A DNA stretch of 64,000 nt from Acidobacteriota bacterium (lineage in GTDB: Bacteria > Acidobacteriota > UBA890 > WLXD01), in NCBI GenBank assembly GCA_963666055.2, contig CAXWPH010000010.1, positions 1 to 64,000 of the forward strand. The letters run 5' to 3'. The notes beneath the pieces are model-generated. The model was not told where the DNA came from. It searched no databases and worked only from the letters and a program-made list of their open reading frames with translations. A program made the position numbers and the translations under genes. Shown piece by piece: positions 1 to 64,000 of this stretch. Numbering within the stretch: the stretch's first letter is position 1; the number at the start of each line of letters is the position of its first letter.

Positions 1-1293
1 GCATCCGCCCTTCTCGTAGATGAAGGTATCGATCAGCCCCGTGGTGCCGGTCGCGAAGCTCTCGTAGTTGCTCACCTGGCGCTCTTGCATGACCCAATCC
101 GAGCGATCCTCCTCGCCCACGGTGAAGGTCCACCAGCCGCACCAATCCGGCGGAAAGCTGATCCCCAGCTCATAGCCACCGAGCCAGCCATCGATCTTGC
201 CCTGCTGGGCCAGCTGCCAGGCGCCGGTCTCCTTGTAGAACTCCCGCAGGGTCCGCGTCAGCTCGTTGAGCGGCAGGCCGGGCTTGCCGGTAGCGTGCAC
301 AACGTCCATGGCCCGGCCGTTCATCGCGTACAGATCCACCAGCTCCTTGGGCGGCTCACCGACGAAAAAGGCCCGGCAGGTGTTGCAGTGGTAGCGATTC
401 TTGACCCCGCAGACATCGACGACGACGTGATCGACCTCCTGGATCACGCGCTCCGATGCAATGCCGTGGATGAAATGGTTGCCCCCTGCCTTGACGGCGC
501 ACAGCAGGCCCGACATCCCACCGCCGGCACGGGTCATGGCGCGCACGATCTCGCCGTAGAGCTCTAGCTCCGTCATACCGGGCCGGACGATGTCCTTGGC
601 CGCCTGCAGGCCGATATCGGCAATACGGCCCGCCTCCTCGACCACCTCGATCTCGGCCGGCGACTTGTGCACCTTGACGTCGACCATGACGTCGGAAGCG
701 TCGATGAGCTCGCAACCACGATCGCTGAACACCGCCTCGATCTGCTTCATATGGAGGGGCCGCGGACGATAGCTGTTGTACTGCAACCCGACCGTCCCGT
801 TGAGCCACCCGGCCGCCTCCAGCTCCATGGCGTGCCCCTCGCAGGCGCGCTCACCACCGCGTCGGGGACGCCGGATATCGGTGGCGACGGAGGTCGCCGC
901 CATGAGCTCGTCGTGGGTGTCGAAGTGGATGAGGTCGTCGTGGTCGACGTGCACGGCGGTGATCGAGCTCGGGGCCCAGCCTTTCGGGCAGTTCTGCTGA
1001 TACCAGCTCAGCTCCAGACCGTGCAGGTAGCACATGTCTTCGGGCATGGTGACGAACAACATGTCGATGTTGTCCTTCGCCATCCGATCCCGCACGTGGC
1101 GCAACCGTTCCTGATATTCAGCCTTAGAGAACGGCGGTGGCGGATGTCCCTCGACCGTGTTTCCGGGCACCACTGTGCGGGGCGTGAAGCCGCCGCTCGG
1201 GGCCGCGTTCACCGTGCCAGAGGTGAGCATTCCCGCTGTTGTCGCTGCCGACGTTGCAAGAAAGGCTCGTCGATTGATCTGAGGCTTAGCCAT
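1..1293 (-). CDS. Tat-exported M24-family hydrolase, ectoine hydrolase DoeA/creatinase-like (runs off the window at its 3' end)
   Basis: Not in the ORF track because there is no stop in the window. Manual translation from ATG 1293 (AAGGAGG RBS): MAKPQINRRAFLATSAA (twin-arginine)...FSKAEYQERLRHVRDRM...HKSPAEIE...RPGMTELEL...RYHCNTCR...GYELGISFPPDW. Confidence 0.8.
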   Translation of the reverse strand, partial: MAKPQINRRAFLATSAATTAGMLTSGTVNAAPSGGFTPRTVVPGNTVEGHPPPPFSKAEYQERLRHVRDRMAKDNIDMLFVTMPEDMCYLHGLELSWYQQNCPKGWAPSSITAVHVDHDDLIHFDTHDELMAATSVATDIRRPRRGGERACEGHAMELEAAGWLNGTVGLQYNSYRPRPLHMKQIEAVFSDRGCELIDASDVMVDVKVHKSPAEIEVVEEAGRIADIGLQAAKDIVRPGMTELELYGEIVRAMTRAGGGMSGLLCAVKAGGNHFIHGIASERVIQEVDHVVVDVCGVKNRYHCNTCRAFFVGEPPKELVDLYAMNGRAMDVVHATGKPGLPLNELTRTLREFYKETGAWQLAQQGKIDGWLGGYELGISFPPDWCGWWTFTVGEEDRSDWVMQERQVSNYESFATGTTGLIDTFIYEKGGC

Positions 1294-1545
1294 CTCGCCT
1301 CCTTGGGCGTGGGATAACGTGTTACTAGGAGCTACAAGGCGCGGCACTCGGGACGAGAACGCAGCCTTTGACGCTGAACTCAAGCCTCAAACCCACCAAC
1401 AACAGGGGAGTTCCGTCAGCCGGATGCCCCAGGTGACCCTTGTCGGGTCATGCTCTTGGCTTGGTCAGCATCGGGTCGCCTGGATACAACCACTGATCGT
1501 TGGACTCCTCAAGGGATTCGCTGCGCAGACGATGGCTACCGCCCA

Positions 1546-1731
1546 TCATGAGCAGTAGTCCCTTGCCTTCGATCGAGGGTGTTCAGGATCAGAAGCGAAC
1601 TCGGCGGGCAGCACCTTGATGGCCACCTTGCGGCCCAGGCGCGTGTCCTGCGCCAGGTACACCTCGCCCATGCCGCCTTCACCGAGCTGCTCGGTGATCT
1701 CGTAGGGGCCTAGTTTGGTGCCGGGGTCCAT
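1546..1731 (-). pseudogene. Ser/Thr kinase N-terminal stub N1 (~50 kinase codons)
   Basis: [50 protein letters not shown], then unrelated sequence and a stop; near-identical to 5589 downward. Confidence 0.9.
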
Positions 1732-1798
1732 GGCGTTGCCGATACGGTGTAGGGGAGTGCCTGAAGCCTATCGCTGGGGCACGCGAGGGTCCACGGGA
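1732..1798 (-). promoter_or_regulatory. Kinase leader repeat L1 with sigma70-like promoter
   Basis: TGGACC (1793-1788), 17 bp, TAGGCT (1770-1765), 33 bp, ATG. Confidence 0.75.
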
Positions 1799-1931
1799 AG
1801 CACCTTCAGGGGCCTCGCCAGCATTAACCGGCCTGGTTTCCAGTTTGGGAAGGGAGAGTCCCATACATAGGGAGACGCATTACTCGACGCAGATCACGCT
1901 GCTTGCATGAGTCACTCACCGTCCCCCGCCG

Positions 1932-2563
1932 TTGCCCGAACCCTTGCTGCGCCACCTGGCAGAGTGCCGTGATCCCCTGGCTGACGAACACCCCTGGTAC
2001 GTATTGCTGGAGACCACCGCGACGACGCCCGACAATGATCTGACAGGGACCATGGAAGACATGCTCGGCGCTGCCGCCGAGGCCGGCGTGGTGCTCGACG
2101 CCACCATCGCCGCCAATGCCGAACAGGCCCGCGGCCTGTGGCGAATTCGCGAGGGCATCGCCGAGGTCCAGAAGCACGAGGGCGCCAGCATCAAGCACGA
2201 CGTCTCGGGTCGCCGACTTCGTGGTCGAGGCCACGGCGGCGGTCGAGGCCCACCTGCCCGGCGCCCGGCCCCTGGCCTTCGGCCACCTGGGCGACGGCAA
2301 TATCCACTTCAACACCGCCCAGCCCATCGGCGCCGACCCGGCCGAATTCCTCGGCCATTGGGGCGACTTCAACCGCCTGGTCCACGACATCGTCCAGAAC
2401 ATGGGCGGCAGCTTCAGCGCCGAACACGGCATCGGCCGCATGCGCCGCGGCGAGTCTCGAACACTATAAAAGCGAGCTTGAACTGAACCTCATGCGCCGC
2501 ATCAAGGGAGTCATTGACCCCCAGGGCCTGATGAATCCCGGCAAGGTGCTGGACGGGGCCTAG
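1932..2563 (+). pseudogene. FAD-linked oxidase (D-2-hydroxyacid dehydrogenase-like) C-terminal fragment, frameshifted
   Basis: LWRIREGI..SIKHDVS / FGHLGDGNIHFN..GGSFSAEHGIG / IKGVIDPQGLMNPGKVL split over three frames; 5' part missing. Confidence 0.85.
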
Positions 2564-2919
2564 GCCTCGTCGATGACGACGTTTTCACCACTCAGGAAGA
2601 CCGCCACCACACAGCCCTTGGGCGAGTGGGATGAATGGCTGGTGCCCGGCGCGAAGCTGACGAAATCGCCGGCCTTGAAGACCGTGCCGTCATCGTCGAC
2701 CAGTTCGCCCTCGATCATCAGGAAGTGCTCGCCGCCGGTGTGGATATGGGGTACCGAAACGCCACCGGGCTCGAACTTGACCATGAAACAGCCGATGCCG
2801 GTGGCCTCGTCGACCCGCACCGGCAGCCAGGTCATGGTCTCGGCCGATATGCCATAGCGGTCATAGGTCTCGTAGGCCGTGTTTTTCGTATCGACGATGA
2901 TGCGGTCAGTCTCGCTCAT
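2560..2919 (-). CDS. ChrR-like cupin domain protein
   Basis: FEPGGVSVPHIHTGGEHFLMIEGEL..GDFVSFAPGTSHSSHSPKGC. Confidence 0.8.
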   Translation of the reverse strand: MSETDRIIVDTKNTAYETYDRYGISAETMTWLPVRVDEATGIGCFMVKFEPGGVSVPHIHTGGEHFLMIEGELVDDDGTVFKAGDFVSFAPGTSHSSHSPKGCVVAVFLSGENVVIDEA

Positions 2920-2963
2920 GGCGCCTTGCTCCCTGTTTGCAGCTTCATTCTCGCGCATTCCCC

Positions 2964-4472
2964 TCACATGTCTCGCCAATCGCCGGACTGCTCGAAGGCG
3001 TGGGCGGCGCGGTAGATCGTCGATTCCTCGAAGTGGCGTCCGATCAGCATCATGCCGACGGGGAGACCCTCGCTCATTCCACAGGGGACGGACATGGCAG
3101 GGTGATGGGTGTTGTTGAAGGGCATCGTGTTGGTTGCCGGACCGAAGGCCAGATCGAGACTGGTCGCGGGATCGACATCTGCCGGTGGCAGCGGAGAGGC
3201 CTTCATCGGGGTCGTGGGCATCAGAAGAAGATCCACTTTCGTCAAGGCGTCGTCGTATTCGGCACGCAGCCGCCGGACCTGGTTCGTGCCCTTCGCCACG
3301 TAGTGGTACCCATGTTCCCGTCTGAGGAACTCGGTGGCCATCAGCATGATCTTGACCGTCTCGGGCAGCTCGTTCGCGCGTTGACGCCAGGCGCGCTGGG
3401 CATCGAGGAAACTCACCACAGCGGGATCGAGCCGGTTGGTCAGGCAGCCGTCACTGTGGAACATCACATCGATGGACTGTTGGATCACGGCTGTCCAGAT
3501 CGCCGGACCCAGCCGGTGCATGGGGACCGGGACCTCGCTTACGATGGCACCCATTTTGCCCAGACTCTCAGCGGCGCTTCGCACCTTGGCATCGACGTCG
3601 GGCTCCGAGGTTTCATGACCAAATCCCTCCGTGACCACACCAACCCGTAGGCCCGAAATGCCCTGCCCCGGGGATTCCGTGTAGTCGTCGGTGCGCGGGT
3701 TGTATTGACGGCTGTCCAGACCGTCGGCCCCGGCGATCACCTCCAGCAGCAGCGCGTTGTCGGTGACATTGGCTGTCATCGGCCCGACGTGATCGATGAC
3801 CGGTCCCATGCCGAGGATTCCGGTGTAGGGAACCAGCCCGTGCGTCGGCTTCATGCCGTAGATGCCGCAGAAGGAGGAAGGCATGCGGATCGAGCCACCC
3901 TGGTCGCAACCGATGGCCAGGTCTGCCTCGCCTCCGGCGACGAGGGCCGCGCTGCCCGACGAAGAACCGCCCGCCGAGTGGGCCGGGTTGTGCGGGTTCT
4001 GCACCGGGCCGGAATCGCTGGTGTGGCTCCCTCCGGAGAAGCAGAAAGCCTCGCAGACGGCCTTGCCGGTGAGCGTGCCTCCGGCATCGAGGATGCGAGT
4101 GACGACGGTGGCGTCTACAGGTGGTATGTACCCGTCGAGGATGTTTGTGCCGTCCATCAGCGGTACGCCAGCGACGAAGACGTTGTCCTTGATGGCCACG
4201 GTGCGACCCTTGAGCTTGCCGCTCTCAGAACCGGCGATATCCGTCTTGACGTACCAGGCGTTGAAGGGGTTGTCGGCCGGCGCGGGCCGTTCCCAGTTTC
4301 GTTCGGCCGCACCGGGCTGGACCTCGTCGTCCGGAAGCTCATCCAGGACGGCGTTGCCGGCGATGGAACCCTCGACCAGGTCGCGGTAGAGCGCGGCTTG
4401 TTCGTCGGAGACCGACATGCCGAAATCTCGAATGATTTCTGCGATCTGTTCGCGTGTCGGAGTCTTCAGCAT
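2964..4472 (-). CDS. Amidase (amidase signature family)
   Basis: VAIKDN, AGGSSSGSAA, DQGGSIRMPSSFCG motifs; 502 aa. Confidence 0.95.
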   Translation of the reverse strand: MLKTPTREQIAEIIRDFGMSVSDEQAALYRDLVEGSIAGNAVLDELPDDEVQPGAAERNWERPAPADNPFNAWYVKTDIAGSESGKLKGRTVAIKDNVFVAGVPLMDGTNILDGYIPPVDATVVTRILDAGGTLTGKAVCEAFCFSGGSHTSDSGPVQNPHNPAHSAGGSSSGSAALVAGGEADLAIGCDQGGSIRMPSSFCGIYGMKPTHGLVPYTGILGMGPVIDHVGPMTANVTDNALLLEVIAGADGLDSRQYNPRTDDYTESPGQGISGLRVGVVTEGFGHETSEPDVDAKVRSAAESLGKMGAIVSEVPVPMHRLGPAIWTAVIQQSIDVMFHSDGCLTNRLDPAVVSFLDAQRAWRQRANELPETVKIMLMATEFLRREHGYHYVAKGTNQVRRLRAEYDDALTKVDLLLMPTTPMKASPLPPADVDPATSLDLAFGPATNTMPFNNTHHPAMSVPCGMSEGLPVGMMLIGRHFEESTIYRAAHAFEQSGDWRDM

Positions 4473-4523
4473 GTTCCCTTCGCGGTTTGCATCACAACGC
4501 TGGATCTATCTCCCAACGGTGAC

Positions 4524-4583
4524 GAAGCAGGGTGGGTGAGCGCCTGAAGCGTATCGTTAGGGCACGTAGGGGTCCACGGGAGA
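4524..4583 (-). promoter_or_regulatory. Kinase leader repeat L2, directly upstream of the amidase
   Basis: TGGACC (4576-4571), 17 bp, TACGCT (4553-4548); no kinase coding sequence follows. Confidence 0.7.
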
Positions 4584-4589
4584 GGCCGT

Positions 4590-4670
4590 TTCGCAAGACT
4601 CGGCTGAGCGCGCTACGGGTCCGTCGGCACGAGCCGGTTCAGGTCGTCGAACCAGTTGGTGACCAGCGTC
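4590..4670 (-). repeat. Kinase C-terminal tail plus trailer repeat T1
   Basis: Encodes TLVTNWFDDLNRLVPTDP*; followed by the conserved trailer (plus strand tcgcaagactcggctgagcgcg). Confidence 0.85.
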
Positions 4671-5589
4671 ACATGGCCACTGCCGGTCTGGCTGCTCTGG
4701 CCGGTGTACACTTCGTTTGTACCGCTGAAGTTCGATTCGTATGCCAAGAGCTCGCCATCGTGCGACCATCGGCATTCTGGTAGCGCCGCCCTCGCTCTTT
4801 CGCGAGGCACTTCTTCGACATCCACTGCAACTGAGCGGGCAGGTCAGGGTTGGTGTCGCCGAGCGGCTGCGGCTCCTCGTCGGCGATCTTATGCAGGATG
4901 TCCAACATGCTCTTGCCGGCGAACGGCTGCCGACCGCTGACCATCTCGTAGAGCACGCAGCCGAAGGCGAACAGGTCGGCCCGGTGATCGATCTTGTCGG
5001 AGCCCTCAACCTGCTCCGGGGCCATGTAGCCAGCCGTGCCCATCACCTGACCGGCCACCGTGCCCATCATCGTGGGTGACTGCGTTGCACCACCTGGTGA
5101 GCCCGCCCCCGCCACCTCGGTCAGCTTCGCCAGGCCGAAGTCGAGCACCTTGGCGTGGCCTTCCTTGGTGACGAAGATGTTCTCCGGCTTCAGATCGCGG
5201 TGGATGATTCCGGCGGCATGTGCTGCTGCCAGTGCTTCGGCGATCTCGGTGGCTAAGCCGAGCGCCTTCTTGAGCGGCAGCGCACCCTTGTCCAGCGGCT
5301 CCCGCAGCGTGTCTCCCTCCAGGTACTCCTGCACCATGAAGTGGGTGTCGCCTTCCGTGCCGATGTCGTGAACGACCGCGATGTGCGGGTGGTTCAGCGC
5401 GGCGGCGGCACGAGCCTCCTGCTCGAAGCGGGCGAGCCGCTCGGGGTCAGAGGCGAACTCGGCGGGCAGCACCTTGATGGCCACCTTGCGGCCCAGGCGC
5501 GTGTCCTGCGCCAGGTACACCTCTCCCATGCCGCCCGCGCCGAGCTGCTCGGTGATTTCGTAGGGACCTAGTTTGGTGCCGGGTTCCAT
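4669..5589 (-). pseudogene. Ser/Thr (Hanks) kinase with an intact catalytic domain and the TM/beta-propeller region internally deleted
   Basis: [32 protein letters not shown] are all present. After ~4765 it jumps to a TolB/PD40-like scrap (WSHDGELLAYESNFSGTNEVY) and the tail in another frame. Confidence 0.85.
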
Positions 5590-5657
5590 AGCGCTGCCAG
5601 AGCGGGGTGGGTGAGCGCCTGAAGCCTATCGCTGGGGCACGCGAGGGTCCACGGGAG
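5590..5657 (-). promoter_or_regulatory. Kinase leader repeat L3 (native position in front of the kinase)
   Basis: TGGACC (5651-5646), 17 bp, TAGGCT (5628-5623), 33 bp, ATG 5589. Confidence 0.75.
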
Positions 5658-6076
5658 AGGCGCTGGAGGATCGGACAGAAACTGGTCCCCCAAAACGCGC
5701 CCGAGCACATCCCTCGGGGGAGTGGGACGCAGCTCGCAGGTAACGGGAGGCGACGGGCCGATGATGGAGCTGGCCTTTCTCGCGGCGGACCCGACCGACT
5801 ACTACACGCAGTCCGCGAAAGCCAACGAGCAGATGGGCGAGGCGTTGCAGAACATCCGTGCCCGGGCGGGAGCGCTCTGCCGGCGGATCGAGTCGACCAA
5901 CCACACGATCCGGCGCGACCTCGCGTATCAGCTGCCCGAATAGAGGCAGCGGGTGTGCTGTATGAAGGAAATCACCGGAGCAGTATTGGCGTACAGAAGG
6001 TGGTCGCGCCGGTGATCAAACTGCCTTGGGGTGAATGACCGGGAGGACGCCATTGCACCGTTCCATTGTACGGATC

Positions 6077-6130
6077 TGCGCCGAGCTGTTCGGTGATCTC
6101 GTAGGGGCCTAGTTTGGTGCCGGGTTCCAT
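6077..6130 (-). pseudogene. Kinase N-terminal stub (18 codons)
   Basis: [18 protein letters not shown], then unrelated sequence. Confidence 0.85.
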
Positions 6131-6197
6131 GGCGCTGCCAGACAGGGGTGGGTGAGCGCCTGAAGCCTATCGCCGGAGCGTGCGAGATCCAACGGGG
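6131..6197 (-). promoter_or_regulatory. Kinase leader repeat L4 (subtype B)
   Basis: TTGGAT (6192-6187), 17 bp, TAGGCT (6169-6164), 33 bp, ATG 6130. Confidence 0.7.
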
Positions 6198-6516
6198 CGG
6201 GTGTCGGCAGCGTTCCAGCATCCCCTTCGACGGATGAGGGTGCAGAATCGTGAAGGTCGGTTACTGACCACCCCCACGGCAGCGAGCGGACCGTTGACTG
6301 GGCCGCCACCCGTGACGCAACCGCGCCGATTTACCGAAAAGTAAACGGCGTAGAGCCCCCGCCGACGTTCCAGGGGCGTGGGGGGTCGAAACGAGCGACT
6401 CACGGCCCCTACGGGCGCTTGTAGGGACGCAGCGGCTGGCGCTACCGGGACGGAGCACTGTCTTGCAGTCGATGCTGTCTGATGGTGGCGCTGTCGAGGC
6501 TCACCCGAAGGGCGCG

Positions 6517-6577
6517 CTACCGGTCCGTCGGCACGAGCCGCTTCAGCTCGTCGAACCAGTTGGCGACCAGAACCATG
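6517..6577 (-). repeat. Kinase C-terminal tail repeat T2
   Basis: Encodes MVLVANWFDELKRLVPTDR*. Confidence 0.85.
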
Positions 6578-6633
6578 TCGGGGATCTCGTAGGGTTGCTG
6601 GGCTCAAGACGTGGCACTAACCGCAGGGTCAGG

Positions 6634-8115
6634 TCATTGCGTCTCGTTGAACAGAATCACGTACCGATCCGCATTGATACTCGCGTCCCACATCACGACA
6701 AGCAGATCGATTCTACCGTCCCCATTTGCATCGAGAGGAGTGATCTGGAATCCGATGTCGCCCGGGACCGCGAGCTGCTCGAACCGGCCCTTGCCGAGGT
6801 TCCTGAAGATCGTGCCCGACATACCGCGTTCGCCGGGCAGAACGATGTCCGGCCAGCCATCGTTGTCCAGATCGACGATGCTGATGCTTCCCCCGGTGTG
6901 GCCGTCGGCTTCGAGACTCTGGGGCAACCACTTCTTGGTCACGTCCCTGAACCGACCCTTGCCGCGGTTTTGCAGAAATTGCAGGTGCGGGTTCGGGGGA
7001 CCTCGACCACCCGACGTCTCCGTCGCCACGAGCAAGTCGGGGTCGCCATCCATGTCCAGGTCGGCGCACACGGGTGCGCTCCCGTACTCACTGTTGACGC
7101 CGTTGGGCGACAGCGGCAGCGTTATCTTCGAGTAGTTGAAGTTACCGAACCCGTCGTTCTCCAGAATCTGCGTGCGGCCCGCGAGCTTGGGGGCGTCAAA
7201 ATCGGAGGGGTGGGGGCTGCCGACGAGGTCCTGGTCACCGTCAGCGTCGACGTCACAGAACACTACCTTCGGCAATATGCAATCCTCGCTTCCGCGTGCA
7301 CACGGGCGAGAGTCCGGCGAGTTCGGAAACGGTCCGGGCAGCCTGTCGTTCTCGGCCCGAAAACCGCCGCTTCCATCGTTGATCAGTAGGCGCGGACCCA
7401 ACTCGGCGCGTTCGGGATCCGTTGATCGCCAGCTTCCTGGCCAGTTGGCATCCCAGATATCCAGGTCGCCGTCCCCGTCGACATCCGCTGCGGCAGCGTG
7501 GTGCGTGAAGGCCTGGTCATACCTGGGATAGGGCTCCCCGCGCGCGGTCCGATACCTACCGTCCGGCCTGGACAGCAGGAGCAGGTTGGCGGCCCCGGGG
7601 GCCGGGTCAGCCGGGTCCTTGCCGGTCTGCGGAAAGTAGATGTCGGGGACACCGTCGCCGTTGAAGTCGTGAATCATCGGTTGCTCATTACTCATTTGGT
7701 CAATCCTGCCCGGCTTCCCGGCCAACCACTTGCGCTTTCTCGCCCGGCTGAAGACGCCGGTCCCGTCGTTTTCCCAGACGGACAGCGCGGCCTTGTAGGC
7801 GACGCTCGGATCCGCGTAAAAGGTGACCTCATGTAGCAGAACATCGGTATCGCCGTCCTGGTCGATATCGATGACCTGCTGCCAGACACCTGGTTGATCC
7901 AAGGTGAGGCCGATACTGGTTCTGACCATTCGCCATTGCAGTGGTCCGCTGGCCACCCTGCGTGGCTGTGTCTGGTCGGTTGATGCGAGAGGGCCTGGGG
8001 CTGCCGACATCCCCGCGCTCGCGAGAACGGGAGCAAGTATCGCGACGGTGATCCAACCGAGGTGCACTCTGCGCCGTGGATTACTCGAAGCGAGGCCAGC
8101 AGGGCGGAGCTTCAT
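6634..8115 (-). CDS. Secreted FG-GAP/VCBS repeat protein
   Basis: Signal peptide; repeated DxDxDGDxD motifs ([36 protein letters not shown]). Confidence 0.85.
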
Positions 8116-8294
8116 GGTCCTCCTAGAGAACTTGATCGAGTAAGCTGCCTAGGACCGCTCGCGAAGTCGTCCGATAGTACCTTGATGGCGATATCACGAT
8201 CCAGCGTCGTGTCGCGTGCTCGGTACACCTCGCCCATCCCGCCTGCACCGAGCGGGGCGAGGATCTCGTAGTGGCCGAGGGTCTTGCCGATCAT
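8112..8294 (-). pseudogene. Ser/Thr kinase N-terminal stub (different paralog)
   Basis: [48 protein letters not shown]; its stop overlaps the ATG of the FG-GAP gene (ATGA). Confidence 0.85.
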
Positions 8295-8304
8295 CCTCTT
8301 CAAC

Positions 8305-10836
8305 TCACTGGATGTAGCCAAGTGCTCGAAGAGTCCGTAGCTGCTCGGAAGTCAGCGGCGACTCCTCGCCCGGCGTGAACTGCTGCGCCAGCAACTGGTG
8401 CGCCTCGAACTGCGCCTCAAGGAAAGCGGTGTAGTGCTCGACTAGGTCAGGCCGCTCCTCATGCAGGCTGCTCAAGGCGTGCGGGTCGTTCCACAGGTCG
8501 TAGAGCAGCAGGGGGACGGGCCGGCGCTCCTCTTCCGGGGTCTCCGGGTGCGGGTTTATCTCGAGCGATGCCCCCCAACGCCCATCGACCACCTCGATGC
8601 GACCGCGGAACTCGCCCGTGTCGCCATCCACCCAGAACTCGTCGAGGATGACGGGGCGCGGCTCCCACCCTGCCTCCCCCAGCAGCAACGGCGCCAGGGA
8701 CTGTCCCTGCATCACTTCCGGCATCGACAGATCCGCCAGGTCTAGGATGGTCGGCAGCAGGTCGATCATGGAGACGGGCTGGCTGAACCGATGGCCTGGA
8801 GCAATGCGCCCCGGCCAGACCACGATCAGCGGGATGCGGGTCGTGCCGGACCTGACCATGGGAGCCCCAGGAAGCCGATGGAACAAAGGCCCGCGGGGCG
8901 GTAGGGAATCACGCATGAGGAGGCCGTAGTCCGCCGAGCCCGCCCCGACGCCGTGATCCGCCGCGACGATCAGGAGGGTGTGCTCCCACTCGCCGGCTGC
9001 CTTGAGCCGGGCCATGAGCCGGCCAAGCTGGTAGTCCTGGTGCGCCATCGTTTCGTCGTGCAGGTCCCGTTGGGCGGTGACGAACGGCACCCGGCTGATG
9101 CCGGCCTGCTCAAACCCCTTTCCCCCCCGCCAGAAGACCCCTGATGCCTGGAGGAGGCGGTGCCATTCCTCGACGATCTGGCGGCGGTTAGGGCTGATGA
9201 AGAGGCCCGCGAAAGGAGGGAGCGGCGTGTGCGACCTATGCACGTCGGTCGTCTGAAAATGCACCCAGTACGGCTCGCTGGGGTACGCCTCCCGCCATGC
9301 CCAGAAGTTCTCATGGAGCTCCACGGAGGACTTGGACTCGGGCGTGACCCCGGCTTCTCGGAACACATCGACGCCACGTTCGAGGCTGCTCAACCTCCCA
9401 GCGTTCCCGTTGGATGTGAACACGGCAGTCTGGTAGCCGGCCCGGTGCATGTGCTGAGCCATGGTCGGCGCATTGTCCGGGATCACATTGAACCCGTTCT
9501 TGAAACCGCCCAGCACGCTGTGTTGCAACGAGGTCATGAAGGAGGCCGTGGAGGGTCGGGTCCAGCTGGAATTGCTGTACGCACGCTCGAAGATCGCACC
9601 CTCGGCGGCCAGCCGCTCGAGGTTCGGCGTCGTGCGACGATTGTAGCCGTAGACGCTCATGTAATCGGCACCACCGCCGTCGATGATGTAGAAGATGATG
9701 TTCGGCTTGTCGGTGGTGCGCGCGCCGCTGATTGTCGGCGCAGCCCACAAAGCGACCCTCCCTTCGGCTTCGGACTCGGCCTCCAAGCCGAGCGTCACCG
9801 TCTGGCCCGCAAAGTCGGCCAGATCCACCGAACGCTGGCCCCAGCCCTTCTTGACCGCATAGCGCTCCTCGAACAGCGCGGTCGGTTCACCACCCCCGGC
9901 ACCATCAGGGATCGCCGTGACCCGGAAGGTCACGGGCACGTCCTCACGCAAGACACCCATGGCGAAGTCGAGCCGGCCCGCCTCCGGGATCTTCACCCGA
10001 TACTCCACGCGCCCCGGCGTGTGCGTATACAGAGCCTGCCGATAGATGCGGTTGCGGATTTCAGTGCGCGAGGCCGCGCCCGCGTTGGCGTAGTTAGCCA
10101 CCTTCGGGATCAGCGTGATGGAAAGAATGTCGATGCTGGCCACATCAGTGGCCGCGAACAACAGGCCGATCTCCCGAATCGATCCCTCCGGTGGCGGATC
10201 CCCCCAAAAGTAATCCAGCCGCAGCTGGTAGGTCTGCACCGTACCGTCGCTTACAACAGGCGCCTCATCGCCTCCGTGCTCAAATGGATTGGGGCCGCTT
10301 GCATCCGTACCGGTCCCCTCTCGCCTGTTGAAGCCGATGAAGAAGTCGCTGACATCATCGGAGGTGCGAGCACGCACCACGAGGTGCGCCAGATCCTCGT
10401 AGTTCCAATCGGGCACCTCGAGAACCAGGCCGCCCCTTGGGTTGCCGTTCGGATTCCTCGTACCGTCCGTTAGCGTGACGCGCAGCGCGTCGTCGAGCTG
10501 CGTGACCTCGACCGGATCGTTCGTGGGGTTCCACGGGACTACCGGCTTCCAGTCCTCCTGGGGCTCGTCGAAGTGCCATTCCATGGCGTCCGGAGCGTCT
10601 GCGGGGACCTCGGAGCCCACGATGGTGGCCACGTCGAAGTGTTCCTCAAGGTGGAGGGGAACCTCGGCGGTCAGCGGTGACGGGCCGGGGTCAAGCCCTG
10701 TGCAACCCGTCGTTAGGAGGATCGCGAGGAGCAGCGCTGCAAGCGAGTGGCACCAGTCGAGACGAACCTCTCCCATGCCGCCAGCACCGAGCTGCTCGGT
10801 GATTTCGTAGGGGCCTAGTTTGGTGCCGGGTTCCAT
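8305..10836 (-). CDS. Sulfatase-like lipoprotein whose first 24 residues are kinase-derived
   Basis: [32 protein letters not shown] and LRALGYIQ motifs; N-terminus [24 protein letters not shown] followed by a hydrophobic stretch and lipobox LTTGC. Confidence 0.85.
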
Positions 10837-10903
10837 GGCGCTTCCACAGGGATGTGGGGGAACGCCGGAAGCCTATCGCCGGGGCGGGCGAGGGTCCACG
10901 GAG
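10837..10903 (-). promoter_or_regulatory. Kinase leader repeat L5
   Basis: TGGACC (10898-10893), 17 bp, TAGGCT (10875-10870), 33 bp, ATG 10836. Confidence 0.75.
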
Positions 10904-11145
10904 AGGCACGGCCCCCGCAACGGTGCCTAGTGGTAGAGCCGGGCTGTTGTGCCGTCTCGGGGACGCACCCTGCGCCGCGTTCATCGGTGTCCCACGCATA
11001 CACCTCGTTGTCGCCGTCGCCGTCGATCAATCGAGGGCCTCCTGCCGCGGGGGCAATGATCCCGCAATGAACTCTGCGTTGTCGATGGTCTGGTCTTGTT
11101 CTACCCTCCGGCCGGCAGGATCAGGTCCCAGCACCAGGAGAACCT

Positions 11146-13113
11146 ATGCAACATAACCTTGTTGCTCTCCGTATCGTGATCGTCGCCAGCCTCACGCTTG
11201 CTACCTACGCCCCGGCAGAACAGACGGGCTCTGCAGCCTCCGGTAACTGGTCTCGGTACGCCGCCGACCAGGCGGGCACCAAGTACACGCCACTCGACGG
11301 CATCAACGCCAAGAACTTCGACCATCTCGAGATCGCCTGGCGCTGGGACACGGTCGATCAGCCTATCCTCGACGCCAACCCCGATATCTGGACCAACCGC
11401 AACGAAGCCACGCCGCTGGCCATCGACGGTGTCCTTTACACCACGACCTCGCTGAACCAAGCCGCGGCCATCGACGGCGCCACCGGCAAAACCCTGTGGA
11501 CGTTCGATCCCGGCACCTGGCGTGGCGGCTCGCCTGCCAGCCTCGGGTTCATTCACCGCGGCCTGGCGCTCTGGGAGCAAGACAACGGCGACAAGTGGCT
11601 CGTTTACGGCACGAGCGATGCGTACATGATCGCTCTCGACGCCGGCACCGGATCTCCGGTGCCGACGTTCGGCGACAACGGCCGCATCGACCTGACGCAG
11701 GGTTTGCGCCGACCGATCAAGCGCGAGTTCTACGGCGTTAACTCCCCGCCGATGATCTGCGGCGGCAACATCGTTATCGGCTCCGCCGTCTGGGACCTCA
11801 TCGCCGAGGACCTGGCGCCCCCGGGCGACGTGCGTGGCATCAACCCCGCCACCGGAGCCACCGCTTGGACCTTCGAGTCGATCCCGCAGGGACCGCTGGC
11901 CGAGGAAACCTGGGGCGCCGATTCGTGGCAGACGTACGGCAACACCAACGTGTGGTCGTTCATGAGCTGCGACGAGGAGCTCGGCCTCGTGTACCTGCCG
12001 TTCGGCACGCCGACGAGCGACTACTACGGCGGCGGCCGGCCCGGCGACAACCTCTACGCGGAGTCGATTGTCGCGGTGCGCGCCGATACCGGCGAGAAGG
12101 CGTGGCACTTCCAGGGCGTGCATCACGGCATCTGGGATTACGATTTCCCCGCCGCGCCGATCCTGGTCGACATCACGGTCGAGGGTCGCGAGATCAAGGC
12201 GCTCGTGCAGATCTCCAAGCAGGCCTTCGCCTACGTGCTTGACCGCGAAACCGGCGAGCCGGTGTGGCCGATCGAGGAGCGACCTGTGCCGCAGGAGCCG
12301 ACCATGCCCGGCGAGTTCCTGTCCCCGACGCAGCCGTTTCCCACCAAGCCGGCCGCCTTCGACCGGCAAGGCATCCTGCGCGACGAGCTCATCGACTTCA
12401 CCCCCGAGCTGCGTGCCGAGGCCGAGCAAATCCTGCAGCAGTGGGACCACGGCCCGCTCTTCACGCCGCTGACACAACGCGGCACACTGATGCTCCCCGG
12501 CTTCATCGGCGGCGCCAGTTGGGCGGGTGCCAGCGTGGATCCGAATTCCGGGATCTTGTATGTGCCCTCGGTAACCCTGCCTACCCTATTGGCGCTGCAG
12601 GAGCCGGCCGGCGAGTCGGCCTACCGTTACCAAATCTCCTTCGACGCGCTACCCGAGGGCCCACAGGGGCTACCGTTTTTCAAGCCGCCCTACGGCCGCG
12701 TTACCGCCATCGACCTGAACACTGGCGAGCACCTGTGGGTGACACCCATGGGGGCCGGCCCCAAGGACCATCCGGCGCTCGCCGGTCTCGAACTCGCCGA
12801 CCTCGGCTCGCCTTACCGCACGTTCCTGGTGCGCACACCGTCGTTGCTGCTGGCCGCCCAGGAGGGCCCGTTCACGGCTCCGTTCCTCTCGGACCGCGGC
12901 AACGCGATCCTGTTGGCCGGGCAGACCGAGGCACCGTCGATCCGGGCGCTGGATCCGGCGACCGGCGAGATCATCGGCGAGGTCCCGCTACCGAACAATG
13001 CAAGCGGAGGCTTTGTGACCTACATCGCCGACGGCGTGCAATACATTGCCGTGCCGATCGGCGGGGCATCGCAGAAGGCAGCGTTGGTGGGGCTGCGGGT
13101 GGAAAGCGAGTAG
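11146..13113 (+). CDS. PQQ-dependent dehydrogenase (quinoprotein glucose/quinate dehydrogenase-like)
   Basis: Signal peptide; NEATPLAIDGVLY, WHFQGVHHGIWDYD, PGFIGGASW, KPPYGRVTAIDLNTGE. Confidence 0.9.
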   Translation: MQHNLVALRIVIVASLTLATYAPAEQTGSAASGNWSRYAADQAGTKYTPLDGINAKNFDHLEIAWRWDTVDQPILDANPDIWTNRNEATPLAIDGVLYTTTSLNQAAAIDGATGKTLWTFDPGTWRGGSPASLGFIHRGLALWEQDNGDKWLVYGTSDAYMIALDAGTGSPVPTFGDNGRIDLTQGLRRPIKREFYGVNSPPMICGGNIVIGSAVWDLIAEDLAPPGDVRGINPATGATAWTFESIPQGPLAEETWGADSWQTYGNTNVWSFMSCDEELGLVYLPFGTPTSDYYGGGRPGDNLYAESIVAVRADTGEKAWHFQGVHHGIWDYDFPAAPILVDITVEGREIKALVQISKQAFAYVLDRETGEPVWPIEERPVPQEPTMPGEFLSPTQPFPTKPAAFDRQGILRDELIDFTPELRAEAEQILQQWDHGPLFTPLTQRGTLMLPGFIGGASWAGASVDPNSGILYVPSVTLPTLLALQEPAGESAYRYQISFDALPEGPQGLPFFKPPYGRVTAIDLNTGEHLWVTPMGAGPKDHPALAGLELADLGSPYRTFLVRTPSLLLAAQEGPFTAPFLSDRGNAILLAGQTEAPSIRALDPATGEIIGEVPLPNNASGGFVTYIADGVQYIAVPIGGASQKAALVGLRVESE

Positions 13114-13154
13114 GGGAAGCCCGGCCCCCGACTAGGCCAATACGAGACGCTTCC

Positions 13155-13210
13155 GAAGCAGGGTGAGCGCCCTGAAGCCTATCGCCGGGGCACGCGAGGG
13201 TCCACGGGAG
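13155..13210 (-). promoter_or_regulatory. Kinase leader repeat L6 (no ATG; faces the 3' end of the PQQ gene)
   Basis: TGGACC (13204-13199), 17 bp, TAGGCT (13181-13176). Confidence 0.7.
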
Positions 13211-13385
13211 ACGCCGGAATGCCGCCGCTCAGCGCCTTTCTAACGTCCGCCGGCACCCAGCCCACCGAAGTGCCTGTCAGGTTGTCGGCGGCCCGTAGCG
13301 GGGCCTTCTCGGGGCTCCTAAGCAGACATATGACTGGTGTCTGCCCCGGCATTGCGGACGAGCGGAATCGAGGGTCGCTGGGTGG

Positions 13386-13535
13386 CTCGCGAGACTCCGC
13401 TGGCGCCGCTACGGGTCCGTCGGCACGGGTCGCTTCAGTTCGTCGAACCAGTTGAGGACGACGTGCAGCTCGGTTTCCCGTCCCGGATTGGTCTCAGCGG
13501 CCCTGATCATGACGAACCGTTCGCCGTCAGGAGCG
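13386..13535 (-). repeat. Kinase C-terminal tail plus trailer repeat T3
   Basis: Encodes APDGERFVMIRAAETNPGRETELHVVLNWFDELKRPVPTDP*; trailer ctcgcgagactccgctggcgccg. Confidence 0.85.
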
Positions 13536-13608
13536 CTTTCCGGAAGGCTGGCAGCAGCCGTTGCCGTTCATCCGGGTCGTCCCGCAGCCGAAGTAGGCTG
13601 ACGCTCCA

Positions 13609-14658
13609 TCAGGGACCGGGTCGGGTCGGACCTGCGGTCGCGCGACGAGCCGACTTGTCGTTGTCGCATGCGTCGCCGATGCCGTCGCCGTCCGAGTCGC
13701 CTTGCTGTGGGTTAACCTGTTGCCGGCAATTGTCCTCGCTATCCGGAATGCCGTCGAGATCGCGGTCGGTTCTCTGCAGCTTCAGGTAACAGGAGGATGC
13801 CTCGTCCTTCTGGCAGGGCTGCTCGGGAATCGTCGAGTCGATGACGGTGTTGACCCGGCGCTGACCGTCCGTCTTTTTGTCGACCTGGCCCGTAGCGACG
13901 CGATGGAAGTGCGCCCGCCAGATGACCTCTGTCGAACCGACGCGGTAGCGCACGGCGACTCCCCCGGAGATCGGATCCTTGTCCCAGTAGGTCAAGCGCT
14001 CGACGCTGAAGCCCATCTGCTCTAGCACGGTGTTGGCATCCTTCACCGGCTTGCCCTTCTGTGTGAGCTTGGCCTTCTTGGTCTCCGGGTCCGAGTGCTG
14101 GCGCTGCGTGCTGCGCGGAGCATCACCGTTGTGGTCGATCTCGTGGGCGAGCGTGGCGATCAGCTTGACGCTGGCCAGCAATTGGCGCGCGGCAGCGACT
14201 CCGCCGATCAGCACCGGCATGTTTTCGCCATCGACCTCGACGCCGGTGTTCAGCGCGTCGATGTCGCCGAGATCGACGCCCAGCAGGGCCTGGTTCTTCT
14301 GTGTCGGTGCGGCCCTGCCGGAGAACACATCGGGATTGTCCCGGGACACCTGGACTTTCAAGCGACCCCGGTGCGTTTCGCACGCCTTGGCCACTTTGGC
14401 TCGCATGTCCTCGGATTTCTGGTATGCATTTTTCAGCGTATCCGCGACGCGCTTCTCGTCCGCGGCTGTGGCCTTGCCTGTGCGCTCGACGGTGACCTTG
14501 CAGTCTCCGAGCTCGAACACCGTTTTCCGGTCGCTTCGCCGAGCGCCAGTCGATGCAGCTGATTGCGCCTCCGCCGGCCACGGACTGTCGGTCAGCTGCA
14601 CGAGCATCACCGCCATCACTGTCAGTATCGACAGGCGGATCGTCGTCGATGCCCTCAT
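13609..14658 (-). CDS. Secreted protein with an HExxH motif and a thrombospondin type-3 repeat
   Basis: Signal peptide from ATG 14658 (ATGA overlap with the upstream gene); TLAHEIDH; DRDLDGIPDSEDNC..DSDGDGIGDACD. Confidence 0.7.
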   Translation of the reverse strand: MRASTTIRLSILTVMAVMLVQLTDSPWPAEAQSAASTGARRSDRKTVFELGDCKVTVERTGKATAADEKRVADTLKNAYQKSEDMRAKVAKACETHRGRLKVQVSRDNPDVFSGRAAPTQKNQALLGVDLGDIDALNTGVEVDGENMPVLIGGVAAARQLLASVKLIATLAHEIDHNGDAPRSTQRQHSDPETKKAKLTQKGKPVKDANTVLEQMGFSVERLTYWDKDPISGGVAVRYRVGSTEVIWRAHFHRVATGQVDKKTDGQRRVNTVIDSTIPEQPCQKDEASSCYLKLQRTDRDLDGIPDSEDNCRQQVNPQQGDSDGDGIGDACDNDKSARRATAGPTRPGP

Positions 14659-15248
14659 GGTTGCACGATCTCGAAGATGGCCCAGTGACCGTGATCGTTG
14701 CCCCCGGGTACGCGCACCAACTGATCGAATCCCTCGAGCGCGAAGCCGAGCCAGTGAAAGTCCACGGACGGCAGCATCTCGACCCGGGTGAGGATCTCGA
14801 GCAAGACCGTGCCCCGAGCCGTTGGCCCCAGCGTCACCGGGCCCAGGGGGCTGACGAAGTCTCCGCTCAGCGGAGCACAATGGGCCGCAGCCTGGGCATC
14901 GACACCAAAAGACCTCCCGAACGCCTGGTTGTCGGCCAGTCCGGTGTTCGGGTCCTTGTCGGCATCGATGAAGATGCCGTAGGAGAGCGCCTCAGCGGAG
15001 TTGGTGCATTCCGGCATCTCGGCAAGCTCGATGCGGATCGCCACCTGACGGCCCTTGACCCTGCGGAACTTGTCGATGTTGCCGAGCTCCACGACCTCTG
15101 CCGACAGCACGTCCAGATGGCCCGGCAGCTCCGACGCTCCCGGCGCGGCGACGAGACCGGCCAACGAGACCAGCATCAGAGCCAACACTATCGGCAGCGC
15201 TCGAACCAGCAGTAGTCTCACTTGGGAGCTCCCCCGCGTCGACGTCAT
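14655..15248 (-). CDS. Secreted hypothetical protein
   Basis: 197 aa with a hydrophobic N-terminal signal; YGIFIDADKDPNTG; coupled to the downstream gene. Confidence 0.6.
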   Translation of the reverse strand: MTSTRGSSQVRLLLVRALPIVLALMLVSLAGLVAAPGASELPGHLDVLSAEVVELGNIDKFRRVKGRQVAIRIELAEMPECTNSAEALSYGIFIDADKDPNTGLADNQAFGRSFGVDAQAAAHCAPLSGDFVSPLGPVTLGPTARGTVLLEILTRVEMLPSVDFHWLGFALEGFDQLVRVPGGNDHGHWAIFEIVQP

Positions 15249-15281
15249 GGGTCAGCCTGACGATTCAAGCACGTAGTCCTT

Positions 15282-15400
15282 CATTCGCCCAGCGGTGATG
15301 TGATCGGACGACCTCGGTGCCGGGTTGTATCCCTACCTGTCCGTCGGCGGCACGAGCCGCTTCAGCTCGTCGAACCAGTTGGTGACGAACGCCACCGTTA
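15282..15400 (-). repeat. Kinase tail T4 immediately followed by a degenerate kinase start
   Basis: VAFVTNWFDELKRLVPPTDR* (stop 15333-15335), then ATA CAA CCC GGC ACC GAG GTC...ATCACC..CTGGGCGAA resembling MEPGTK..IT..LGE. Confidence 0.7.
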
Positions 15401-15481
15401 CCGTCGACGGCATCCCCGTGGGTGACGGACGGCACGCTGTTGGCTCGGTAGCGGGTCGGCAGCGGCGCACAGATCGCGACG

Positions 15482-17833
15482 TTATCGAGGCAGGATCCAC
15501 TCCAGGCCCGCGCGGAGTGACCTCGGCGCACCGGGACCAAGGAACCGCGGATCGTCGAACCTTCCAGCGAACACCTCGCCCGGCTCACCGAGAACACCGA
15601 ACGTCTCGTATTCCGCATCCAGCAGGTTGGTCACCGTGGTGTAGAGCGTCACGGTCTCACCGACGCGGTAGGACCCCATCGCGTTGAGCAGCGTGAACCC
15701 GGGTACCGGTGCGAGCAGGTTCGCCTCGTCGCCCCTGAAATACCGCGACGAGGTGGACATCAGGTCCAGCCCGAGCTCCACGGCGTCGCCGACGTTGGCG
15801 GTGAATCCGGCCTTCAGATTGTGCCGCGGTATTCCCGGTATCGCGTCGCCGGGCTCAACGCGGATCTCACCATCGACCGCCAGCGGGTGGTTCGGGCTGG
15901 GGACCGTCAGGACGGTGTCGAAGGTGGGGCTCAGGTGCATGTAATCCACGTGCCAGCCGAAACGACCGGCGATGCGACCGGAGGCGCCGAGCTCGACCCC
16001 GCGGCGCCGCGTCCGGCCGACGTTCTCGAAGAACCCTTGCCCGCGCAGCGGACCGCTGCTGACGAACAGGATGTCGTCGTGGTTGACGCTCTGAAAGACA
16101 ACCGCCCGTAGATCGAGCGACCGCAGCCGCGCTCTGAGCCCCCCCTCCCAGGTTCGCGTCACAACCTGCTCGAGTGCAGGGTCGGCGACGAAACCGTTTG
16201 GAAGGCGGCACGGATCCTCGGGATCGGCGCAGGTCAGCTCGACCGGGGTCGGAGCCCGGGATGACTCCGCGTAGCCTGCGAACACCGATACCCGGCTCGA
16301 AGCCTGGAGCGCCAGGCCGCCGGAGAGGTTGAGCCGACCGAACGAGTGATCCCCGTCCAGGTCATCGCCAAGCTCGTCAAACAGCTCGATCCGGGTGTCG
16401 TTGTAGCGGCCCGACACGGTGAGAGAAACACGAGGGCTCACCGTCAGCATGTCGGTGACGAACAGCCCGAGGTTGCGGTTCCGTGCCTGTAAGTGCACGA
16501 GCGAGTCGAGCCAGACGATGCCGTGTCCCTCCGCGCCGCGATCCGGGGTCAGGGCAGCCAACTCGGATTGCGAGCGGAACCGCGTTCTCCCGGCGTCGTA
16601 GCTGACGCCGACGATCAGCTGATTGTCCCGCTGCAGTATGCCCTCCCGAATCGTCGTCTCGAGAGCCCCGCCATAGCCCCGTTGCCGCGTCTCGCTGGTG
16701 TTGTTGAGCGCGTCGACCGCGTCGGCTCCGAGCGAAACGGGATTCCCGGTCAGGTCCAAGACCGGCGTTCCGCCGTCTTCACCCACGCACAGGTGGTCCA
16801 GGGGCGCGGCCGCCAGGCAAGCCTGGAAGTCGGCCGTATCGGCGTTGAGGGTCTCGACGTTGTTGCGTCGGAAGTACGCGCGTCCCTCCAGCCAGTTCCC
16901 ATCCGCGATCTCACGGCGCGCCCCGACGGAGGCCAGGATCAGCGCGTTGTCGGTGATGTCGGGATGCGTGAACACGGTAGCGCGGTCGATGGTCAGAAGC
17001 TCAATCGGCGCAGCGCCGTTGCCCTGAAGCCGATTGTCTGCGGCAGTCACGCTCGCTTCGACCGCCGTCGCCTCGCCCTGCCAGCTCAACTTTCCGAACA
17101 GCCGCCGAACCAGCGAAGGCGAGAAGTCCCGCCAACCATTCTCCGACATCAGGTCTCCGTTGAGGTAGTAGCCGAGCTTTCCCCGGGCTCCACCGCTCTG
17201 CAGCGAGACTCCGCGCTGGCCAAACGACCCCGCCTCGGCGCGGAGCCCGTGGCTCCGGTCGCTGAAGCCGGACTTGGTGCGTATGGAAACGGAGCCGCCC
17301 AGGGTGTTGAGACCGAACAACGGGTTGGAGCCAGAAAACAGGGCGAGGGCGGAGATCGCCGATAGCGGAACCAGGTCCCAGTGGACCGTGTCGCCGAACA
17401 GCTCGTTGAGCCGCACGCCGTCCTGGTAGACGGACAGTCCCTGAGGCGAACCCAGCAGGGGCGACGCGGCGTACCCGCGGAAGTGGACGTCGGGCTGGAA
17501 GGGATTGCCCTGCGCTTCGACAACGTGCACACCGCCGAGCCCACGACTCATGAGGGCGCTGAGGTTCCGTGCACGAGACCGAGCGATCGCCTCGGCGCCC
17601 ATGGTCTGAACGCTCGCCGCAACCTTGGCGAGGTCGACGCCGGCGCCGATCGGCGTCACGCCGATGACGGTAATCTCGTCGACGACCGTCGGCCGGTCGG
17701 GTTCTTGTTGCGTCTCCCCTTGTTGCCCCTCGGCGATGGACGCCATGCCCCCGAGCAGCGCGACGCCCAGGCCGAGAATCGTCGCGGCCAAGCGTCGAGA
17801 TGAGATGTTCGAGAGGCCGTGATCCCCGCGCAT
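15482..17833 (-). CDS. TonB-dependent receptor
   Basis: Signal peptide, TonB box DEITV, plug GNPFQPDVHFRG..YQDGVRLNE, barrel ending NLLDAEYETFG..GAPRSLRAGLEW; start codon uncertain. Confidence 0.9.
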   Translation of the reverse strand: MRGDHGLSNISSRRLAATILGLGVALLGGMASIAEGQQGETQQEPDRPTVVDEITVIGVTPIGAGVDLAKVAASVQTMGAEAIARSRARNLSALMSRGLGGVHVVEAQGNPFQPDVHFRGYAASPLLGSPQGLSVYQDGVRLNELFGDTVHWDLVPLSAISALALFSGSNPLFGLNTLGGSVSIRTKSGFSDRSHGLRAEAGSFGQRGVSLQSGGARGKLGYYLNGDLMSENGWRDFSPSLVRRLFGKLSWQGEATAVEASVTAADNRLQGNGAAPIELLTIDRATVFTHPDITDNALILASVGARREIADGNWLEGRAYFRRNNVETLNADTADFQACLAAAPLDHLCVGEDGGTPVLDLTGNPVSLGADAVDALNNTSETRQRGYGGALETTIREGILQRDNQLIVGVSYDAGRTRFRSQSELAALTPDRGAEGHGIVWLDSLVHLQARNRNLGLFVTDMLTVSPRVSLTVSGRYNDTRIELFDELGDDLDGDHSFGRLNLSGGLALQASSRVSVFAGYAESSRAPTPVELTCADPEDPCRLPNGFVADPALEQVVTRTWEGGLRARLRSLDLRAVVFQSVNHDDILFVSSGPLRGQGFFENVGRTRRRGVELGASGRIAGRFGWHVDYMHLSPTFDTVLTVPSPNHPLAVDGEIRVEPGDAIPGIPRHNLKAGFTANVGDAVELGLDLMSTSSRYFRGDEANLLAPVPGFTLLNAMGSYRVGETVTLYTTVTNLLDAEYETFGVLGEPGEVFAGRFDDPRFLGPGAPRSLRAGLEWILPR

Positions 17834-18028
17834 CCGTTGCTCGCTCCTCGCCGCGCGAAGTACCGCGCGCTCTGGCGACGGCGAGCAGGTCACCAAAGTC
17901 GCTAGCACCCACGCGGCCGTCCCGGCAAGATTACGCTGTCCGTTGTCACCGTGGGGAGGGAGATGGTTCCGAAAATGTCACCGAGTGCTGGCATACCCTG
18001 CGGTGAGGCCGCTCAGGTGAAGCTTCAG

Positions 18029-18110
18029 CTCGCAAGCTGCGGCTGACGCCGCTACGGGTCCGTCGACACGAGCCGCTCCAACTCGTCGAACCAGTGGGTG
18101 GCCAGCGTCG
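18029..18110 (-). repeat. Kinase C-terminal tail plus trailer repeat T5
   Basis: Encodes PTLATHWFDELERLVSTDP*; trailer ctcgcaagctgcggctgacgccg. Confidence 0.8.
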
Positions 18111-18161
18111 GGGTATCCGGAGGTCGGCATCCGCGCTCAAGGACTAGCGGACCGCGTGCTG

Positions 18162-18350
18162 CTACTGCTGCTGAGGCTCGAGGTCCTTGGTTGCGAGCAG
18201 GACCGCCGCGCCGACCATCATGGCGCCGCAGACCCGGTTAACCCAATTAGAAGAGAGGCTGCGGATGCGATGGGCAGCGTAGCCTGACAACCAGCCCCAT
18301 CCCAGGAGGATTACCCCGTCGACGATCAGGTAGGTGCCGCCCAGAATGCA
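18162..18350 (-). pseudogene. LysE-family exporter C-terminal fragment
   Basis: Manual translation ILGGTYLIVDGVILLGWGWLSG...NWVNRVCGAMMVGAAVLLATKD. Confidence 0.55.
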
Positions 18351-18532
18351 CGACGTGCAGACAAGTGCATGTTGAGCCCGTGAAGCCCAAACGGAGGCGA
18401 TTCGGCCGACTAGAGCTGCTGACGGCCAATCAGCACGACGCCCTGGAAGTGACTGGTATCAAAGGCGATTCTCGGGCCGGGGTCGAAACGGCTCGGTGCA
18501 CGGGGTATTGACGGCCTTCTGTCGAGTCGCCC

Positions 18533-19813
18533 CTACGGGTTGAAGATTGGCGAGGAGGATAGCTGCCGCGCGACCGACTGCAGATCCGGGTTCACCAGAT
18601 CCTCCCCGAAAGACCCGAACCAGGCGATAACCAGGTCACGTCGCGGCGATACGTACAGGAACTGCCCGCCGTAGCCACCCTTGCCGAAGTCGCCGTCCGC
18701 GAACACGACGTCGCATTGCCAGGCGCTGTGGGTCGGAAGCTCGCCGGCGGTTCCGTAGCCCGGTCGGAAGTTGCTTGATGGCGTCAATTCCGGACGGGCG
18801 TCATCGAGAAGCTTCTCGTGGAAAGCGGTTTGTTCCAGGAGGAACAGACCGAGCCGCCCAAGGTCGCGCAGCGTCGTGAAGACCCCTGAGTGGGCAGCCG
18901 CAGCCTGTCCGACAGCATAGTCACCGGAGACGATCAGACCATCGTGCTCGGCGCCGACCTGGACCCAGACCAGCTCCGACAGCAGTTCAGGGTAGGTCTT
19001 GCCGGTGACGACCTCCGCTAGGTACATCAGCACGTTGGTATTGGCAGATGTGTAGTTGTACCTCGTCCCCTGCTCGAAGCCGTGCGGTGCGGTCGCGATG
19101 TGCGATCGAAACGAAACGGGTGAGAGTTTCGGCTGAAACCCGACGCTGCGTTCCATCACCATGAAGCAGGAATCGATATCCCGGTAGGCGTCGTTACTCT
19201 CGTAGCAGCCGGTGCCGGAGGCCATGTCGAGGATGTTGCGAATCGTGATGCCTTCCCACGAGGTACCTTTCAACGCCGGGATGTAGTGATCGATGGTCTG
19301 GGCGACATCGACAAGCCCCCGGTCCTGAAGCTTCGAGATCAACAGACCGGTGATCATCTTGCTGATGCTGAAATAGATGTGCCTATCGTCGGCGCGCATG
19401 TTCACGTAGCGTTCGTAGACGATCTCGCCTCGGTGGAGCACGATGAAGCCATCCACGCGTGGATCGTTGGCGACGTAGTCGTCCAGCGTCACCCGGCCAC
19501 GGTCTCTCGTGTTAACCAGGTATTCAGCGACGTCCCCGCGTGGCGCCTCGGGAAGCTCCAGGATCGGACCACCACGGCGGAGTTCGACGAGTGGAAAGAG
19601 CTTGTCCATGTTGAGGTTGGCATAGCGCGTCAGCTCACCGCCGAACCAACCGGTGACGTAGTCCCAGCGTTCGTGCAGGACCCTGGCCTCGGCGGCCGAA
19701 AAGAGGCCACCGTGGCGCTCCGCGTCCTGCGGTTCGTTCGCCATTGAGACTGGCGTCGTCAGCGACACCAGCATCAGAAGCATGCTGGCAAGAACGATCA
19801 AGCGAGACTTCAT
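18533..19813 (-). CDS. Secreted serine hydrolase, beta-lactamase class C/NylB-like
   Basis: Signal peptide MKSRLIVL..; FSISK (SxxK), LDMASG, YNYTSANT, TLRDLGRLG, GYGGQFLYVSP. Confidence 0.9.
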   Translation of the reverse strand: MKSRLIVLASMLLMLVSLTTPVSMANEPQDAERHGGLFSAAEARVLHERWDYVTGWFGGELTRYANLNMDKLFPLVELRRGGPILELPEAPRGDVAEYLVNTRDRGRVTLDDYVANDPRVDGFIVLHRGEIVYERYVNMRADDRHIYFSISKMITGLLISKLQDRGLVDVAQTIDHYIPALKGTSWEGITIRNILDMASGTGCYESNDAYRDIDSCFMVMERSVGFQPKLSPVSFRSHIATAPHGFEQGTRYNYTSANTNVLMYLAEVVTGKTYPELLSELVWVQVGAEHDGLIVSGDYAVGQAAAAHSGVFTTLRDLGRLGLFLLEQTAFHEKLLDDARPELTPSSNFRPGYGTAGELPTHSAWQCDVVFADGDFGKGGYGGQFLYVSPRRDLVIAWFGSFGEDLVNPDLQSVARQLSSSPIFNP

Positions 19814-19845
19814 TGTTCTGTCTCCAAATCCAGAGGAGATCACTT

Positions 19846-19912
19846 GATGGCGCTACCAGAGGGGGGGTGAGCGCCTGAAGCCTATCGCCAGAGCGTGCGA
19901 GATCCAACGGAG
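19846..19912 (-). promoter_or_regulatory. Kinase leader repeat L7 (subtype B) upstream of the serine hydrolase
   Basis: TTGGAT (19907-19902), 17 bp, TAGGCT (19884-19879); the kinase ATG context is altered to gcgccATC. Confidence 0.7.
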
Positions 19913-20101
19913 GCACCGGTCAGGAGCCTCCCCAGCGCAACGGGCCTGCCCCCCGATCCGGGAACGGAGGGAGGTCCTATATATAGGAGGGCACCTTACC
20001 CGACGCACACACGTCGGTTCCATATGTCACTCGCCGACCCCCAGACCGACCCCCAAAACGGTTGGCTTGTGAGTGACTGGCTGTAAGTTATTGAATCTAA
20101 A

Positions 20102-20152
20102 GAGCCGGCGCGCGGATTCGAACCGCGGACCTGCTGATTACGTCAGCTGCTC
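20102..20152 (-). pseudogene. tRNA-Thr(CGT) 3'-half fragment (att remnant)
   Basis: Reverse complement gcagctgacgtaatcagcaggtccgcggttcgaatccgcgcgccggctc; no acceptor 5' strand; followed by ttcaataacttacag and CCGACCCCCA x2. Confidence 0.8.
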
Positions 20153-20255
20153 CGATCGGCACTGTGAGGCCGCCTTCATCCGACCGATCTGGGATGTACG
20201 GACGGTCAATCACAATCAATCGTTAGATCCCTGTTAGATGCCGGGCTCAGACGCA

Positions 20256-20308
20256 GAAAGCCCCGGTGGCACGAAAGGGCGAATATCCCTTTGCCACCAG
20301 GGCTTTCC
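20256..20308. other. Long GC-rich hairpin just downstream of the tRNA-Met fragment
   Basis: GAAAGCCCCGGTGGCACGAAAGGG..CCCTTTGCCACCAGGGCTTTC. Confidence 0.6.
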
Positions 20309-20311
20309 TGA

Positions 20312-20357
20312 AGTAGCGGGGGCAGGATTTGAACCTGCGACCTTCGGGTTATGAGCC
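20312..20357 (-). pseudogene. tRNA-Met(CAT, initiator-like) 3'-half fragment
   Basis: Reverse complement ggctcataacccgaaggtcgcaggttcaaatcctgcccccgctact. Confidence 0.8.
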
Positions 20358-20401
20358 TAGTGGGGGCAACCCCGTGGAGGTTCAAGTCCTCTCTTGGGCA
20401 C
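20353..20401 (+). pseudogene. tRNA-Leu 3'-half fragment
   Basis: cctagtgggggcaaccccgtggaggttcaagtcctctcttgggca: long variable arm, T-arm and acceptor 3' strand. Confidence 0.75.
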
Positions 20402-20555
20402 TTACCGTAAACGACTGACAAACAAAGGGTTGTGGCGCTTACCTACAGGGCCCGCCTAGCTCCAACCTCAGCCCCGCAGGGCAAAAAGTAACCAACAGGT
20501 AACGAAACGCCTCCTCTGCCATTACGAGCTGCGATTTCGCGCCCTACTTCGAACC

Positions 20556-20624
20556 GGGCCGCTCAGTTGGCAGAGCACCGGCCTTTTAAGCCGGGTGTCC
20601 AGGGTTCGATCCCCTGACGGCCCA
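20556..20624 (+). tRNA. tRNA-Lys(TTT), probably pseudo (about 4 nt missing at the acceptor/D junction)
   Basis: gggccg|ctcagttggcagagcaccggccttttaagccgggtgtccagggttcgatcccctgacggccca; expected gggccgTTAGctcag. Confidence 0.75.
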
Positions 20625-20662
20625 CACTTCAACCCGGCTTCCGCGCAGCGGCGTTTCAGGGT

Positions 20663-20736
<74 letters not shown>

Positions 20737-21030
20737 CTACCTTTTTTTGATCATCCGAGGGAGCTTCCGTAACTCTTCCGTAACTTCGTCCTGAGACCAG
20801 CGCCCGAGTACGATGGCAAGCTGCGTCACGACAAGGGCGGACTACAGCCGTCCTTTCCACACTCGCCCCTGGCCTTCCCCTCGGAAATCAACGACCTATA
20901 GCGTTAGATTGTTTACGAGGATTCCGAGCAGATAGCTCGGTTCAGGGACAAGAAAGGGACAATTAGGGGACAGTCCGCACGTCTCAAGTCGGGTCGGATG
21001 ACGGCAGCCCCACGGGGACGCTAGGCGCTG

Positions 21031-21079
21031 GCTGATTCGTAATCAGCAGGTCCGCGGTTCGAATCCGCGCGCCGGCTCA
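21031..21079 (+). pseudogene. tRNA-Thr(CGT) 3'-half fragment (att remnant), inverted relative to the 20102 copy
   Basis: gctgattcgtaatcagcaggtccgcggttcgaatccgcgcgccggctca; no 5' half; AT-rich tail tgtaaacccttgttattcaata. Confidence 0.8.
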
Positions 21080-21494
21080 TTGTAAACCCTTGTTATTCAA
21101 TAGTGTGGGGATAATTTTGTTGACGCCTCCTGAGAAAGTAATCGGCGGAGCAACCGTGGAGCAACTATACGGATTCGCTTTGCAGGCCAGGACCGAGCCC
21201 AAAACACGGCTGCTGCGCGAATCGGCGTCCTCGCGCTCGGGCGTACTCGGCCGGCGGAGCAGATAGAAAAGTAGAGGCGCGTGTCGGCGTCGAGGTCCGA
21301 GAGCAGCCGCTGCCAGCGGCCGAGCACCCGGTCGATCTGCTCGCTCGGGCGAACGCCCATCCCACCAAGGCGGGCTCCAGCCGTCCGGCCGCGATCAGCT
21401 TGCCGGAGCGGGTTAGGCATTTGCCGCGCCCATCGCCATCCCGAGACCGAAGATGATCCCGGTGTCACCGGCCTCAAAGGAGAGCGTGCGCCGG

Positions 21495-21600
21495 CCCCTG
21501 GCCAGTCACGCACGGCCTCAGCGGGAAACTCGGGTCCATTATCGGAACGGATGTCGGTAGGAATGCCACGGTGCACGAACAGCTTGCCGAGCCGGATACA
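21495..21600 (-). mobile_element. IS3-family integrase-core scrap
   Basis: LFVHRGIPTDIRSDNGPEFPAEAVRDW. Confidence 0.6.
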
Positions 21601-21687
21601 GGGCTCGCGGCTGGCAGCGTCGATCTGGTCCTTCGCCGACGCGACCGTAGCCATGAACGAGGCACCCTGACATGGCAGGGTCGCGGC

Positions 21688-22569
21688 TCATGTCGGGGCT
21701 CGTATCCGACGTGTTCTGCCTGTTCGGCAACGAGCAGCGGGCTCTCGATGTGCGACGCCGTCTCCTTCGTGGTTGCTACAGAAGAGCTGGGCCGATGGAT
21801 CTTTTTGCAGGCAGCGCCGCAATAGCGAACCGACCGCCAACGGGGTGTTGGTGGACAGAGCCGACCAGTCGGGCTCATGCTCGAGGATCGCACACAGCGT
21901 GTCGCCGACCGTCTCGCGCTCGAACGCCCGTTTGCCAGCCAACATCTCGTACAACACGCAGCCGAAGGCCCAGATGTCGGTGCGTTTTTCGAGCGGCTGA
22001 TCGCGCACCTGCTCGGGGCTCATGTACGAGGCAGTGCCGACAATCATCCCGGTCCCGGTCAGTTCGGTCAACTTGGCGGTATCGAGGGCTCCACCGCTGC
22101 CGTCGACCGCCTTGGCGATTCCGAAATCCAGCACCTTGGCCCGACCTTCCCGCGTCACCATTATGTTGGCGGGCTTCAGGTCACGATGGATAATTCCCGC
22201 GCTGTGCGCCGCCTCGAGTGCTGCAGCGATCTGGCCGCAAAGCCGGAGCGCATCGTCGACAGGCAGGCGGTCGGAGATCAAGTCGTTCAGGTTCTCTCCC
22301 TCGATCAACTCGAGAACCAGGAATCGCTTGCCGACGGCTTGCTCGAGGCTATAGATCGACGCCACGTTCGGATGGTTCATGGCGGCCAGGAGATGGGCTT
22401 CGCGTTGAAATCGAGCCAGCCTATCCGCGTCCTCGGCCAAATCGTCGGGCAGGACTTTGATGGCAACGTTCCGTTTCAGGCTCGTATCCAGCGCTCGGTA
22501 GACCTCGCCCATGGCGCCCGCGCCGAGCTGCTCCAGAACCTCGTAGTGCCCGATTGATTCGCCAACCAT
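21688..22569 (-). pseudogene. Ser/Thr kinase, 3'-truncated after the catalytic domain
   Basis: GAGAMGEVY, VAIK, HRDLKPAN, DFG, YMSPE, DIWAFG, RRCLQKDP, then junk. Confidence 0.85.
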
Positions 22570-22911
22570 GAGGCCATCCTGCCATCGCCCCTAGGGTTGT
22601 CTCAACGGGCGGGAGATCATCAAGCCAACATGTACACCTCATCTACTAAGTGGTTGATTCCGTTGAACTTACACCTTTAGATCACTGACACATCTGAGGA
22701 TAGTGATCGACAGCGCTCCACCTGATGTAGATCAGGGTGCTGACGTTCGGGCCGGCGCAGCGGCAGGTGCTCGAAGGACCCCTCGTGAGCACGTCGCGCG
22801 TTCATGCCCCGAAGGCTAACGAGCTTCGTTCTCTGACTGCTCCTGCACCGCCCCACACGAGTCTTGGGTGCCGCACCTTCTCGCCACCGCGTGCGACCAA
22901 GAGCGTTCCGG

Positions 22912-25149
22912 CTAGTGGCCTTCCACTACAAACAGCGGCATCAGCCGGGCCGCCTGGCCATCGGCGGTCGTATCCACTACTTGCAGCTCGACCAGATACT
23001 CGCCGGGGTCGAGATACGGCAGCGGCAAAAGGCCGCCGTATACGCTCGGGCCCTCGGGCCGCAATGCGTAGGCCGGTACCTCCGCGATGGTGTTCCGTGT
23101 TGCGTGATGGAAGATCGAGGCTGAAACGTGGGGCCGCGTCGCGCCGCTAACTTGAACGCTCGCGAAGATCTGGATGCCCTCGGATACGCCCTGGTCTAGC
23201 AGGGGTCTGAACGCGGCATCGGCCTCCAATACGCCGAGCATCGGATCCGCCATCGTCCACCCGTCGCTGGACGGAACCTGCACCTGCAGCCTCGACGTGC
23301 CGAATCGGTCACCGCCGTCTTCAGCGATCAGCAGCCGGATGTCGTAGATTCCTGGCTCGACTGACCACTCCGTCGTGTAGAGGAGGTGCTGGAACGGTGC
23401 AACCGGTGCGTACCCCGCCAGATCGGTGTGTGGCAGAACCGTCGCGTGAGTCTCGCCGCTGATCTCGCCCGCACGATCCAACGCGATGGCATGCACTTGG
23501 AAGTACGGGATGCCGAGCACGTCGACCAGCTCCTCGCGGTTATCCGCGGCGGGACCGATCCCCTCGAAGGCGGGCGCCCAGGTACCGGCGATCGTCTCCG
23601 CGGGCCGCGGCAACCCGACAACCAGTAGGATCTTGGGCGAGCCGTCGGGCTCAAAGCGGTGGAACGCGGCGGCGGGCACCGGGCGTCCCATGACTGAGCC
23701 CGGCAGCGCCAAGGCTGCGGCCACCTTGCGCGCCCTGAGCTCCGAATCCGGCAGCTCTCGATAGCCTGACCGAGCTCGAACCTCCACCTCCGGGTAGCTA
23801 ACCTGCACCTCGATCTCGTGGTACTCGCCATCCTCGTGTGGCGCCGGTGGCTCATAGAAGATCAAGTAGAATTGCGTCGAGTCGTTGTACTGCTCCTCGA
23901 ACGCTCGGTCGAGATCGCTCCAGCCGATGAACGACCGGCCGCCGGTCTTCGCAGCCAGGTCCACGAGCGGTACGGTGAGATCGCGATAGGCTGGCCGCAC
24001 GTGGCGTCGCAGAGCCGTGTTGAGCACACCAGAGCCGATGGCGGCACTCTTGCCGAGGCTGTTGAGCTCCGAGGTCGGGCGTGGATCGACCGTGTAAATG
24101 CTCACGTTGCCGGTGTTCGCGGTTTCGTACACCTCGTCCATCAAGTCGAGGACGCGCTGGTTGAGTGCCAACCTCGACAGAGTCGAAGTTCCCATCGGAG
24201 CGTCAACCGCCTCACGCACTGCTGTCGCGAAAGCCGAGTAGGGTCCGCCCTCGGTGATCATCGCACCGGAGGAGATCCACACCAGGGCAGTGCGGCCTTC
24301 CATTGCCGACAAGGCGTTGATGAAGTGAAGAAGAGTCCGAAGTGTCTGCTCGGTGCGCCGGCGCTCGCGCTCGCCGTCTAACCTGGCCTTTCGGTCGAGG
24401 TTGTCGAGAAGCTGGAGCACCATGACCGGGGTCAGCGCGTCGATCGCCCACTGCATCATTGGCTGATACTCCCGCTCCATGCGGCTGAAGATAGACGCGG
24501 TCGTCAGCCCTGCCTCCGCCACCGCCGCCGCCGCGTTACGAAGCACTTCACGATCGGTCGTCAGTGGGGCCATCTCCTGCACTGTGCCGGTGTTGTCGAT
24601 CAGGAACACGCTCCGCGGCACTTCCAGCGCACCCTCCCCTTCGAAGAGACTCTCGAGAGAGTTGGATAGCCGCGGCTTGTTCCTTCGATCCAGGCTCGGC
24701 AAGTCGACCAGGTAGACCACAGCCCCGAGACTTGCAGCGCTTCGCCGATTGGGTGCAGGCTCCGCCGGCACCGCGGGCACATCCTCGCGCGCCGTGACTG
24801 TTTCGTCGTGAGAGGCCACGTTGGTGACCTCTGCTCTTGGCAGGCTGACGTACTGGACGTTCAAGATCTCCTGCTCGACCCCGTCCTCGAAGACCCGGAA
24901 GTCGTCCGCCTTCAAGTCGTCGATGAAGTTGCCGTCCCCGTCGGTAACGATGGCGTCGACGCGCACGCGCCTGACCGCGGATCGAAACGTCGGTACTTGA
25001 GCCGGCAGCGCCTCCTGAGCCAAGGTCCCCGACGCGCCTGTTCTCCCGCTATTGCCCGCCACCGCGACGGCGCTCGAAACCGGTTGCCCGGTAACGTTCA
25101 ACGCCAGGAGGAAACCGACATACCGAATCGCGCGCTCGCGCCCTCTCAC
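22912..25149 (-). CDS. Acidobacterial VWFA-related domain protein
   Basis: PTFRSAVRRVRVDAIVTDGDGNFIDDLKADDFRVFEDGVEQEI, GRTALVWISSG, IYTVDPR, LAAKTGG, YLIFYEP..HEIEV..VRARSGY; GTG start inferred. Confidence 0.85.
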   Translation of the reverse strand: MRGRERAIRYVGFLLALNVTGQPVSSAVAVAGNSGRTGASGTLAQEALPAQVPTFRSAVRRVRVDAIVTDGDGNFIDDLKADDFRVFEDGVEQEILNVQYVSLPRAEVTNVASHDETVTAREDVPAVPAEPAPNRRSAASLGAVVYLVDLPSLDRRNKPRLSNSLESLFEGEGALEVPRSVFLIDNTGTVQEMAPLTTDREVLRNAAAAVAEAGLTTASIFSRMEREYQPMMQWAIDALTPVMVLQLLDNLDRKARLDGERERRRTEQTLRTLLHFINALSAMEGRTALVWISSGAMITEGGPYSAFATAVREAVDAPMGTSTLSRLALNQRVLDLMDEVYETANTGNVSIYTVDPRPTSELNSLGKSAAIGSGVLNTALRRHVRPAYRDLTVPLVDLAAKTGGRSFIGWSDLDRAFEEQYNDSTQFYLIFYEPPAPHEDGEYHEIEVQVSYPEVEVRARSGYRELPDSELRARKVAAALALPGSVMGRPVPAAAFHRFEPDGSPKILLVVGLPRPAETIAGTWAPAFEGIGPAADNREELVDVLGIPYFQVHAIALDRAGEISGETHATVLPHTDLAGYAPVAPFQHLLYTTEWSVEPGIYDIRLLIAEDGGDRFGTSRLQVQVPSSDGWTMADPMLGVLEADAAFRPLLDQGVSEGIQIFASVQVSGATRPHVSASIFHHATRNTIAEVPAYALRPEGPSVYGGLLPLPYLDPGEYLVELQVVDTTADGQAARLMPLFVVEGH

Positions 25150-25362
25150 CGAAGATCTCCTGTGCCCACGGCCACGCCACACTTGGTCCCCATTTGGCGC
25201 AGCAACTCGCTGGCGCACATATAGCCAGGGGTTCCGGCCACCGAGCCGCAGGGGTAGGTGCTGGAGCCACAGATGGACACGTTCTCGAACTCCCCGAACT
25301 GGTAAAAGCACCGTTTCGCATCGTCAGCATATTGCCTGTCGAAGTAAATTTGCCCCCCGAGG

Positions 25363-25753
25363 TGACCCTGCCCCACTTTTCCGGACACTTAGTTAAGATC
25401 CATTGTCGTAGTGGTAGTAGCGGCTGTGGGAGCTGTTAGCAACGCGGAGCGTTGTCCGAGCGACGGTGGAAATCGGGAATCGATTTCCACGAGCGCATCA
25501 GCTTCCACAGCTGATTGACGGCGCTTGCCTGGCCGCCGCATTGCCGCCTCGAACTGAGCCGGACTCTGGTCTCCGATCGAGGTGTGCATGCGAGCCCGGT
25601 TGTAGAACACTTCGATGTAGTCGAACAAATCGGCTCGGGCCGCCGCACGGGAACTGAAGCAGCCACCGAGTTCGAACTTCAAGGTAGAGAAGAAACTCTC
25701 CATCGGCGCGTTATCCTAGCAGTCTCCTTTCCTGCTCATGCTGATGGTGAAGC
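25363..25753 (-). mobile_element. IS3-family 3' fragment with terminal IR
   Basis: SMSRKGDC*DNAPMESFFSTLKFE..FDYIEVFYNRARMHTSIG; IR TGACCCTGCCCCACTTTTCCGGACAC at 25363. Confidence 0.8.
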
Positions 25754-26630
25754 TGACGTGCTCCCCGAAAACTGAGCCAGTGCGAGTGTGAGTTCTCCGG
25801 GCTAGATATAGGGCCGGGAGGGCTACATGAGGAAGAGGCGGTACAGCGAAGAGCAGATCATCAGGATCCTGCGCCAGGTGGAGGCCGGCGAGGCGGTCAA
25901 GGATGTGTGCCGGGAGCATGGCTTCAGCGAGGGCACTTACTATCGGTGGAAGGCGAAGTACGGGGGGCTGGATATCAGTGAGGCGCGCCGGCTCAAGGAG
26001 CTGGAGCGTGACAAACCGGCGGCTCAAGAATGCCGTGGCGGATCTGACGCTGGACAACCAGGCGCGCAAGGAAGTTGTGTCGCGAAAATGGTGACGCCCG
26101 CGATGCGGCGGCAAGCAGCGGCATGGCTGCAGCAGCGCTTGGGGCTGAGCGAGCGCCGGGCGTGCCGGATCGTGGGTGTGAACCGATCGACGTGCCGGTA
26201 TCGAGCTCGACGGCAACAAGCCGGACCGTTGCTCGAGCGGATGCGTGAGCTGGCGGCCGAGAGGCCACGGTTCGGCTATCGCCGACTGCACGTGATGGTG
26301 CGACGCGAAGGCTGGCAGGTGAACCACAAGCGCTTGTACCGGCTGTATCAACGAGAAGGGCTGGCTGTGCGGCGCCGCAAGCGTAAGCGCGTGGCATCGA
26401 TGCAGCGGGTGCCGATGATCACGCCACAGGCAGCCACCGACCGGTGGTCGATGGACTTCATGAGCGACTCGCTGGCCACCGGCAGGTCGTTCCGAACGCT
26501 CAACGTGCTGGATGAGTACAGTCGCGAGTGCCTGGCGATCGAGGTCGACACGGGCGCACGAAGTCAGCCAGGCGACAGCGCCGGGCCGCGAGTTCCGATC
26601 TCTCGGAAGAGCTTCGCCAGCCGCGGGCTG

Positions 26631-27077
26631 CTAGTGCAGGGTGGTGTCGTCGTTGTCATCGACACGGCCTTCCAGGATACGCGCCATGGCCTCTAATTGG
26701 TCACGACTGAGACCTGCGGCCGTTGCCGCGCGCACGATCAACGCGCGCTCTCCGTCCGTGATCTTGTGGTGCACCTCACGGCGTTGCGTGTTGACCCATC
26801 TGTCGGGCCCGCGATTCGTCAACCAGAAAATGAGCGCCGGCACATTGCCCTCTAGCGCCTTGCGCCTGAGTGAGGCTTCGACTTCCTCGTCGGCTAGCAT
26901 CTCCGCATCTTCAACCGCAGTGGCAAACTCGGGCTCATCCCGCATCGCCCGGTATGTTGTGCTCCGGCCAACGCCCACTGCCTCCGCTGCGGCCCCACGA
27001 CGCATGCCCTTCGCCAGCAGCTCGAGATAGCGCTGGCGTCTCCGAGGGCTGAATTTGCGCTTTTTAGGGCGTGTCAT
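26631..27077 (-). CDS. Phage terminase small subunit-like protein
   Basis: N-terminal HTH (AAAEAVGVGRSTTY) and VEASLRRKALEGNVPALIFWLTNRGPDRW. Confidence 0.7.
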   Translation of the reverse strand: MTRPKKRKFSPRRRQRYLELLAKGMRRGAAAEAVGVGRSTTYRAMRDEPEFATAVEDAEMLADEEVEASLRRKALEGNVPALIFWLTNRGPDRWVNTQRREVHHKITDGERALIVRAATAAGLSRDQLEAMARILEGRVDDNDDTTLH

Positions 27078-27204
27078 TTGTGTCTTCCGGGTCTTCCGGT
27101 GCTGGTAGCAAAGCGCTCCCGCAGCCACACACCGGCAACAGAGTGTCCCTTTTTGAGTACTGGGTACGCTGAAGGTCGGCATGCGTACATGGTATCCGCT
27201 AGGA

Positions 27205-27415
27205 GAACCCTGGTCGATCACGTTGAGGGGCACCAAGAACCATTCGCGCGGGAGTACGCGGTTGCCGAAGCGATCCTTGATCCCGCCCGGTAGACCTGGC
27301 GCAGTACCACGTCGAGGCGCCCGCGCCACGCCTTGTACCGCTCGCAGAACCGGCTGTACCCATACGCGTCCGGGGTGCGCCGAATCTTGCGCATGGACAA
27401 CCTCTTCTGCGACAC
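27205..27415 (-). pseudogene. Fused scraps of IS21 istA and a T5orf172/GIY-YIG nuclease C-terminus
   Basis: SQKRLSMRKIR..YGYSRFCERYKAWRGRLDVVLRQVYRAG (IstA-like); IKDRFGNRVLPREWFLVPLNVIDQ. Confidence 0.55.
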
Positions 27416-28263
27416 TGTCTTTCCTCCTCGCTGCAAAGGATCTTTCGCGAGGATCGAAGAATGGCCCGCTACTTTAGGTCATCCAGCACCGCTACCCGCT
27501 TCCTTTAATCAAGATATATTAGTAGATATAGGATCCCCGACTGCGGCGGCACAGCGAGGGCTTCAAGCCTACTTTTCGCCTATGTCTCGGTGCTGTCTCG
27601 ATGCCTTGGCCAATGGCCACACGGTCCGTGAGCGCTCGGTTCACGGGTCCCGCTGCGAGTGGGATAGCTCAGTCGGGGATCCGGAGCCACTTCCCCTTTC
27701 GTTTGTGGATCTTCCTCTTGATCAGGACCTCGTCAGCATCCTTCACGCCCACATCGCGGCTCTCCTGGATCCGCATCTGCGACTTGGCGCCAGCGGGGTA
27801 GGACGGGCGCCCGCGTCGCGCGGGTGTTGGTCCGGGTCGTCGAGCAACGCGGTAAACGCAAGGAGATCCTGATCGACAACGGCCCCGAGTTCACGAGCCG
27901 GGCGTTGGACGCGTGGGCCTACGAGATGGGCGTAGAGGTACGCTTCATCCGGCCTGGCAAGCCCGTGGACAACGCCTTCATCGAGAGCTTCAATGGCTCG
28001 TTCCGACACGAGTGCCTCAACCAAGCACTGGTTCACGGATCTCGAGGACGCCCGGTGCAAGGTCCAGTACTGGCGTCGAGACTACAACTACGTCAGGCCG
28101 CACAGCTCACTCGACGACCTGACTCCACACGAGTTCGCCGCGGCAGGACAACTCCAGCAGCCTCCGGCTGCTTCCGTTGCCCCGCCGGTTGGCGAACCGA
28201 TAACACCCCTATGTTCGGTCCGAGACTCTCACTTCCAGTGGACCAGAAAAGGGGGGCAGGTCA

Positions 28264-28642
28264 ACAGAGGCCATCGCCGCCAGCTTGGTCATGCTCACCG
28301 GAGGCGAGATTCGTCTTGCGCCAATGGCGGCGGTGATGATCCACGAGGCGCGGAGGAACGTTGATCGCTGCGCCCCCAAAGGCGTTCCAGGTGACGTTGG
28401 ATTTCCTGACTCGATTCAACGCCGAAACCGTTGTGCCGCTGTACATGCGGCGAATGAACGTGTCCGAGGCCGAGTTGCATCAGATGCTGCAGCAAGAGCG
28501 CTCATTCACGGCGACCGAGGCCGTTGAGGTCGGGCTTGCCGACAGTGTGATCGAGATCGAAGACGACAACGACACCGACGGCAACGAGGCGCGAGTATTC
28601 GCGCGCCGAAACCTGAGACTGGCCGCGCTTGCCGGCACGTAA
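28264..28642 (+). pseudogene. Phage ClpP-type prohead protease, 5'-truncated by IS3
   Basis: AASLVMLTGGEIRLAPMAAVMIHEA..ELHQMLQQERSFTATEAVEVGLADSVI. Confidence 0.7.
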
Positions 28643-28654
28643 AGGAGAACGACG

Positions 28655-29930
28655 ATGCCCGTATTCGATCCTCAGAAGCTGACCGACCTGGTAGACGAGG
28701 AATCGCGTCTCAGCAACGCGCTCAACGAGCTGATCGTGTCGCTCAATGAGCAGCACGAGACCGACGCTGAATGGGATGAGCCGCGGCAGGGGAAATACAT
28801 CATTGACCAGCAGCGCCACAGGCAACTGACGCGACAGCTCGAAACGGTGCGCGCCGAGCGGCAACGGTACGAAGCGCACGAGCCTCAGCGCGTCAAGCAG
28901 TTCAAGCAATCGGCGTTGAACCGTTGGCTGTGGAGCGGTGAAAACGGGCTCGAACAAGACGAGTGCGAGCTGTATCTGCGCGAGCCGGACCCGGCGATGC
29001 TCAACCAGGTCCCGGACCTACGGGGCAATGGCTTCCGCGTCTCGCTGGCTACCCGCTCCGACATCGACACGGGCGCGGGCGCGGCCGGCCTCAGCGTCGA
29101 ACAGGAGTGGAACTCCGACGTCATCGAACGGCTAGCCTACTAGGGCGACGTCGAAGAGGCGTGCTCGTCGTTCACGACGGCCACCGGTGGCGATTTCCAC
29201 ATCAACGCCCTGGACGGCATCGCCGACAAGGGGGTGCTGCTGACCGACCAGGCGGGAGCGATCGGCACGGACCTGGGCAAAAAGCCGTTGCCGCCGGTGA
29301 CGGCCGTCACGTTCAAGGCCTACGTCATGCACACGGGGCCGATGTGGATTCGCCGCGAGGCGATCCAGGACGTGCATTTCGCCCTGGAGAACCGTGCGGA
29401 CATGCACGCCGTGCGTCGAATGGGGCGCGCCTGGAACGAGCTGTTCACCCAAGGGCACCAACACCGACCAGCCGCAGGGCATCGTGACGATCGCCAAGGC
29501 GGGGGTGACGGCGGCGGCCGCCAACGCGGTGACCTACTCGGAGCTGCTGGAGCTGGAGTATTCCGTGAACCGCGCCTATCGCAAAAACCGCGAGGGGGGC
29601 GTGGGCGGCTTCACCGGTAGGGCTGCCGGCATGAGCGGCTTCATGTTCTCGGACAGCTTCGAGAAGCTGGCCCGCTCGCTGGTGGACAGCGATGGTCGGC
29701 CCATGTGGACGCCGGGCGTCACGGCGGGCACGTGTGGCATCACCGACGGGTTGCCGCCCCGGCTGCTCGGTTACCCCTACGTCGTCAACGACAACATGGA
29801 CGCGGTGGCCACCGGCAAGGTGCCGTGCCTGTTCGGCAACCTCGGCTACTACGGTATCCGCACGGTGTCCTCGGTGGAGATCTTCCGTTTCTGGGACTCC
29901 CGGACGGCACAGGCCAACTCGATCGAGACG
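28655..29930 (+). pseudogene. HK97-family major capsid protein (internal stop, frameshift, 3' truncation)
   Basis: AAGGAG RBS; stop at 29141-29143; QPQGIVT, LVDSDGRPMW, RLLGYPYVVNDNM, LFGNLGYYGIR. Confidence 0.8.
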
Positions 29931-29939
29931 TGCTGTTCG

Positions 29940-31106
29940 GCGAGCCGGCGGCCGACCAACTCGGCTGGATCGGCGACCTGTTCATTAAGCTGCTGCGCAT
30001 GATCATCGTGCCGTTGGTGCTGACATCGATCATCTCGGGTGCCGCGTCGGTGAGCGAGGGACGTGCCATCGGACGCCTGTTTCAGCAAGACGCTCGGCTA
30101 CTACATCCTCTCCAGCCTGCTCGCGATCATGGCCGGCCTCTTGCTGGTCAACCTGATCCAACCCGGAGTCGGCGCCAGCATGACCGGCGCGGCGGCGCAG
30201 CAACCGCTCCCCGAGCTGGCGACGCCCAGCTCGCCGGTCGAGCTGATCCTCGACATCGTGCCGGACAACGTGATCCAGGCGGCGGCCAGCGCCGACATGC
30301 TAGCGATCATCTTCTTCAGCATCCTTTTCGGGCAGCGATTACCGCCCTGCCCGACGACACCCCAACGCACCTTGACCGATCTGTTCGGCGCCCTCTTTCA
30401 GACGATGATGCGGCTCACCTCGGGGATCATGAAGTTCCTGCCGATCGGTGTGTTCGCGTTGATCACGCGGATGGTGGCCACTACCGGGTTCGAGGCGTTC
30501 CGGCCACTGGCGCTGTACGCTGCGACCGTCTGTAGCGGCATCACCTTTCACCTGCTCGTCAGCCTACCACTGCTATTGGTCTTCCTGGGCAGGATCTCGC
30601 CCCGCATCCACTTCGCCAACATGCGCCAGCTGCTGCTGATCGCGTTCTCGACCAGCTCCTCAGGGGCGACGTTGCCGGTCACCATCGACAGCGTCAAGAA
30701 CAAGGTCGGCGTCTCCTAACAAGGTCACCTCGTTCGTCCTGCCGTAGGGGCGACGGTGAACATAGACGGCACCGCGGTCTTCGAGTGCGTCGGCGCCCTC
30801 TTCATCGCTCAGACGCTGGGTTTCGAGCTCGGCGTGATGCAGCAGGCGATCGTCGTGCTGACGGCGCTGCTGGCCTCGATCGGCGCCGCGGCGATCTCCT
30901 CTGCCGGGCTGGTCGTGATCTTCATCGTCCTGGAAGCGATCAACCTGCGGGGCCCCGAGGTCAACCTGATCGTCGGCTCCATGCTCGCCATCGACCGGCC
31001 GCTGGACATGTATCGCACCGCGGTCAACGTCTTCAGCGACTCTTGCGGCGCCGCCATCATCGCGCGGTCGGAGGGCGACCGCGACTTGGATACGGAGGTG
31101 AGATAG
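29940..31106 (+). pseudogene. Dicarboxylate/amino acid:cation symporter (DAACS/GltP), degraded
   Basis: IGDLFIKLLRMIIVPLV, AFSTSSSGATLP, NIDGTAV, AIDRPLDMYRTAVNVFSD; several stops and frameshifts. Confidence 0.85.
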
Positions 31107-31229
31107 GGCCGGCGGCCTGGATCCCGCCAGCGCCCGATGGGATGTCCGGGCGACCGTTTCTCGAGCGCTTTCTTCGTGGCACGGGTTTGGGGACCACCTG
31201 CCGGAATCTTCAGACTCGGAGGCGCGCTC

Positions 31230-31525
31230 GTGTCGCCGTTCAAATCCGACGTGTCGGTTCCCATCGTGCCAATGGCCGTCGAGACGTCGGCGAAGCGCTT
31301 CTGTCTCGAGTACCTGGGCTCTGAAATCGACTGGGAGCACCGATTCGGCGATACATCTCCCCTGTACATGCAGGTCCGACAGGGTGGATCCGTGCTCCAT
31401 CTCGACGGTCACGCGGGTGCTGAAGCTCCAAGGGGACGGTGCGCGTGACGTTGCAGGGTCTCGATCACTACCGCCAGCTGCTGTGTTCGAGGGCTCCCGG
31501 TGCCAACGCCCCTCGCTGGTCAGAC
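31230..31525 (+). pseudogene. Glyoxalase/VOC-family fragment, copy 1 of a ~280 bp direct repeat
   Basis: DWEHRFGDTSPLYMQVRQGGSVLHL; 31247-31525 matches 33808-34087. Confidence 0.75.
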
Positions 31526-31641
31526 GACCGCTTCAAAGCTGTGTGCACGATCAACGACCAAGGCTCAGAACTGGAACGCGTTTACAGATACCCCTCGGAC
31601 TTGACCACAGGCGCGCTCAACAAATCTAGGACGTCACCTCG

Positions 31642-32490
31642 ATGCCTCGAAAGATTGGACGCAACGAACCTTGCCCCTGCGGGAGCGGAAAAAAATACAA
31701 GAAGTGCTGCGTCGTTGAGGACGAAAAGAACACGCGAGGCTTGAGGGCCGAACATCCGGCAGGTGGGGGAGGGGTCGCCCGGGCGCTCTCTTGGCTGTCC
31801 GCGCGGTATTGCGTCGAAAGCATGGAAGCGCTCGAGAGGCTCGCGCAACCTCCCTCAGCACTTGTCGATGCTGCGACGGGAGATCCGATCCTTCTAACGA
31901 ACATCCACTATCGTGTCCGGGACTGGGCGCCCATCGAGGCTGCCCTCGAAGCGGATGCTCGAATCGAGCCGACTGGCGAGAGTAACTGGACCTGCTTCGA
32001 ATCGACATCAGCAGACGAGCCGCGGCGCATCGTGTGGACGGTCAGCCGGGAGGCGCAACAAGAAAGAAGAGCGCATCGAAGTGTATGCTCAAACCGCAGA
32101 GCGAGCCGCCGAGGCTGCATGCTGGTTTGCAGACCACGCAGAGGATGCGCTCGAACTGATTACGCGCGAGTTCATCGATCCAGCGCATCTGTGGAAAGAC
32201 CGTCCATCACGAGAACATAGTCCAGAGCCTTTTCCGAGCCCGCTTGATGACATGTCCCCTGATGAAGCCACCGAGTCCAGTCAATAAATCCACGAGCACG
32301 TGTACCGTAATTGGCACAATGAGCCTATCCCGGCGCTCGCGAACCAGACCCCCGAGCAAGCCATGCGTTCCAAGTCAGGCCGACGCGACATCGTTCGGCT
32401 CATGAAGAGCTATGATATCTAGGAGGAGCGCCGCGCGGAAACAGAAGATCGACCCGCGATCGACTACGGTTTTCTTTGCAAGAGGCTAGG
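31642..32490 (+). pseudogene. SEC-C motif protein, frameshifted
   Basis: [20 protein letters not shown]; broken continuation ending YRNWHNEPIPALANQTPEQAM. Confidence 0.7.
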
Positions 32491-32683
32491 AATGTCTCGG
32501 CGCGAGGAGTCGGGCTAGATATGCCTGCCGACGGGCAATCGCGCCAGCCGACGCAGCCGCGCCGCCGGACAGCGCAGCGATGTCGGCCGACCGTGGAAAG
32601 AGCGTGACTTCCTAGGCGTCCTGCGCCCGGCACGGTGGAGACGGAATCGTCATGTGTAGCACGTCTGTGGAGTGCAAATGGCC

Positions 32684-33797
32684 AATGAACGACACGGCCG
32701 CCATCAACGTTGCCGTGCGAAGAATCCCATGTGCCCTGCTGTTCGCTTTGAATGCTGTGGGAGCCGCTGGCTGCGTCTCGAACCCCACCTTGGAGATGTT
32801 CCAGGCCGATGATCCTGCATGCTACGACCGCTCCGTCCAATCCCAAACTGCGGTGGTGGATACTCATCTCCACTTCCGGCCGTTTGGAGGTCCTGCGATC
32901 CCGTTCGAGGAACTGGTCTCCTATCTCGAGGAGACCGGCGTCGTGTTCGCCAACATCTATGGCGTTGGCCAGACGCTGCCCGTGACTACGTCCTGCACCT
33001 ATTACTTGGACTGTCCCGGTACGCCGGTGACACCGACGTTGAAGAATGACTTTCTCAATGCCGCCAACACCATCATGAACGCGCCCGCTGGGATCCATCT
33101 GACGCTCTCGATGAGCTTCCCGGACTTGTCGCGCCCAGAGACGATCCTCCCCAGGATGCAACTGCTGAACGAGGAATACCCCAGCGCATTCGCCTGGATG
33201 GGCGAAATCAACCTGGTGAAACAAGCGCTGTTCGGCAACGGGAGGGCGCCGGTCCCCCTGGCGACGCTACTCAGGTGGGCGCCTTTCATGGAGGCGCTGC
33301 GGGAACGAGATATCCCGCTGGCGATTCACGCCGATTTGGGCAACGACGAGGAACCGACACGACACCTGCCGCTCATGGAGGAAGTGCTGCGCTTGTATCC
33401 GGACAACGCAATCGTTTGGGTGCACATGGGCCTGTCCCGGGAACTGGTCAACATGAACGCCGTCCAGCATATTCGAATCATGAGTGCGCTGCTGGATCGT
33501 TATTCGAAGCTGCTGTTGGATATCTCCTGGCGGGTGCTCGACGATGCCTACTTCTCAGACCCGGACAACCGGACGCTCTATGCGTCGTTTCTGAATGAGT
33601 ACTCGGAGCGAATCCTGCCGGGAACGGACTTCTTGGCATCGAGTGACAAAGACATCGCCGTCTATCGCACCGAGCTGCAGATCACCAGTCGGATCCTGCG
33701 TGACTTGAACGACACGGCCTTCCGCAACATCGCCTTGGGTCAGAACTATTTCCGCTTGTTGGATCTGGACTACACCGCGCCGCCGGTATGTCAATGA
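32684..33797 (+). CDS. Amidohydrolase-superfamily protein, probably exported
   Basis: DTHLHF, MGEINL, IHAD, WVHMG, DISW, PGTDF metal-ligand pattern; start uncertain. Confidence 0.8.
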
Positions 33798-34170
33798 AAC
33801 CCGAATTCGACGTGTCGGTTCCCGTCGTGCCGATGACCGACGAGACGTCGGCGAAGCGCTTCTAATCTCGAGTACCTGGGCATGAAATCGACTGGGAGCA
33901 CCGATTTAGCGATACATCGCCCCTGTACATGCAGGTCCGACAGGGTGGATCCGTAATCCATCTCGACGGTCACACGGGCGCTGAAGCTCCAAGGGCACGG
34001 TGCGTGTGACGGTGCAGGGTCTCGATCACTACCGCCAGCTGCTGTGTTCGAGGGCTCCCGGTGCCAACGCCCCCTCGCTGGTTAGACCACGGGGTACGAA
34101 TCGGGAAATGCCGATCGAGGACCCGTCGGGGAACCTGCTGATCTTCGCGGAGCCGGACTCCGACGACTAG
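33794..34170 (+). pseudogene. Glyoxalase/VOC-family gene, copy 2 (full length but with a stop and frameshifts)
   Basis: MKPEFDVSVPVV..TAA at ~33864..EMPIEDPSGNLLIFAEP. Confidence 0.75.
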
Positions 34171-34396
34171 CGAGCACCGGTCTGTTCATCAAGACCGAGC
34201 CGTCAACCGAGCACGATTGATCCTGATGTGGGACTGGACTTGTGCTAGCAATCGAGCGTCACGATGAGTGCCCTGGGTGGCCGGCCGGGACCTCGATTCC
34301 GGGCGGGCTCGGGGCGATGGAGCGCCCGCGAGGGGCAGGCGCTACGGCGATGCAGGCCACATGTCCACGAAAACCCAACCTCGTAGGGCCGGTGAG

Positions 34397-34613
34397 ATGA
34401 TCGACTTGGAGGAGCGGATCGCGGCGCTGCAGGGGATGGACTTGCCCACGCTCCGTGATGAATGGCGTCGTCCTTCTTAGCCCTCCTGCCCGACTCCACC
34501 TCCTGCAGAACCCGGATGATCTGCTCTTCGCTGAATCGACTCTTGCGCATCCGCTCCTCCGTAGCTTGACCAGTCTCGCATTTCCACTGTGCCGAGTTAC
34601 GGGGAGCACGTCA
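34397..34613. mobile_element. DUF2924-like N-terminus (+) abutting an IS3 left end (-)
   Basis: MIDLEERIAALQGMDLPTLRDEWRR; minus strand IRL TGACGTGCTCCCCG at 34613 and MRKSRFSEEQIIRVLQEVE. Confidence 0.6.
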
Positions 34614-34673
34614 GATTAGGCCTCGGATCGGCGGGATCGAGGGACGATCTCAGTTTACACTTAGCCCTGACGC

Positions 34674-35047
34674 TCATCTCGGCATATACTTAGCTGTGAC
34701 GCTCGAAGATGCTGAACTGATTGTCTTGCCGTAGGTGCCGCGCCCGCGCTTGCCCTTGATCCGACGCGCCCCGAAGAAGCTCTCGCCCACCTCGACGACC
34801 CCGAGCGGGCGCTGCGCTTCACAGGCAAGCACAATGCGTTGCCGCAAGCCCCGGTACAGCCGGTTCACAGTGTTGCGGTTCCGACCGCTCAGCGCCGCCG
34901 TCTGAAGGGCTGTGAGATCGGCCGCGAGGCAGCGCACGATCTCGCGGGTCTGGGCCTCGGACATCCTTGCACGCTTCCCGCACCTGTTTTTCATTGTCAT
35001 GCTTAGCCTTATGCCTCATCCAGAGACTCTCAGCTAGGCAAGACCCT
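34674..35047 (-). mobile_element. IS1595-family transposase fragment
   Basis: ADLTALQTAALSGRNRNTVNRLY..VVEVGESFFGARRIKGKRGRG. Confidence 0.75.
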
Positions 35048-35084
35048 TTCTTTATTGGAGTTCCCCATGGCCGCGTTCCGGCCT

Positions 35085-35380
35085 TCACCCATCTAACCGG
35101 AAGCCCCAGTCGTAGCTGATGCGCACGTAGTAGTAAGCGCCGTTAAAGCCGAAAGGCGAAGACTGACCGTATCGGATTCCTTGGCCAGCAGCGCCCAGCA
35201 GGTTGACGTCCGGGTACGTGTTCAGAATGTTCTGGGCCCCCGTGGAGAAGGTGAGCTCGTCGTTGATAGGTACGTTGAACACGACATCGAGAAGCACCTT
35301 GCCCCGGTACAACTGGTACAGGTAGGACAGGTCGGGGTTGCCGAGCGTTGCCGTTGCCCAGGTTCTAGCGTCTTCCTGGT
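35085..35380 (-). pseudogene. TonB-dependent receptor C-terminal fragment
   Basis: GKVLLDV..GAQNILNTYPD..SPFGFNGAYYYVRISYDW, joined in frame to a truncated IS3 orfB. Confidence 0.7.
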
Positions 35381-35409
35381 CCCAGTACTGGCCGTTTCGA
35401 GTGCGCTGC

Positions 35410-36500
35410 GGCGGTCGGCGCTCGTTGTAGAAGTCCATCCAGCAGCCGATCCCGGCCCGAGCCTCGGAGCCAGTCGCGTACTCTGACAGATAGACTTGCT
35501 CGTATTTCAGTGATCGCCATAGCCGCTCGATGAAGACGTTGTCCATCCAGCGGCCCTTGCCGTCCATGGAGATCCGAATGCCGGCCTCCTTGAGCGCGTC
35601 GGTGAAGTCGACGCTGGTGAATTGGCTACCCTGATCAGTGTTGAAGATCTCGGGCGCACCGTAGCGCTCGAGAGCCTCTTGCAAGGCCTCGACGCAGAAG
35701 CTCGCATCGAGCGTGTTGGACAGGCGCCAGGACAGCACCTTGCGGCTCGCCCAGTCCATCACCGCAACCAGGTACAGAAAACCTCGCTGCAGCGGGATGT
35801 AGGTCACATCCGCACACCAAACGTGGTTCGGTCGCGTGATCTGCAGATCGCCCAGCAGGTAGGGATAGATCCTGTGCTCCGGGTGCGGCTGAGACGTCCT
35901 GGGCCGCTGGAAGATAGCTTGCAACCGCAGCAGCCGCATCAGGCGGCGCACCCGCTTGCGAGAGACCGTGTAGCCCTGACGACGTAGCCAGCGTTTCATC
36001 TGACGGGAGCCGTAGAACGGCGTCTCCAAAAACTGCTCGCCGATCAACCGCATCAGGCGCAGGTTCAACGGGCTCTCGCCCTTGCCCTCGTAGTAGAACG
36101 ACGAGCGCGCGATTGACACCAAGCAGCACTGTCGCGCGCTGCTGAGCCGTGCGTGGTCGCGATCAATCATCGCTACTCTCCGGCCGCGGCTCAACGACCG
36201 AAGACTTTGGATAAAAAATCCCGCTCGATGACGAGCTCTCCGATCTTCGCCCGCAGCTCCTTGATCTCCGCCTCCCGAGAGACCTCATCCCGCTCTTGCT
36301 TGCCCGAGAAGCCGGCCAGTACCTTCTGCCGAGCCTTCTTCTTCCAGTTGGCGATCAGGTTCGGATGCACATCGTAGCGGGCTGCCAGCTCCGCCATCGT
36401 CGCTTCCTCCCGAAGCGCCTCCAAAGCGACCTTCGCCTTCAGCTCAGCAGGATAACTTCGTCTCTTCCGTGGCATTCCAGACTCCTTCGGGGTCCACCTC
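35410..36500 (-). mobile_element. IS3-family transposase orfA/orfB, both ends lost
   Basis: orfA KAKVALEALREEATMAELAARYDVHPN..ERDFL; orfB PFYGSR, WCADVTY, NTDQGSQFTS, DNVFIERLWRSLKYE. Confidence 0.85.
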
Positions 36501-36542
36501 TATGACCCACGCAAGGGCACGCTATCGTCTCGACAGCTGGCC

Positions 36543-37526
36543 ATGCTGCCCCCGCCGGACGAGTTCACGATGCTGCTTCTGGACCCACCGGACCACACGC
36601 GGCTGCGGGCGGTCGTCAGGACGGCGTTTACCCCGAGGGCGGTCAACGCGCTTGAGTCCCGCATCCGCGCCATTCTGGGGGCCCTGCTGGACGAAATCGA
36701 CGACCCGACGGCGTTCGACTTTATGCAGGCAGTGGCCCGGCCCCTGCCAGTGATCGTCATCGCCGAGATGCTGGGCGTTCCGGCTGAAGACAGGGCACAA
36801 TTCATGATCTGGTCGGAGCAGCGTGCGCGACTGGCTGGACCCGATGATCGGTGCGCGCGAACGTAAGGCCGGCGCGGCGGCCTCGCGGGCGTTCGACGCC
36901 TATTTCCGACCGATCATCGAGGAGCGGCGCGCCGAGCCGCGCGACGACATCGTAAGCACCCTGGTGCGAGCGCAGGACGAAAGCGTACATTTGAGCGAAC
37001 GCGAGACGCTGAACATGCTTCGGCTTCTGCTCAGCGCCGGCAACGAGACCACCGTAAACCTGATCGAAACGGCATCCTGGCCCTGCTTCGGCATCCCGAA
37101 CAGCTTCAACGGCTCCGGGAAGACCCGAGCCTGATCCCGGCGGCCGTGGAGGAACTGCTGCGCTTCGACTCTCCGGTGCAGGTGGATTTTCGGCGTGTGC
37201 TCGCGGACTGCGAGGTCAACGGCTCTCCGCTACGAGAACGTGACAATGTCGTCCTTCTTCTGGGCGCAGCCAACCGGGATCCGGACGTGTTCGAGAATCC
37301 GGACCGGCTCGATGTTGATCGCCACCAGGGTTCGCACCTCTCTTTCGGGAGCGGGATCCACCATTGCCTCGGCGCCCTGCTAGCGCGTTTGGAAGGCCGG
37401 ATCGTTCTCGAGATACTGCTCGACCGGTTCAAGTCGATGAGCCTATTTGAGGATCACCCGCGGTTTCGCAAGAGCCTCATCATCCGAGGCCCCCAATCCC
37501 TGGCGGTGCGCTGCCGCAGACTCTGA
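36543..37526 (+). pseudogene. Cytochrome P450, 5'-truncated and frameshifted
   Basis: LDPPDHTRLR, AGNETT, EELLRFDSP, ANRDP, HLSFGSGIHHCLGA in three frames. Confidence 0.9.
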
Positions 37527-37814
37527 GGCATGGACGCCATGTATCTCGGCGGTGGCTAGTTCGTCCCTGCTTCGGCGATAGTATCTCCAGCGGTGGCGGT
37601 GGCTTATTCGGTGCAGCAAGGAAGAGCGCTAGCCGTCGGAGATGATTGAGTCAGGAGTGTGCCCGAAGGAAAATCCTGCGATAAAGGCACCATCATGAGC
37701 GAAAGGAGACACATTCGATCGCATCCTGGCATCGTTGCACGAAGCCGCGCTCGACGACGCCTACTGGCCAGCCGCCTCCGCCCTTATAGATGACGCGGTC
37801 CGCGCGAAGGGCCA

Positions 37815-38280
37815 CGACCGGGCTGGCCGTCGACCTGCGGGTGCGGATGCTGGTGGTGCACCAGGCTGAAGGGTTCCGGGAGCGGGGGCATGGCGCTGTC
37901 GCTGAGCTACAACCCGACGCCGTCGACGCCGCTGGGCTTTACGGCGCGGGTGGCGCCGTCGTGGAGCGGTGAGGCGACGAGCGGGGCCGAAGGCGATGTG
38001 GGGCCGGGAGACGATGGCGGGGATGGAGCACGGCGGCGGCGACGACGGCACCCGGCTCGATGCGGAGGTTAGCTACGGGCTGCCGGTGGGCAGCCGCTTC
38101 GTGGGGACGCCGCGGGCCGGCGTCAGAACCTCGGAGTACGGACGGGACTACCGGGTCGGCTACGGCCTTGGAGTGCTCGACCGGGAGCGTCTGAACCTCG
38201 AACTGGAGGTCGATGCGCACCGCCGTGAGAGTCCGATGCTGGACGGCACAGATCACGGCGCGCTCGCGCGGGCCACACAG
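37815..38280 (+). pseudogene. C-terminal beta-barrel (autotransporter-like) fragment of a large surface protein
   Basis: HQAEGFRERG, SYNPTPSTPLG, LDAEVSYGLPVGSRFVGTP, RDYRVGY; frameshifted. Confidence 0.55.
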
Positions 38281-38444
38281 TTCTTCACGCTGACCGACAC
38301 CGGACAAAAGCCTAGCAGCCTCTGCCGGCTTGCGTCCCAGTTGCTCTCGTCGCACTTTGTCGGCGTGGGCGGCACTTACGATCCAGTCCACGGGCTCCAG
38401 CGCGGGTTGTACCGGGGGTACCGGGTGCGGACGGTGCATCAGAG

Positions 38445-39245
38445 TCAGTAGGGTCCGCCAGTTGTCGGCGACACGGTCGTTCAGGCCATCGGGCACGTCG
38501 GGATCGGCGTTGCGGAGCGCCTCGCGGTGATCGGCAGCCCACCGCGCCGCCTGGCGGAGCACGTCCTCAAGGTCGAGGCTTCCGAGTCGCAATCGCTCGA
38601 CCTTCTCGGCCGGTGTCTTGCGCTGCATGGGGACCACGATGGAGCGGTCCTGCAGCGTGTCCGTCAGGTTGCCGATCAGAGCCACGGCTTTCGGTCCCCA
38701 CGTGGAGAACTTAGCCGGCTCGTGGTCTTCGCCCACAGTGCGAATCACGTACGCGGTTCCCCGCGTGTGCCCAGCATTCAGAATGCCTCGAAGCTCCTCC
38801 CGCTCTCGGAGAAACGAGTCCGCCTCATCGACCAATAGGGTCGGTCTCCATTTCTCTACCGCACGGAACAGCGCGGCCGGCGTGATATTGGAAGCAGCGA
38901 GCGGTCTCGGCACGAGGCGGCTGAGCACTGTCAGCGCGGTGGTCTTGCCGCACCGCTTCTCCGGCGACACCAGCGCCAGTAGTGGAGAAACGTCGGCAGC
39001 ATCGTGCGCGTGAGCGAAGACGGTCCAGAGGGCGAAGGCCGTTGCGGCCCCCTCTGCCAGCACCGCGAATCGAGTGAACGTCTGGGCAAGAGCGGCCAGG
39101 AGAACGGCTCCATCCACTGATTCTGGCCACAGCTCCGGATCTGCCAACGCGACACTCGCCCCCTGGTCGGTGCGGTCCTTCGCCGGTCCACCGTCCAGAC
39201 GCCGAAGGTCTTTGTGCGCCTCGTCGCGCAGAGTGTCGATCACGC
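38445..39245 (-). pseudogene. DUF3631-like phage/plasmid replication protein fragment
   Basis: [55 protein letters not shown]. Confidence 0.7.
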
Positions 39246-40384
39246 TGACTCGCCAGTCACTGGCTCGCGCGATCGGCCGTGCCCCCCTGGGCGCGGTATT
39301 GCGTGAATACATTGTCAGCGAGGCTATGGCGTCCCTGGACATTCCCTCAACGCGCTCGCTGGCGGCCGTGACCACTGGCGAGCAGGTATACCGGGAGACC
39401 GCCCTGCCCGGCGCAGTCCTGGCCCGCGTGGCTCAGAGCCATATCCGTATTGGTACCTTTCAGTTTTTTGCCTCAAAGCAGGATACCGAAGCACTGCAAA
39501 TGCTGGTGGCCCACGTGATAGCTCGCCACTACCCGGACCTGGCCGCGGCAGACAATCCCGCGCAGGCGCTGCTGCAGGAAGTCGTAAGCCAGCAGGCACA
39601 ACTGGTGGCTCGCTGGCAACTGGTGGGCTTTATCCACGGGGTGATGAATACGGACAATATGCTGCTTTCCGGGTAAACCATTGATTACGGGCCCTGTGCC
39701 TTTATGGATGATTTCAATCCCGACACGGTCTACAGCTCCATTGACCACGGCGGCCGTTATGCCTACCGCAACCAGCCCCGCATCGCCCACTGGAACCTGG
39801 CCTTCCTGGCACAGATCCTGTTACCACTGCTGCATGAAGTCCAGGAGCAAGCCGTAACGCTGGCGAAGGAGAGCATTGATGCGTTTCCCGATTTGTTCCG
39901 GGACGCCCACCAGCAGGGCATTGCTTGCAAGCTTGGCTTTCGGCCCGAGGGTGAAGAGGACGAATCCCTGCTACAGGACCTGTTGTCAGTGATGGCGGAG
40001 ACCGGTGTGTACTTCACCCTCAGTTTCCGGCACCTGGCCGACCTCGCCAACGGGGACGCGGGCGACGAAGGCGTCAGCGCTATTTTTGAATTCCCGCAAG
40101 TATTCAATTCATGGCTGGAGCGCTGGCGGAAGCGACTGGAAAAAGAACCGACCACGCCCGCCGGGAGACAGGGATCCATGTACGCAGCCAACCCGGCCTT
40201 CATTCCGCGCAATCACCTCGTGGAAGAAGCGATTGAGGCGGCTACCACCGACAGTGATTTCGAGCCATTTCACGCCCTGGTGGAGCGTCTGGCAAAGCCC
40301 TTTGAGTACGATCCGTCCCAATCGCGCCTGGCCCTGCCGCCACGACCGGAGCAAGTCGTGCGACAGACTTTCTGCGGGACGTAA
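39245..40384 (+). pseudogene. selO: SelO/YdiU protein adenylyltransferase, 5'-truncated with an internal stop
   Basis: [33 protein letters not shown] at 39674, IDYGPCAFMD, NPAFIPRNH, TFCGT*. Confidence 0.85.
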
Positions 40385-40661
40385 TGACGCTACCCGGAAG
40401 ATGCGCAGTGCTTGAAGCCGGCACCTACCGTCAGAGGATTACCGTGCGCTGGCCGTTCAGCAGCACCCGCTGTTCGTCCTTTCGCACAGCCCGGCCCCTT
40501 AAGCTCCTTTGTAGCCGTATCTTCTGAAAGCAGGCCAGTGGCGAATCCTTCGGGTGCTCCTCCGGCGCGCTTCGGCTCCAGAATCGTTTTGGAACAGTCG
40601 CTCAGGGCACGCTGGTTAAGCGGCGGGAGCGGCTATCGGTGATTGCGGCGACCGTTGCCGC

Positions 40662-41969
40662 TCATCGAGCTCGTCTGGACACTCCAGCCCTCCATTCCTT
40701 CCACCGCGACCACCGCTTTCTCCTTGATGACGACGGTTTGATCGACACGTCGCCACCGCCCTTCAACTCCATCACCGCATCGAGCACGTTCTGCGCCACG
40801 GCTCTGAAGATCTTGGTGACTTCGCTGTCGGGGTGCTCGACAACGTAGGGTGTGCCTGCATCGCCCGCAATGGCAATCTGCGGATCGAGCGGCAGCGCGC
40901 CCAGGAACGGCACGCCGAGCTCCTCTGCCGTTCGCCGCCCGCCATCAGTGCTGAACACGTGCGTGCGATGCCCGCACTCCGGACACGTGAAGACCGACAT
41001 GTTCTCCACCAGCCCGAGCACCGGCACATCGACTTCCTGGAACATGCGGAGCCCTTTGCGGGCGTCGATCAACGCCACATCCTGCGGCGTGGTGACAATC
41101 ACGGCGCCATCGAGTGGCGCCGATTGAGTCAACGTGAGCTGCACATCGCCGGTGCCCGGAGGCAGGTCGATTACCAGCACCTCAGCGCCGCGCCAATCGA
41201 CGTCGCGGAGGAACTGCCGTACCGCCTTCGTCACGATTGGCCCGCGCCAGATCACCGGATCGCCTTCGGGCTGCAGGAAACCGAGCGACATGAGCTTCAT
41301 ACCGAACTTGTCGACCGGCACCATCACCCGCTTGCCGTCGAGATCGATGATCTTCGGCTGCTCATGGGTGCCCAGCATGGTGGGTACCGAGGGACCGTAA
41401 ATATCTGCATCCATCAGGCCGACGTGCTGGCCGAGCTGCGCCAGGGCGGCCGAGAGATTCACCGCCACGGTTGACTTTCCCACGCCTCCCTTTCCCGAGG
41501 CCACCGCCACCACGTGCTTCACCCCACCGATCGGGGTGCGGTCGTACAGCGCCGCCGGTCGGCCAGGGGCTGGGGGCCCGGTACCAGGCGCCGGCGGTCT
41601 GCCGGTCGCAGGACCTGCCGGTGCGCCGGCCGCACCGCCGAGGCCGGGGCTGGCTGCACCGCCAGGTGACCGGCCAGGCTGCGGCGCCGAAACGCCCTTC
41701 GACTCGGGAGCCGCGATCTCGAGGCTGACGCTGTCGACCCCGTCGAGCGCCATCACCGCGTCGTGCGATGCGCGTGCGATCTGCTGCTGATGTTCCGGCG
41801 AGCCGATTGGGATATTGAGACGGACAGTCACCCCGCCACCGTCGATTCGCACTGCCTCGACAAAGCCGAACGACACGATGTCGCGCGACAGGCCCGGGAA
41901 CTGCACGGTGGTCAGAGCTTCTCGAATACGTTCTTCGCTGAGAGCCAATTTGCGAGACTCCTCGTCCAT
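40662..41969 (-). CDS. apbC: Mrp/NBP35 iron-sulfur cluster carrier ATPase
   Basis: VASGKGGVGKST, DADIYGPS, WRGP, DLPPGTGD, ENMS..CPEC. Confidence 0.95.
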   Translation of the reverse strand: MDEESRKLALSEERIREALTTVQFPGLSRDIVSFGFVEAVRIDGGGVTVRLNIPIGSPEHQQQIARASHDAVMALDGVDSVSLEIAAPESKGVSAPQPGRSPGGAASPGLGGAAGAPAGPATGRPPAPGTGPPAPGRPAALYDRTPIGGVKHVVAVASGKGGVGKSTVAVNLSAALAQLGQHVGLMDADIYGPSVPTMLGTHEQPKIIDLDGKRVMVPVDKFGMKLMSLGFLQPEGDPVIWRGPIVTKAVRQFLRDVDWRGAEVLVIDLPPGTGDVQLTLTQSAPLDGAVIVTTPQDVALIDARKGLRMFQEVDVPVLGLVENMSVFTCPECGHRTHVFSTDGGRRTAEELGVPFLGALPLDPQIAIAGDAGTPYVVEHPDSEVTKIFRAVAQNVLDAVMELKGGGDVSIKPSSSRRKRWSRWKEWRAGVSRRAR

Positions 41970-42242
41970 CCGTTTCAATGTCAACCTGTCCTGCGTCCCA
42001 CAGATCGACTCTCTTTCGACGAGCGCGCGGAACGTTCTAACGAAGATAGCGCGATTGCCCGGTTCCGGTATACCAGCGGCCTCGATGATTCAAGCCAAGG
42101 GACGGAAGCCAAGTATCATACGATAGCCACATTGATCTTTTTGGGGAGTCTCTTTGGCGTCGGGATGCTACCGCTGAAGGAATTGTTTCAGTTTGCCGTC
42201 GACAATAGGGTGGCCATCTTCGAAGCAAGTGGCAGATCAGCG

Positions 42243-43274
42243 ATGAAGGTAACCTCCAGCGGCCGAACCCTTGGCGTGCGCGACCGGTTGGACAGGCCGA
42301 TGCGCGACCTGCGAATCTCGATCACCGACCGCTGCAACTTCCGCTGTCGCTATTGCATGCCCAGGGAGGTCTTCGGCGAGGGCTACCAGTTCCTGCCGCG
42401 CGAGGAGATCCTCAGCTTCGAGGAGATCACTCGCCTGGTCCACATCTTCCGCGGACTAGGCGTCCGCAAGGTGCGCCTCACGGGCGGGGAGCCACTTCTG
42501 CGCAGCGAGCTGCCAAAGCTCATTGGCATGCTGGCTGAGATCCCTGGCCTGGAGATCGCCATGACCACAAACGGCTCACTGCTGGCGCAGCAGGCGCAGG
42601 CGCTGGCAGAGGCCGGGCCTGTGCGCCTCACGGTGAGCATCGACTCGCTGGACGAAGCCGTTTTCCAAGCGATGAACGACGCAGACTTCCCTGTCTCGCG
42701 CGTGCTAGAGGGCATCGAGGCGGCCACCGCCGCGGGGCTGGGACCGCTAAAGGTCAACGCGGTCGTACGCCGCGGAGTCAACGACCACACGGTAGTGGGA
42801 CTGGCGCGGTACTTCCAGGGCAGCGGCCACATCCTGAGGTTCATCGAGTACATGGATGTTGGCAGCACCAACGGCTGGCGCATGGAGGAGGTGGTTCCCG
42901 GCGCCGAGATCATCGAGCGCATCAGTGCCGAGATGCCCCTGGAGCCGCTGGATCCGAATTACCGTGGCGAGGTAGCGAAGCGGTGGCGGCACGCTGACGG
43001 AGATGGCGAGATCGGCGTGATCACCTCCGTGACGCAGCCGTTCTGTGTTGATTGCACGCGCGCCCGGCTGTCAGCGGCGGGCGAACTCTACACTTGCCTA
43101 TTCGCTGCTGCCGGCACCGACCTTCGAACTCCGCTGCGGGACGGAACCAACGAGGAAGAGATCGGCGAACGGCTGCGCCGGCTATGGGGTGTACGCGAAG
43201 ACCGATACTCAGAGATGCGTTCCGAGGAGACGAGGGATCTTCAGCGGATCGAAATGTCCTATATCGGCGGGTAG
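42243..43274 (+). CDS. moaA: GTP 3',8-cyclase MoaA
   Basis: LRISITDRCNFRCRYCMP, TGGEP, FCVDCTRARLS..LYTCLF, MSYIGG*. Confidence 0.97.
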   Translation: MKVTSSGRTLGVRDRLDRPMRDLRISITDRCNFRCRYCMPREVFGEGYQFLPREEILSFEEITRLVHIFRGLGVRKVRLTGGEPLLRSELPKLIGMLAEIPGLEIAMTTNGSLLAQQAQALAEAGPVRLTVSIDSLDEAVFQAMNDADFPVSRVLEGIEAATAAGLGPLKVNAVVRRGVNDHTVVGLARYFQGSGHILRFIEYMDVGSTNGWRMEEVVPGAEIIERISAEMPLEPLDPNYRGEVAKRWRHADGDGEIGVITSVTQPFCVDCTRARLSAAGELYTCLFAAAGTDLRTPLRDGTNEEEIGERLRRLWGVREDRYSEMRSEETRDLQRIEMSYIGG

Positions 43275-43341
43275 TGGTCATGGGACCCATGATTACGGTG
43301 CGCTCATCTCGCCCGCTCTGCCGATAGGCTTTAGGTGCCGA

Positions 43342-45013
43342 TTACTCCAGTTCGAGATCGGCAACAGCGCCGCGATCGGCGCTGGAAACCAGCCGCGCGT
43401 ACTTGGCGAGAACGCCGCGCGAATAACGGGGAGCCGGCGGCTCCCAGGCGGTGCGGCGGCGCCGCAGCTCCTCCTCGTCGACCTCCAGTTGGAGCTTCCG
43501 CGCCGGCGCATCGATCGTGACCGTGTCGCCTTCGTGCACCAGCGCGATCGGCTCGCCGACGGCTGCCTCCGGCACGACGTGGCCGACCACCATGCCATAG
43601 GTGCCACCGCTGAATCGTCCATCCGTGATGAGCCCGACCGAATCTCCGAGCCCGGCACCGATGAGGGCGCTCGTTGGAGCCAGCATCTCGCGCATGCCGG
43701 GTCCACCGCGGGGGCCTTCGTAGCGAACCACGACGATGTCGCCAGCGCCGATCTCACCGGCGAGGATCGCGCTCAAGCTGTCCTCCTCGCAATCGAACAC
43801 CCGCGCCGGACCCGATAAGCGCGGGTTCTTGACGCCCGAGAGCTTCGCCACGCTGCCGCCCGGCGCCAGGTTGCCACGAAGGATCGCCAGGTGGCCGGTC
43901 GGGTAAAGGGGTTGGCCCCACGGTCGGATCACGTCCTGGTTGGAGGGTGGCACCGGCGGGACCTCTGCCAGACTCTCGGAGATGGTTGCACCCGTCACCG
44001 TGCGGCAGTCTCCATCGAGGACACCGTGCTCGAGCAGCACCTTCATGACCTGAGGCACGCCGCCGGCACGATGGAAGTCGACCGTCACATACCGACCACT
44101 GGGCTTCAGGTCGCACAGGACGGGCACCCGAGCACCGACCAGCTCGAAGTCGTCGAGGCTGAGCTCCACGCCCGTCGAATGGGCGATGGCGGGCAGGTGC
44201 AGCACCGCGTTCGTCGAACCCCCGATCGCTATGGTGACGGCCACGGCGTTCAGGAGCGCCTGGCGCGTCACGATGTCTCGCGGCAGCCGATCGGCTGCGA
44301 TGCAGTCGGCGAGGACGCGAGCCGACTCGGCCGCGCTCTCGGCCTTCTCCGCGTCCTCCGTGGCCATGGTGGACGAGTACGGGAGGCTCATCCCCATCGC
44401 CTCGATGGCGCTCGACATGGTGTTGGCTGTGAACATCCCACCACACGAGCCTGCGCCGGGGCAGGCGTTGCGCTCGATCGCCGCGAGTTCCTCGTCCGTT
44501 ATTCTGCCGGCGGCGTGCTCTCCAACCGCCTCGAACGCGCTTACCACCGTCAGGTCGCGGCCTGCGTGGTGACCTGGCTTGATGGTGCCTCCGTAGACGA
44601 ACACCGCGGGAATGTTCAGGCGCCCGATGGCCATCATGGCACCGGGCATGTTCTTGTCACACCCGCCCAGGGCGAGAACGCCGTCGAAGCTCTGGCCGTT
44701 GCATACGGTCTCGATGGAATCGGCGATGACCTCGCGCGAAACCAGCGAGTATTTCATCCCCTCGGTGCCCATCGAGATGCCGTCGGCCACGGTGATCGTC
44801 CCGAACTCGAGAGCGCGAGCGCCCGCCTCGTGTAGCGCGCTCCGAGAGCGCGCCGAGACCTATGTTGCACGGCGTCAGGTTCGAGTGGTCGTTAGCGATA
44901 CCGACGATCGGCTTGTCGAAGTCCTCGTCCTCGAATCCGACCGCACGGAGCATCGCCCGATTGGGAGCGCGCTGCACTCCTTCCGTCACGGCACTGCTAC
45001 GTCGTTTCCTCAA
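43342..45013 (-). pseudogene. ilvD: Dihydroxy-acid dehydratase with a frameshift near 44835
   Basis: [13 protein letters not shown] in one frame; [46 protein letters not shown] in another. Confidence 0.85.
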
Positions 45014-45029
45014 TGTTACCTAAGCTTAA

Positions 45030-46198
45030 GGAACCTCTGATCAATTCGGGTTCGATGGGATAATGCACGCGGATCCGATCACGCCGCCAGAGGGAGAAGG
45101 GAATGCGCCAGCAGACGCTTGCCGAAGGGTCCTTTGAGCAGTACCGGAAGGTGACCCGCCGGGAGCGGTTCCTGGCAGAGATGGATCAGGTGGTGCCGTG
45201 GGCCCAGCTGTGCGCTTTGATCGAGCCGGTGTATCCGAAGCCGAAGGGAGCGGGACGGCGCCCAGTCGGGCTGGAGAGGATGCTGCGCATCTACTTCATG
45301 CAGCAGTGGTTCAACCTGTCGGACCCGGGGGTGGAGGAGGCGCTGTACGACTCGCGGGCGATGCGTGCCTTCGTGGGGATCGATCTGGGACGGGAGCCGG
45401 CGCCGGACGAGACGACGGTGTGCAAGTTCCGGCACCTTCTGGAGACCCACGAGCTGGGCGTGCAGGTGTTCCACATCGTTGCCGAGCACCTGCAGGGGCG
45501 GGGGCTGAAGGTCAGCACGGGCACCATCGTCGACGCGACGATCATCACCGCCCCGTCATCGACCAAGAACAAGGCCAAGCAGCGGGATCCGGAGATGCGC
45601 TCGACCAAGAAGGGCAACCAATGGTACTTCGGGATGAAGGGACACTTCGGTGTGGACAGCAAATCCAAGCTCATTCACTCGGTCGTGGCCACCGCCGCCA
45701 ATGTCCATGACAGCCAGGTGCTAGAGGATCTGCTGCATGGGCAGGAGACGCGGGTGTGGGGAGACAGCGCTTATACGGGCCGACGGGAGGTCATTGTCCG
45801 GTGTGCTCCCGGTGCCAAGGACTTCACCAACAAGAAAGGGCACCGTCACCGGCCACTGACCGAGCGAGACCGAGCTCGAAACCGCACCAAGTCGAAGGTG
45901 CGGGCCAAAGTCGAGCACCCGATGCTGGTGATCAAGCGCATCTTCGGCTTCAGAAAGGTCCGATACCGAGGGCTCCACAAGAACGCGCACCGGCTCTTCG
46001 TGACCTGCGCGTTGGCCAACCTATTCATGGCACGCAAGGTGCTGCTCGCGCAAACCTGAAACAGGCACCCTGAGAGGCCGCCGTCGCGGTTGAACCCGTC
46101 GGCAGCAGCTCGGAGGGCGACTGCATTCCCACCCTTATGCCGACCAGTTCCTCCAATCAGGCTCCATCCTGACTGACGGCCAATTGATCAGACCTTCC
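45030..46198 (+). mobile_element. IS5-family element with an intact transposase (45103-46059)
   Basis: IRs GGAACCTCTGATCAATT / AATTGATCAGACCTTCC; flanks TTAA and CTAA; VDAT, KKGNQWYFGMK, GDSAY, RAKVEHP. Confidence 0.92.
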
Positions 46199-46643
46199 CT
46201 AACTAGAAAAAAAAAGACATAACTAGTATTCGATTGCGCTCGCCGGGCGTTCATCCTTGCCGACCCATGTAGCCAACGCAATGGAAGCGAATCGCACACC
46301 GGCCGGCCACACGGCCAGCCCTGGCGTGCAAGCGGCCAACACGGACATGCCGTCGGTGGCATGCTCGCGGCCAAGGCTGCTCGAGTCTGTCGGGGACCCA
46401 CCGAAGAACTATGCGCCGGAGGACTTTCAGCCGTTACCCCGGGATCATCCCGAGGTTGTGGAGGTGCTTCGGTGGCTTTGGCCGATTCGGATCACGAAGC
46501 CACGTTGACGACGATCTTCCCCTTGTGGCGTGCTTCTCCGAACCGCCGGTTCGCACAACGACATCCTGGCGCTCGTGATCCGCTAAGGGATGACGCTGAC
46601 CGGGATCGCCGTTCTGATCGGCGTGCTGGGTGCGACTGAGTTT

Positions 46644-47207
46644 TCAGGCGGTATCCGCGCTACCCGGCCCTAACCGCTGAGCCACGCTCCGAGCAGCGAC
46701 GAAGGCCGCCACGGAACGATCGATATCCTCGCGTGTGGTAGCCCAAGAGCACACGCTCACGCGAATCACCGCTCGCCCTTGCCATTTGGACCCGCCACAC
46801 CAGCACTCCCCCGACGCCTGAACACCCTCCAGGGTGGCTCCCGTCTCCTGGTCGTCCGTCCCGGACGCGAGAACCTGGTTGAAGACGACGTCGTTGTGTA
46901 TCTGAAATCCCTCATCGGCCAAGCGCTGAGCGAAGTATTGCGCGTTCGCGCACAGCTGCTCTACCAAACGGGCGACGCCGCTCCGGCCCAGCGTCTTCAG
47001 GATGGCCCACAGCTCGATAGCACGAGCCCGTTGGGACATTGAGGGGGTGTACTTCATCGGGTCGCGGTGCGAGCTCCACTGAAAATACGCCGCCGTCGCA
47101 TGGAAGGCGGCGATGACGGGGCGGTCGTCCAACGCTCGGATGTACTGCTCCGAGTAGGCTCGAGCCTGGTCGAGGAGCTCCAGGTGTTCGTCGGCGGTCA
47201 GGCTCAC
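46644..47207 (-). pseudogene. Pyridoxal-dependent decarboxylase with a large internal deletion
   Basis: N-terminal YIRALDDRPV fused directly to C-terminal SQRARAIELWA..VFNQV..WQGRAVIRVSVCSW. Confidence 0.75.
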
Positions 47208-47407
47208 TTATCCATCCTTCGTGTCGCTTGTCGACGGTTCGAGTGCGCGGTGGTCGAGCCCTAGCCGGCTGATGGGAAGCGATATGTGAGGACATCTAAG
47301 CCCTATTGGCTCTCACTTGCCAGCCGCAACACGGCCACCACGCCGACCGGCGCGAGCAGCCCGAGGTCACCCTGGCTTCGTGCTCCACGCGTGCGTATCC
47401 TGCCGCC

Positions 47408-48436
47408 ATGACGCTGCAAGGAAGGGTCGCGCTCGTCGCCGGCGCCACGCGTGGAGCGGGCCGCGGCATCGCCCGGGCGCTCGGGGAGGCCGGTGCAACC
47501 GTGTACTGCACGGGCCGCAGCAGCCACGAGGGAACGGTGGATCCCAAGCGACCCGAGACCATCGAAGAGACCGCCGAGCAGGTCACCGCCGCCGGCGGGA
47601 CGGGGATCGCCGTTCGCGTCGATCACACCGAGGAGGGCGCGGTGGCGCAACTGTTCGAGCGGGTGCGCGCCGACCACGGCAAGCTCGACATCCTCATCAA
47701 CGACATCTGGGGCGGCGACCCCCTCACCGAGTGGGGCAAGACGTTCTGGGAGGTCGACGTGCAGCAAGGCTTCACGATGATGGAGCGCGCCGTTCACACG
47801 CACATCATCACGAGCCGCCACGGCGTCCCGCTCATGCTCGACGGCGACGGCGGGCTCATCGTCGAGCTCACCGACGGGGCCTTCTACGGCTACCGCGGAC
47901 AGCTCTTCTACGACCTTTGCAAGATGTCCGTCATCCGACTTGCGTACGCGATGTCCGTGGAGCTCGCCGACCACCCGATAACCGCCGTCGCCGTGACCCC
48001 GGGCTTCCTGCGCTCCGAGGCCGTGCTCGATCACTTCGGAGTCAGCGGGGAGAACTGGCGCGACGCGGTCGAAAAGGACCCCCACTTCGCACTCTCCGAG
48101 ACGCCGCTGCTCGTCGGGCGCGTGATCGCCGCGCTCGCGACGGACCCCGACGTGCACCGCCGCGCCGGCCAGGTGCTCACCTGCTGGGACCTCGCCCGGC
48201 ACTACGACGTCAAGGACGCCGATGGCAGGCAGCCTCATTGGGACGAGTACCTCGACGCCGCCGTCGACGAGATCATCGACCGTGCTTCGCCGAGCCCGGA
48301 GGACATCTTCCTGCTGACGGTGCGCAAGCCCCAGCTCGACTTCGACGATGCCCGCGCCGCGCAACGCGCCCGTATCGAGACGTTCCTGAAGCGGCACGGC
48401 GGCCCGGTCCGTCTCGATCCCGACGCGCTCGACTGA
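47408..48436 (+). CDS. SDR-family oxidoreductase
   Basis: VALVAGATRGAGRG, DILINDIWG, YDLCK, TPGFLRSE. Confidence 0.9.
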   Translation: MTLQGRVALVAGATRGAGRGIARALGEAGATVYCTGRSSHEGTVDPKRPETIEETAEQVTAAGGTGIAVRVDHTEEGAVAQLFERVRADHGKLDILINDIWGGDPLTEWGKTFWEVDVQQGFTMMERAVHTHIITSRHGVPLMLDGDGGLIVELTDGAFYGYRGQLFYDLCKMSVIRLAYAMSVELADHPITAVAVTPGFLRSEAVLDHFGVSGENWRDAVEKDPHFALSETPLLVGRVIAALATDPDVHRRAGQVLTCWDLARHYDVKDADGRQPHWDEYLDAAVDEIIDRASPSPEDIFLLTVRKPQLDFDDARAAQRARIETFLKRHGGPVRLDPDALD

Positions 48437-48509
48437 GCTGTCCGCAATCTCCGCTTCCCAACGGTCAAGCGACTCCATCCCGAGGACGGCGGAACACGGC
48501 AAGCGTTGC

Positions 48510-49106
48510 TTAGCCACCCCCATAACGATGCATTGCCTCGAGGTAAGGAAGCGCAGACAGTGTTTTCGCATCAACGCATGCGCCTCGAAACGAGCGCACG
48601 AAGAGTGCGACGAGAGCCCTGACCAAGAGATTGTCCGTGCGGGTGAAGAACAGGAATGCCGCGGTTCCTCCAGGCTCTAGATGTTCGAGAGCACCCCTGA
48701 CGGTGCTTTCGGGATGTTCAAGGTGGGACAGAAGCCAGGTGCAAACGATGAAGCCGAATGATCCACCGAGGCCCGAAAGATCGGTTGAATCCCCGAGCTG
48801 CAGGGTGATGCGGTCGTCGTCTCGCGCTGCCACTCGCGCGCGATCGAGCATCGCCGAGCTGACGTCGATTCCCAGGTAGGAATGAAAGTTCGCACAACGA
48901 CGGAACAGACGTTCGATGTTGATTCCGGTCCCGGGAGCGAGCTCGAGCACTCGTGTTGCTGCGCCAATACGCTCTCCGAAAAGCGAATCGAGCTGGACCT
49001 CCGCATCTCGGCTGCTCCAGAGGGGTCGGATCGCATCGTAGATGCATGCGACACATCCGTAGAGAAAGCGGGCCCACCTGGGCTCCCAGCCGCCGTTCGG
49101 AATCAC
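48510..49106 (-). CDS. Class I SAM-dependent methyltransferase (probable cassette, may be 3'-truncated)
   Basis: VLELAPGTG, GIDVSSAML, LEPGG. Confidence 0.75.
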   Translation of the reverse strand: MIPNGGWEPRWARFLYGCVACIYDAIRPLWSSRDAEVQLDSLFGERIGAATRVLELAPGTGINIERLFRRCANFHSYLGIDVSSAMLDRARVAARDDDRITLQLGDSTDLSGLGGSFGFIVCTWLLSHLEHPESTVRGALEHLEPGGTAAFLFFTRTDNLLVRALVALFVRSFRGACVDAKTLSALPYLEAMHRYGGG

Positions 49107-49156
49107 TGCGTCGACTCTCTGGACACTCCCGACATTCGCTCAGTATCCGTCGCGAC

Positions 49157-49185
49157 GTCTACCCTTGCTGCGCTTCAGCTGCGAG
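49157..49185 (-). other. attC-like 3' half (L' box and degenerate R' GGTAGAC)
   Basis: CGCAGCTGAAGCGCAGCAAGGGTAGAC. Confidence 0.5.
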
Positions 49186-49211
49186 CTGCGCCGAGACGAC
49201 TCACCATGGCT

Positions 49212-49586
49212 CTAGAGCTCGTACCTGAGCTCGTACCTGTGTCCGTTCGCATCCTGGGAGATGGCCATGGAGCCGGCAATTGTCGCCAAATCGCCGCTGC
49301 CTGACCCTGGAAGAATGGTGACCTCTAGCGACTGAGTGTCCTTGTTCATACGACCCTGGTGGACAAGGGTGAAGGCACCGCTTACCCCTTCAACTGAGCC
49401 GGAGAACTCCTCAATTGCGTAATAAGCAGCCGTCCCGTTGTCCGTCCTCTTGCTGATCATCTGACCGATGCTGGAACCGGTCATGTCTCCTTGGTAGCTC
49501 TTGTTCAGGATCATCCGCCCAGCAGGCGCGCAAGCATCTGCTTGCGGTTCCAGGTCTACTTCGAAGACACCCTTTGCGGACACCAC
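49212..49586 (-). CDS. DUF3224-family protein (probable cassette)
   Basis: AKGVFEV, GQMIS, AAYYAIEEFSGSVEG, GSGSGDLATIAGSM. Confidence 0.75.
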   Translation of the reverse strand: MVSAKGVFEVDLEPQADACAPAGRMILNKSYQGDMTGSSIGQMISKRTDNGTAAYYAIEEFSGSVEGVSGAFTLVHQGRMNKDTQSLEVTILPGSGSGDLATIAGSMAISQDANGHRYELRYEL

Positions 49587-49644
49587 TTCCCCTCCCTCGA
49601 GTGCGTTATGCCGGCGTTTTCCGATCGCAGCACCAGCCGGCCAG

Positions 49645-49674
49645 GCCGCGGTCAGATGCTAGCGCTTGTTGGGC
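49645..49674 (-). other. attC-like 5' half (R'' GCCCAAC and L'' box)
   Basis: GCCCAACAAGCGCTAGCATCTGACCGCGG just after the VOC stop. Confidence 0.55.
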
Positions 49675-49683
49675 CGCGCGTGA

Positions 49684-50085
49684 TCAGCCGGTGAAGATCG
49701 AGTCGCGGCTGACAAAGCAGAGGCCGTTGCCGAACGGGTCGGCGACATAGAAGGACTCCTCGCCCCATGGACGCGTGGCGATCTCTCCGAGAGGGCCGAC
49801 TCCCGGTGGAGCGCCTTCCGAGAACCGGGCCCCCGCCTGTCGACAGGCATCGTACGTCGCGTTGAGATCCGATACCGCGAGGTAGAGGGGCTCAGAGTTC
49901 GGCTTCGCTGCGTAGCCATCGCCGTCCGCTCGGGAATCGAAGCAGGCAAGGATTGTTCCCTCGCAGTCGAAGTAGTGGCGACCTGGCGAGACCCGCTCGC
50001 CCGGAACTCCGAGAACCGACTCATAGAAACGACTGGCAGCCTCGATATCGGAAACGGGGACGAGGACTCGGTAAAGCCGTGCCAT
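49684..50085 (-). CDS. VOC/glyoxalase family protein (probable cassette)
   Basis: VSDIEAASRFYE..RPWGEESFYVADPFGNGLCF; GAGGAG RBS. Confidence 0.85.
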   Translation of the reverse strand: MARLYRVLVPVSDIEAASRFYESVLGVPGERVSPGRHYFDCEGTILACFDSRADGDGYAAKPNSEPLYLAVSDLNATYDACRQAGARFSEGAPPGVGPLGEIATRPWGEESFYVADPFGNGLCFVSRDSIFTG

Positions 50086-50132
50086 TCGGTCTATCTCCTC
50101 TCCGACGTGTTTCAGTTGGACCGACCGATTCG

Positions 50133-50350
50133 TCAGTCGGAGTGCTTCCCGTAGGCGCTGAGCGTGGCCAAGCCGTGCAGGAGGACGCCTAGCACGACGG
50201 CCCCGATCAACCCGCTACGGGGCAGCGCGGGGGCCGATAATCTCACGACGGCGACACTCAGAGGCAGGTTCAGTAGTAGACCAGTCGCAGTACCAGGCGA
50301 ATAGCTACCCACGGCTACCGTGGCAACCGCGTGCAATACCGCATTGAGAC
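50133..50350 (-). pseudogene. HXXEE-domain-like membrane protein C-terminal fragment
   Basis: NAVLHAVATVAVGSYSPGTATGLLLNLPL. Confidence 0.55.
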
Positions 50351-50389
50351 CTATGGCCTACCGTCGATGGTGTGCTCGCAGCTAAGGCT

Positions 50390-50750
50390 GCAGAGCCTAT
50401 CGGCCGGGCTCTCTGAATTCCCCTACCAGCGTTCAGGACATGGGTCTAGATCATCGTCGTCTTGAGATGACGGTGTCCGAGCAGTTCCTGGACGGTGCGG
50501 ATGTCGTAGCCAGCCTGCAGCAGATGCGTGGCGAAGGAATGCCTGAGGGGGTGGCAGCTGGCTTTCTTGACGATTCCGGAACCTACGACAGCCTTGCGCA
50601 TCGCTCGCTGAATCACCGATTCGTGTAGATGATGACGGCGACGCTGTCCGATAACGCGGTCGGTGTAGGTTCGCGTTGCGGCGAAGACCCACTGCCATTC
50701 CCATTCTCGACTCGCGCCAGGCATCTTGGCGGAAAGGTGCCCCATACCAT
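50390..50750 (-). pseudogene. intI: Integron integrase C-terminal fragment
   Basis: IntI-specific patch [60 protein letters not shown] (catalytic Tyr codon is TAG). Confidence 0.9.
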
Positions 50751-50813
50751 AGGACGTACGTTCAGCAGGCGCAGGCCAGATCCCTCGGATCACCCCACGT
50801 CGAGTCGAGGCGC

Positions 50814-51170
50814 TCAGCCGCCGTACGGCAGCGACAGCACGAGACGGAGGCCTGCATCGATTTCTGCTAGAACGGCGTCGGACAGTCTGCCCACGCGCTC
50901 GGTCAAGAACCGTCGATCGACGGTCAGGATCTGGGCAACGTTGACGACGGATGGCTTCGCGAGCCTCACCTGACGAGCCGTCAGGCGGACGTTGCCCGGA
51001 GCGTCGCTCAGACTGAGGTTCGAGGTGATCGCCGCGACGACCACTGTGCGGATGCTGCTTCGGTTGTACGCCTCCGACTGTACGACGAGGACGGGACGCC
51101 GAGAGCCAGGACCGGAACCGCGTGGATCTCCCAGGCTCGCCCACCAGATCTCGCCCCGGCGGATCACCAT
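50814..51170 (-). CDS. mazF: MazF/PemK-family toxin
   Basis: [43 protein letters not shown]. Confidence 0.9.
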
Positions 51171-51406
51171 TCCTCATCAGGCAGGCTAAAGCGCTGCAGC
51201 TCGGCAAGGACGGGATCGAGTGGTGACCCGTCGGGATGGTCGGCGTAAACGGCGTCGAGTGCCTCGGTGACGGAACGGACATCGTGCTCGTCGAGGAACT
51301 CGCGCAGCGCTCTCCGGTACAGCTCACTACGACTCATGCCCAGGCGCTCCGCCGCCTGCTCGGCGGCGGCAAACAGCTCATCGGGGATGGAGATCGCCGT
51401 TTTCAT
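51164..51406 (-). CDS. Ribbon-helix-helix antitoxin
   Basis: [25 protein letters not shown]; overlaps the toxin start. Confidence 0.85.
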
Positions 51407-51465
51407 GCATGTGAGTATAACTATAGTTATACCGACGATCCAGACCTGAACCGGTGGTGCGCCGC

Positions 51466-53553
51466 CTACTCCCTCTCCCCCGCCGTCTCCGTCATCTCCG
51501 CCCGCGCCCGCTGCATCTGCTTCGGCAGCGCGTCGTCTGTCATGTAGCGCTCGAACCACTTGCGCAGGTACATCTGCGTGCGCAGGAAGTTCGAGGGCTT
51601 CGACGAGGTGCCGTGCCACTCGTCGTTGAAGCGGATCATCGCGGTCGGCACGCGCATCACCTTGAGCGCCGCGTAGAACTCCTCGGTCTGGGCGATGGGG
51701 GTGCGCAGGTCGTTGACGCCGGTCATGAGCATGGTCGGCGTGGTGACGTTGCCGACGTACATGAGGGGTGAGCGGCGCAGGTGCTCGCTGGGGTCGTCCC
51801 AGGGGAGCTCGTCGAAGTTGCGGTACCAGGAGATGCCGTCGGTGGTGCCGACGAACGACAGCCAGTTGATCACCGGGCAGTTGGAGGAGGCGGCGGCGAA
51901 GCGGTCGGTGTGGCCGACGACCCAGGCGGTGAGCACGCCACCGCCGGAGCAGCCGTAGACATACATGTTGCGCTCGTCGATGTAGCCATCGGCAATGACG
52001 GTGTCGACGCCGGCCATGAGGTCGTCGAAGTCCTTGTCGGGATAGGCGCGGTTGATGGCGTTGCCGAAGTCGGTGCCGTAGCCGGACGAGCCGCGCGGGT
52101 TGGTGTAGACGACGACGTAGCCGTTGGCGGCGTGGTTCTGCCAGCCGAAGTTGAAGCCGACGTTGTACATGCCGTGCGGACCGCCATGGATGGCGAGCAC
52201 CAGCGGGTAGCTGCGCGACGGGTCGAAATCGGGCGGCTTGATGACCCAGCCCTGGATGTCGAGATCGCCGGTCGACTTGTAGTTGAACTCCTCGACCTCG
52301 CCCAGCTGCAGGCCGGCCAGCAGGTTCTCGTTAACGTTGGTGAGGCGACGCATAGTGCCGGGGCTGTCGACGTCGAAAGTGTAGATGTCGCCGGGCTCGT
52401 GGAAGCTACTCATGGTGGCCACGGCAATGCCGGTGTCGCTGATGTTCGACACCGACAGCATGTGGTTGCCATCTGTCACCTTGACCGGCGGCTCGGAGCC
52501 GTCGGCGGGAGCGAAGTAGACATTGCGGGTGCCGTGATCGTTGGCGGTGAAGTGGATGCCGCTGCTATCGGCACGCCAGCGCAGGTTGGATGGCGAGCGA
52601 TCGAGCTCCGGCGTGACGCTGTGCACCATCGTGCCGTCGGCGCGCATGACGTAGAGCTGGCGCTCTATGTAGGTCTGATCAACGTGGTCGTTGCCGATGA
52701 ACGCCACCATAGTTCCGTCGGGCGAGACCACCGGGCCGGAGTCGGGGCCCTTGCGGTCAGTCAGTTGGGTGGTCCTGCCGGTGGCCACGTCGAGGGCGTA
52801 GATCTCGCTCTCGCGCCAGTGGTACTCGGCGTCCTCGAGCAGCAGGCCAGAGAAGTACATCGTCGCACCGTCGGGCGCCCAGACGGGCGAGCCATGGTCG
52901 TAGTCGCCGTGGGTAAGCTGTCGCACCGGGCCGCCGTGGGCGGGCACTACGAAGATGTGCTCGTAGCCGGGGTCGATGAAGCCACGGCGATCGCGCTTGT
53001 AGTTGGCACGCTCGACAATGCGCGGCGTCTCGGTCCACTCGGCACTGTCGGGACGACCCGGCAGGCTGATGGCCCAGTCGCTGTCGGCGTCAACACGAGT
53101 GCGGAAGGCGATGCGCGTGCCATCCGGCGACCAGGAGATATCGCGCGGCGTGTCGCTCGCATGCGTAATCTGACTGGCGGCACCCTCGGCGTCCATCCAG
53201 CGCACCCAGATCTGGCTGCCGCGCGGCTCACCCTCGGCGAGGTAGACGATGCGGCTGCCGTCGGGCGACCAGTTCGCCGAGTCGCCCTCGACCAACTTAC
53301 GCTTACGGGAGCCGTCGGCGTTCATGATCCACAGCTCCGACTCGCGCGCGTCGTTGACCGCGTCCATCCAGCCGCGGGTATAGACGACGTGCTGGCCATC
53401 GGGCGAGATCTGCGGCCCGCCGACGGATTGCATCTGCAGGTAGGTCTCGAGCGTCAGCTTGCTGGGCAGCACCTCCTGCGCCTCGGCGGTCCCAACGAAG
53501 GCGGCGAGCGCTGCGACTGTGGTCAGCAACACGAATCCGGGTCGACGACGCAT
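51466..53553 (-). CDS. S9-family peptidase (acylaminoacyl/dipeptidyl aminopeptidase-like)
   Basis: Signal peptide, SPDG propeller repeats, IHGGPH, NPRGS, GCSGGG, DLRTP, EWHG. Confidence 0.93.
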   Translation of the reverse strand: MRRRPGFVLLTTVAALAAFVGTAEAQEVLPSKLTLETYLQMQSVGGPQISPDGQHVVYTRGWMDAVNDARESELWIMNADGSRKRKLVEGDSANWSPDGSRIVYLAEGEPRGSQIWVRWMDAEGAASQITHASDTPRDISWSPDGTRIAFRTRVDADSDWAISLPGRPDSAEWTETPRIVERANYKRDRRGFIDPGYEHIFVVPAHGGPVRQLTHGDYDHGSPVWAPDGATMYFSGLLLEDAEYHWRESEIYALDVATGRTTQLTDRKGPDSGPVVSPDGTMVAFIGNDHVDQTYIERQLYVMRADGTMVHSVTPELDRSPSNLRWRADSSGIHFTANDHGTRNVYFAPADGSEPPVKVTDGNHMLSVSNISDTGIAVATMSSFHEPGDIYTFDVDSPGTMRRLTNVNENLLAGLQLGEVEEFNYKSTGDLDIQGWVIKPPDFDPSRSYPLVLAIHGGPHGMYNVGFNFGWQNHAANGYVVVYTNPRGSSGYGTDFGNAINRAYPDKDFDDLMAGVDTVIADGYIDERNMYVYGCSGGGVLTAWVVGHTDRFAAASSNCPVINWLSFVGTTDGISWYRNFDELPWDDPSEHLRRSPLMYVGNVTTPTMLMTGVNDLRTPIAQTEEFYAALKVMRVPTAMIRFNDEWHGTSSKPSNFLRTQMYLRKWFERYMTDDALPKQMQRARAEMTETAGERE

Positions 53554-53858
53554 GATGCTCCTCACTACGGGGTACAGAGACGGGGAGAACGATCGTGCCG
53601 GCGGACGGCCTCAGCGCATCCTTTAGCACGTCTGTAGGGTCGTTTCCACCGAGCCGAGACGGCGTCCCGGGCCGCGCAGGCGGCCGTGACCCGGGCGAGC
53701 CACGCACATCATGGTGGACAGGCTCCTTCCAGGTCGCTCGCCGCCCGTGCCCTCACGACGGTGCCAACGTGGTCGACTTCTGGGACCGGCGCTTCGAGTT
53801 CCTCGCCGAATACCTCGATCTGAGCGTCGACGCCAGCGGCCGCGTCGCGGTTCCCTAG

Positions 53859-54254
53859 CTAGCGCGGGCGCACCGCACCGATGTCGGTATCGGCGAAGTC
53901 ATCGCCCTTGAACAGCAGTGGTTCGCCGAGAACATGGGCAAGTGCGTAGGAGAAACAGTCGCCGTAGTTCAAGCCCGCCGGGTGATGCCCCTTGCCGAAA
54001 CGCTTGTACGCTCGGCGCGCCACGGTCGCTTGCTCCAGGTCAACGGCCCGAAGCTCGATGCCGGCTTCATCGATGAAGGCATCCAACTCATAGAGACCGT
54101 CGCTGCCGTACCTAGACTCGAAGACGATCGACACCTCGACGAAGCTGGCAACAGACAGGTACTTCGACTCCGTTGCTTCGATGGCCTCCGTGAAGGCGAG
54201 CTGCTCCGGCTCTGCTTGCAGAATCGCAAGGAGCGCGGAACTATCGATCACCAT
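53859..54254 (-). CDS. vapC: VapC PIN-domain toxin
   Basis: MVIDSSALLAIL..GLNYGDCFSYALA..LLFKGDDF. Confidence 0.93.
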   Translation of the reverse strand: MVIDSSALLAILQAEPEQLAFTEAIEATESKYLSVASFVEVSIVFESRYGSDGLYELDAFIDEAGIELRAVDLEQATVARRAYKRFGKGHHPAGLNYGDCFSYALAHVLGEPLLFKGDDFADTDIGAVRPR

Positions 54255-54508
54255 CAGGTGGGTAGCCCGTGCTCGTCGTAACCCAAGATCTCGTCGGCGC
54301 TTCGAGGGTCGAGGACCGGCAGCGCGGCACAGCGACGAGCGATCTCATTGAGTCTGTCGGCGAGGCTCACGCCAGTCCGCTCGCGTCGTATCCGCTCGAT
54401 TCGACTGCGGATCGCTTGTGTTACAGCCTCGGTCTTCGTCTCACCGGTGAGCTTGGCGAGCTCGGCCGCCAGGCGCTCGGTTTCCGGGTTTCGGATGTTC
54501 AGGGCCAT
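54254..54508 (-). CDS. vapB: VapB antitoxin
   Basis: MALNIRNPETERLAAELAKLTGETKTEAV..ILGYDEHGLP. Confidence 0.9.
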   Translation of the reverse strand: MALNIRNPETERLAAELAKLTGETKTEAVTQAIRSRIERIRRERTGVSLADRLNEIARRCAALPVLDPRSADEILGYDEHGLPT

Positions 54509-54723
54509 GGAATTCCCTACGTGTAGTAGATGAGCTACACAGTAACATCCGCCGGGCTCAATCATCAAACTCGTTGGACGGCCGCGTCGCATTCGAATCG
54601 GCTCTGCGGCACGCAGCGGCGGTTTAGTTGGGCCAGACCGGTTGACATGATCCTCCCACCCCGCACCATAGCCAGGTGCGCGAGCCTTCAAGTTCCAATC
54701 GCCGTCCTACGCGGGAGTCCCCA

Positions 54724-55857
54724 ATGCGTGTTTCCAGAGCCCCATTGCTCAGCGCGGCCGTCGCATCGCTGGTGGCCATCCTGACTCTGTTCAGCATCTC
54801 GCTCACTACCTCGGCTCTGGCCCAGTCGGAGACCAAGCGCTACCTCTACCTGAGCACGCCCGACGACGCGCAGCGGGTGGGGCGCGCCGATGGGGCGGGG
54901 ATTCTGATCTACGACATCGACAACGGGCACAAGCTGGTGCGGCGAATCGACATCCCGGTCTTCGAGGAAGGCCTGCGGGGTTTCGCTGCCAGCCTGATCA
55001 ACCATGCGGCGTACTACTCCACGACGCACCGGCGGGTCGGCGCCTTCGATCTGGAGAGCGAAGAGATCGTCTGGGAGCACACCTATCCGAACGGGGCCGA
55101 CCGCTCGTCGGTCACGATGGACGGCAGCAAGGTCTACGTGCCGACCGGGTGGTGGTACATCGGCCCCGACAGCGGGATGCTGGTGCTCGATGCGCGGGAC
55201 GGCAAGCTGCTGAACAAGATCGCCGACAGTCCTCGGGCACACAACAGCATTGTCAGCCTCGACGGACGGAGGCTCTATCTCGGTAGCGAGACCACGCTCA
55301 GCGTCTATGACACAGCCGACGACAAGAGGTTGATGCAGATCCAGGAAGTCGGCGAAGCCGCGATCTTCCCGTTCACGATCAACTCGGCGCAGACGATCGC
55401 CTACATCTGCCTGTTCGACCACATCGGGTTCGACGTGGTCGACCTCACCACCGGACAGGCGATCCACCGCGTGCTTGCCGACGACGGGAACATCCTTCAC
55501 CGCACCCACGGCGTGGCACTGACTCCCGATGAGACCGAGCTGTGGATCAGCGACCAGGTCGGCAACAAGCTCTTCTACTACGACGCCACCGTGATGCCTC
55601 CGGTCCAGAAAGGTCAGCTCGAGCTCACACAGGGCGGGCACGGCTGGGTCACCTTCAGCCTCGACGGCAAGTACGCCTGGACGCACACGCCGGACGTGTT
55701 CGACGTCGCCACCAAGCAGAAGATCGCGACGCTGCGCGACCAGAACGGCCGACCCGTCAGCGGCTCCAAGTACTTCGAGGTCCACTTCCGCGACGGCAAG
55801 GTGGTAACGGTGGGCAATGAGTTCGGGCTGGGCCGGAAGAACGTTCCTTCGGACTGA
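54724..55857 (+). CDS. Secreted YncE-like beta-propeller protein
   Basis: Signal peptide; repeats HNSIVSLDG, HGVALTPDETELW, WVTFSLDGKYAW. Confidence 0.75.
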   Translation: MRVSRAPLLSAAVASLVAILTLFSISLTTSALAQSETKRYLYLSTPDDAQRVGRADGAGILIYDIDNGHKLVRRIDIPVFEEGLRGFAASLINHAAYYSTTHRRVGAFDLESEEIVWEHTYPNGADRSSVTMDGSKVYVPTGWWYIGPDSGMLVLDARDGKLLNKIADSPRAHNSIVSLDGRRLYLGSETTLSVYDTADDKRLMQIQEVGEAAIFPFTINSAQTIAYICLFDHIGFDVVDLTTGQAIHRVLADDGNILHRTHGVALTPDETELWISDQVGNKLFYYDATVMPPVQKGQLELTQGGHGWVTFSLDGKYAWTHTPDVFDVATKQKIATLRDQNGRPVSGSKYFEVHFRDGKVVTVGNEFGLGRKNVPSD

Positions 55858-55880
55858 TCGGCTGTCGATCACTGCCCTAG

Positions 55881-56151
55881 CAGGCCGTGGTGAAAGTGTG
55901 GTGGGTCTGGTTACGGCGAGTTGGGGCCAGATGCAAGGCGGCCTGACACTGGCGATGCCCTAGCCATCGTCGAGGAAGGCCAACGCTGCAAATGGCCCCA
56001 AATCGCCGTAACCCTTCGGGCGACAGGGGGTTGCGCGCGTATGCTGCGTCGTTCCTCGTCAACGATGGGGTAACCATCGCCTCCTCCTCTCTCCTTGCCT
56101 CCACCTCGCAAGACCCTGTCGCCAGACCCGCCACACTTTCACCATGGCCTG
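55881..56151. mobile_element. MITE-like non-coding element with 30 bp terminal inverted repeats
   Basis: CAGGCCGTGGTGAAAGTGTGGTGGGTCTGG ... CCAGACCCGCCACACTTTCACCATGGCCTG; flanks CTAG / CTTG. Confidence 0.75.
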
Positions 56152-56289
56152 CTTGCCATGGTCGGGATCTTCGATCGACCAAGGCGACCCCTTGCACATT
56201 GAGCCTCTTGGCGGTATTCCGTCGTGCGACACCGTCGCCGAGCTCGGCACGTCGCCCACAACCGCGCGCTTCGAACCGCTGGAGTGTCC

Positions 56290-59200
56290 ATGCGTTTCTC
56301 GGGTATCCCCTCCCTCAGGATCTTCGTCTCGCTGATATCGGCCCTCGTGGCCATCGCCTCCATATCCACCGTGGGAGCTGCGCCCCAGGCCGCCACGGAT
56401 GCAAACGCCATCGTCGATCCGGCTCTCTACCAGTCGCTGCGCTTCCGCTTCCTCGGCCCCTATCGCGGCGGACGCTCCGGCGCCGTCATGGGCGTGCCCG
56501 GCGAGCCGCACACCTTCTACCTGGGCGCCTCGGGCGGCCTGTACAAGACCACCAACGCCGGCGAGACCTGGAACGTCATCTCCGACGATGACTTCGAGGT
56601 GAGCACCATCGGTGCCATCGCGGTGGCGCCTTCGGACGCCAACGTCGTCTACGTGGGAACGGGTCAGAAGACGATCCGCAGCAACGTGTCGATCGGCAAG
56701 GGCATGTACCGCTCCACCGATGCCGGGCGCAGCTGGACGCACATCGGGCTGCGCGACGCCGGGCAGATCGGGCGCATCCGAGTGCACCCCGACGATCCGG
56801 ACCTGGTGTACGTGGCGGTGATCGGCAACCCGTTCGGGCGCAGCGAGACCCGTGGGGTATTCCGCTCGCGCGACGGCGGTGAGAACTGGGAGAAGGTCCT
56901 CTACTTCGACGACGACACCGGTTCGAGCGAGCTGGAGCTCGACCTGTCGAACCCGCGCAACCTGTACGCCACCGCCTGGACCGTCGAGCGGAAGCCGTGG
57001 ACGATCATCTCGGGCGGCGACGACGACGGAATCTACAAAAGCACCGATGGCGGCGACACCTGGAAGCGGCTCGCCGGTGGGCTGCCCGAGACCACGATGG
57101 GGAAGATCGGGTTGACGCTGTCGGCGTCGAACCCCGACAAGCTCTATGCGCTGGTTGAGACCGACCCCGAGGTGTCCGGGCTCTACATCTCCGATGACGC
57201 CGGCGAGACCTGGCGACTGCAGGAGACCAACGTCGGCCGCAATCTGTACGAGCGCTCCTGGTACTACACCCACATCTTCGTCGACCCGCAGAACGAAAAC
57301 CTCGTCTACGCGCTAGCCGTGGGCTTGTTCAAGTCGACCGACGGTGGGCGCACGTGGGAGCGCCGCAGTGCCCCGCACGGGGACTATCACGATCTGTGGA
57401 TCAACCCGAACGACTCCGACATCCTGGCCATCGCTGACGACGGTGGGGTGCAGGTGACGCTCGATCAGATGAACACCTGGACCACCTATCTGAACCAACC
57501 GACGGCGGAGATCTACAACATCTTCGTCGACAACCTGTTCCCCTATCACGTGTACGGGTCCCAGCAGGACAATTCCACCATCCGGCTACCGAGCCAGTTC
57601 CAGGGCGCCCTAACGCCCTACGGATACTGGCGCAGCGTCGGCGGCTGCGAATCGGCGCACATCGGCTTCGACCCCGACAACCCGGTGGAGATCTACGCCG
57701 GCTGTTACTCGGGCGAGATCAGCCGGGTGAACCTGGAGACCGGCGACCGCCAGGCGATCATGGTGTACCCGCAGATGGAGTTCGGGTTGCCGGCCTCCGA
57801 CCTGAAGTTCCGCTTCAACTGGAACGCGCCCATCCGCATGTCGCCGTACGACCAGTCGATCGTCTACCACAGCGCCCAGCGCGTCGTGCGAACGCGTGAC
57901 GGCGGCCATAGCTGGGAGGTGATCAGCCCCGACCTGACGACGAACGACCCCGAGACGCAGATTCGTTCCGGTGCGCCGATCACGTATGAGGATACTGGCG
58001 GCGAGGTCTATAACACCATCTTCGCGTTCGAGGAGTCGCTGTACGAGAAGGACCTGTTGTGGGTGGGCACCGACGACGGCAAGGTGTGGGTGTCGCGCGA
58101 CGCGGGCGGCAACTGGAGCGACATCACGCCGCCGGGCATGCCGGCTCGCGGCACGGTGAACAACATCGAGATGTCGGCGCATGATCCGGGGCGCATCTTC
58201 GTACCGGTAAAAGCCTTCATGCTCGATGACTGGCAGCCTTATGTCTTCGCCACCAGCGACTACGGGGCCAGCTGGACGCGGCTCACCACCGGCGACAACG
58301 GCATCCCAGCAGATACACCGGTGCGCATCGTGCGCGAGGACCCCGAGGTTCGCGGGCTGCTGTACGCCGGCACCGAGTTCGGCCTCTACGTGTCGTTCGA
58401 CGACGGCGCCCACTGGCAGAAGATGCAACTGAACCTGCCGCCGATTCCGATCACCGACATGCGCGTGCACCGCAACGACCTGGTGATCTCCACCCAGGGC
58501 CGCGGCATCTACATCCTCGACGACATCACACCGCTGCACCAGGCGCGCGAGGCGCATGCGGCGCTAGGGTCGGTCACCGAAGGCGCCGCACCGGCCCACC
58601 TCTTCCCTCCCCGCGAAACGGTGCAAGCGTTCACCAGCGGCCGTTCGGGGCCGGAGGCGCGAAGCGGCGAGAATCCGCCGGTTGGGGTGCAGATCTTCTA
58701 CGCGCTGCAGGCAGACGCTGCTGCGGCGGCTGAGGACGACGACGACGCGGGCGAAGCAGATCAGGACGACGCGCTGACGCTCGAGATCTTCGGGCCAAAC
58801 GGCGATCTCGTGCACACCTTCCACAGCGACCGCGATCCCGAGTCCAACCCCCGGGACATCGACTTCGCGTCGCGCGGGCAGATCCGATTGACCACCGATG
58901 CGGGCATGAACCGCTTCCTGTGGAACACGCGCTACCCGCCCATTGACCGGCCCGACGGCATGGTGGTCTACGGTCTGACGCACGGCCCGCGCACCATCCC
59001 GGGCGAGCACCGTGTGCGGCTGTCGATCGGAGATTGGAGCCAGGAGGCAACGTTCCGCATGGTCTCCAACCCGCGCGTCGATACGCCGCAGGCACACCAT
59101 GAGGAACGGCTGGAGATGGAGCTGCGCATGCGCGACGACCTGCAGGCGGTCTTCGACGCGATTCGCACCCTGTCGTCGGTGCGCGGTCAGATTGGCGACC

Positions 59201-59565
59201 GAATCGACAGCATGCGCGCCGCTGAAATCGACCTTTCCGAGATCGAAACGGCGGCCAAGTCGATCACCGAGCGCCTCGGCGAACTCGAGCTGCTGCTGTG
59301 GAACCCGCAGGTCGAAGGCTACAACGACATCCACCACTTCACTGCCGGCTACGATACCAAGGTGGCGTACCTGTACGACAAGGTGGACGCATCGGATCAC
59401 CGCCCCACCACTGGGCAGCGCCTGCGCTACGAGGAGCTACACGCCGAGCTCGAGACGCTGTTCGCGCAGCTGGAGGAGCTCTATGCCTCAGACGTCGCGA
59501 CGCTCGGCCAGATGATGCGGGCCTCCGGCGCGATGCCGGTGCAGGTACCAAAACAGCAGCGCTGA
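56290..59565 (+). CDS. Secreted VPS10/BNR (Asp-box) repeat glycosyl hydrolase-like protein
   Basis: LRFRFLGPYRGGRS, many SxDGGxTW boxes, HGDYHDLWINP, GSQQDN, LYAGTEFG, TQGRG. Confidence 0.88.
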   Translation: MRFSGIPSLRIFVSLISALVAIASISTVGAAPQAATDANAIVDPALYQSLRFRFLGPYRGGRSGAVMGVPGEPHTFYLGASGGLYKTTNAGETWNVISDDDFEVSTIGAIAVAPSDANVVYVGTGQKTIRSNVSIGKGMYRSTDAGRSWTHIGLRDAGQIGRIRVHPDDPDLVYVAVIGNPFGRSETRGVFRSRDGGENWEKVLYFDDDTGSSELELDLSNPRNLYATAWTVERKPWTIISGGDDDGIYKSTDGGDTWKRLAGGLPETTMGKIGLTLSASNPDKLYALVETDPEVSGLYISDDAGETWRLQETNVGRNLYERSWYYTHIFVDPQNENLVYALAVGLFKSTDGGRTWERRSAPHGDYHDLWINPNDSDILAIADDGGVQVTLDQMNTWTTYLNQPTAEIYNIFVDNLFPYHVYGSQQDNSTIRLPSQFQGALTPYGYWRSVGGCESAHIGFDPDNPVEIYAGCYSGEISRVNLETGDRQAIMVYPQMEFGLPASDLKFRFNWNAPIRMSPYDQSIVYHSAQRVVRTRDGGHSWEVISPDLTTNDPETQIRSGAPITYEDTGGEVYNTIFAFEESLYEKDLLWVGTDDGKVWVSRDAGGNWSDITPPGMPARGTVNNIEMSAHDPGRIFVPVKAFMLDDWQPYVFATSDYGASWTRLTTGDNGIPADTPVRIVREDPEVRGLLYAGTEFGLYVSFDDGAHWQKMQLNLPPIPITDMRVHRNDLVISTQGRGIYILDDITPLHQAREAHAALGSVTEGAAPAHLFPPRETVQAFTSGRSGPEARSGENPPVGVQIFYALQADAAAAAEDDDDAGEADQDDALTLEIFGPNGDLVHTFHSDRDPESNPRDIDFASRGQIRLTTDAGMNRFLWNTRYPPIDRPDGMVVYGLTHGPRTIPGEHRVRLSIGDWSQEATFRMVSNPRVDTPQAHHEERLEMELRMRDDLQAVFDAIRTLSSVRGQIGDRIDSMRAAEIDLSEIETAAKSITERLGELELLLWNPQVEGYNDIHHFTAGYDTKVAYLYDKVDASDHRPTTGQRLRYEELHAELETLFAQLEELYASDVATLGQMMRASGAMPVQVPKQQR

Positions 59566-59731
59566 CGGCCGGGTCGCCCAACCGCATCACCGGAACGGCG
59601 CAACTACGGCCGAACCGCCCCGCTACATGTACATTCCGAGGACGTTGTTCACATCGGGGCTCAGCAAGCCCAGCATGCTATTTTAGACGCCGGAAAACCT
59701 CGCTGAACCGTGAGGGGGCAGTGCGCCAACC

Positions 59732-62188
59732 ATGAAGACAGTCGCCGCACCTGCTGCGGTCGTCGCCATCTGGCTCGCCGCTGGATGTCAGCCCGCCGGG
59801 ATTGGTGCGGCCCGCTGGCCGACAGCAAACGTGCTCTCGGCCGCGAACACGCTCGCCGTCACCCGCTGGGCCGCCACAACGCCCCCGACTCGCCCTTCGG
59901 AGCTGAACCCGGTCATCCGGCAGTATTGCGTCCGGTGCCACAACGACCAGATGCTGCGCGGCAATCTCTCGCTCGAGACGTTCGACACCGCTGCGGCGCA
60001 CGAGCACGCCGCGACGGCCGAGAAGATGATCGTCAAGCTTCGGGCCGGGATGATGCCCCCGCCCGGCGCCCGCCGGCCGGCCGCAAGTACACTCTTGACG
60101 CTCGTCGAGACGCTCGAGAACGTGGTCGACGAGGCCGCCGCGGTCAATCCGAATCCCGGCGCGCGCCGATTCCAGCGCCTCAATCGGGCCGAGTACGAGC
60201 GCGTGATTCGCGATCTTCTGGCGCTCGAGGTGGACGCTAGTCGGTGGCTTCCCGCCGATACCTACCTGGGCAACTTCGACAACATGTCGGACGCGCAGGG
60301 GCTTTCGACCACGCTGCTGGAAGCGTACCTGCGGGCCGCGACGGACGTCAGTCGCCTGGCCGTCGGCAACCCGGCGGCGCTGCCCAAGAGCGTCAAGTAC
60401 ACGAACCCGATCGAGGTCTCGCAACACGCCTGGGACCACATCGAGGGAGCCCCCTACGGGACGCGGGGCGGGATGGTCGTCACCCACGACTTCGCCGCCG
60501 ACGGGGAGTACGTCTTCTCGATCGAGACCCTGTTCGGCGACGGTGCCGGATTCGAGGATATCGATATCTCGATCGACGGCGAGGGCGTGGCTTCCCTCGG
60601 TCTGGCACACGGCGCCGCCTCGGGCCTCCCGATCCGGACGGGCCCGATCCTCGTTCGTGCTGGCCAGCGCCGGGTCTCGGCAGCGTTCGTCCGCAAGATC
60701 GAAGGTCCCTACGAGGATCGCCTGAGCCCACACGCGTGGTCCTTCGTCGGGGGCGAGGACTCTGTGGCCTGGGCCAACTACGGAATCACGGCGTTACCGC
60801 ACCTCAGCAATCTCATCATCACGGGACCTCAGCGATCCCGCGGTCTCTCGGCGACCACCAGTCGCGAGCGGATCTTCAGCTGCCGTCCGTCGTCCGCCGA
60901 ACAAGAGCGTCCGTGCGCCGAAGCGATCGTCTCGCGCCTCGCTCGGCAGGCGTACCGCCGGCCGGTAACGGAAGAGGACCTCGCCGGCCCTATGTCGTTC
61001 TATGATCGCGCCGCCGTGGAAGGGGGGTTCGAGGTCGGAGTCCGAACCGCGCTTCAGGCGGTCCTGGCGAGCCCGCTTTTCATCTTCCGCCTCGAGCGGG
61101 TACCTTCCGGCGTCCGGCCGGGGGCGAGCTATCGTTTGAACGACCTCGATCTCGCCACCCGCCTCTCGTTCTTCCTGTGGGCCACCAGCCCGGACAACGA
61201 GCTGCTCGCGCTGGCGGCGGACGGACGGCTTTCCGAGCCAGGCGTATTGGAACAGCAGGTCGAACGGATGTTGGTCGACCCGCGCTCGGAGGCGCTCGCG
61301 ACGCGCTTCGCGTCGCAGTGGCTACGTCTCCAGGACACCGAGGACAACCAGCCCGAGCCCTACCTGTATCCCGATTTTACCGGCCAGCTGCGCGACGACC
61401 TGGTGCGCGAGACACAGCTGCTCTTCGACTACCTCGTCCGCGACGACCGCAGTCTTCTCGAGCTGTTCACGGCGGACTACACATTGCTCAACGAGCGCCT
61501 GGCGCGTCACTACGGGATTCCCGGCGTGTCGGGCGACGAGTTCCGTCGTGTCACCTACCCTGACGACACGCGACGCGGCATCTTGGGCCACGGCAGCGTC
61601 CTGTTGCTGACCTCGATGTCGGCCCGCACGTCGCCGGTGCTCCGCGGCAAGTGGGTGATGGAGGTGCTCATGGGGACGCCGCCGCCCCCGCCGCCCCCCG
61701 ACATTCCGGCGTTCGAGGACACCAAGAGCGCCGCGCAGGGCCGGCAGCTGACTACACGCGAGCGGCTGGAGATCCACCGGGCCAACCCGACCTGCCACGC
61801 CTGCCACCGGTTCATGGACCCGATCGGCCTGGCGCTGGACAACTACGACGTGACGGGCCGATTGCGAATCCGCGAGAACGGCGCCCCGCTCGACACGCGG
61901 GGCACCTTTTATGACGGCACCGACGTGAGCACCCCGAGCGAGCTCGTGGACCTGCTCATGAAGCGTCCCATTCCACTGGTACGGAACTTCGCCACGAACC
62001 TACTCGCGTATGCCATGGGTCGACGCGTCGAGTATTACGATCAACCCCAGATCCGCGCCCTCGTGCGTGCAGCGGAGGCCAACGACTACCGGATGTCTTC
62101 GTTCATCCTGGGGGTCGTGAAGAGCGTTCCGTTCCGGATGATGCGATCTGCAACGGTGGTCGACCAACAGACCGAGCCAGGCAACTAG
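59732..62188 (+). CDS. DUF1592/DUF1588/DUF1595 multidomain c-type cytochrome
   Basis: CVRCH, RLNRAEY, LATRLSFFLW, TSPVLRGKWV, CHACH, DPIGLALDNYD. Confidence 0.9.
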   Translation: MKTVAAPAAVVAIWLAAGCQPAGIGAARWPTANVLSAANTLAVTRWAATTPPTRPSELNPVIRQYCVRCHNDQMLRGNLSLETFDTAAAHEHAATAEKMIVKLRAGMMPPPGARRPAASTLLTLVETLENVVDEAAAVNPNPGARRFQRLNRAEYERVIRDLLALEVDASRWLPADTYLGNFDNMSDAQGLSTTLLEAYLRAATDVSRLAVGNPAALPKSVKYTNPIEVSQHAWDHIEGAPYGTRGGMVVTHDFAADGEYVFSIETLFGDGAGFEDIDISIDGEGVASLGLAHGAASGLPIRTGPILVRAGQRRVSAAFVRKIEGPYEDRLSPHAWSFVGGEDSVAWANYGITALPHLSNLIITGPQRSRGLSATTSRERIFSCRPSSAEQERPCAEAIVSRLARQAYRRPVTEEDLAGPMSFYDRAAVEGGFEVGVRTALQAVLASPLFIFRLERVPSGVRPGASYRLNDLDLATRLSFFLWATSPDNELLALAADGRLSEPGVLEQQVERMLVDPRSEALATRFASQWLRLQDTEDNQPEPYLYPDFTGQLRDDLVRETQLLFDYLVRDDRSLLELFTADYTLLNERLARHYGIPGVSGDEFRRVTYPDDTRRGILGHGSVLLLTSMSARTSPVLRGKWVMEVLMGTPPPPPPPDIPAFEDTKSAAQGRQLTTRERLEIHRANPTCHACHRFMDPIGLALDNYDVTGRLRIRENGAPLDTRGTFYDGTDVSTPSELVDLLMKRPIPLVRNFATNLLAYAMGRRVEYYDQPQIRALVRAAEANDYRMSSFILGVVKSVPFRMMRSATVVDQQTEPGN

Positions 62189-62207
62189 AACCAGGACACT
62201 GAAAGCC

Positions 62208-63638
62208 ATGGAATTCATCACCGGGAAACACCTCTCTCGCCGCTCGTTCATCCGGGGTACGGGTGTGAGCGTGGCGCTGCCCTTTCTCGACGCAATGGTG
62301 CCCGCCGGGCGGCTCTGGCGGGACAGCGCCAGCGAGCCGGGCTTCACGCGTCTGGTATGCATCGAGGAGTCGATGGGCGCCGCCGGCTGCAGCGATTGGG
62401 GCGACGCCCGGCACCTGTTCGCTCCCGCCCAGGTCGGCCGCAATTTCGAGCTCGTCACCGACAGCCAGCTGGCGCCGCTGGCGGAATTCCGCGAGTACAT
62501 GACGATCGTCAGCAACACCGATTGCCGGCCGGCCGAGGCGTTCCGTGCGCAGGAGATCGGCGGCGATCACGAGCGGTCGACGGCAGTGTTTCTGACCCAG
62601 GCCCACCCCAAGCAGACGCAGAGCTCGGACATCTATCTCGGCACGTCGCTCGACCAGCTCCACGCGCAGCGCTTCGGGCACGACACCGCGCTGGCGTCGC
62701 TCGAGCTCTGCATCGAGGGCATCGACCGTGGCGGCGGCTGCGCCTACAACTACCACTGCGCGTACACGGACTCGTTGGCCTGGGCATCGCCCAACCAGCC
62801 GCTGCCGGCAATCCGGGAGCCTAGGGTGGTGTTCGAACGGCTGTTCGGTGCCGGGGACACTCCCGAAGACCGGGCCGCCCGACGCCGCACGAACCGGAGC
62901 ATGATCGACTGGATCGTGACCGAGGTGGCGCGGCTCAAGCGAAGCCTGGGAGCGGTGGATCGCGTGGCACTGGACCAATACGTGGAGCACATCCGCGAGA
63001 TCGAGCGCCGCATCCAGCTCGTCGAGGCCCGCAACAGCAGCGGCGAGGAACGGAGGATGCCCGAGGCACCTTCCGGCATCCCCGACTCGTTCGAAGAGCA
63101 CATGCAACTGATGTTCGATCTACAGGTGCTGGCGCTACAGACCGATCTGACCCGCGTCATCACCTTCAAGACCGGATTCGATCAGTCGAACCGCACCTTC
63201 CCGCGGAGCGGCACCACGAAGTCGATCCACGGGGCCTCCCACCACGGCAACGTCCCCGCCGAGGTCATGGCCTTCCACAAGATCAACAGGTACCGCCTCG
63301 GCCAGCTCAGATACTTCCTCGAGAAGATGCGGGATACGGTCGATGGAGAGGCGTCGCTGCTGGACAAGACGGCGATCGTCTGGGGGTCCGCGATGGCCGA
63401 TCCCAACCTCCACAACCACCGTCGCAATCCGCTTCTGCTCCTGGGTCATGCCAACGGAGCGCTCGAAGGAGGACTGCATGTACGGGCCCCCGAGGGCACG
63501 CCGATGGCGAACGCGCTCCTCAGCCTGATGCGGGAGATCGGGCACGAAGAGATGGAGACGTTCGGCGACAGCGACGGGGCGCTCGCGTTGAGCTTGCCGC
63601 GTGGGGCCGCCCGCGCGAACAGGAGCGACGTGGAATGA
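62208..63638 (+). CDS. DUF1552 domain protein (Tat signal)
   Basis: LSRRSFIRGTGVSVALPFLDAM, SLELCIE, PRVVFERLFG, HGASHH. Confidence 0.9.
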   Translation: MEFITGKHLSRRSFIRGTGVSVALPFLDAMVPAGRLWRDSASEPGFTRLVCIEESMGAAGCSDWGDARHLFAPAQVGRNFELVTDSQLAPLAEFREYMTIVSNTDCRPAEAFRAQEIGGDHERSTAVFLTQAHPKQTQSSDIYLGTSLDQLHAQRFGHDTALASLELCIEGIDRGGGCAYNYHCAYTDSLAWASPNQPLPAIREPRVVFERLFGAGDTPEDRAARRRTNRSMIDWIVTEVARLKRSLGAVDRVALDQYVEHIREIERRIQLVEARNSSGEERRMPEAPSGIPDSFEEHMQLMFDLQVLALQTDLTRVITFKTGFDQSNRTFPRSGTTKSIHGASHHGNVPAEVMAFHKINRYRLGQLRYFLEKMRDTVDGEASLLDKTAIVWGSAMADPNLHNHRRNPLLLLGHANGALEGGLHVRAPEGTPMANALLSLMREIGHEEMETFGDSDGALALSLPRGAARANRSDVE

Positions 63639-64000
63639 GCGCGCGCCCGCTCGACTCGGTGAGGCCGCTGGTCCTGGTCGGCCTGGCAGCGTTTCTTTGC
63701 GGCGCCGCCTTCTCTCCCGACACCCCGCTCATCGATGCGGCGCGCAACGGAGACGCCGTCGCCGTCGGCGCGCTTCTCGATCGTGGTGCCGACGTGAACA
63801 CGGCGCAGGGCGACGGCATGACCGCTCTGCACTGGGCCGCCGAGCGCGGCCACGTTGCGGTTGCCAAACACCTGGTCTCGGCGTCCGCCGATGTCGGAGC
63901 GAAGACGCGGATCGGCGGCTACACGCCGCTACATCTGGCCAGCCGTGGCGGGCGCGGCGCGGTCGTCCGCATGCTGCTGGAGGCGGGGAGCGACCCCGAC
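63635..64000 (+). CDS. Ankyrin-repeat protein (partial, runs off the window)
   Basis: ATGA overlap; DTPLIDAARNGD, GDGMTALHWAAERGH, GGYTPLHLASRGG. Confidence 0.9.
   Translation, partial: MSARPLDSVRPLVLVGLAAFLCGAAFSPDTPLIDAARNGDAVAVGALLDRGADVNTAQGDGMTALHWAAERGHVAVAKHLVSASADVGAKTRIGGYTPLHLASRGGRGAVVRMLLEAGSDPD

Follow-up and report, generated by a model that had tools for sequence, protein, structure and literature searches.

How unrelated genes came to lie between the two ends of Ser/Thr kinase genes is the question raised by an array of about 18 kb (positions 1546..19912) within the window, the whole 64-kb stretch of DNA analyzed here, whose positions are counted from its first letter. The host group consists of uncultured Acidobacteriota-like bacteria, in which kinase end pieces sit in tRNA-linked islands. 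Three pieces recur in the array: the kinase 5' leader (L), the N-terminal stub (N; N50 is a stub of 50 aa) and the 3' tail (T). The array is likely a remnant of tandem kinase-TM-propeller genes whose leaders and first and last codons were kept while the gaps were filled by unrelated genes. L and T were placed by nhmmer and direct reading, and all seven L and five T copies proposed in the initial annotation were recovered on the minus strand at the positions listed below. The proposed N stubs were confirmed at 1731, 6130, 8294 and 10836, but the "degenerate" one at 15330 is doubtful, with only about 12 matching bases. Pfam bore out the cargo names, apart from the LysE scrap, which gave only a weak NCBIfam match. 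In the list, C-numbers are contigs of the genome to which the window belongs; below, G-numbers are other genomes, and L028, L053 and the like are loci in relatives.

1..1293, minus strand: M24 hydrolase, cargo, cut by the contig end (Pfam)
1582..1927, minus strand: degenerate Thr att spacer, L (1733-1798) and N50 (50-aa stub at 1731)
1932..2486, plus strand: FAD-oxidase C-terminal fragment (Pfam)
2560..4472, minus strand: amidase and cupin, cargo (Pfam)
4522..4665, minus strand: T (4602-4665) joined to L (4522-4582); the same T-L junction at C6:297279-297408
4616..5589, minus strand: kinase, catalytic domain intact (4771-5589; Pfam and direct reading)
5591..5657, minus strand: L (nhmmer/direct reading)
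6078..6569, minus strand: T (6511-6569), spacer, L (6132-6196) and N18 (18-aa stub at 6130)
6634..8115, minus strand: FG-GAP repeat protein, cargo (Pfam)
8137..8294, minus strand: k2-type N stub of about 53 aa, after the sulfatase stop and GTTGAAGAGG
8305..10836, minus strand: lipoprotein sulfatase, cargo, fused in frame to 26 kinase codons (Pfam)
10838..10902, minus strand: L (direct reading/nhmmer)
11146..13113, plus strand: PQQ dehydrogenase, cargo, opposite in orientation to L (Pfam)
13148..13534, minus strand: T-spacer-L linker (kinase C-terminal remnant 13412-13534, T 13399-13461, 189-bp spacer, L 13148-13210)
13609..15248, minus strand: two predicted secreted proteins, cargo, one with a TSP-3 repeat (Pfam)
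15328..15388, minus strand: T, slightly degenerate, then a doubtful 12-nt N remnant (nhmmer/direct reading)
15482..17908, minus strand: TonB-dependent receptor, cargo (Pfam)
18041..18104, minus strand: T, kinase 3' tail (nhmmer/direct reading)
18180..18350, minus strand: LysE/RhtB-like scrap (weak NCBIfam match, E 0.00095)
18533..19813, minus strand: serine hydrolase of beta-lactamase fold, cargo (PF00144)
19850..19911, minus strand: L, promoter-like leader (TTGGAT-17-TAGGCT; direct reading)
19912..20101, minus strand: att-to-L spacer (87% to C12:33981-34173, 84% to C15:481476-481666)
20102..20152, minus strand: tRNA-Thr(cgt) 21-73 fragment, likely att core at the array start (direct reading)
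20313..20401: stacked tRNA fragments, att remnants, Met(cat) 31-75 (minus) and Leu(cag) 40-85 (plus) (direct reading)
21688..22569, minus strand: truncated kinase of a more distant type, beyond the span first annotated (Pfam)

The repeats are genuine. The proposed genome-wide search gave 87 L and 98 T matches against none of either in the reversed genome, which excludes chance, and both pieces are also present in congeners. Misassembly driven by the repeats, or chimeric contigs, might be suspected from the large inverted duplication in C8, the many frameshifted kinases and the lack of any record spanning the whole stretch; no unitig covers it all, and unitigs break inside the repeats. Such an artifact is nevertheless extremely improbable, since short-read unitigs from runs of two studies bridge most joins between cargo and anchor, in nearly every case with 0 differences (such as 2824-4625, 13315-15377, 15359-18422 and 18393-19894), and the same architecture, with some identical junctions, recurs in G002, G003, G004 and G020. 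Of the three refuting outcomes named at the start, none was fully borne out; the first concerned the spanning of the junctions, which these short-read contigs bridge, if not over the full length.

The statement that no full-length kinase survives is true of the 18-kb array but not of the genome, which holds about 19 full-length kinase–PD40 frames in addition to 188 non-full fragments (75 5', 67 3' and 46 internal). Coverage drops from 81 to 19 within 700 nt of the start, a stretch in which the detection rate is no lower than 0.93, before recovering to 68 at the 3' end; both ends are far commoner than the middle, in agreement with the selective retention first suggested. Codon identity between paralogs less than 55% identical is 0.71 in codons 1-25 and 0.74 at T, compared with 0.43 in the propeller (expected 0.44-0.50): both kinase ends are homogenized at synonymous sites. 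The HRD-DFG region is also partly homogenized (0.59), and conversion is therefore not confined to the ends. Matches of the kinases in PADLOC and NCBIfam span only the kinase domain or score under the cut-off, and no defense assignment was made. The breakpoints were expected to cluster if the ends were recombination sites, but they are dispersed over 33-2390 nt and 25-1163 nt, which indicates that the ends are not such sites. Moreover, the T-spacer-L linker that joins two kinases is the conserved unit just as often as the L...T shell is, and the linkers of the window resemble native kinase-kinase spacers. The linker at 13148..13534 is 89% identical over 331 bp to that preceding a near-full kinase (C15:790756-791084), and the spacer-L-N part of 6078..6569 is 89% identical to the region preceding an intact kinase (C8:28439-28720).

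L is best read as a predicted sigma-70-like promoter. The -35/17/-10 pattern, which was derived from these same copies, is matched by 80 of the 87, with the -10 region conserved at 90-100%; a similar geometry lies ahead of seven tRNA genes, and L scored below threshold in a scan with the Escherichia coli consensus. Cargo is co-oriented behind L in 41 of 54 cases, more often than in island controls (p 0.03) but not more often than the genome background of 69% (p 0.30). The PQQ dehydrogenase of the window, inverted relative to L, was counted against our best explanation. No terminator stem-loop was found in the repeat.

Could L and T be sites of an undescribed, dedicated recombinase that swaps cassettes in the fashion of an integron? 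The near-invariant 24-nt core of T, the abrupt start of the L homology and the C-terminal fragment of a broken IntI, located at window 50422-50736, would suit such an enzyme. The sharp edge of L, however, is the -35 position, the breakpoints spread as described above, and no IntI scored over the TIGR02249 cut-off. An attC-like pattern, not one taken from a tool, accompanies 1 of 98 T and 2 of 87 L, against 0.4% at random, folding beyond that of shuffles was absent in all six cases tested, and Rfam gave only tRNA matches. The absence of attC from the array, noted at the outset, is thereby upheld, but its description as "integron-like" is not, in view of the scattered breakpoints and the lack of attC and of an intact IntI. 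Site-specific exchange at L/T was rejected in view of the breakpoints, the lack of attC and the lack of excess folding, and we regard a dedicated recombinase as highly improbable. Equally poor prospects attach to IS elements or MITEs that insert into kinases and make junctions by adjacent deletion. Single cases exist, namely IS-like inserts at C13:22832 and at locus L037 and an IS-like end at window 6570-6635, yet high-copy repeat ends, counted for multi-copy families only, occur at 4 of 142 junctions versus 47 of 714 control gene ends, and IS ends were rejected as the main source of junctions for want of enrichment. Junction microhomology amounts to 6-10 bp in a few cases and to 0-2 bp, or could not be resolved, in many, in a set contaminated by CTAG MITE ends from which individual examples alone are drawn here.

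Identical kinase-cargo junctions occur at unrelated loci and on differing kinase ends. A 1.0-kb T'-N2-cargo-T block, 95% identical, is found at C6, C14 and G002 L053 with differing flanks, and its boundaries in G002 lie within T' and T. An identical 3.2-kb L-cargo segment occupies two loci and ends inside L both times. The sulfatase shell was found again in G000, G002 and G020, the last of another family; the same sulfatase junctions are borne by different kinase 5' types, and in G020 the promoter nearly matches the one that precedes an intact kinase from that genome's own family. A kinase-stub fusion is not the normal state of the sulfatase family: among the best 120 homologues only five start with the stub, by a pattern of our own, and three of these are from the genome of the window. 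Relatives carry different cargo at the same tRNA, as the initial annotation anticipated, and those examined do not show the same cargo order with intact kinases in between; the breakpoints are scattered, but the cargo is polymorphic.

These observations are probably best explained by host homologous recombination at kinase ends, which would swap the interiors, together with tRNA-targeting tyrosine integrases encoded elsewhere, which would deliver att-L...T-att units. The tRNA islands are populated by multi-copy kinases with nucleotide-homogenized ends. A new kinase-cargo junction would be made once, at a random point, by deletion or one-sided illegitimate recombination, and would be retained because L gives a promoter and a start codon. 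Crossovers in L/N and T, attributable to the host machinery, would then carry the finished shell into other kinase copies, where it is indeed found, and also between genera and families, where it acquires the promoter of the recipient. Units between att arms could finally be integrated at tRNAs by cognate integrases acting in trans. The earlier idea that kinase termini are homology anchors agrees with the retention and homogenization of the ends and with junctions shared across ends and loci, but not with most duplication ends: island duplications end on anchors in both copies in 12 of 84 cases, in one copy in 9 and in neither in 63, from which it follows that much island turnover occurs without anchor use. 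Anchors and kinases together make up roughly 20% of island DNA. The chief competing view is that tRNA-integrating elements repeatedly brought in kinase paralogs as cargo, between which other genes came to lie, and that the kinases were then trimmed by deletion to the next useful sequence, with the promoter retained and the shared shells being ordinary duplications or transfers of larger blocks. The scattered breakpoints, the occasional 6-10-bp microhomology, the native-like linkers and the duplication ends off the anchors all fit such decay, as does the erosion of cargo itself, sulfatase tails being left as stubs. So does an amidohydrolase whose two arrangements, T-cargo-L in G000 and N-cargo-T in G004, are explicable by simple deletion. 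Decay leaves unexplained why T, without a known function when severed, is retained several times more than the middle after correction, why both ends are homogenized at synonymous sites, or how one junction came to lie on different kinase ends and behind the promoter of another family; we consider it rather unlikely. Under the recombination model, a bolder and only tentative proposal is that the kinase-family ends are a universal adaptor for gene capture, an integron-like platform without a recombinase of its own whose anchors are maintained by selection. A captured gene would gain a promoter and start codon, could be exchanged for the interior of whichever kinase paralog a recipient within the order carries, and could in this way board the cassettes of many different tRNA integrases.

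The delivery step concerns a minority of units, cassettes at tRNAs that have arm repeats and in almost every case read att-L...T-att. In the genome of the window, att or tRNA lies upstream of 9 of 87 L and downstream of none, and downstream of 8 of 98 T (one a chance overlap) and upstream of one; against the model, some 90% of all L and T copies lack an adjacent att. The loci of relatives give 10 of 82 L with att/tRNA upstream versus 2 downstream, and 14 of 93 T downstream versus 1 upstream. Units at 11 tRNA types carry kinase ends, and tRNAs and partial tRNA att copies flank units at L028, L078, L015/L016, L045 and L065. The array, put next to a tRNA hotspot in the initial annotation, starts 191 bp behind the tRNA-Thr att fragment, which has arm-like repeats (ATCTAAC twice upstream, TGGGGGTCGG twice downstream); contrary to that annotation, the system is not att-free. 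Only one att end is visible in the window because the contig stops. A matching att-spacer-L follows an intact tRNA-Thr at C12:34175 (88%), and the block 19847-20355 is 89% identical to C15:481222-481734. No integrase was found within window 1-20 kb, whereas the genome has 29 tyrosine recombinase matches and encodes a tRNA-Met integrase at C2:329161-327863; arm repeats are common to the units and to integrase-bearing ends. A relative has an integrase-free tandem att array: in G004, tRNA-Arg units with arm repeats stand in tandem, one with an intact kinase and others with L-cargo or N-cargo-T. Met- or Arg-type integrases had no match in loci L015, L016, L021, L028 and L078, and a search of G003 and G004 at E 1e-20 gave no homologue of the Arg integrase, which also tells against the model. 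In assembled contigs, which drop rare forms, no joint credible as a sign of excision or of a circle was seen, either at a tRNA-Arg unit or in the window. ComEC and DprA are encoded, a point in the model's favor.

The original claim that no such architecture has been described needs revision: nothing on a kinase-end cargo system was found in open-access text, but promoter-stem-loop (PeSL) cassettes, the lpl cluster and homology-facilitated illegitimate recombination (HFIR) are close analogues in print. Closest are the phage PeSL cassettes and tycheposon-like islands. In the T4-like phages RB49 and phi1, a repeated sigma-70-like promoter element serves as a homologous recombination linker in variable regions where unrelated genes are inserted, deleted and replaced, and the passages on these cassettes identify no dedicated recombinase (PMC2839356). 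The likeness would lie in such a linker for unrelated genes, with L as the predicted promoter. The anchors of the array, however, derive from a protein-coding family (promoter, first and last codons), lack the terminator hairpin and reside in a bacterial chromosome, some units having tRNA att arms; no mini-circles were seen in the assembled contigs. Tycheposons and cryptic tRNA-integrated elements of Prochlorococcus likewise form tRNA-adjacent islands: partial tRNAs remain as att scars, a single site receives successive integrations, the cargo is nutrient-related and integrases have decayed (bioRxiv 10.1101/2020.12.28.424599). As described there, tycheposons encode their own integrase, unlike the att-L...T-att units inspected, and kinase ends span 11 tRNA types. 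Recombination at conserved segments of the Staphylococcus aureus lpl tandem paralogs retains a 3' end-intergenic-5' end unit comparable to the T-spacer-L-N linker (PMC2568036), but there a central segment is conserved and paralog halves are exchanged, whereas here the ends are conserved, the middle is saturated and the cargo is unrelated. HFIR in T6SS/Rhs arrays builds remnant arrays by pairing a conserved anchor with an illegitimate join at the opposite side (PMC5361080); in that account the cargo is toxin-immunity modules at a single anchor end, in contrast to metabolic and surface genes between two. Integrons and CALINs share the single-gene cargo arrays behind a promoter and an integrase that may act in trans (PMC11389934), but the kinase array has no attC, intact IntI or fixed crossover.

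That most island DNA lies outside recognizable mobile elements is noted as a gap in the tycheposon report (bioRxiv 10.1101/2020.12.28.424599), and the model offers a testable answer to how islands acquire and express foreign genes outside such elements. It would carry PeSL-type shuffling over to cellular genomes, which the PeSL report leaves open (PMC2839356), and would give the large kinase-PD40 expansions in this group a role within the genome. Caution is advisable with annotation, as many short "kinases" and kinase-led fusions in such genomes would be anchors and not kinases.

Individual features of the array also have counterparts elsewhere. The kinase at 4616..5589 has lost its TM segment and propeller up to a frameshifted C-terminal remnant. 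The G003 cupin lies behind L-N57 via a 10-bp microhomology, and the M24 hydrolase directly follows L-N11 in G002 (two copies), G003 and G004. The TonB-dependent receptor has a 95% identical copy in G002, in a conserved gene neighborhood free of L and T.

The positions that the initial annotation had assigned to every L copy (the kinase 5′ leader), every T copy (the kinase 3′ tail) and the clear N stubs (the kinase N-terminal stub, followed here by its length in codons) were all matched in our analysis, and its cargo names were upheld. The genome-wide search it had called for, using profiles built from the window copies, yielded 87 L and 98 T matches across the window's genome (5.73 Mb in 15 contigs, of which C10 carries the window as its first 64 kb), against none in the reversed genome. 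Of these 185 matches, 148 group into 19 clusters; a tRNA, whole or fragmentary, is no more than 5 kb away from 10 of the clusters. Six of the matches belong to an inverted duplicate on C8, where a large inverted duplication (C8:38000-44800 versus 51500-66961) is possibly an assembly fold-back. The junctions are bridged by unitigs from two studies, none of which covers the whole array. L-N matches occur in four of four congeners, and T matches in 18 of the 31 genomes searched, every one inside the order. The kinase-end array is real and reproducible across relatives and, judged from sequence, adds an unusual new form to the known kinds of linker-mediated gene shuffling. In a second family (loci L068-L072 and L062-L067), the T sequences of different genera agree in every letter, even at a non-preferred TTG codon. 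An acidobacterial VWA gene (TIGR03436; window 22912-25311), of which the genome contains four or more copies, adjoins the array, and one copy is fused behind L-N35 at a tRNA-Met (C14:333910).

About 19 full-length kinase frames (858-940 aa) and about 10 more frameshifted or near-full copies exist in the genome, and the copies of relatives scan as kinase plus PD40 propeller. A frequent gene order is L-k1-k2-T, where k1 and k2 are two kinase types, and 20 of the 98 T matches are k1 ends overlapping a k2 start. Among 188 non-full fragments, 75 are 5′, 67 are 3′ and 46 are internal; their coverage falls through the kinase domain (81, 61, 31, 28, 25, 18 and 19 per successive 100 nt, with leave-one-out detection of at least 0.93 across the domain) and is 4-14 per 100 nt mid-gene versus 68 at the 3′ end, or, after correction, 81 at the start, 9-28 in the middle and 86 at the 3′ end. 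Both kinase ends are preferentially kept, and the fragment breakpoints, which were checked for clustering, are scattered instead. Among 12 intact paralogs, pairs less than 55% identical share codons at 0.71 in the first 25 codons and 0.74 in T, with the HRD-DFG stretch intermediate (0.59) and the propeller (0.43) and PEQ motif (0.41) lower, so the ends have seen the strongest recent exchange. The window linkers match native kinase-kinase spacers found elsewhere, which makes the array a hollowed tandem kinase run. Plain decay is an alternative account of such a run, to be weighed against the retention and exchange of the ends, and we consider it unlikely. CTAG-targeting MITE copies are found at C11:160107-160400 and at many CTAG sites, some in tandem and some placed at kinase stop codons.

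L looks like a promoter. Its conservation has a sharp onset at a −35-like hexamer and a maximum at CGATAGGCT, a region that persists in copies truncated just behind it. A 17-bp spacing fits 80 of 87 copies, from which the pattern was itself derived, and seven tRNA genes show the same geometry; an E. coli-based promoter scan did not call L. Cargo orientation gives modest support, because 41 of 54 cargo genes behind L are co-oriented, a share above those upstream of L (35 of 63) and behind T (28 of 51; p = 0.03 for each comparison), while comparison with the genome background of 69% gives p = 0.30.

The association with tRNA genes or fragments is polar: in the window's genome they lie upstream of 9 of 87 L versus none downstream, and downstream of 8 of 98 T (seven credible) versus one upstream. 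In 89 loci from relatives, picked mostly around L/T matches, the counts are 10 of 82 versus 2 for L and 14 of 93 versus 1 for T. Eleven tRNA types are involved. The congener G004 carries tandem tRNA-Arg 5′ attachment (att) copies with TGTGCCC arm repeats, with an intact kinase in one unit and L-cargo or N-cargo-T in others. The same arm stands beside a truncated integrase in the window's genome; no match to the Arg integrase was found in G003 or G004 at E 1e-20. A Met arm, GGGTGCCAC, is common to an intact integrase and integrase-free T ends. Tyrosine recombinase matches number 29 in the genome; among 25 that were checked, 15 have a tRNA or a tRNA fragment at a distance of at most 1.5 kb. At the start of the window array, a Thr att with its spacer precedes the first L by 191 bp, and a degraded version of this spacer is still attached to the L at 1733. 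A 520-bp block with tRNA-Lys, tRNA-Glu and Thr att is duplicated between window 20561-21081 and C7:18709-19229 (99.6-99.8%), the window tRNA-Lys call being 4 nt shorter; tRNA genes may be travelling cargo. An IS-like element (window 35411-36489) is matched near-identically 40 times or more in G007 (92%) and several times in G002 (99%).

The cargo difference that the initial annotation had proposed to look for between strains is seen between relatives, both behind a shared tRNA-Met, where G000 (the window's genome), G003 and G004 each open with L and then diverge while G002 has no L, and at the tRNA-Thr island, whose G002 counterpart is 98-99% identical across shared stretches and has no L or T within the 100 kb examined. 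The TonB gene has a conserved neighborhood in G002, and G000 has another gene there. M24 lies directly behind L-N11 in three congeners, and the G003 cupin is joined behind L-N57 via a 10-bp microhomology.

Shells, in which kinase ends surround unrelated cargo, probably move as finished units. A 1.0-kb T′-N2-cargo-T block (T′, a T variant; N2, a k2-type stub) occurs with 95% identity and different flanks at C6, C14 and G002 locus L053. Several occurrences of the window's sulfatase shell are found across G000 and G002; two types of left junction each stand on differing kinase 5′ ends, and the right end meets T or the start of a k2 or k1-type kinase. In G020, from another family, the left and right junctions are the same, the promoter is nearly identical to one before an intact kinase of that family, and the shell is placed between Glu and Leu att fragments. 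Directly before it is a small element with an integrase, a replication-like gene and a DNA-binding gene (L065:285-4400), terminating in a tRNA-Glu att. Only 12 of the 84 ends of island duplications lie on anchors in both copies, which counts against a general role of the anchors. Sulfatase homologs P0016, P0029, P0050, P0094 and P0111 start with stubs of other multi-copy signaling families, such as the MSDPVSRLNAALEGRYAIERELGEGG and EIHRRSLWQVL types, which we take to be Gemmatimonadota-type starts, and end capture may extend beyond this lineage.

The account that we moderately favor is that junctions would form at random points, by deletion or homology-facilitated illegitimate recombination, that promoter capture would preserve the new junctions, and that their spread would be by homologous recombination at L/N and T, in a genome that encodes ComEC and DprA. 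The att-flanked minority would be moved by integrases in trans.

PeSL shuffling (PMC2839356) is the closest working likeness, tycheposon islands (bioRxiv 2020.12.28.424599) resemble the setting, and lpl linkers (PMC2568036) and HFIR arrays (PMC5361080) partly share features with the array; no description of kinase-end anchors was found in the open-access literature searched. The integron tests were negative, the scattered breakpoints being one reason. An integron integrase C-terminal fragment with one internal stop (149 bits on TIGR02249) lies at window 50422-50740 on the minus strand, and two small genes (~51400-50815), presumably a PemK/MazF-type toxin-antitoxin pair, stand in place of its front part.

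Follow-up and report, generated by a model that had tools for sequence, protein, structure and literature searches.

Why do unrelated genes in this Acidobacteriota genome stand among kinase remnants, behind copies of the same short leader? The window examined here, the whole stretch of 64,000 nucleotides, carries several such copies. The original prediction regarded each as a portable sigma70-type promoter brought along or captured by its cassette, and saw in this the reason why the kinase shells are kept. We analysed the leader in the window, in the rest of the genome and in relatives.

Leader copies in the window

A search of the window returned exactly seven leader matches, all on the minus strand (Table 1). 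The -35-like boxes were re-found as originally described, with TGGACC in five copies and TTGGAT in L4 and L7. All seven copies also have the 17-bp spacer, followed by TAGGCT in six and TACGCT in L2. In L1, L3, L4 and L5 the kinase ATG indeed lies 33 nt past the -10 box; as a rule for the family this distance fails, since it is found in 42 of 56 copies with a range of 29–39 nt. A missing Shine-Dalgarno sequence had been noted too, but it is not a family trait: an SD-like 4-mer occurs in 17 of the 56 copies, and L5 has GGAAG. Two subtypes, L4/L7 and the rest, account for the window but not for the genome, in which a third is present (TGGATA-17-TAACTT with an unrelated spacer, 2 copies).

As predicted, L2 and L7 have no kinase coding sequence and stand directly upstream of the amidase and the beta-lactamase-fold hydrolase, respectively. 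L6, which had been missed, likewise lacks kinase sequence and is directed head-on at the 3′ end of a PQQ dehydrogenase gene that converges on it. Kinase homology stops ∼25 nt past the -10 box in L2, at about +32 in L7 and at about codon 18 in L4. Assembled contigs of four public runs, drawn from at most three samples in two studies and one possibly the source of the window itself, span L2 and L6 and reach the -10 box of L7, not its -35, without any difference from the window, which argues against an assembly artefact. An Rfam search over positions 1–23000 gave two tRNAs and nothing else.

Table 1. Predicted promoters, kinase remnants, tails and cargo genes in the window
Feature	Position	Strand	Remarks
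L1 promoter/leader	1732..1796	-	-35 TGGACC 1793-1788; -10 TAGGCT 1770-1765; predicted +1 near 1758
Kinase stump behind L1	ATG 1731	-	61 aa; then co-oriented M24 peptidase gene starting 1293
Amidase cargo	2964..4472	-	PF01425; NF005565 above cutoff; then cupin gene 2560-2919/2979
L2 promoter copy	4523..4579	-	-35 4576-4571; -10 TACGCT 4553-4548; amidase ATG 4472
Tail T1	4613..4657	-	Last 15 codons of kinase-PD40 gene; stop 59 nt ahead of -10 box of L2
Truncated Ser/Thr kinase	4669..5589	-	306 aa; PF00069; without beta-propeller; internally collapsed onto tail T1
L3 promoter/leader	5590..5654	-	-35 5651-5646; -10 5628-5623
L4 promoter/leader	6131..6195	-	TTGGAT subtype; -35 6192-6187; -10 6169-6164
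Tail T2	6517..6561	-	After FG-GAP cargo gene
FG-GAP repeat protein cargo	6634..8115	-	Enclosed by a second-gene kinase shell, whose stump lies near 8161-8289
Kinase-sulfatase in-frame fusion	8305..10836	-	843 aa; PF00884; first 23-24 kinase codons + sulfatase
L5 promoter/leader	10837..10901	-	-35 10898-10893; -10 10875-10870
PQQ dehydrogenase gene	11146-13113	+	Convergent to L6
L6 promoter copy	13148..13207	-	Without kinase sequence; -35 13204-13199; -10 13181-13176
Tail T3	13409..13453	-	227 nt ahead of -10 box of L6
Tail T4	15333..15380	-
TonB-dependent receptor cargo	15482..17908	-	Between tails T5 and T4; without leader
Tail T5	18052..18096	-
Beta-lactamase-fold serine hydrolase cargo	18533..19843	-	PF00144; ATG 19813 with own GGAG
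L7 promoter copy	19847..19910	-	TTGGAT subtype; -35 19907-19902; -10 19884-19879

Evidence for a sigma70-type promoter

A genome search with nhmmer (E ≤ 1e-3) found 81 leader copies, so the seven in the window are only a fraction of the family. The -35 hexamer is TGGACC in 37 copies and TTGGAT in 28, its first T and third G being present in 80 of 81. At the -10 box, TAnnnT, the first T and the A occur in 81/81 copies and the final T in 80/81; CG at -15/-14 is found in 79/81. Conservation was measured on 56 distinct copies, drawn box-blind from 72 CDS-anchored starts. The five key bases named a priori (the first T and third G of the -35 box; T, A and T of the -10 box) had undergone no parsimony change (permutation P = 2e-5), against per-site changes of 8.7 for the spacer, 6.4 for the UTR and 4.5 for third codon positions of the kinase. 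Box conservation across genomic copies, the check proposed with the original prediction, exceeds that of the surroundings, and spacing is fixed while spacer sequence varies, with 17 bp in 56/56 copies. UTR length varies in 14/56 copies compared with none for the spacer (Poisson P = 7e-4), a contrast inflated by UTR indels that lie mostly within C-runs.

The sigma70 -35 consensus is TTGACA, placed 16–18 bp from the -10 box. Leader hexamers match it at 3–4 of 6 positions, and a generic scan with the E. coli consensus scored none of the seven window copies, which counts against the promoter reading. Comparison with other genes supports it. Genome-wide, TAnnnT peaks 6 nt ahead of the ATG (83 of 4277 starts versus 10 for the control ATnnnT), and 70 of 3825 called genes have such a leaderless-type box; the -35 signal at these 70 is weak, with T.G at 17 bp in 13 and at 18 bp in 11. 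In five other genera, TAnnnT lies within 51 nt of 17/24 kinase starts (shuffle mean 7.2, maximum 14 in 1000), several of these boxes being 7–10 nt ahead of the start. A strict IUPAC pattern of the leader had no match in five relatives; the pattern was too strict, since genome G007 does have a leader of this kind, ahead of a GTG start. Four RNA-labelled contig sets contained only short, mismatched pieces, and contigs are unable to show starts.

The candidate promoters resemble the group 1/2 sigma70 promoters known from GC-rich bacteria in their TANNNT box, where T, A and T are fixed and the inner bases vary. The accessible part of a study of Mycobacterium tuberculosis describes a CGN-TANNNT motif and no -35 (PMC3898074). 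As far as that part goes, the likeness extends to CGN just upstream of the -10 box and to TAnnnT as a mark of leaderless genes in the present genome as well, while the leader family differs in also keeping a -35-like hexamer, always 17 bp away, and in having been multiplied 81-fold. On conservation and comparison, the reading as a sigma70-type housekeeping promoter is well supported, and this part of the original prediction is upheld at that strength. RNA polymerase would start ∼7 nt past TAnnnT.

The same motif might instead bind a regulator or belong to a sigma54 promoter, a reading to which we give practically no credence. GG-N10-GC spacing does occur in 36 of 47 TGG-type copies, but in 0 of 31 TTGG-type copies; TGGCAY is found in 1 of 81, and the GC positions changed 9 and 6 times versus 0 for the TAnnnT bases. 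A sigma54 promoter, TGGCAC-N5-TTGC with GG-N10-GC, was rejected, as its features do not extend across the subtypes. The sigma70-type promoter is itself an ordinary one. Its 81 natural variants are a ready-made footprint of the promoter grammar T.G-17-TAnnnT in a lineage that is represented here by genome assemblies alone.

Origin of the leader and its retention

Nine leader copies head full-length Ser/Thr kinase–PD40 genes. By contrast, a leader precedes none of 33 second-gene starts, of which 21 come after a kinase tail and 6 after the stop of a sulfatase; the leader is located at operon heads and not at internal genes. Because it heads nine full-length kinases and no second-gene start, the repeat is probably native to the operons of this expanded Ser/Thr kinase–PD40 family, as their promoter and 5′ UTR, and was left behind on kinase stumps. 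The notion of a portable promoter brought by each cassette is accordingly only partly supported.

Several observations favour the autonomous cassette of the original prediction, similar to the PeSLs of phages and kept because each cargo needs its leader. The kinase ATG is missing in 18/81 copies, the 5′ edge is sharp (3–6 bp ahead of the -35 box, with GC-rich, unconserved columns further upstream), L2 and L7 have no other TAnnnT in front of their cargo, and in-frame kinase-cargo fusions occur. We nevertheless consider it improbable. The 3′ edge of the leader is not fixed, L6 and 13 others of 53 stumps face a convergent gene, and in the window no leader lies directly upstream of the TonB receptor, the FG-GAP protein or the ORFs at 14655 and 13609. 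Cargo is co-oriented with the leader in 39/53 cases, not above the genome neighbour rate of 3090/4485, and another TAnnnT is present in the leader-cargo gap of 10/23 co-oriented cargo genes (control 274/523). Box changes in non-full-length copies number 3/350 versus 45/2048 at kinase codons (P = 0.05, Poisson; 0.14, Fisher), so that selection on these boxes is marginal. Nor can the promoter by itself account for the retained shells, as had been proposed: the promoter-less 3′ tail is kept about as often as the head.

PeSLs of T4-like phages are described, in the accessible portions of two papers, as repeats of <100 bp with a sigma70-like promoter that cluster upstream of accessory genes, within variable regions, and are proposed to act as recombination anchors and to supply transcription (PMC2839356, PMC4122927). 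Judged by these portions, the leader is similar as a repeated, predicted sigma70-like promoter upstream of variable genes. It differs in being chromosomal, in deriving from a protein-coding operon with kinase stumps of variable length, in having the 3′ tail as a second, unrelated putative anchor, and in carrying an SD-like 4-mer in a minority of copies (17/56) where PeSLs have an SD at the 3′ end. A PeSL-type terminator stem-loop was not found: leader folds in the window (z from +0.87 to -1.53) were no better than shuffles, and UTRs had a mean z of -0.75, with 6/56 below -2. An AT-rich tract upstream of the -35 box was not found among the GC-rich upstream columns. Contigs break at repeats, and the contig joints listed included no well-supported circular joint of the PeSL mini-circle type.

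Comparison with integrons

Integrons consist of an integrase (IntI), attI and attC sites, a single promoter Pc and arrays of cassettes. The loci described here resemble them in their same-strand, unrelated accessory genes separated by repeats, and differ in having many predicted promoters instead of one Pc. A site-specific system with the leader or the tail as recombination site is nonetheless very improbable. Besides the tandem same-strand arrays, it could draw on a broken integron-integrase fragment at 50446-51327 (TIGR02249, 133 bits versus a cutoff of 265) and on a GTTRRRY or RYYYAAC core in 30/81 leader regions, in line with the G+TTGGAT of one subtype. However, that fragment lies 30 kb away, and tblastn found no intact integron integrase in the genome (95.7% complete). 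The majority subtype has no GTT, and the bases ahead of GTT are conserved. Paired RYYYAAC...GTTRRRY is present in 1 of 102 tails, whose RNA hairpins were no better than shuffles (mean z -0.19), and breakpoints are scattered, with no fixed crossover at cassette edges. An attC/IntI system was rejected for lack of an intact IntI and of attC architecture, and for its scattered breakpoints. Six 8-mers, taken from the leader, the tail and a Chi motif, showed no over-representation.

Conserved gene ends and probable exchange of interiors

The 3′ breakpoints of the stumps range from 1 to about 2450 nt past the -10 box, and several junctions abut multi-copy, IS-sized elements (unannotated). Both facts agree with plain decay, in which intact kinases have real promoters but the family is dispensable, mobile elements and deletions have broken into it, and the stumps are its neutral remains; the gene ends would have no special role in gene movement. 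The background level of co-orientation and the marginal selection on stump promoters point the same way. We still regard decay of this kind as unlikely, as it leaves four features unexplained. First, full-length genes that otherwise diverge have been homogenised, silent sites included, at either end: in 40 interior-divergent pairs (not independent of one another), 4-fold silent identity is 0.63 over codons 1–25 and 0.77 over the last 15 codons, versus 0.43–0.49 across the kinase domain and 0.35 across the propeller. Second, third positions are near-fixed in 62 tails, for example GTG in 61/62 compared with 42% genome usage. Third, DNA-level profiles matched 108 heads and 95 tails in the genome but 58 copies of a similarly conserved inner window, inner windows being confounded by divergence. 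Fourth, 109 of 120 neighbouring elements lie on the same strand.

We consider it probable that a native sigma70-type promoter persists on kinase stumps whose interiors have been swapped by end-anchored recombination and by breaks, with some cargo driven as a by-product. Homologous recombination at the conserved gene ends would replace the interiors, by RecA-type exchange anchored in head and tail, perhaps with DNA acquired by competence; breaks driven by microhomology and mobile elements would erode the kinase shells alongside. Such swaps would need no dedicated cassette enzyme, and the captured promoter may express some cargo incidentally, akin to phage PeSLs. Against such expression stand the counts given above for co-orientation, for TAnnnT in the gaps and for box changes in non-full-length copies. 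ComEC and DprA are encoded in the genome, as they are in 10 of 14 control genomes.

Homology-facilitated illegitimate recombination (HFIR), with a homologous anchor and a microhomology junction, was reportedly described by de Vries and Wackernagel in 2002. In the accessible part of PMC6382021, the homologous anchor lies on one side and the short microhomology junction on the other. The leader loci resemble this in their scattered breakpoints, one case of 10-bp microhomology and the presence of ComEC and DprA, a likeness of junction anatomy alone; they differ in that the anchors are paralogous gene ends and not orthologous loci. Junctions could be resolved for 10/112 leaders, and only one showed clear microhomology with ordinary cargo.

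A bolder version, which is possible but rather doubtful, takes the kinase family as an enzyme-free, genome-wide gene-cassette system in which homogenised heads, promoter included, and homogenised tails serve as standard adaptors; foreign genes would be recombined into them, expressed at once and then exchanged among loci and among strains, with RecA sufficing. Such a system would parallel phage PeSLs on a chromosome and stand as an alternative to integrons. If the ends do serve as exchange adaptors, they would offer a route to cassette-like arrays and to expression of incoming genes without an intact integron, and would explain the many kinase stumps that annotation treats as junk. No description of the leader element was found in the accessible literature on Acidobacteria kinase expansion and promoters, gene-remnant promoter capture and conserved-end cassettes, most subscription journals being outside the search.

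Individual cargo genes were also followed in other genomes. For the FG-GAP cargo, five relatives gave no long match. In G002 a copy of the TonB-dependent receptor is 95% identical and lacks both tails. The cupin cargo, 96% identical, occurs in G003 behind a different leader allele, with 10 bp of kinase/amidase microhomology at the join; this single case is equally well fitted by a simple deletion. Several alleles of the kinase start are found fused to sulfatase cargo. The tail-to-leader distance of T3 and L6 recurs, as 227–228 nt, at two other loci.

Constancy of the putative promoter boxes

The original prediction described seven minus-strand leader copies (L1–L7), each with a −35-like hexamer, 17 bp and a −10 box, and with the kinase ATG, where kept, 33 nt further on. 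A pattern search of both strands of the window returned exactly these seven matches, all on the minus strand. Like L2 and L7, L6 carries no kinase sequence; it points at a convergent PQQ dehydrogenase gene, towards that gene's 3′ end. In four public runs, one of which may be the window's own source, contigs spanned L2 and L6 and reached the −10 box of L7 with no differences.

An HMM built from the seven copies and run on the 5.7-Mb genome found 81 leaders at E ≤ 1e-3 (79 at 1e-5 and 91 at 0.1), 80 of them distinct. The T, A and T of the −10 box are retained in 81, 81 and 80 copies, and the inner bases vary (TAGGCT 63, TACGCT 9, TAGTCT 7); the first T and the third G of the −35 box are each present in 80. 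In order to avoid selecting on the boxes, 72 kinase starts were gathered via coding sequence only. TAnnnT lay 27–41 nt upstream in 63 of these, and 61 of the 63 had a −35-like word at 17 bp. Spacer identity was the criterion for retaining 57 starts, and a tree was made from the 56 distinct ones. Left out were 15: four with a diverged spacer and intact boxes, one with a −10 box only, one with a broken −10 box and nine in which homologous upstream DNA was scant or absent. Across the 56 copies not one change fell on the five key box bases, against an average per site of 8.7 changes within the spacer, 6.4 within the UTR and 4.5 for third codon positions (permutation P = 2e-5).

The spacer was 17 bp in 56/56 of these copies, confirming the predicted invariance. 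The 33-nt distance holds for the window's kinase-ATG copies but for only 42/56 family-wide, and the contrast between spacer and UTR length is inflated by C-runs in the UTR. An SD-like word occurs in 17/56 copies; the reported lack of a Shine-Dalgarno sequence does not extend to the whole family. The spacer does vary as described, but the division into two subtypes (TGGACC, TGG-type; TTGGAT, TTGG-type) was incomplete: two copies have a TGGATA/TAACTT form with a wholly different spacer, still of 17 bp.

Evidence for a promoter

Several lines agree with the predicted sigma70-type promoter. Besides the box invariance, TAnnnT peaks genome-wide 6 nt before ATG (83/4277 starts; control ATnnnT 10), which is the signature of leaderless genes; the −35 signal is weak in these genes. 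Both boxes also occur in relatives, 17 bp apart in 24 of 28 kinase starts from two related genomes (30 of 57 matches retrieved). In five other genera, where 30 of 233 matches were retrieved, 26 parsed and two of these set aside as lying after a tail, TAnnnT fell within 51 nt in 17 of 24 (shuffle mean 7.2, maximum 14), several being 7–10 nt before the start. CG precedes the −10 box in 79/81 leaders, as it does in the CGN-TANNNT promoters mapped in Mycobacterium tuberculosis (PMC3898074). Against this reading, an E. coli-consensus promoter scan scored 0/7 window copies. A sigma54 promoter was rejected: its spacing fits 36/47 TGG-type copies but 0/31 TTGG-type copies. On these sequence patterns the leader is very probably a promoter.

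Position in kinase operons

Leader, first kinase, overlapping start, second kinase and tail (the last codons of the kinase-PD40 gene) recur in this order as a unit. Nine ORFs of at least 870 aa are headed by a leader; the single one that was checked encodes a Ser/Thr kinase carrying a PD40 repeat. The kinase ATG is absent in 18/81 copies. All 33 second-gene-type kinase starts lack a leader, 21 of them lying after a kinase tail and 6 after a sulfatase stop; the leader therefore marks operon heads. Homologous leaders occur throughout the genus and in one or more further genera. A search with the kinase gave 78 loci, the majority labelled Acidobacteriota, which makes the organism likely to be an acidobacterium. 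The leader is likely to be a real, ordinary and functional promoter inherited from the kinase operon.

Conserved gene ends and junctions

The promoter-less tail matches the genome 95 times, the head 108 times and a similarly conserved inner window 58 times. Silent-site identity is 0.63 in codons 1–25, 0.77 in the last 15 codons and 0.35–0.49 between (ten full-length genes, which form 45 pairs; the 40 with divergent propellers were used, and they are non-independent). Third codon positions are near-fixed in 62 tails although genome codon usage is even. Heads and tails form 172 elements in 52 clusters, with 109/120 neighbours on the same strand. Such a pattern would be the expected trace of repeated homologous exchange at gene ends, and we infer that the leader promoters are part of this end-anchored gene shuffling.

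Junctions could be resolved for only 10/112 leaders; several adjoin multi-copy elements, IS-like in size and copy number. In G003, a related genome, the window's cupin region (96% identical) sits after a different leader allele, where a kinase stump is joined to the last amidase codons via 10-bp microhomology and the flanking DNA differs. This single clear junction would fit homology-facilitated illegitimate recombination (PMC6382021) or simple deletion. Several kinase-start alleles carry fused sulfatase cargo, both in the window's genome and in G002, another relative, where the TonB receptor (95% identity) has neither tail. The genome encodes ComEC and DprA, which 10/14 control genomes also have. 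An integron was rejected: neither an intact integrase in the genome nor attC architecture was found. In PMC2839356 and PMC4122927 the PeSL of T4-type phages is a repeated promoter proposed to double as a recombination anchor, a likeness we propose for the leader; the leader was not assigned to PeSL since it has no stem-loop or AT-rich tract and originates from a coding gene. A tRNA call lies within 6 kb of 9/52 head/tail clusters, and another kinase cluster, on contig C7, adjoins tRNA-Lys/Glu/Thr as the window's array does.

Additional features in the window and other contigs
Location	Positions (strand)	Observation
Window	1932-2563 (+)	Opposite to array; overlapping ORFs in different frames, resembling a frameshifted remnant, presumably of an oxidase; 96% identical in G003
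Window	2945-2955	Upstream of cupin: GAGAAT
G003, locus L109	~1545-1555	Upstream of cupin: TAGAAT
Window	5618-5624; 6540-6546	7-bp word common to leader and tail, inverted; some leaders break it; likely chance by rough estimate
Window	20060-21080	Array end adjoining tRNA-Lys/Glu/Thr and several partial tRNA-like pieces that look like possible scars of integrative elements
Window	21688-22569 (-)	More divergent truncated kinase without leader, past tRNAs, downstream of 799-aa ORF without Pfam match
Window	50446-51327 (-)	Broken fragment resembling an integron integrase (TIGR02249, below cutoff)
G000, contig C2	361836-361874	Two tail remnants head-to-head; short inverted junction
G000, contig C8	31297-39996; 56503-65202	~9-kb kinase array twice, inverted, 99.96-100% identity; recent duplication or assembly feature

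Portability and putative stump promoters

The proposal that the promoter is portable and explains the retained shells held in part. The 5′ edge of the leader is sharp, but the 3′ ends are scattered: kinase homology ends 1 to ~2450 nt after the −10 box (within 200 nt in 49/81 copies). The equally abundant tail, without a promoter, has the mirror-image breakpoint pattern (n = 91; 16 terminate full-length genes). By the gene calls of this analysis, 39/53 stumps have their next cargo gene in the same orientation. This share exceeds 50% (P = 0.0008) but is no different from the genome neighbour rate (3090/4485).

Another TAnnnT lies in the gap for 10/23 co-oriented cargo genes (control 274/523); the cargo after L2 and L7 has none. 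Selection on stump promoters is suggested because key bases changed at 3/350 sites in 70 non-full-length copies (three indel copies excluded) versus 45/2048 invariant kinase sites (P 0.05–0.14). Between the window and G003, only G003, where the amidase is gone, has an intact −10-like box belonging to the cupin gene itself, an anecdotal difference of one base.

Follow-up and report, generated by a model that had tools for sequence, protein, structure and literature searches.

An in-frame chimera of a kinase gene start and a sulfatase-like lipoprotein gene in an Acidobacteriota genome

In a 64,000-nucleotide stretch of an Acidobacteriota genome (the window), a gene for a predicted sulfatase-like lipoprotein begins with the first codons of a kinase gene. 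The locus raises the question of how an exported enzyme came to start as a kinase and whether it is expressed from kinase signals. An earlier note, made from the sequence, had proposed that the cargo lost its own start and captured the expression signals of a kinase. We assign a probability of about 0.7 to the reading that the gene is a chimera in which cargo lies between the two ends of a kinase gene, uses the kinase promoter and start, is exported as a lipoprotein, and spreads by homologous recombination.

RESULTS

Structure of the chimeric reading frame

The chimera and its borders comprise the following features.

10839..10908, minus strand: kinase-family upstream repeat, a predicted sigma70-type promoter (TGGACC at 10898-10893, 17 nt, TAGGCT at 10875-10870)
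8305..10836, minus strand: chimeric sulfatase-like reading frame, 843 aa, ATG start
10765..10836, minus strand: kinase start, codons 1-24 (beta-1 and glycine-rich loop), with a second ATG as codon 21 at 10776-10774
10702..10764, minus strand: cargo-derived signal with a short n-region, an h-region and a lipobox-like LTTGC (Cys45 at 10704-10702)
8305..10701, minus strand: predicted mature sulfatase-like hydrolase, its N-terminal region without a Pfam match (stop at 8307-8305)
residues 378-702, about 9705-8731, minus strand: PF00884 domain with a WTRPST motif (Pfam, E 2e-35)
8295..8306, minus strand: 12-nt link overlapping the stop codon, which reads ELKR, as the kinase C-terminal tail does

Residues 1 to 24 are identical to the start of the kinase encoded at 4669..5589 (minus strand), and the kinase part, a hydrophobic stretch and the lipobox follow one another in one frame with no stop or frame break, as the earlier note had described. 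Similarity to kinase DNA stops at 10766, and 10765 is the first differing base. Between the junction and Cys45 there is no ATG, GTG or TTG (0 of each), which bears out the statement that the cargo has no start of its own there; an ATG at codon 21, within the kinase part, had been overlooked. The element had been called a P-loop, a label that does not hold: it corresponds to the glycine-rich loop of the kinase and lacks the VAIK lysine. No kinase Pfam match was found in the 843-residue protein, the VAIK, HRD and DFG motifs are absent, and the 24 kinase residues are predicted to have no kinase function.

The enzyme itself was named a sulfatase, of which the family assignment stands and the catalytic assignment does not. 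The PF00884 match and the nearest solved structures, which are S1 sulfatases (E 2e-18), agree with the name. Formylglycine sulfatases (S1) carry the motif (C/S)xPxR, from which the catalytic motif of the window protein differs: TRPST aligns to SGPSR of 5g2v, with Thr at the formylglycine position and no Arg four residues on. By that motif rule, the protein does not count as a formylglycine sulfatase. The motif WTxP was present in 99 of 121 family proteins, and the window protein reached no NCBIfam equivalog cut-off. We infer that the sulfatase-like protein is probably a threonine-nucleophile hydrolase of the alkaline phosphatase superfamily.

Promoter, start codon and export signal

Copies of the upstream repeat contain TGGACC or TTGGAT, a 17-nt spacer, and TAGGCT. 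Positions T1, A2 and T6 of the −10 hexamer were invariant in 84 of 84 anchored copies, with the third and fourth bases varying in 9 and 7, a degree of invariance that anchoring inflates and that neighboring bases approach, being also well kept. GGAAG at 10845-10841 (minus strand) precedes the window ATG. That the cargo relies on the kinase promoter and start codon was upheld in part: the cargo lacks a start of its own and the upstream repeat is promoter-like, but a consensus promoter scan did not report a site upstream of the window ATG, and Met21 competes with Met1. Because no cargo start follows the junction, any start that keeps the signal peptide is kinase derived. Moreover, in the fused copy at C15:414881, codon 1 is the sole ATG, GTG or TTG ahead of the lipobox Cys45, and thus the kinase ATG must serve if that copy is expressed as a lipoprotein. 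RNA runs X15, X17 and X19 gave contigs of related genes on both sides of the junction, of which none listed spans it, and such contigs cannot reveal transcript starts or levels.

The export signal was compared with those of homologs. Most homologs have ordinary signals at their native N termini (104 measured, median Cys position 24), and the Cys stands at the same place before PLHLE. An h-region and a lipobox Cys are present in the window protein ([14 protein letters not shown]), and the signal is 44 residues with a net charge of −3 if read from Met1 but 24 residues with a net charge of −1 if read from Met21. Read from Met1, it is the most acidic of 111 signals measured; charge ranged from −1 to +6 in the 104 homologs without a kinase start and from 0 to +3 in the other start-bearing proteins. 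The short, positively charged n-region of Sec/SPII lipoproteins is lacking in the window copy, and a 44-residue signal of net charge −3 means that its efficient export is not assured. A 46-residue signal does work in BKC-1 (PMC8262980). As the earlier note had suggested, the kinase stub is predicted to be removed with the signal, which may leave the mature protein unaffected, although the acidity of the signal puts that in doubt for this copy.

One alternative is that the window copy is translated mainly from Met21, such that it has an ordinary 24-residue signal and codons 1-20 are leader only. Starting at Met21 puts the Cys at position 25, close to the family median of 24, and although anti-Shine-Dalgarno pairing is weak at both starts, it is stronger at Met21 (−5.4 versus −3.3 kcal/mol at Met1). 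Met21 is also retained by 8 of the 10 start-bearing proteins with strong scores, but the residue belongs to the kinase motif and so arrives with every start swap. Furthermore, Met21 is lost in C15:414881 (P0370/P0046), where there is no other start before Cys45, and in C15:525517, and the stretch preceding Met1 is conserved among 52 aligned repeats. We consider main use of Met21 rather unlikely but a real alternative for this copy; both candidate starts come from the kinase.

Kinase gene ends in the window and across the genome

The first 22.6 kb of the window is an array in which promoter repeats, kinase starts and kinase tails alternate with cargo: an amidase, an FG-GAP protein, the sulfatase-like gene, a TonB-dependent receptor and a serine hydrolase. 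The kinase-derived parts, other than those of the chimera, are listed below.

1582..1803, minus strand: promoter repeat and 50-codon kinase start
4517..4586, minus strand: promoter repeat without kinase start, upstream of the amidase gene
4591..4670, minus strand: kinase C-terminal tail remnant (NWFD..L.RLVPTDP; repeat family D6, tail HMM)
4669..5589, minus strand: Ser/Thr kinase gene, kinase domain only, cut and joined to the tail remnant
6077..6202, minus strand: promoter repeat and 18-codon kinase start
6495..6574, minus strand: kinase tail remnant after the FG-GAP cargo gene (tail HMM)
8136..8294, minus strand: second-type kinase start of about 53 codons, truncated, which begins [11 protein letters not shown]
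13145..13214, minus strand: promoter repeat without kinase start
13387..13466, minus strand: kinase tail remnant (tail HMM)
15314..15393, minus strand: kinase tail remnant after the TonB-dependent receptor gene (tail HMM)
18030..18109, minus strand: kinase tail remnant (tail HMM)
19848..19917, minus strand: promoter repeat without kinase start, upstream of the PF00144 serine hydrolase gene

On its 3′ side, the chimera runs through the link at 8295..8306, whose purine-rich stretch resembles a ribosome site for the next start, into the second-type kinase start at 8136..8294, after which comes the FG-GAP cargo gene (6634-8115). A 12-nt link of the form E(L/F)(K/R)R, overlapping the stop and running into the next kinase start, was found at six sulfatase ends (the window, three others in G000 and two in G002). 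In C15:414881, G005 and G020, no more than about 30 nt separates the stop from a kinase tail remnant. A kinase tail or ELKR-type link after the stop indicates that the enzyme gene sits inside the shell of a kinase gene. No kinase 3′ flank was found at nine loci without a kinase start (L004-6, L008-12 and L015); L020 also lacks a kinase start, yet the tail is present.

A kinase-start profile made from 43 kinase N termini was run against the genome and found 111 starts, which are followed by a same-frame catalytic HRD motif in 56 cases and not in 55. The upstream repeat has 92 genome copies and the C-terminal tail 93, and full-length members of the family are Ser/Thr kinases with a TolB/PD40 beta-propeller (PF00069 and PF07676). 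Starts are clustered: 73 of 111 lie less than 5 kb from another, when 300 random draws gave a mean of 20 and never more than 37. A start has the same orientation as the tail nearest to it in 79 of 84 cases, and non-kinase DNA precedes 48 of the 93 tails. A block made of a kinase 3′ end, a start, a 219-residue cargo and a tail recurs with 91% identity at two separate loci, which fits copying of such units. Among relatives, 26 of 46 starts (32 loci) lack the catalytic core and three lead into signal-bearing cargo. A mirror duplicate on contig C8 was also observed in the assembly.

The 24-residue start of the window frame is common to 13 of the 111 genome starts, its own included. Its DNA differs from that of 10 kinases at 2 to 4 of 71 nt, while those kinases differ among themselves by a mean of 3.0, and the closest DNA match lies on another contig, with 1 difference in 71 nt. 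Thus, the window start is as near to kinase genes as those genes are to one another. The kinase at 4669..5589, to which the earlier note had matched the 24 residues, is itself broken, being cut after the kinase domain, and is not special. A recent one-off capture from it is ruled out by the 13 equal starts and by the recurrence of the fusion across genomes.

Recurrence of the fusion

The junction type of the window stands behind different starts at C15:414881 and C15:525517 of this genome, both on long contigs, and behind a second-type kinase start in P0121/P0374. A second junction type was found in three copies in G002 (same genus), in G005 (same family) and in G020 (another family, same order), as well as in four of seven metagenome pattern matches, the remaining three being plain kinases. 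Each copy of this second type has its own kinase start. Paralogous fused genes are 69-77% identical, whereas the window start differs from kinase starts at 2 to 4 of 71 nt. P0112 and P0371 show 0 mismatches over 799 residues, yet their starts are unrelated; start swaps known only from short-read assemblies could be chimeric contigs. These cases are non-kinase proteins with a kinase start, for which the earlier note had proposed a search.

Kinase starts were scored in 129 family proteins of at least 500 residues. Ten scored strongly (at least 42 bits), forming five 90% clusters with the query included, and six more, at 5-26 bits, have starts resembling other kinase lineages. G039 and G258, which belong to further families, encode the enzyme with a Met of its own, and a truncated kinase lies just upstream. 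A close homolog (E 1e-200) was present in 8 of 301 genomes of the phylum, with three candidates scored per genome. The first 30 residues were compared with 1.84 billion representatives; among the 150 of 220 matches listed, most were short fragments and kinases, and one, P0234, was a further fusion of start and lipoprotein signal. A search with the region of residues 1-46 gave 95 matches, of which only the three sulfatase-like proteins lack a kinase domain; since the other 92 have one, word-based searches missed other cargo types. The 22-nt promoter pattern was found at only four loci across the genome collection.

Enzyme trees (FastTree, midpoint rooted, 118-121 sequences, run without a one-clade test) excluded four proteins longer than 900 residues, two short loci, and any protein lacking the PLHL anchor. 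Kinase-start proteins are scattered and span the root in all three partitions, a pattern that does not point to a single origin. As signal types also depart from the body tree, the family is a mosaic in which origins cannot be counted.

These data bear on the possibility that the fusion is neutral debris, its frame a one-in-three accident and the copy poorly exported or decaying. The net charge of −3 would fit decay, as would three amino acid changes in the n-region relative to a paralog (one Arg lost, one Asp gained). Many kinase genes in the arrays are broken, and fused copies do break: one of the three in this genome has a 19-nt deletion in the signal, and the three in G002 are all frameshifted further on, with an intact form of one on record. 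The window copy, by contrast, has an intact 819-codon body, and the identical 843-residue protein is on record in a second assembly, on a 3.19-Mb contig that exceeds every contig of this assembly in length. Protein database matches are in frame by construction, but a genome search in which frame was not required found the frame from start to lipobox intact in 7 of 8 copies. Body dN/dS was 0.26-0.36 against three homologs, a comparison with distant sequences that reports long-term constraint only and is silent on recent selection. Debris is thus improbable. We conclude that the fusion is old and recurrent and that it persists across genera and two families.

Other cargo and the reading frame

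Six starts in the genome lead in frame into a long non-kinase reading frame: two sulfatase-like proteins, a 560-residue lipoprotein, a PF00144 serine hydrolase, a cyclase-family protein and a zinc dehydrogenase. In the serine hydrolase, the joint lies exactly at the native Met of the G001 ortholog, which has a native ribosome site. In the lipoprotein, the G001 ortholog has lost the kinase ATG and kept a ribosome site and TTG, while the gene in this genome has CTG at the position of that TTG and the kinase ATG in frame.

The remaining coreless starts behave otherwise. Cargo beside the 55 was called with a crude open reading frame filter: no cargo was called for 29, 4 are frameshifted kinases, 1 is a kinase with an internal stop, 1 joins start directly to tail, in 14 the cargo is out of frame or lies beyond a stop, and 6 are in frame. 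In-frame fusions are not in excess over chance, as 6 of 20 cargo-adjacent starts compares with an expected one-third, a chance-level share that agrees with the debris reading. Nor was enrichment of export signals evident, a hydrophobic N-terminal stretch being present in five of six fused cargo proteins and in nine of the 13 unfused ones. The in-frame fusion had been presented as the most direct sign of productive capture; at chance level it is weak evidence alone, and stronger evidence for capture, beyond what that note considered, comes from recurrence and persistence across genomes. We conclude that most trapped cargo retains its own start, that in-frame fusion is one outcome of cargo trapping, and that capture is plausible and broader than first proposed.

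The positions of the junctions bear on whether a dedicated site-specific, integron-like system inserts cargo at kinase ends. The arrays are cassette-like, and some lie beside tRNA or tyrosine recombinase genes (C15:521484 adjoins the C15:525517 copy). However, the junctions of the 55 starts are spread over 38 codon positions, 19 of the 55 lying in codons 18-27, a scatter that argues against a site-specific recombinase and in which short kinase starts, which escape profile detection, are underrepresented. In addition, no recombinase was found among the array reading frames scanned in window positions 1-22,600, and many arrays have none nearby. A site-specific system is therefore very improbable.

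The junction in sequencing runs

The earlier note had asked for reads across 10765. In Logan contigs of runs X1 and X2, 10608-10795 is present without a single difference, so that the junction itself is supported, but the kinase side amounts to only 30 letters, one short of the bridging rule of 31 letters. The two runs carry two study codes, and one may be the source sample of the assembly. In run X3, one contig of 2,452 nt bridges a related fused allele (10613-10840, 37 differences). That the assembly wrongly joined a kinase repeat to a sulfatase gene is scarcely credible: the start does belong to a repeat with more than 100 copies, oddities such as that on C8 occur elsewhere in the assembly, and the exact contigs stop one letter short, but the exact junction occurs in contigs of both runs, the related allele is bridged, and the same junction type recurs in other assemblies and at two further loci of this one. 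We conclude that the window frame is a real in-frame chimera and that an artifact is very unlikely.

DISCUSSION

The chimera may have arisen and spread in three steps. First, an illegitimate or homology-facilitated event would have put cargo into a kinase gene, deleting the start of the cargo. Second, the kinase-derived flanks would make each of the roughly one hundred kinase loci a possible recombination partner for the unit. Recombination at those flanks would leave the same junction behind different starts and on different enzyme bodies. Third, the 24 kinase residues would act as a passive extension of the n-region and be cut off with the signal at Cys45.

A wider reading, which we put forward tentatively and at less than even odds, is that the kinase family serves as a genome-wide, recombinase-free capture and expression system in marine-sediment-type Acidobacteriota. 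Its promoter and first codons would act as an adaptor and its last codons as a closing handle. Tagged exported enzymes would circulate among loci, species and even phyla, arriving on the kinase promoters of the host, and the borrowed peptide would be lost when the signal is cut off. The genome carries a ComEC-family gene, but so do 10 of 14 control genomes.

Such a system offers uncultured bacteria with huge paralog families a route by which foreign genes could be taken up and expressed at once, with no integrases, the paralog ends serving as landing sites and as expression signals alike. It suggests that kinase families and their many apparent pseudogenes persist for a second reason, a genetic one, and shows how a new signal peptide can come about when a borrowed peptide is concealed in the part that is cleaved off. 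It also carries a warning for annotation: short kinase-like N termini on sulfatases and hydrolases are real and imply no kinase activity.

The kinase-bounded units resemble several known systems. In the minimal mobile elements of Neisseria (PMC3787668), variable genes move by homologous recombination in conserved flanks. Like those elements, the kinase units involve no dedicated mobility gene, and varied cargo (sulfatase-like, FG-GAP, serine hydrolase, cyclase, amidase and others) lies between the same kinase starts, promoters and tails. Start swaps on identical bodies and mosaic trees would fit recombination at the flanks. Unlike the Neisseria flanks, which are intact, specific neighbor genes at one locus, the kinase flanks are truncated paralog ends from a family of about 100 copies, and thus a unit could land at many loci. 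Moreover, the kinase flank is predicted to supply promoter and start codon, which sets it apart from the Neisseria elements.

Other systems shuffle parts of genes. In the tandem lpl paralogs of Staphylococcus aureus (PMC2568036), recombination at conserved stretches shuffles gene parts, such that the unit of evolution is not the open reading frame. There, lpl recombination shuffles the parts of one family, whereas the kinase system places unrelated enzymes between the ends of a kinase gene. In Rhs orphan modules, a module without a start becomes expressed once it recombines onto a conserved 5′ part (PMC3967940), and type VI secretion effector arrays grow by homology-facilitated illegitimate recombination, an anchored insertion with one illegitimate end (PMC5361080). 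Rhs and type VI modules are toxin tips with immunity genes, delivered by the parent protein. The kinase-fused cargo is instead a whole enzyme with its own export signal that borrows a promoter, a start and a stub of 20-37 residues. The cargo consists of hydrolases and receptors and the donor is a kinase, in place of the toxin and cognate immunity gene on a delivery protein that define Rhs/CDI-type systems. Integron cassette arrays, defined by an integrase beside the array and by attC sites with a fixed crossover, differ as well, as the junctions here are scattered and the repeats are coding remnants; tyrosine recombinase matches number 29 genome-wide.

Searches of the open literature turned up no account of a cassette system built on kinase genes, or of this kinase expansion. 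We conclude that the kinase-end cassettes, while they work in a similar way, belong to none of the minimal mobile elements, lpl units or Rhs/type VI secretion arrays.

Surroundings of the kinase arrays

A cluster of tRNA-Lys, tRNA-Glu and tRNA-Thr genes is present in two copies in the genome of the window (G000), one within the window and one on contig C7 (18709-19226), which share 99.8% identity and each adjoin a different kinase/cargo array. The doubling could indicate a duplication, strain variants or contamination. Features of the window near and beyond the cluster are as follows:

20084-20207, inverted partial copy of the 3′ end of tRNA-Thr, with other tRNA fragments
20561-21078, tRNA-Lys/Glu/Thr cluster
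22912-25311 (-), 799-residue ORF
25364-28336, 35085-36194, 45026-46210 and 50446-51327, past the tRNA cluster, a number of transposases of IS type (as genes or gene fragments), together with a tyrosine recombinase that is broken

The inverted tRNA-Thr piece and accompanying fragments form a pattern typical of island integration. A 390-bp piece at approximately 25364-25754 has many copies at 95% identity in the related genomes G002 and G003.

Elsewhere in G000, contig C8 carries one kinase array as a mirror-image repeat (31344-40035 and 56464-65226) with identical features, which is possibly an assembly artefact. An empty shell was also found at C2:362018 (-), where a kinase tail directly follows a kinase start, in frame, with nothing between.

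The 799-residue ORF gave no match in a Pfam search and has several paralogues in every same-genus genome. A lipoprotein family of 530 to 590 residues (loci L039-L058), with no match in Pfam or NCBIfam, had three to six matches in each of five same-genus genomes (G000-G004) and no match in the 36 other genomes searched.

Other starts on sulfatase-like homologues

Six homologues of the window's sulfatase-like ORF (P0016, P0377, P0029, P0381, P0383 and P0384) have starts like those of other kinase lineages, and their junctions also differ; P0381 is labelled Nitrospirales in one source. P0016 and P0377 retain their own Met, and in P0384 Met1 is the sole Met ahead of the lipobox. The signals of P0014, P0045, P0049 and P0069 start MVGES, MTGES or MIDES and may be kinase starts shortened by an internal deletion. 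Finally, the N-termini of P0050, P0094 and P0111 contain an HRRSLWQVL-like stretch, with which a different expanded family of proteins begins; a second donor of starts may thus exist.
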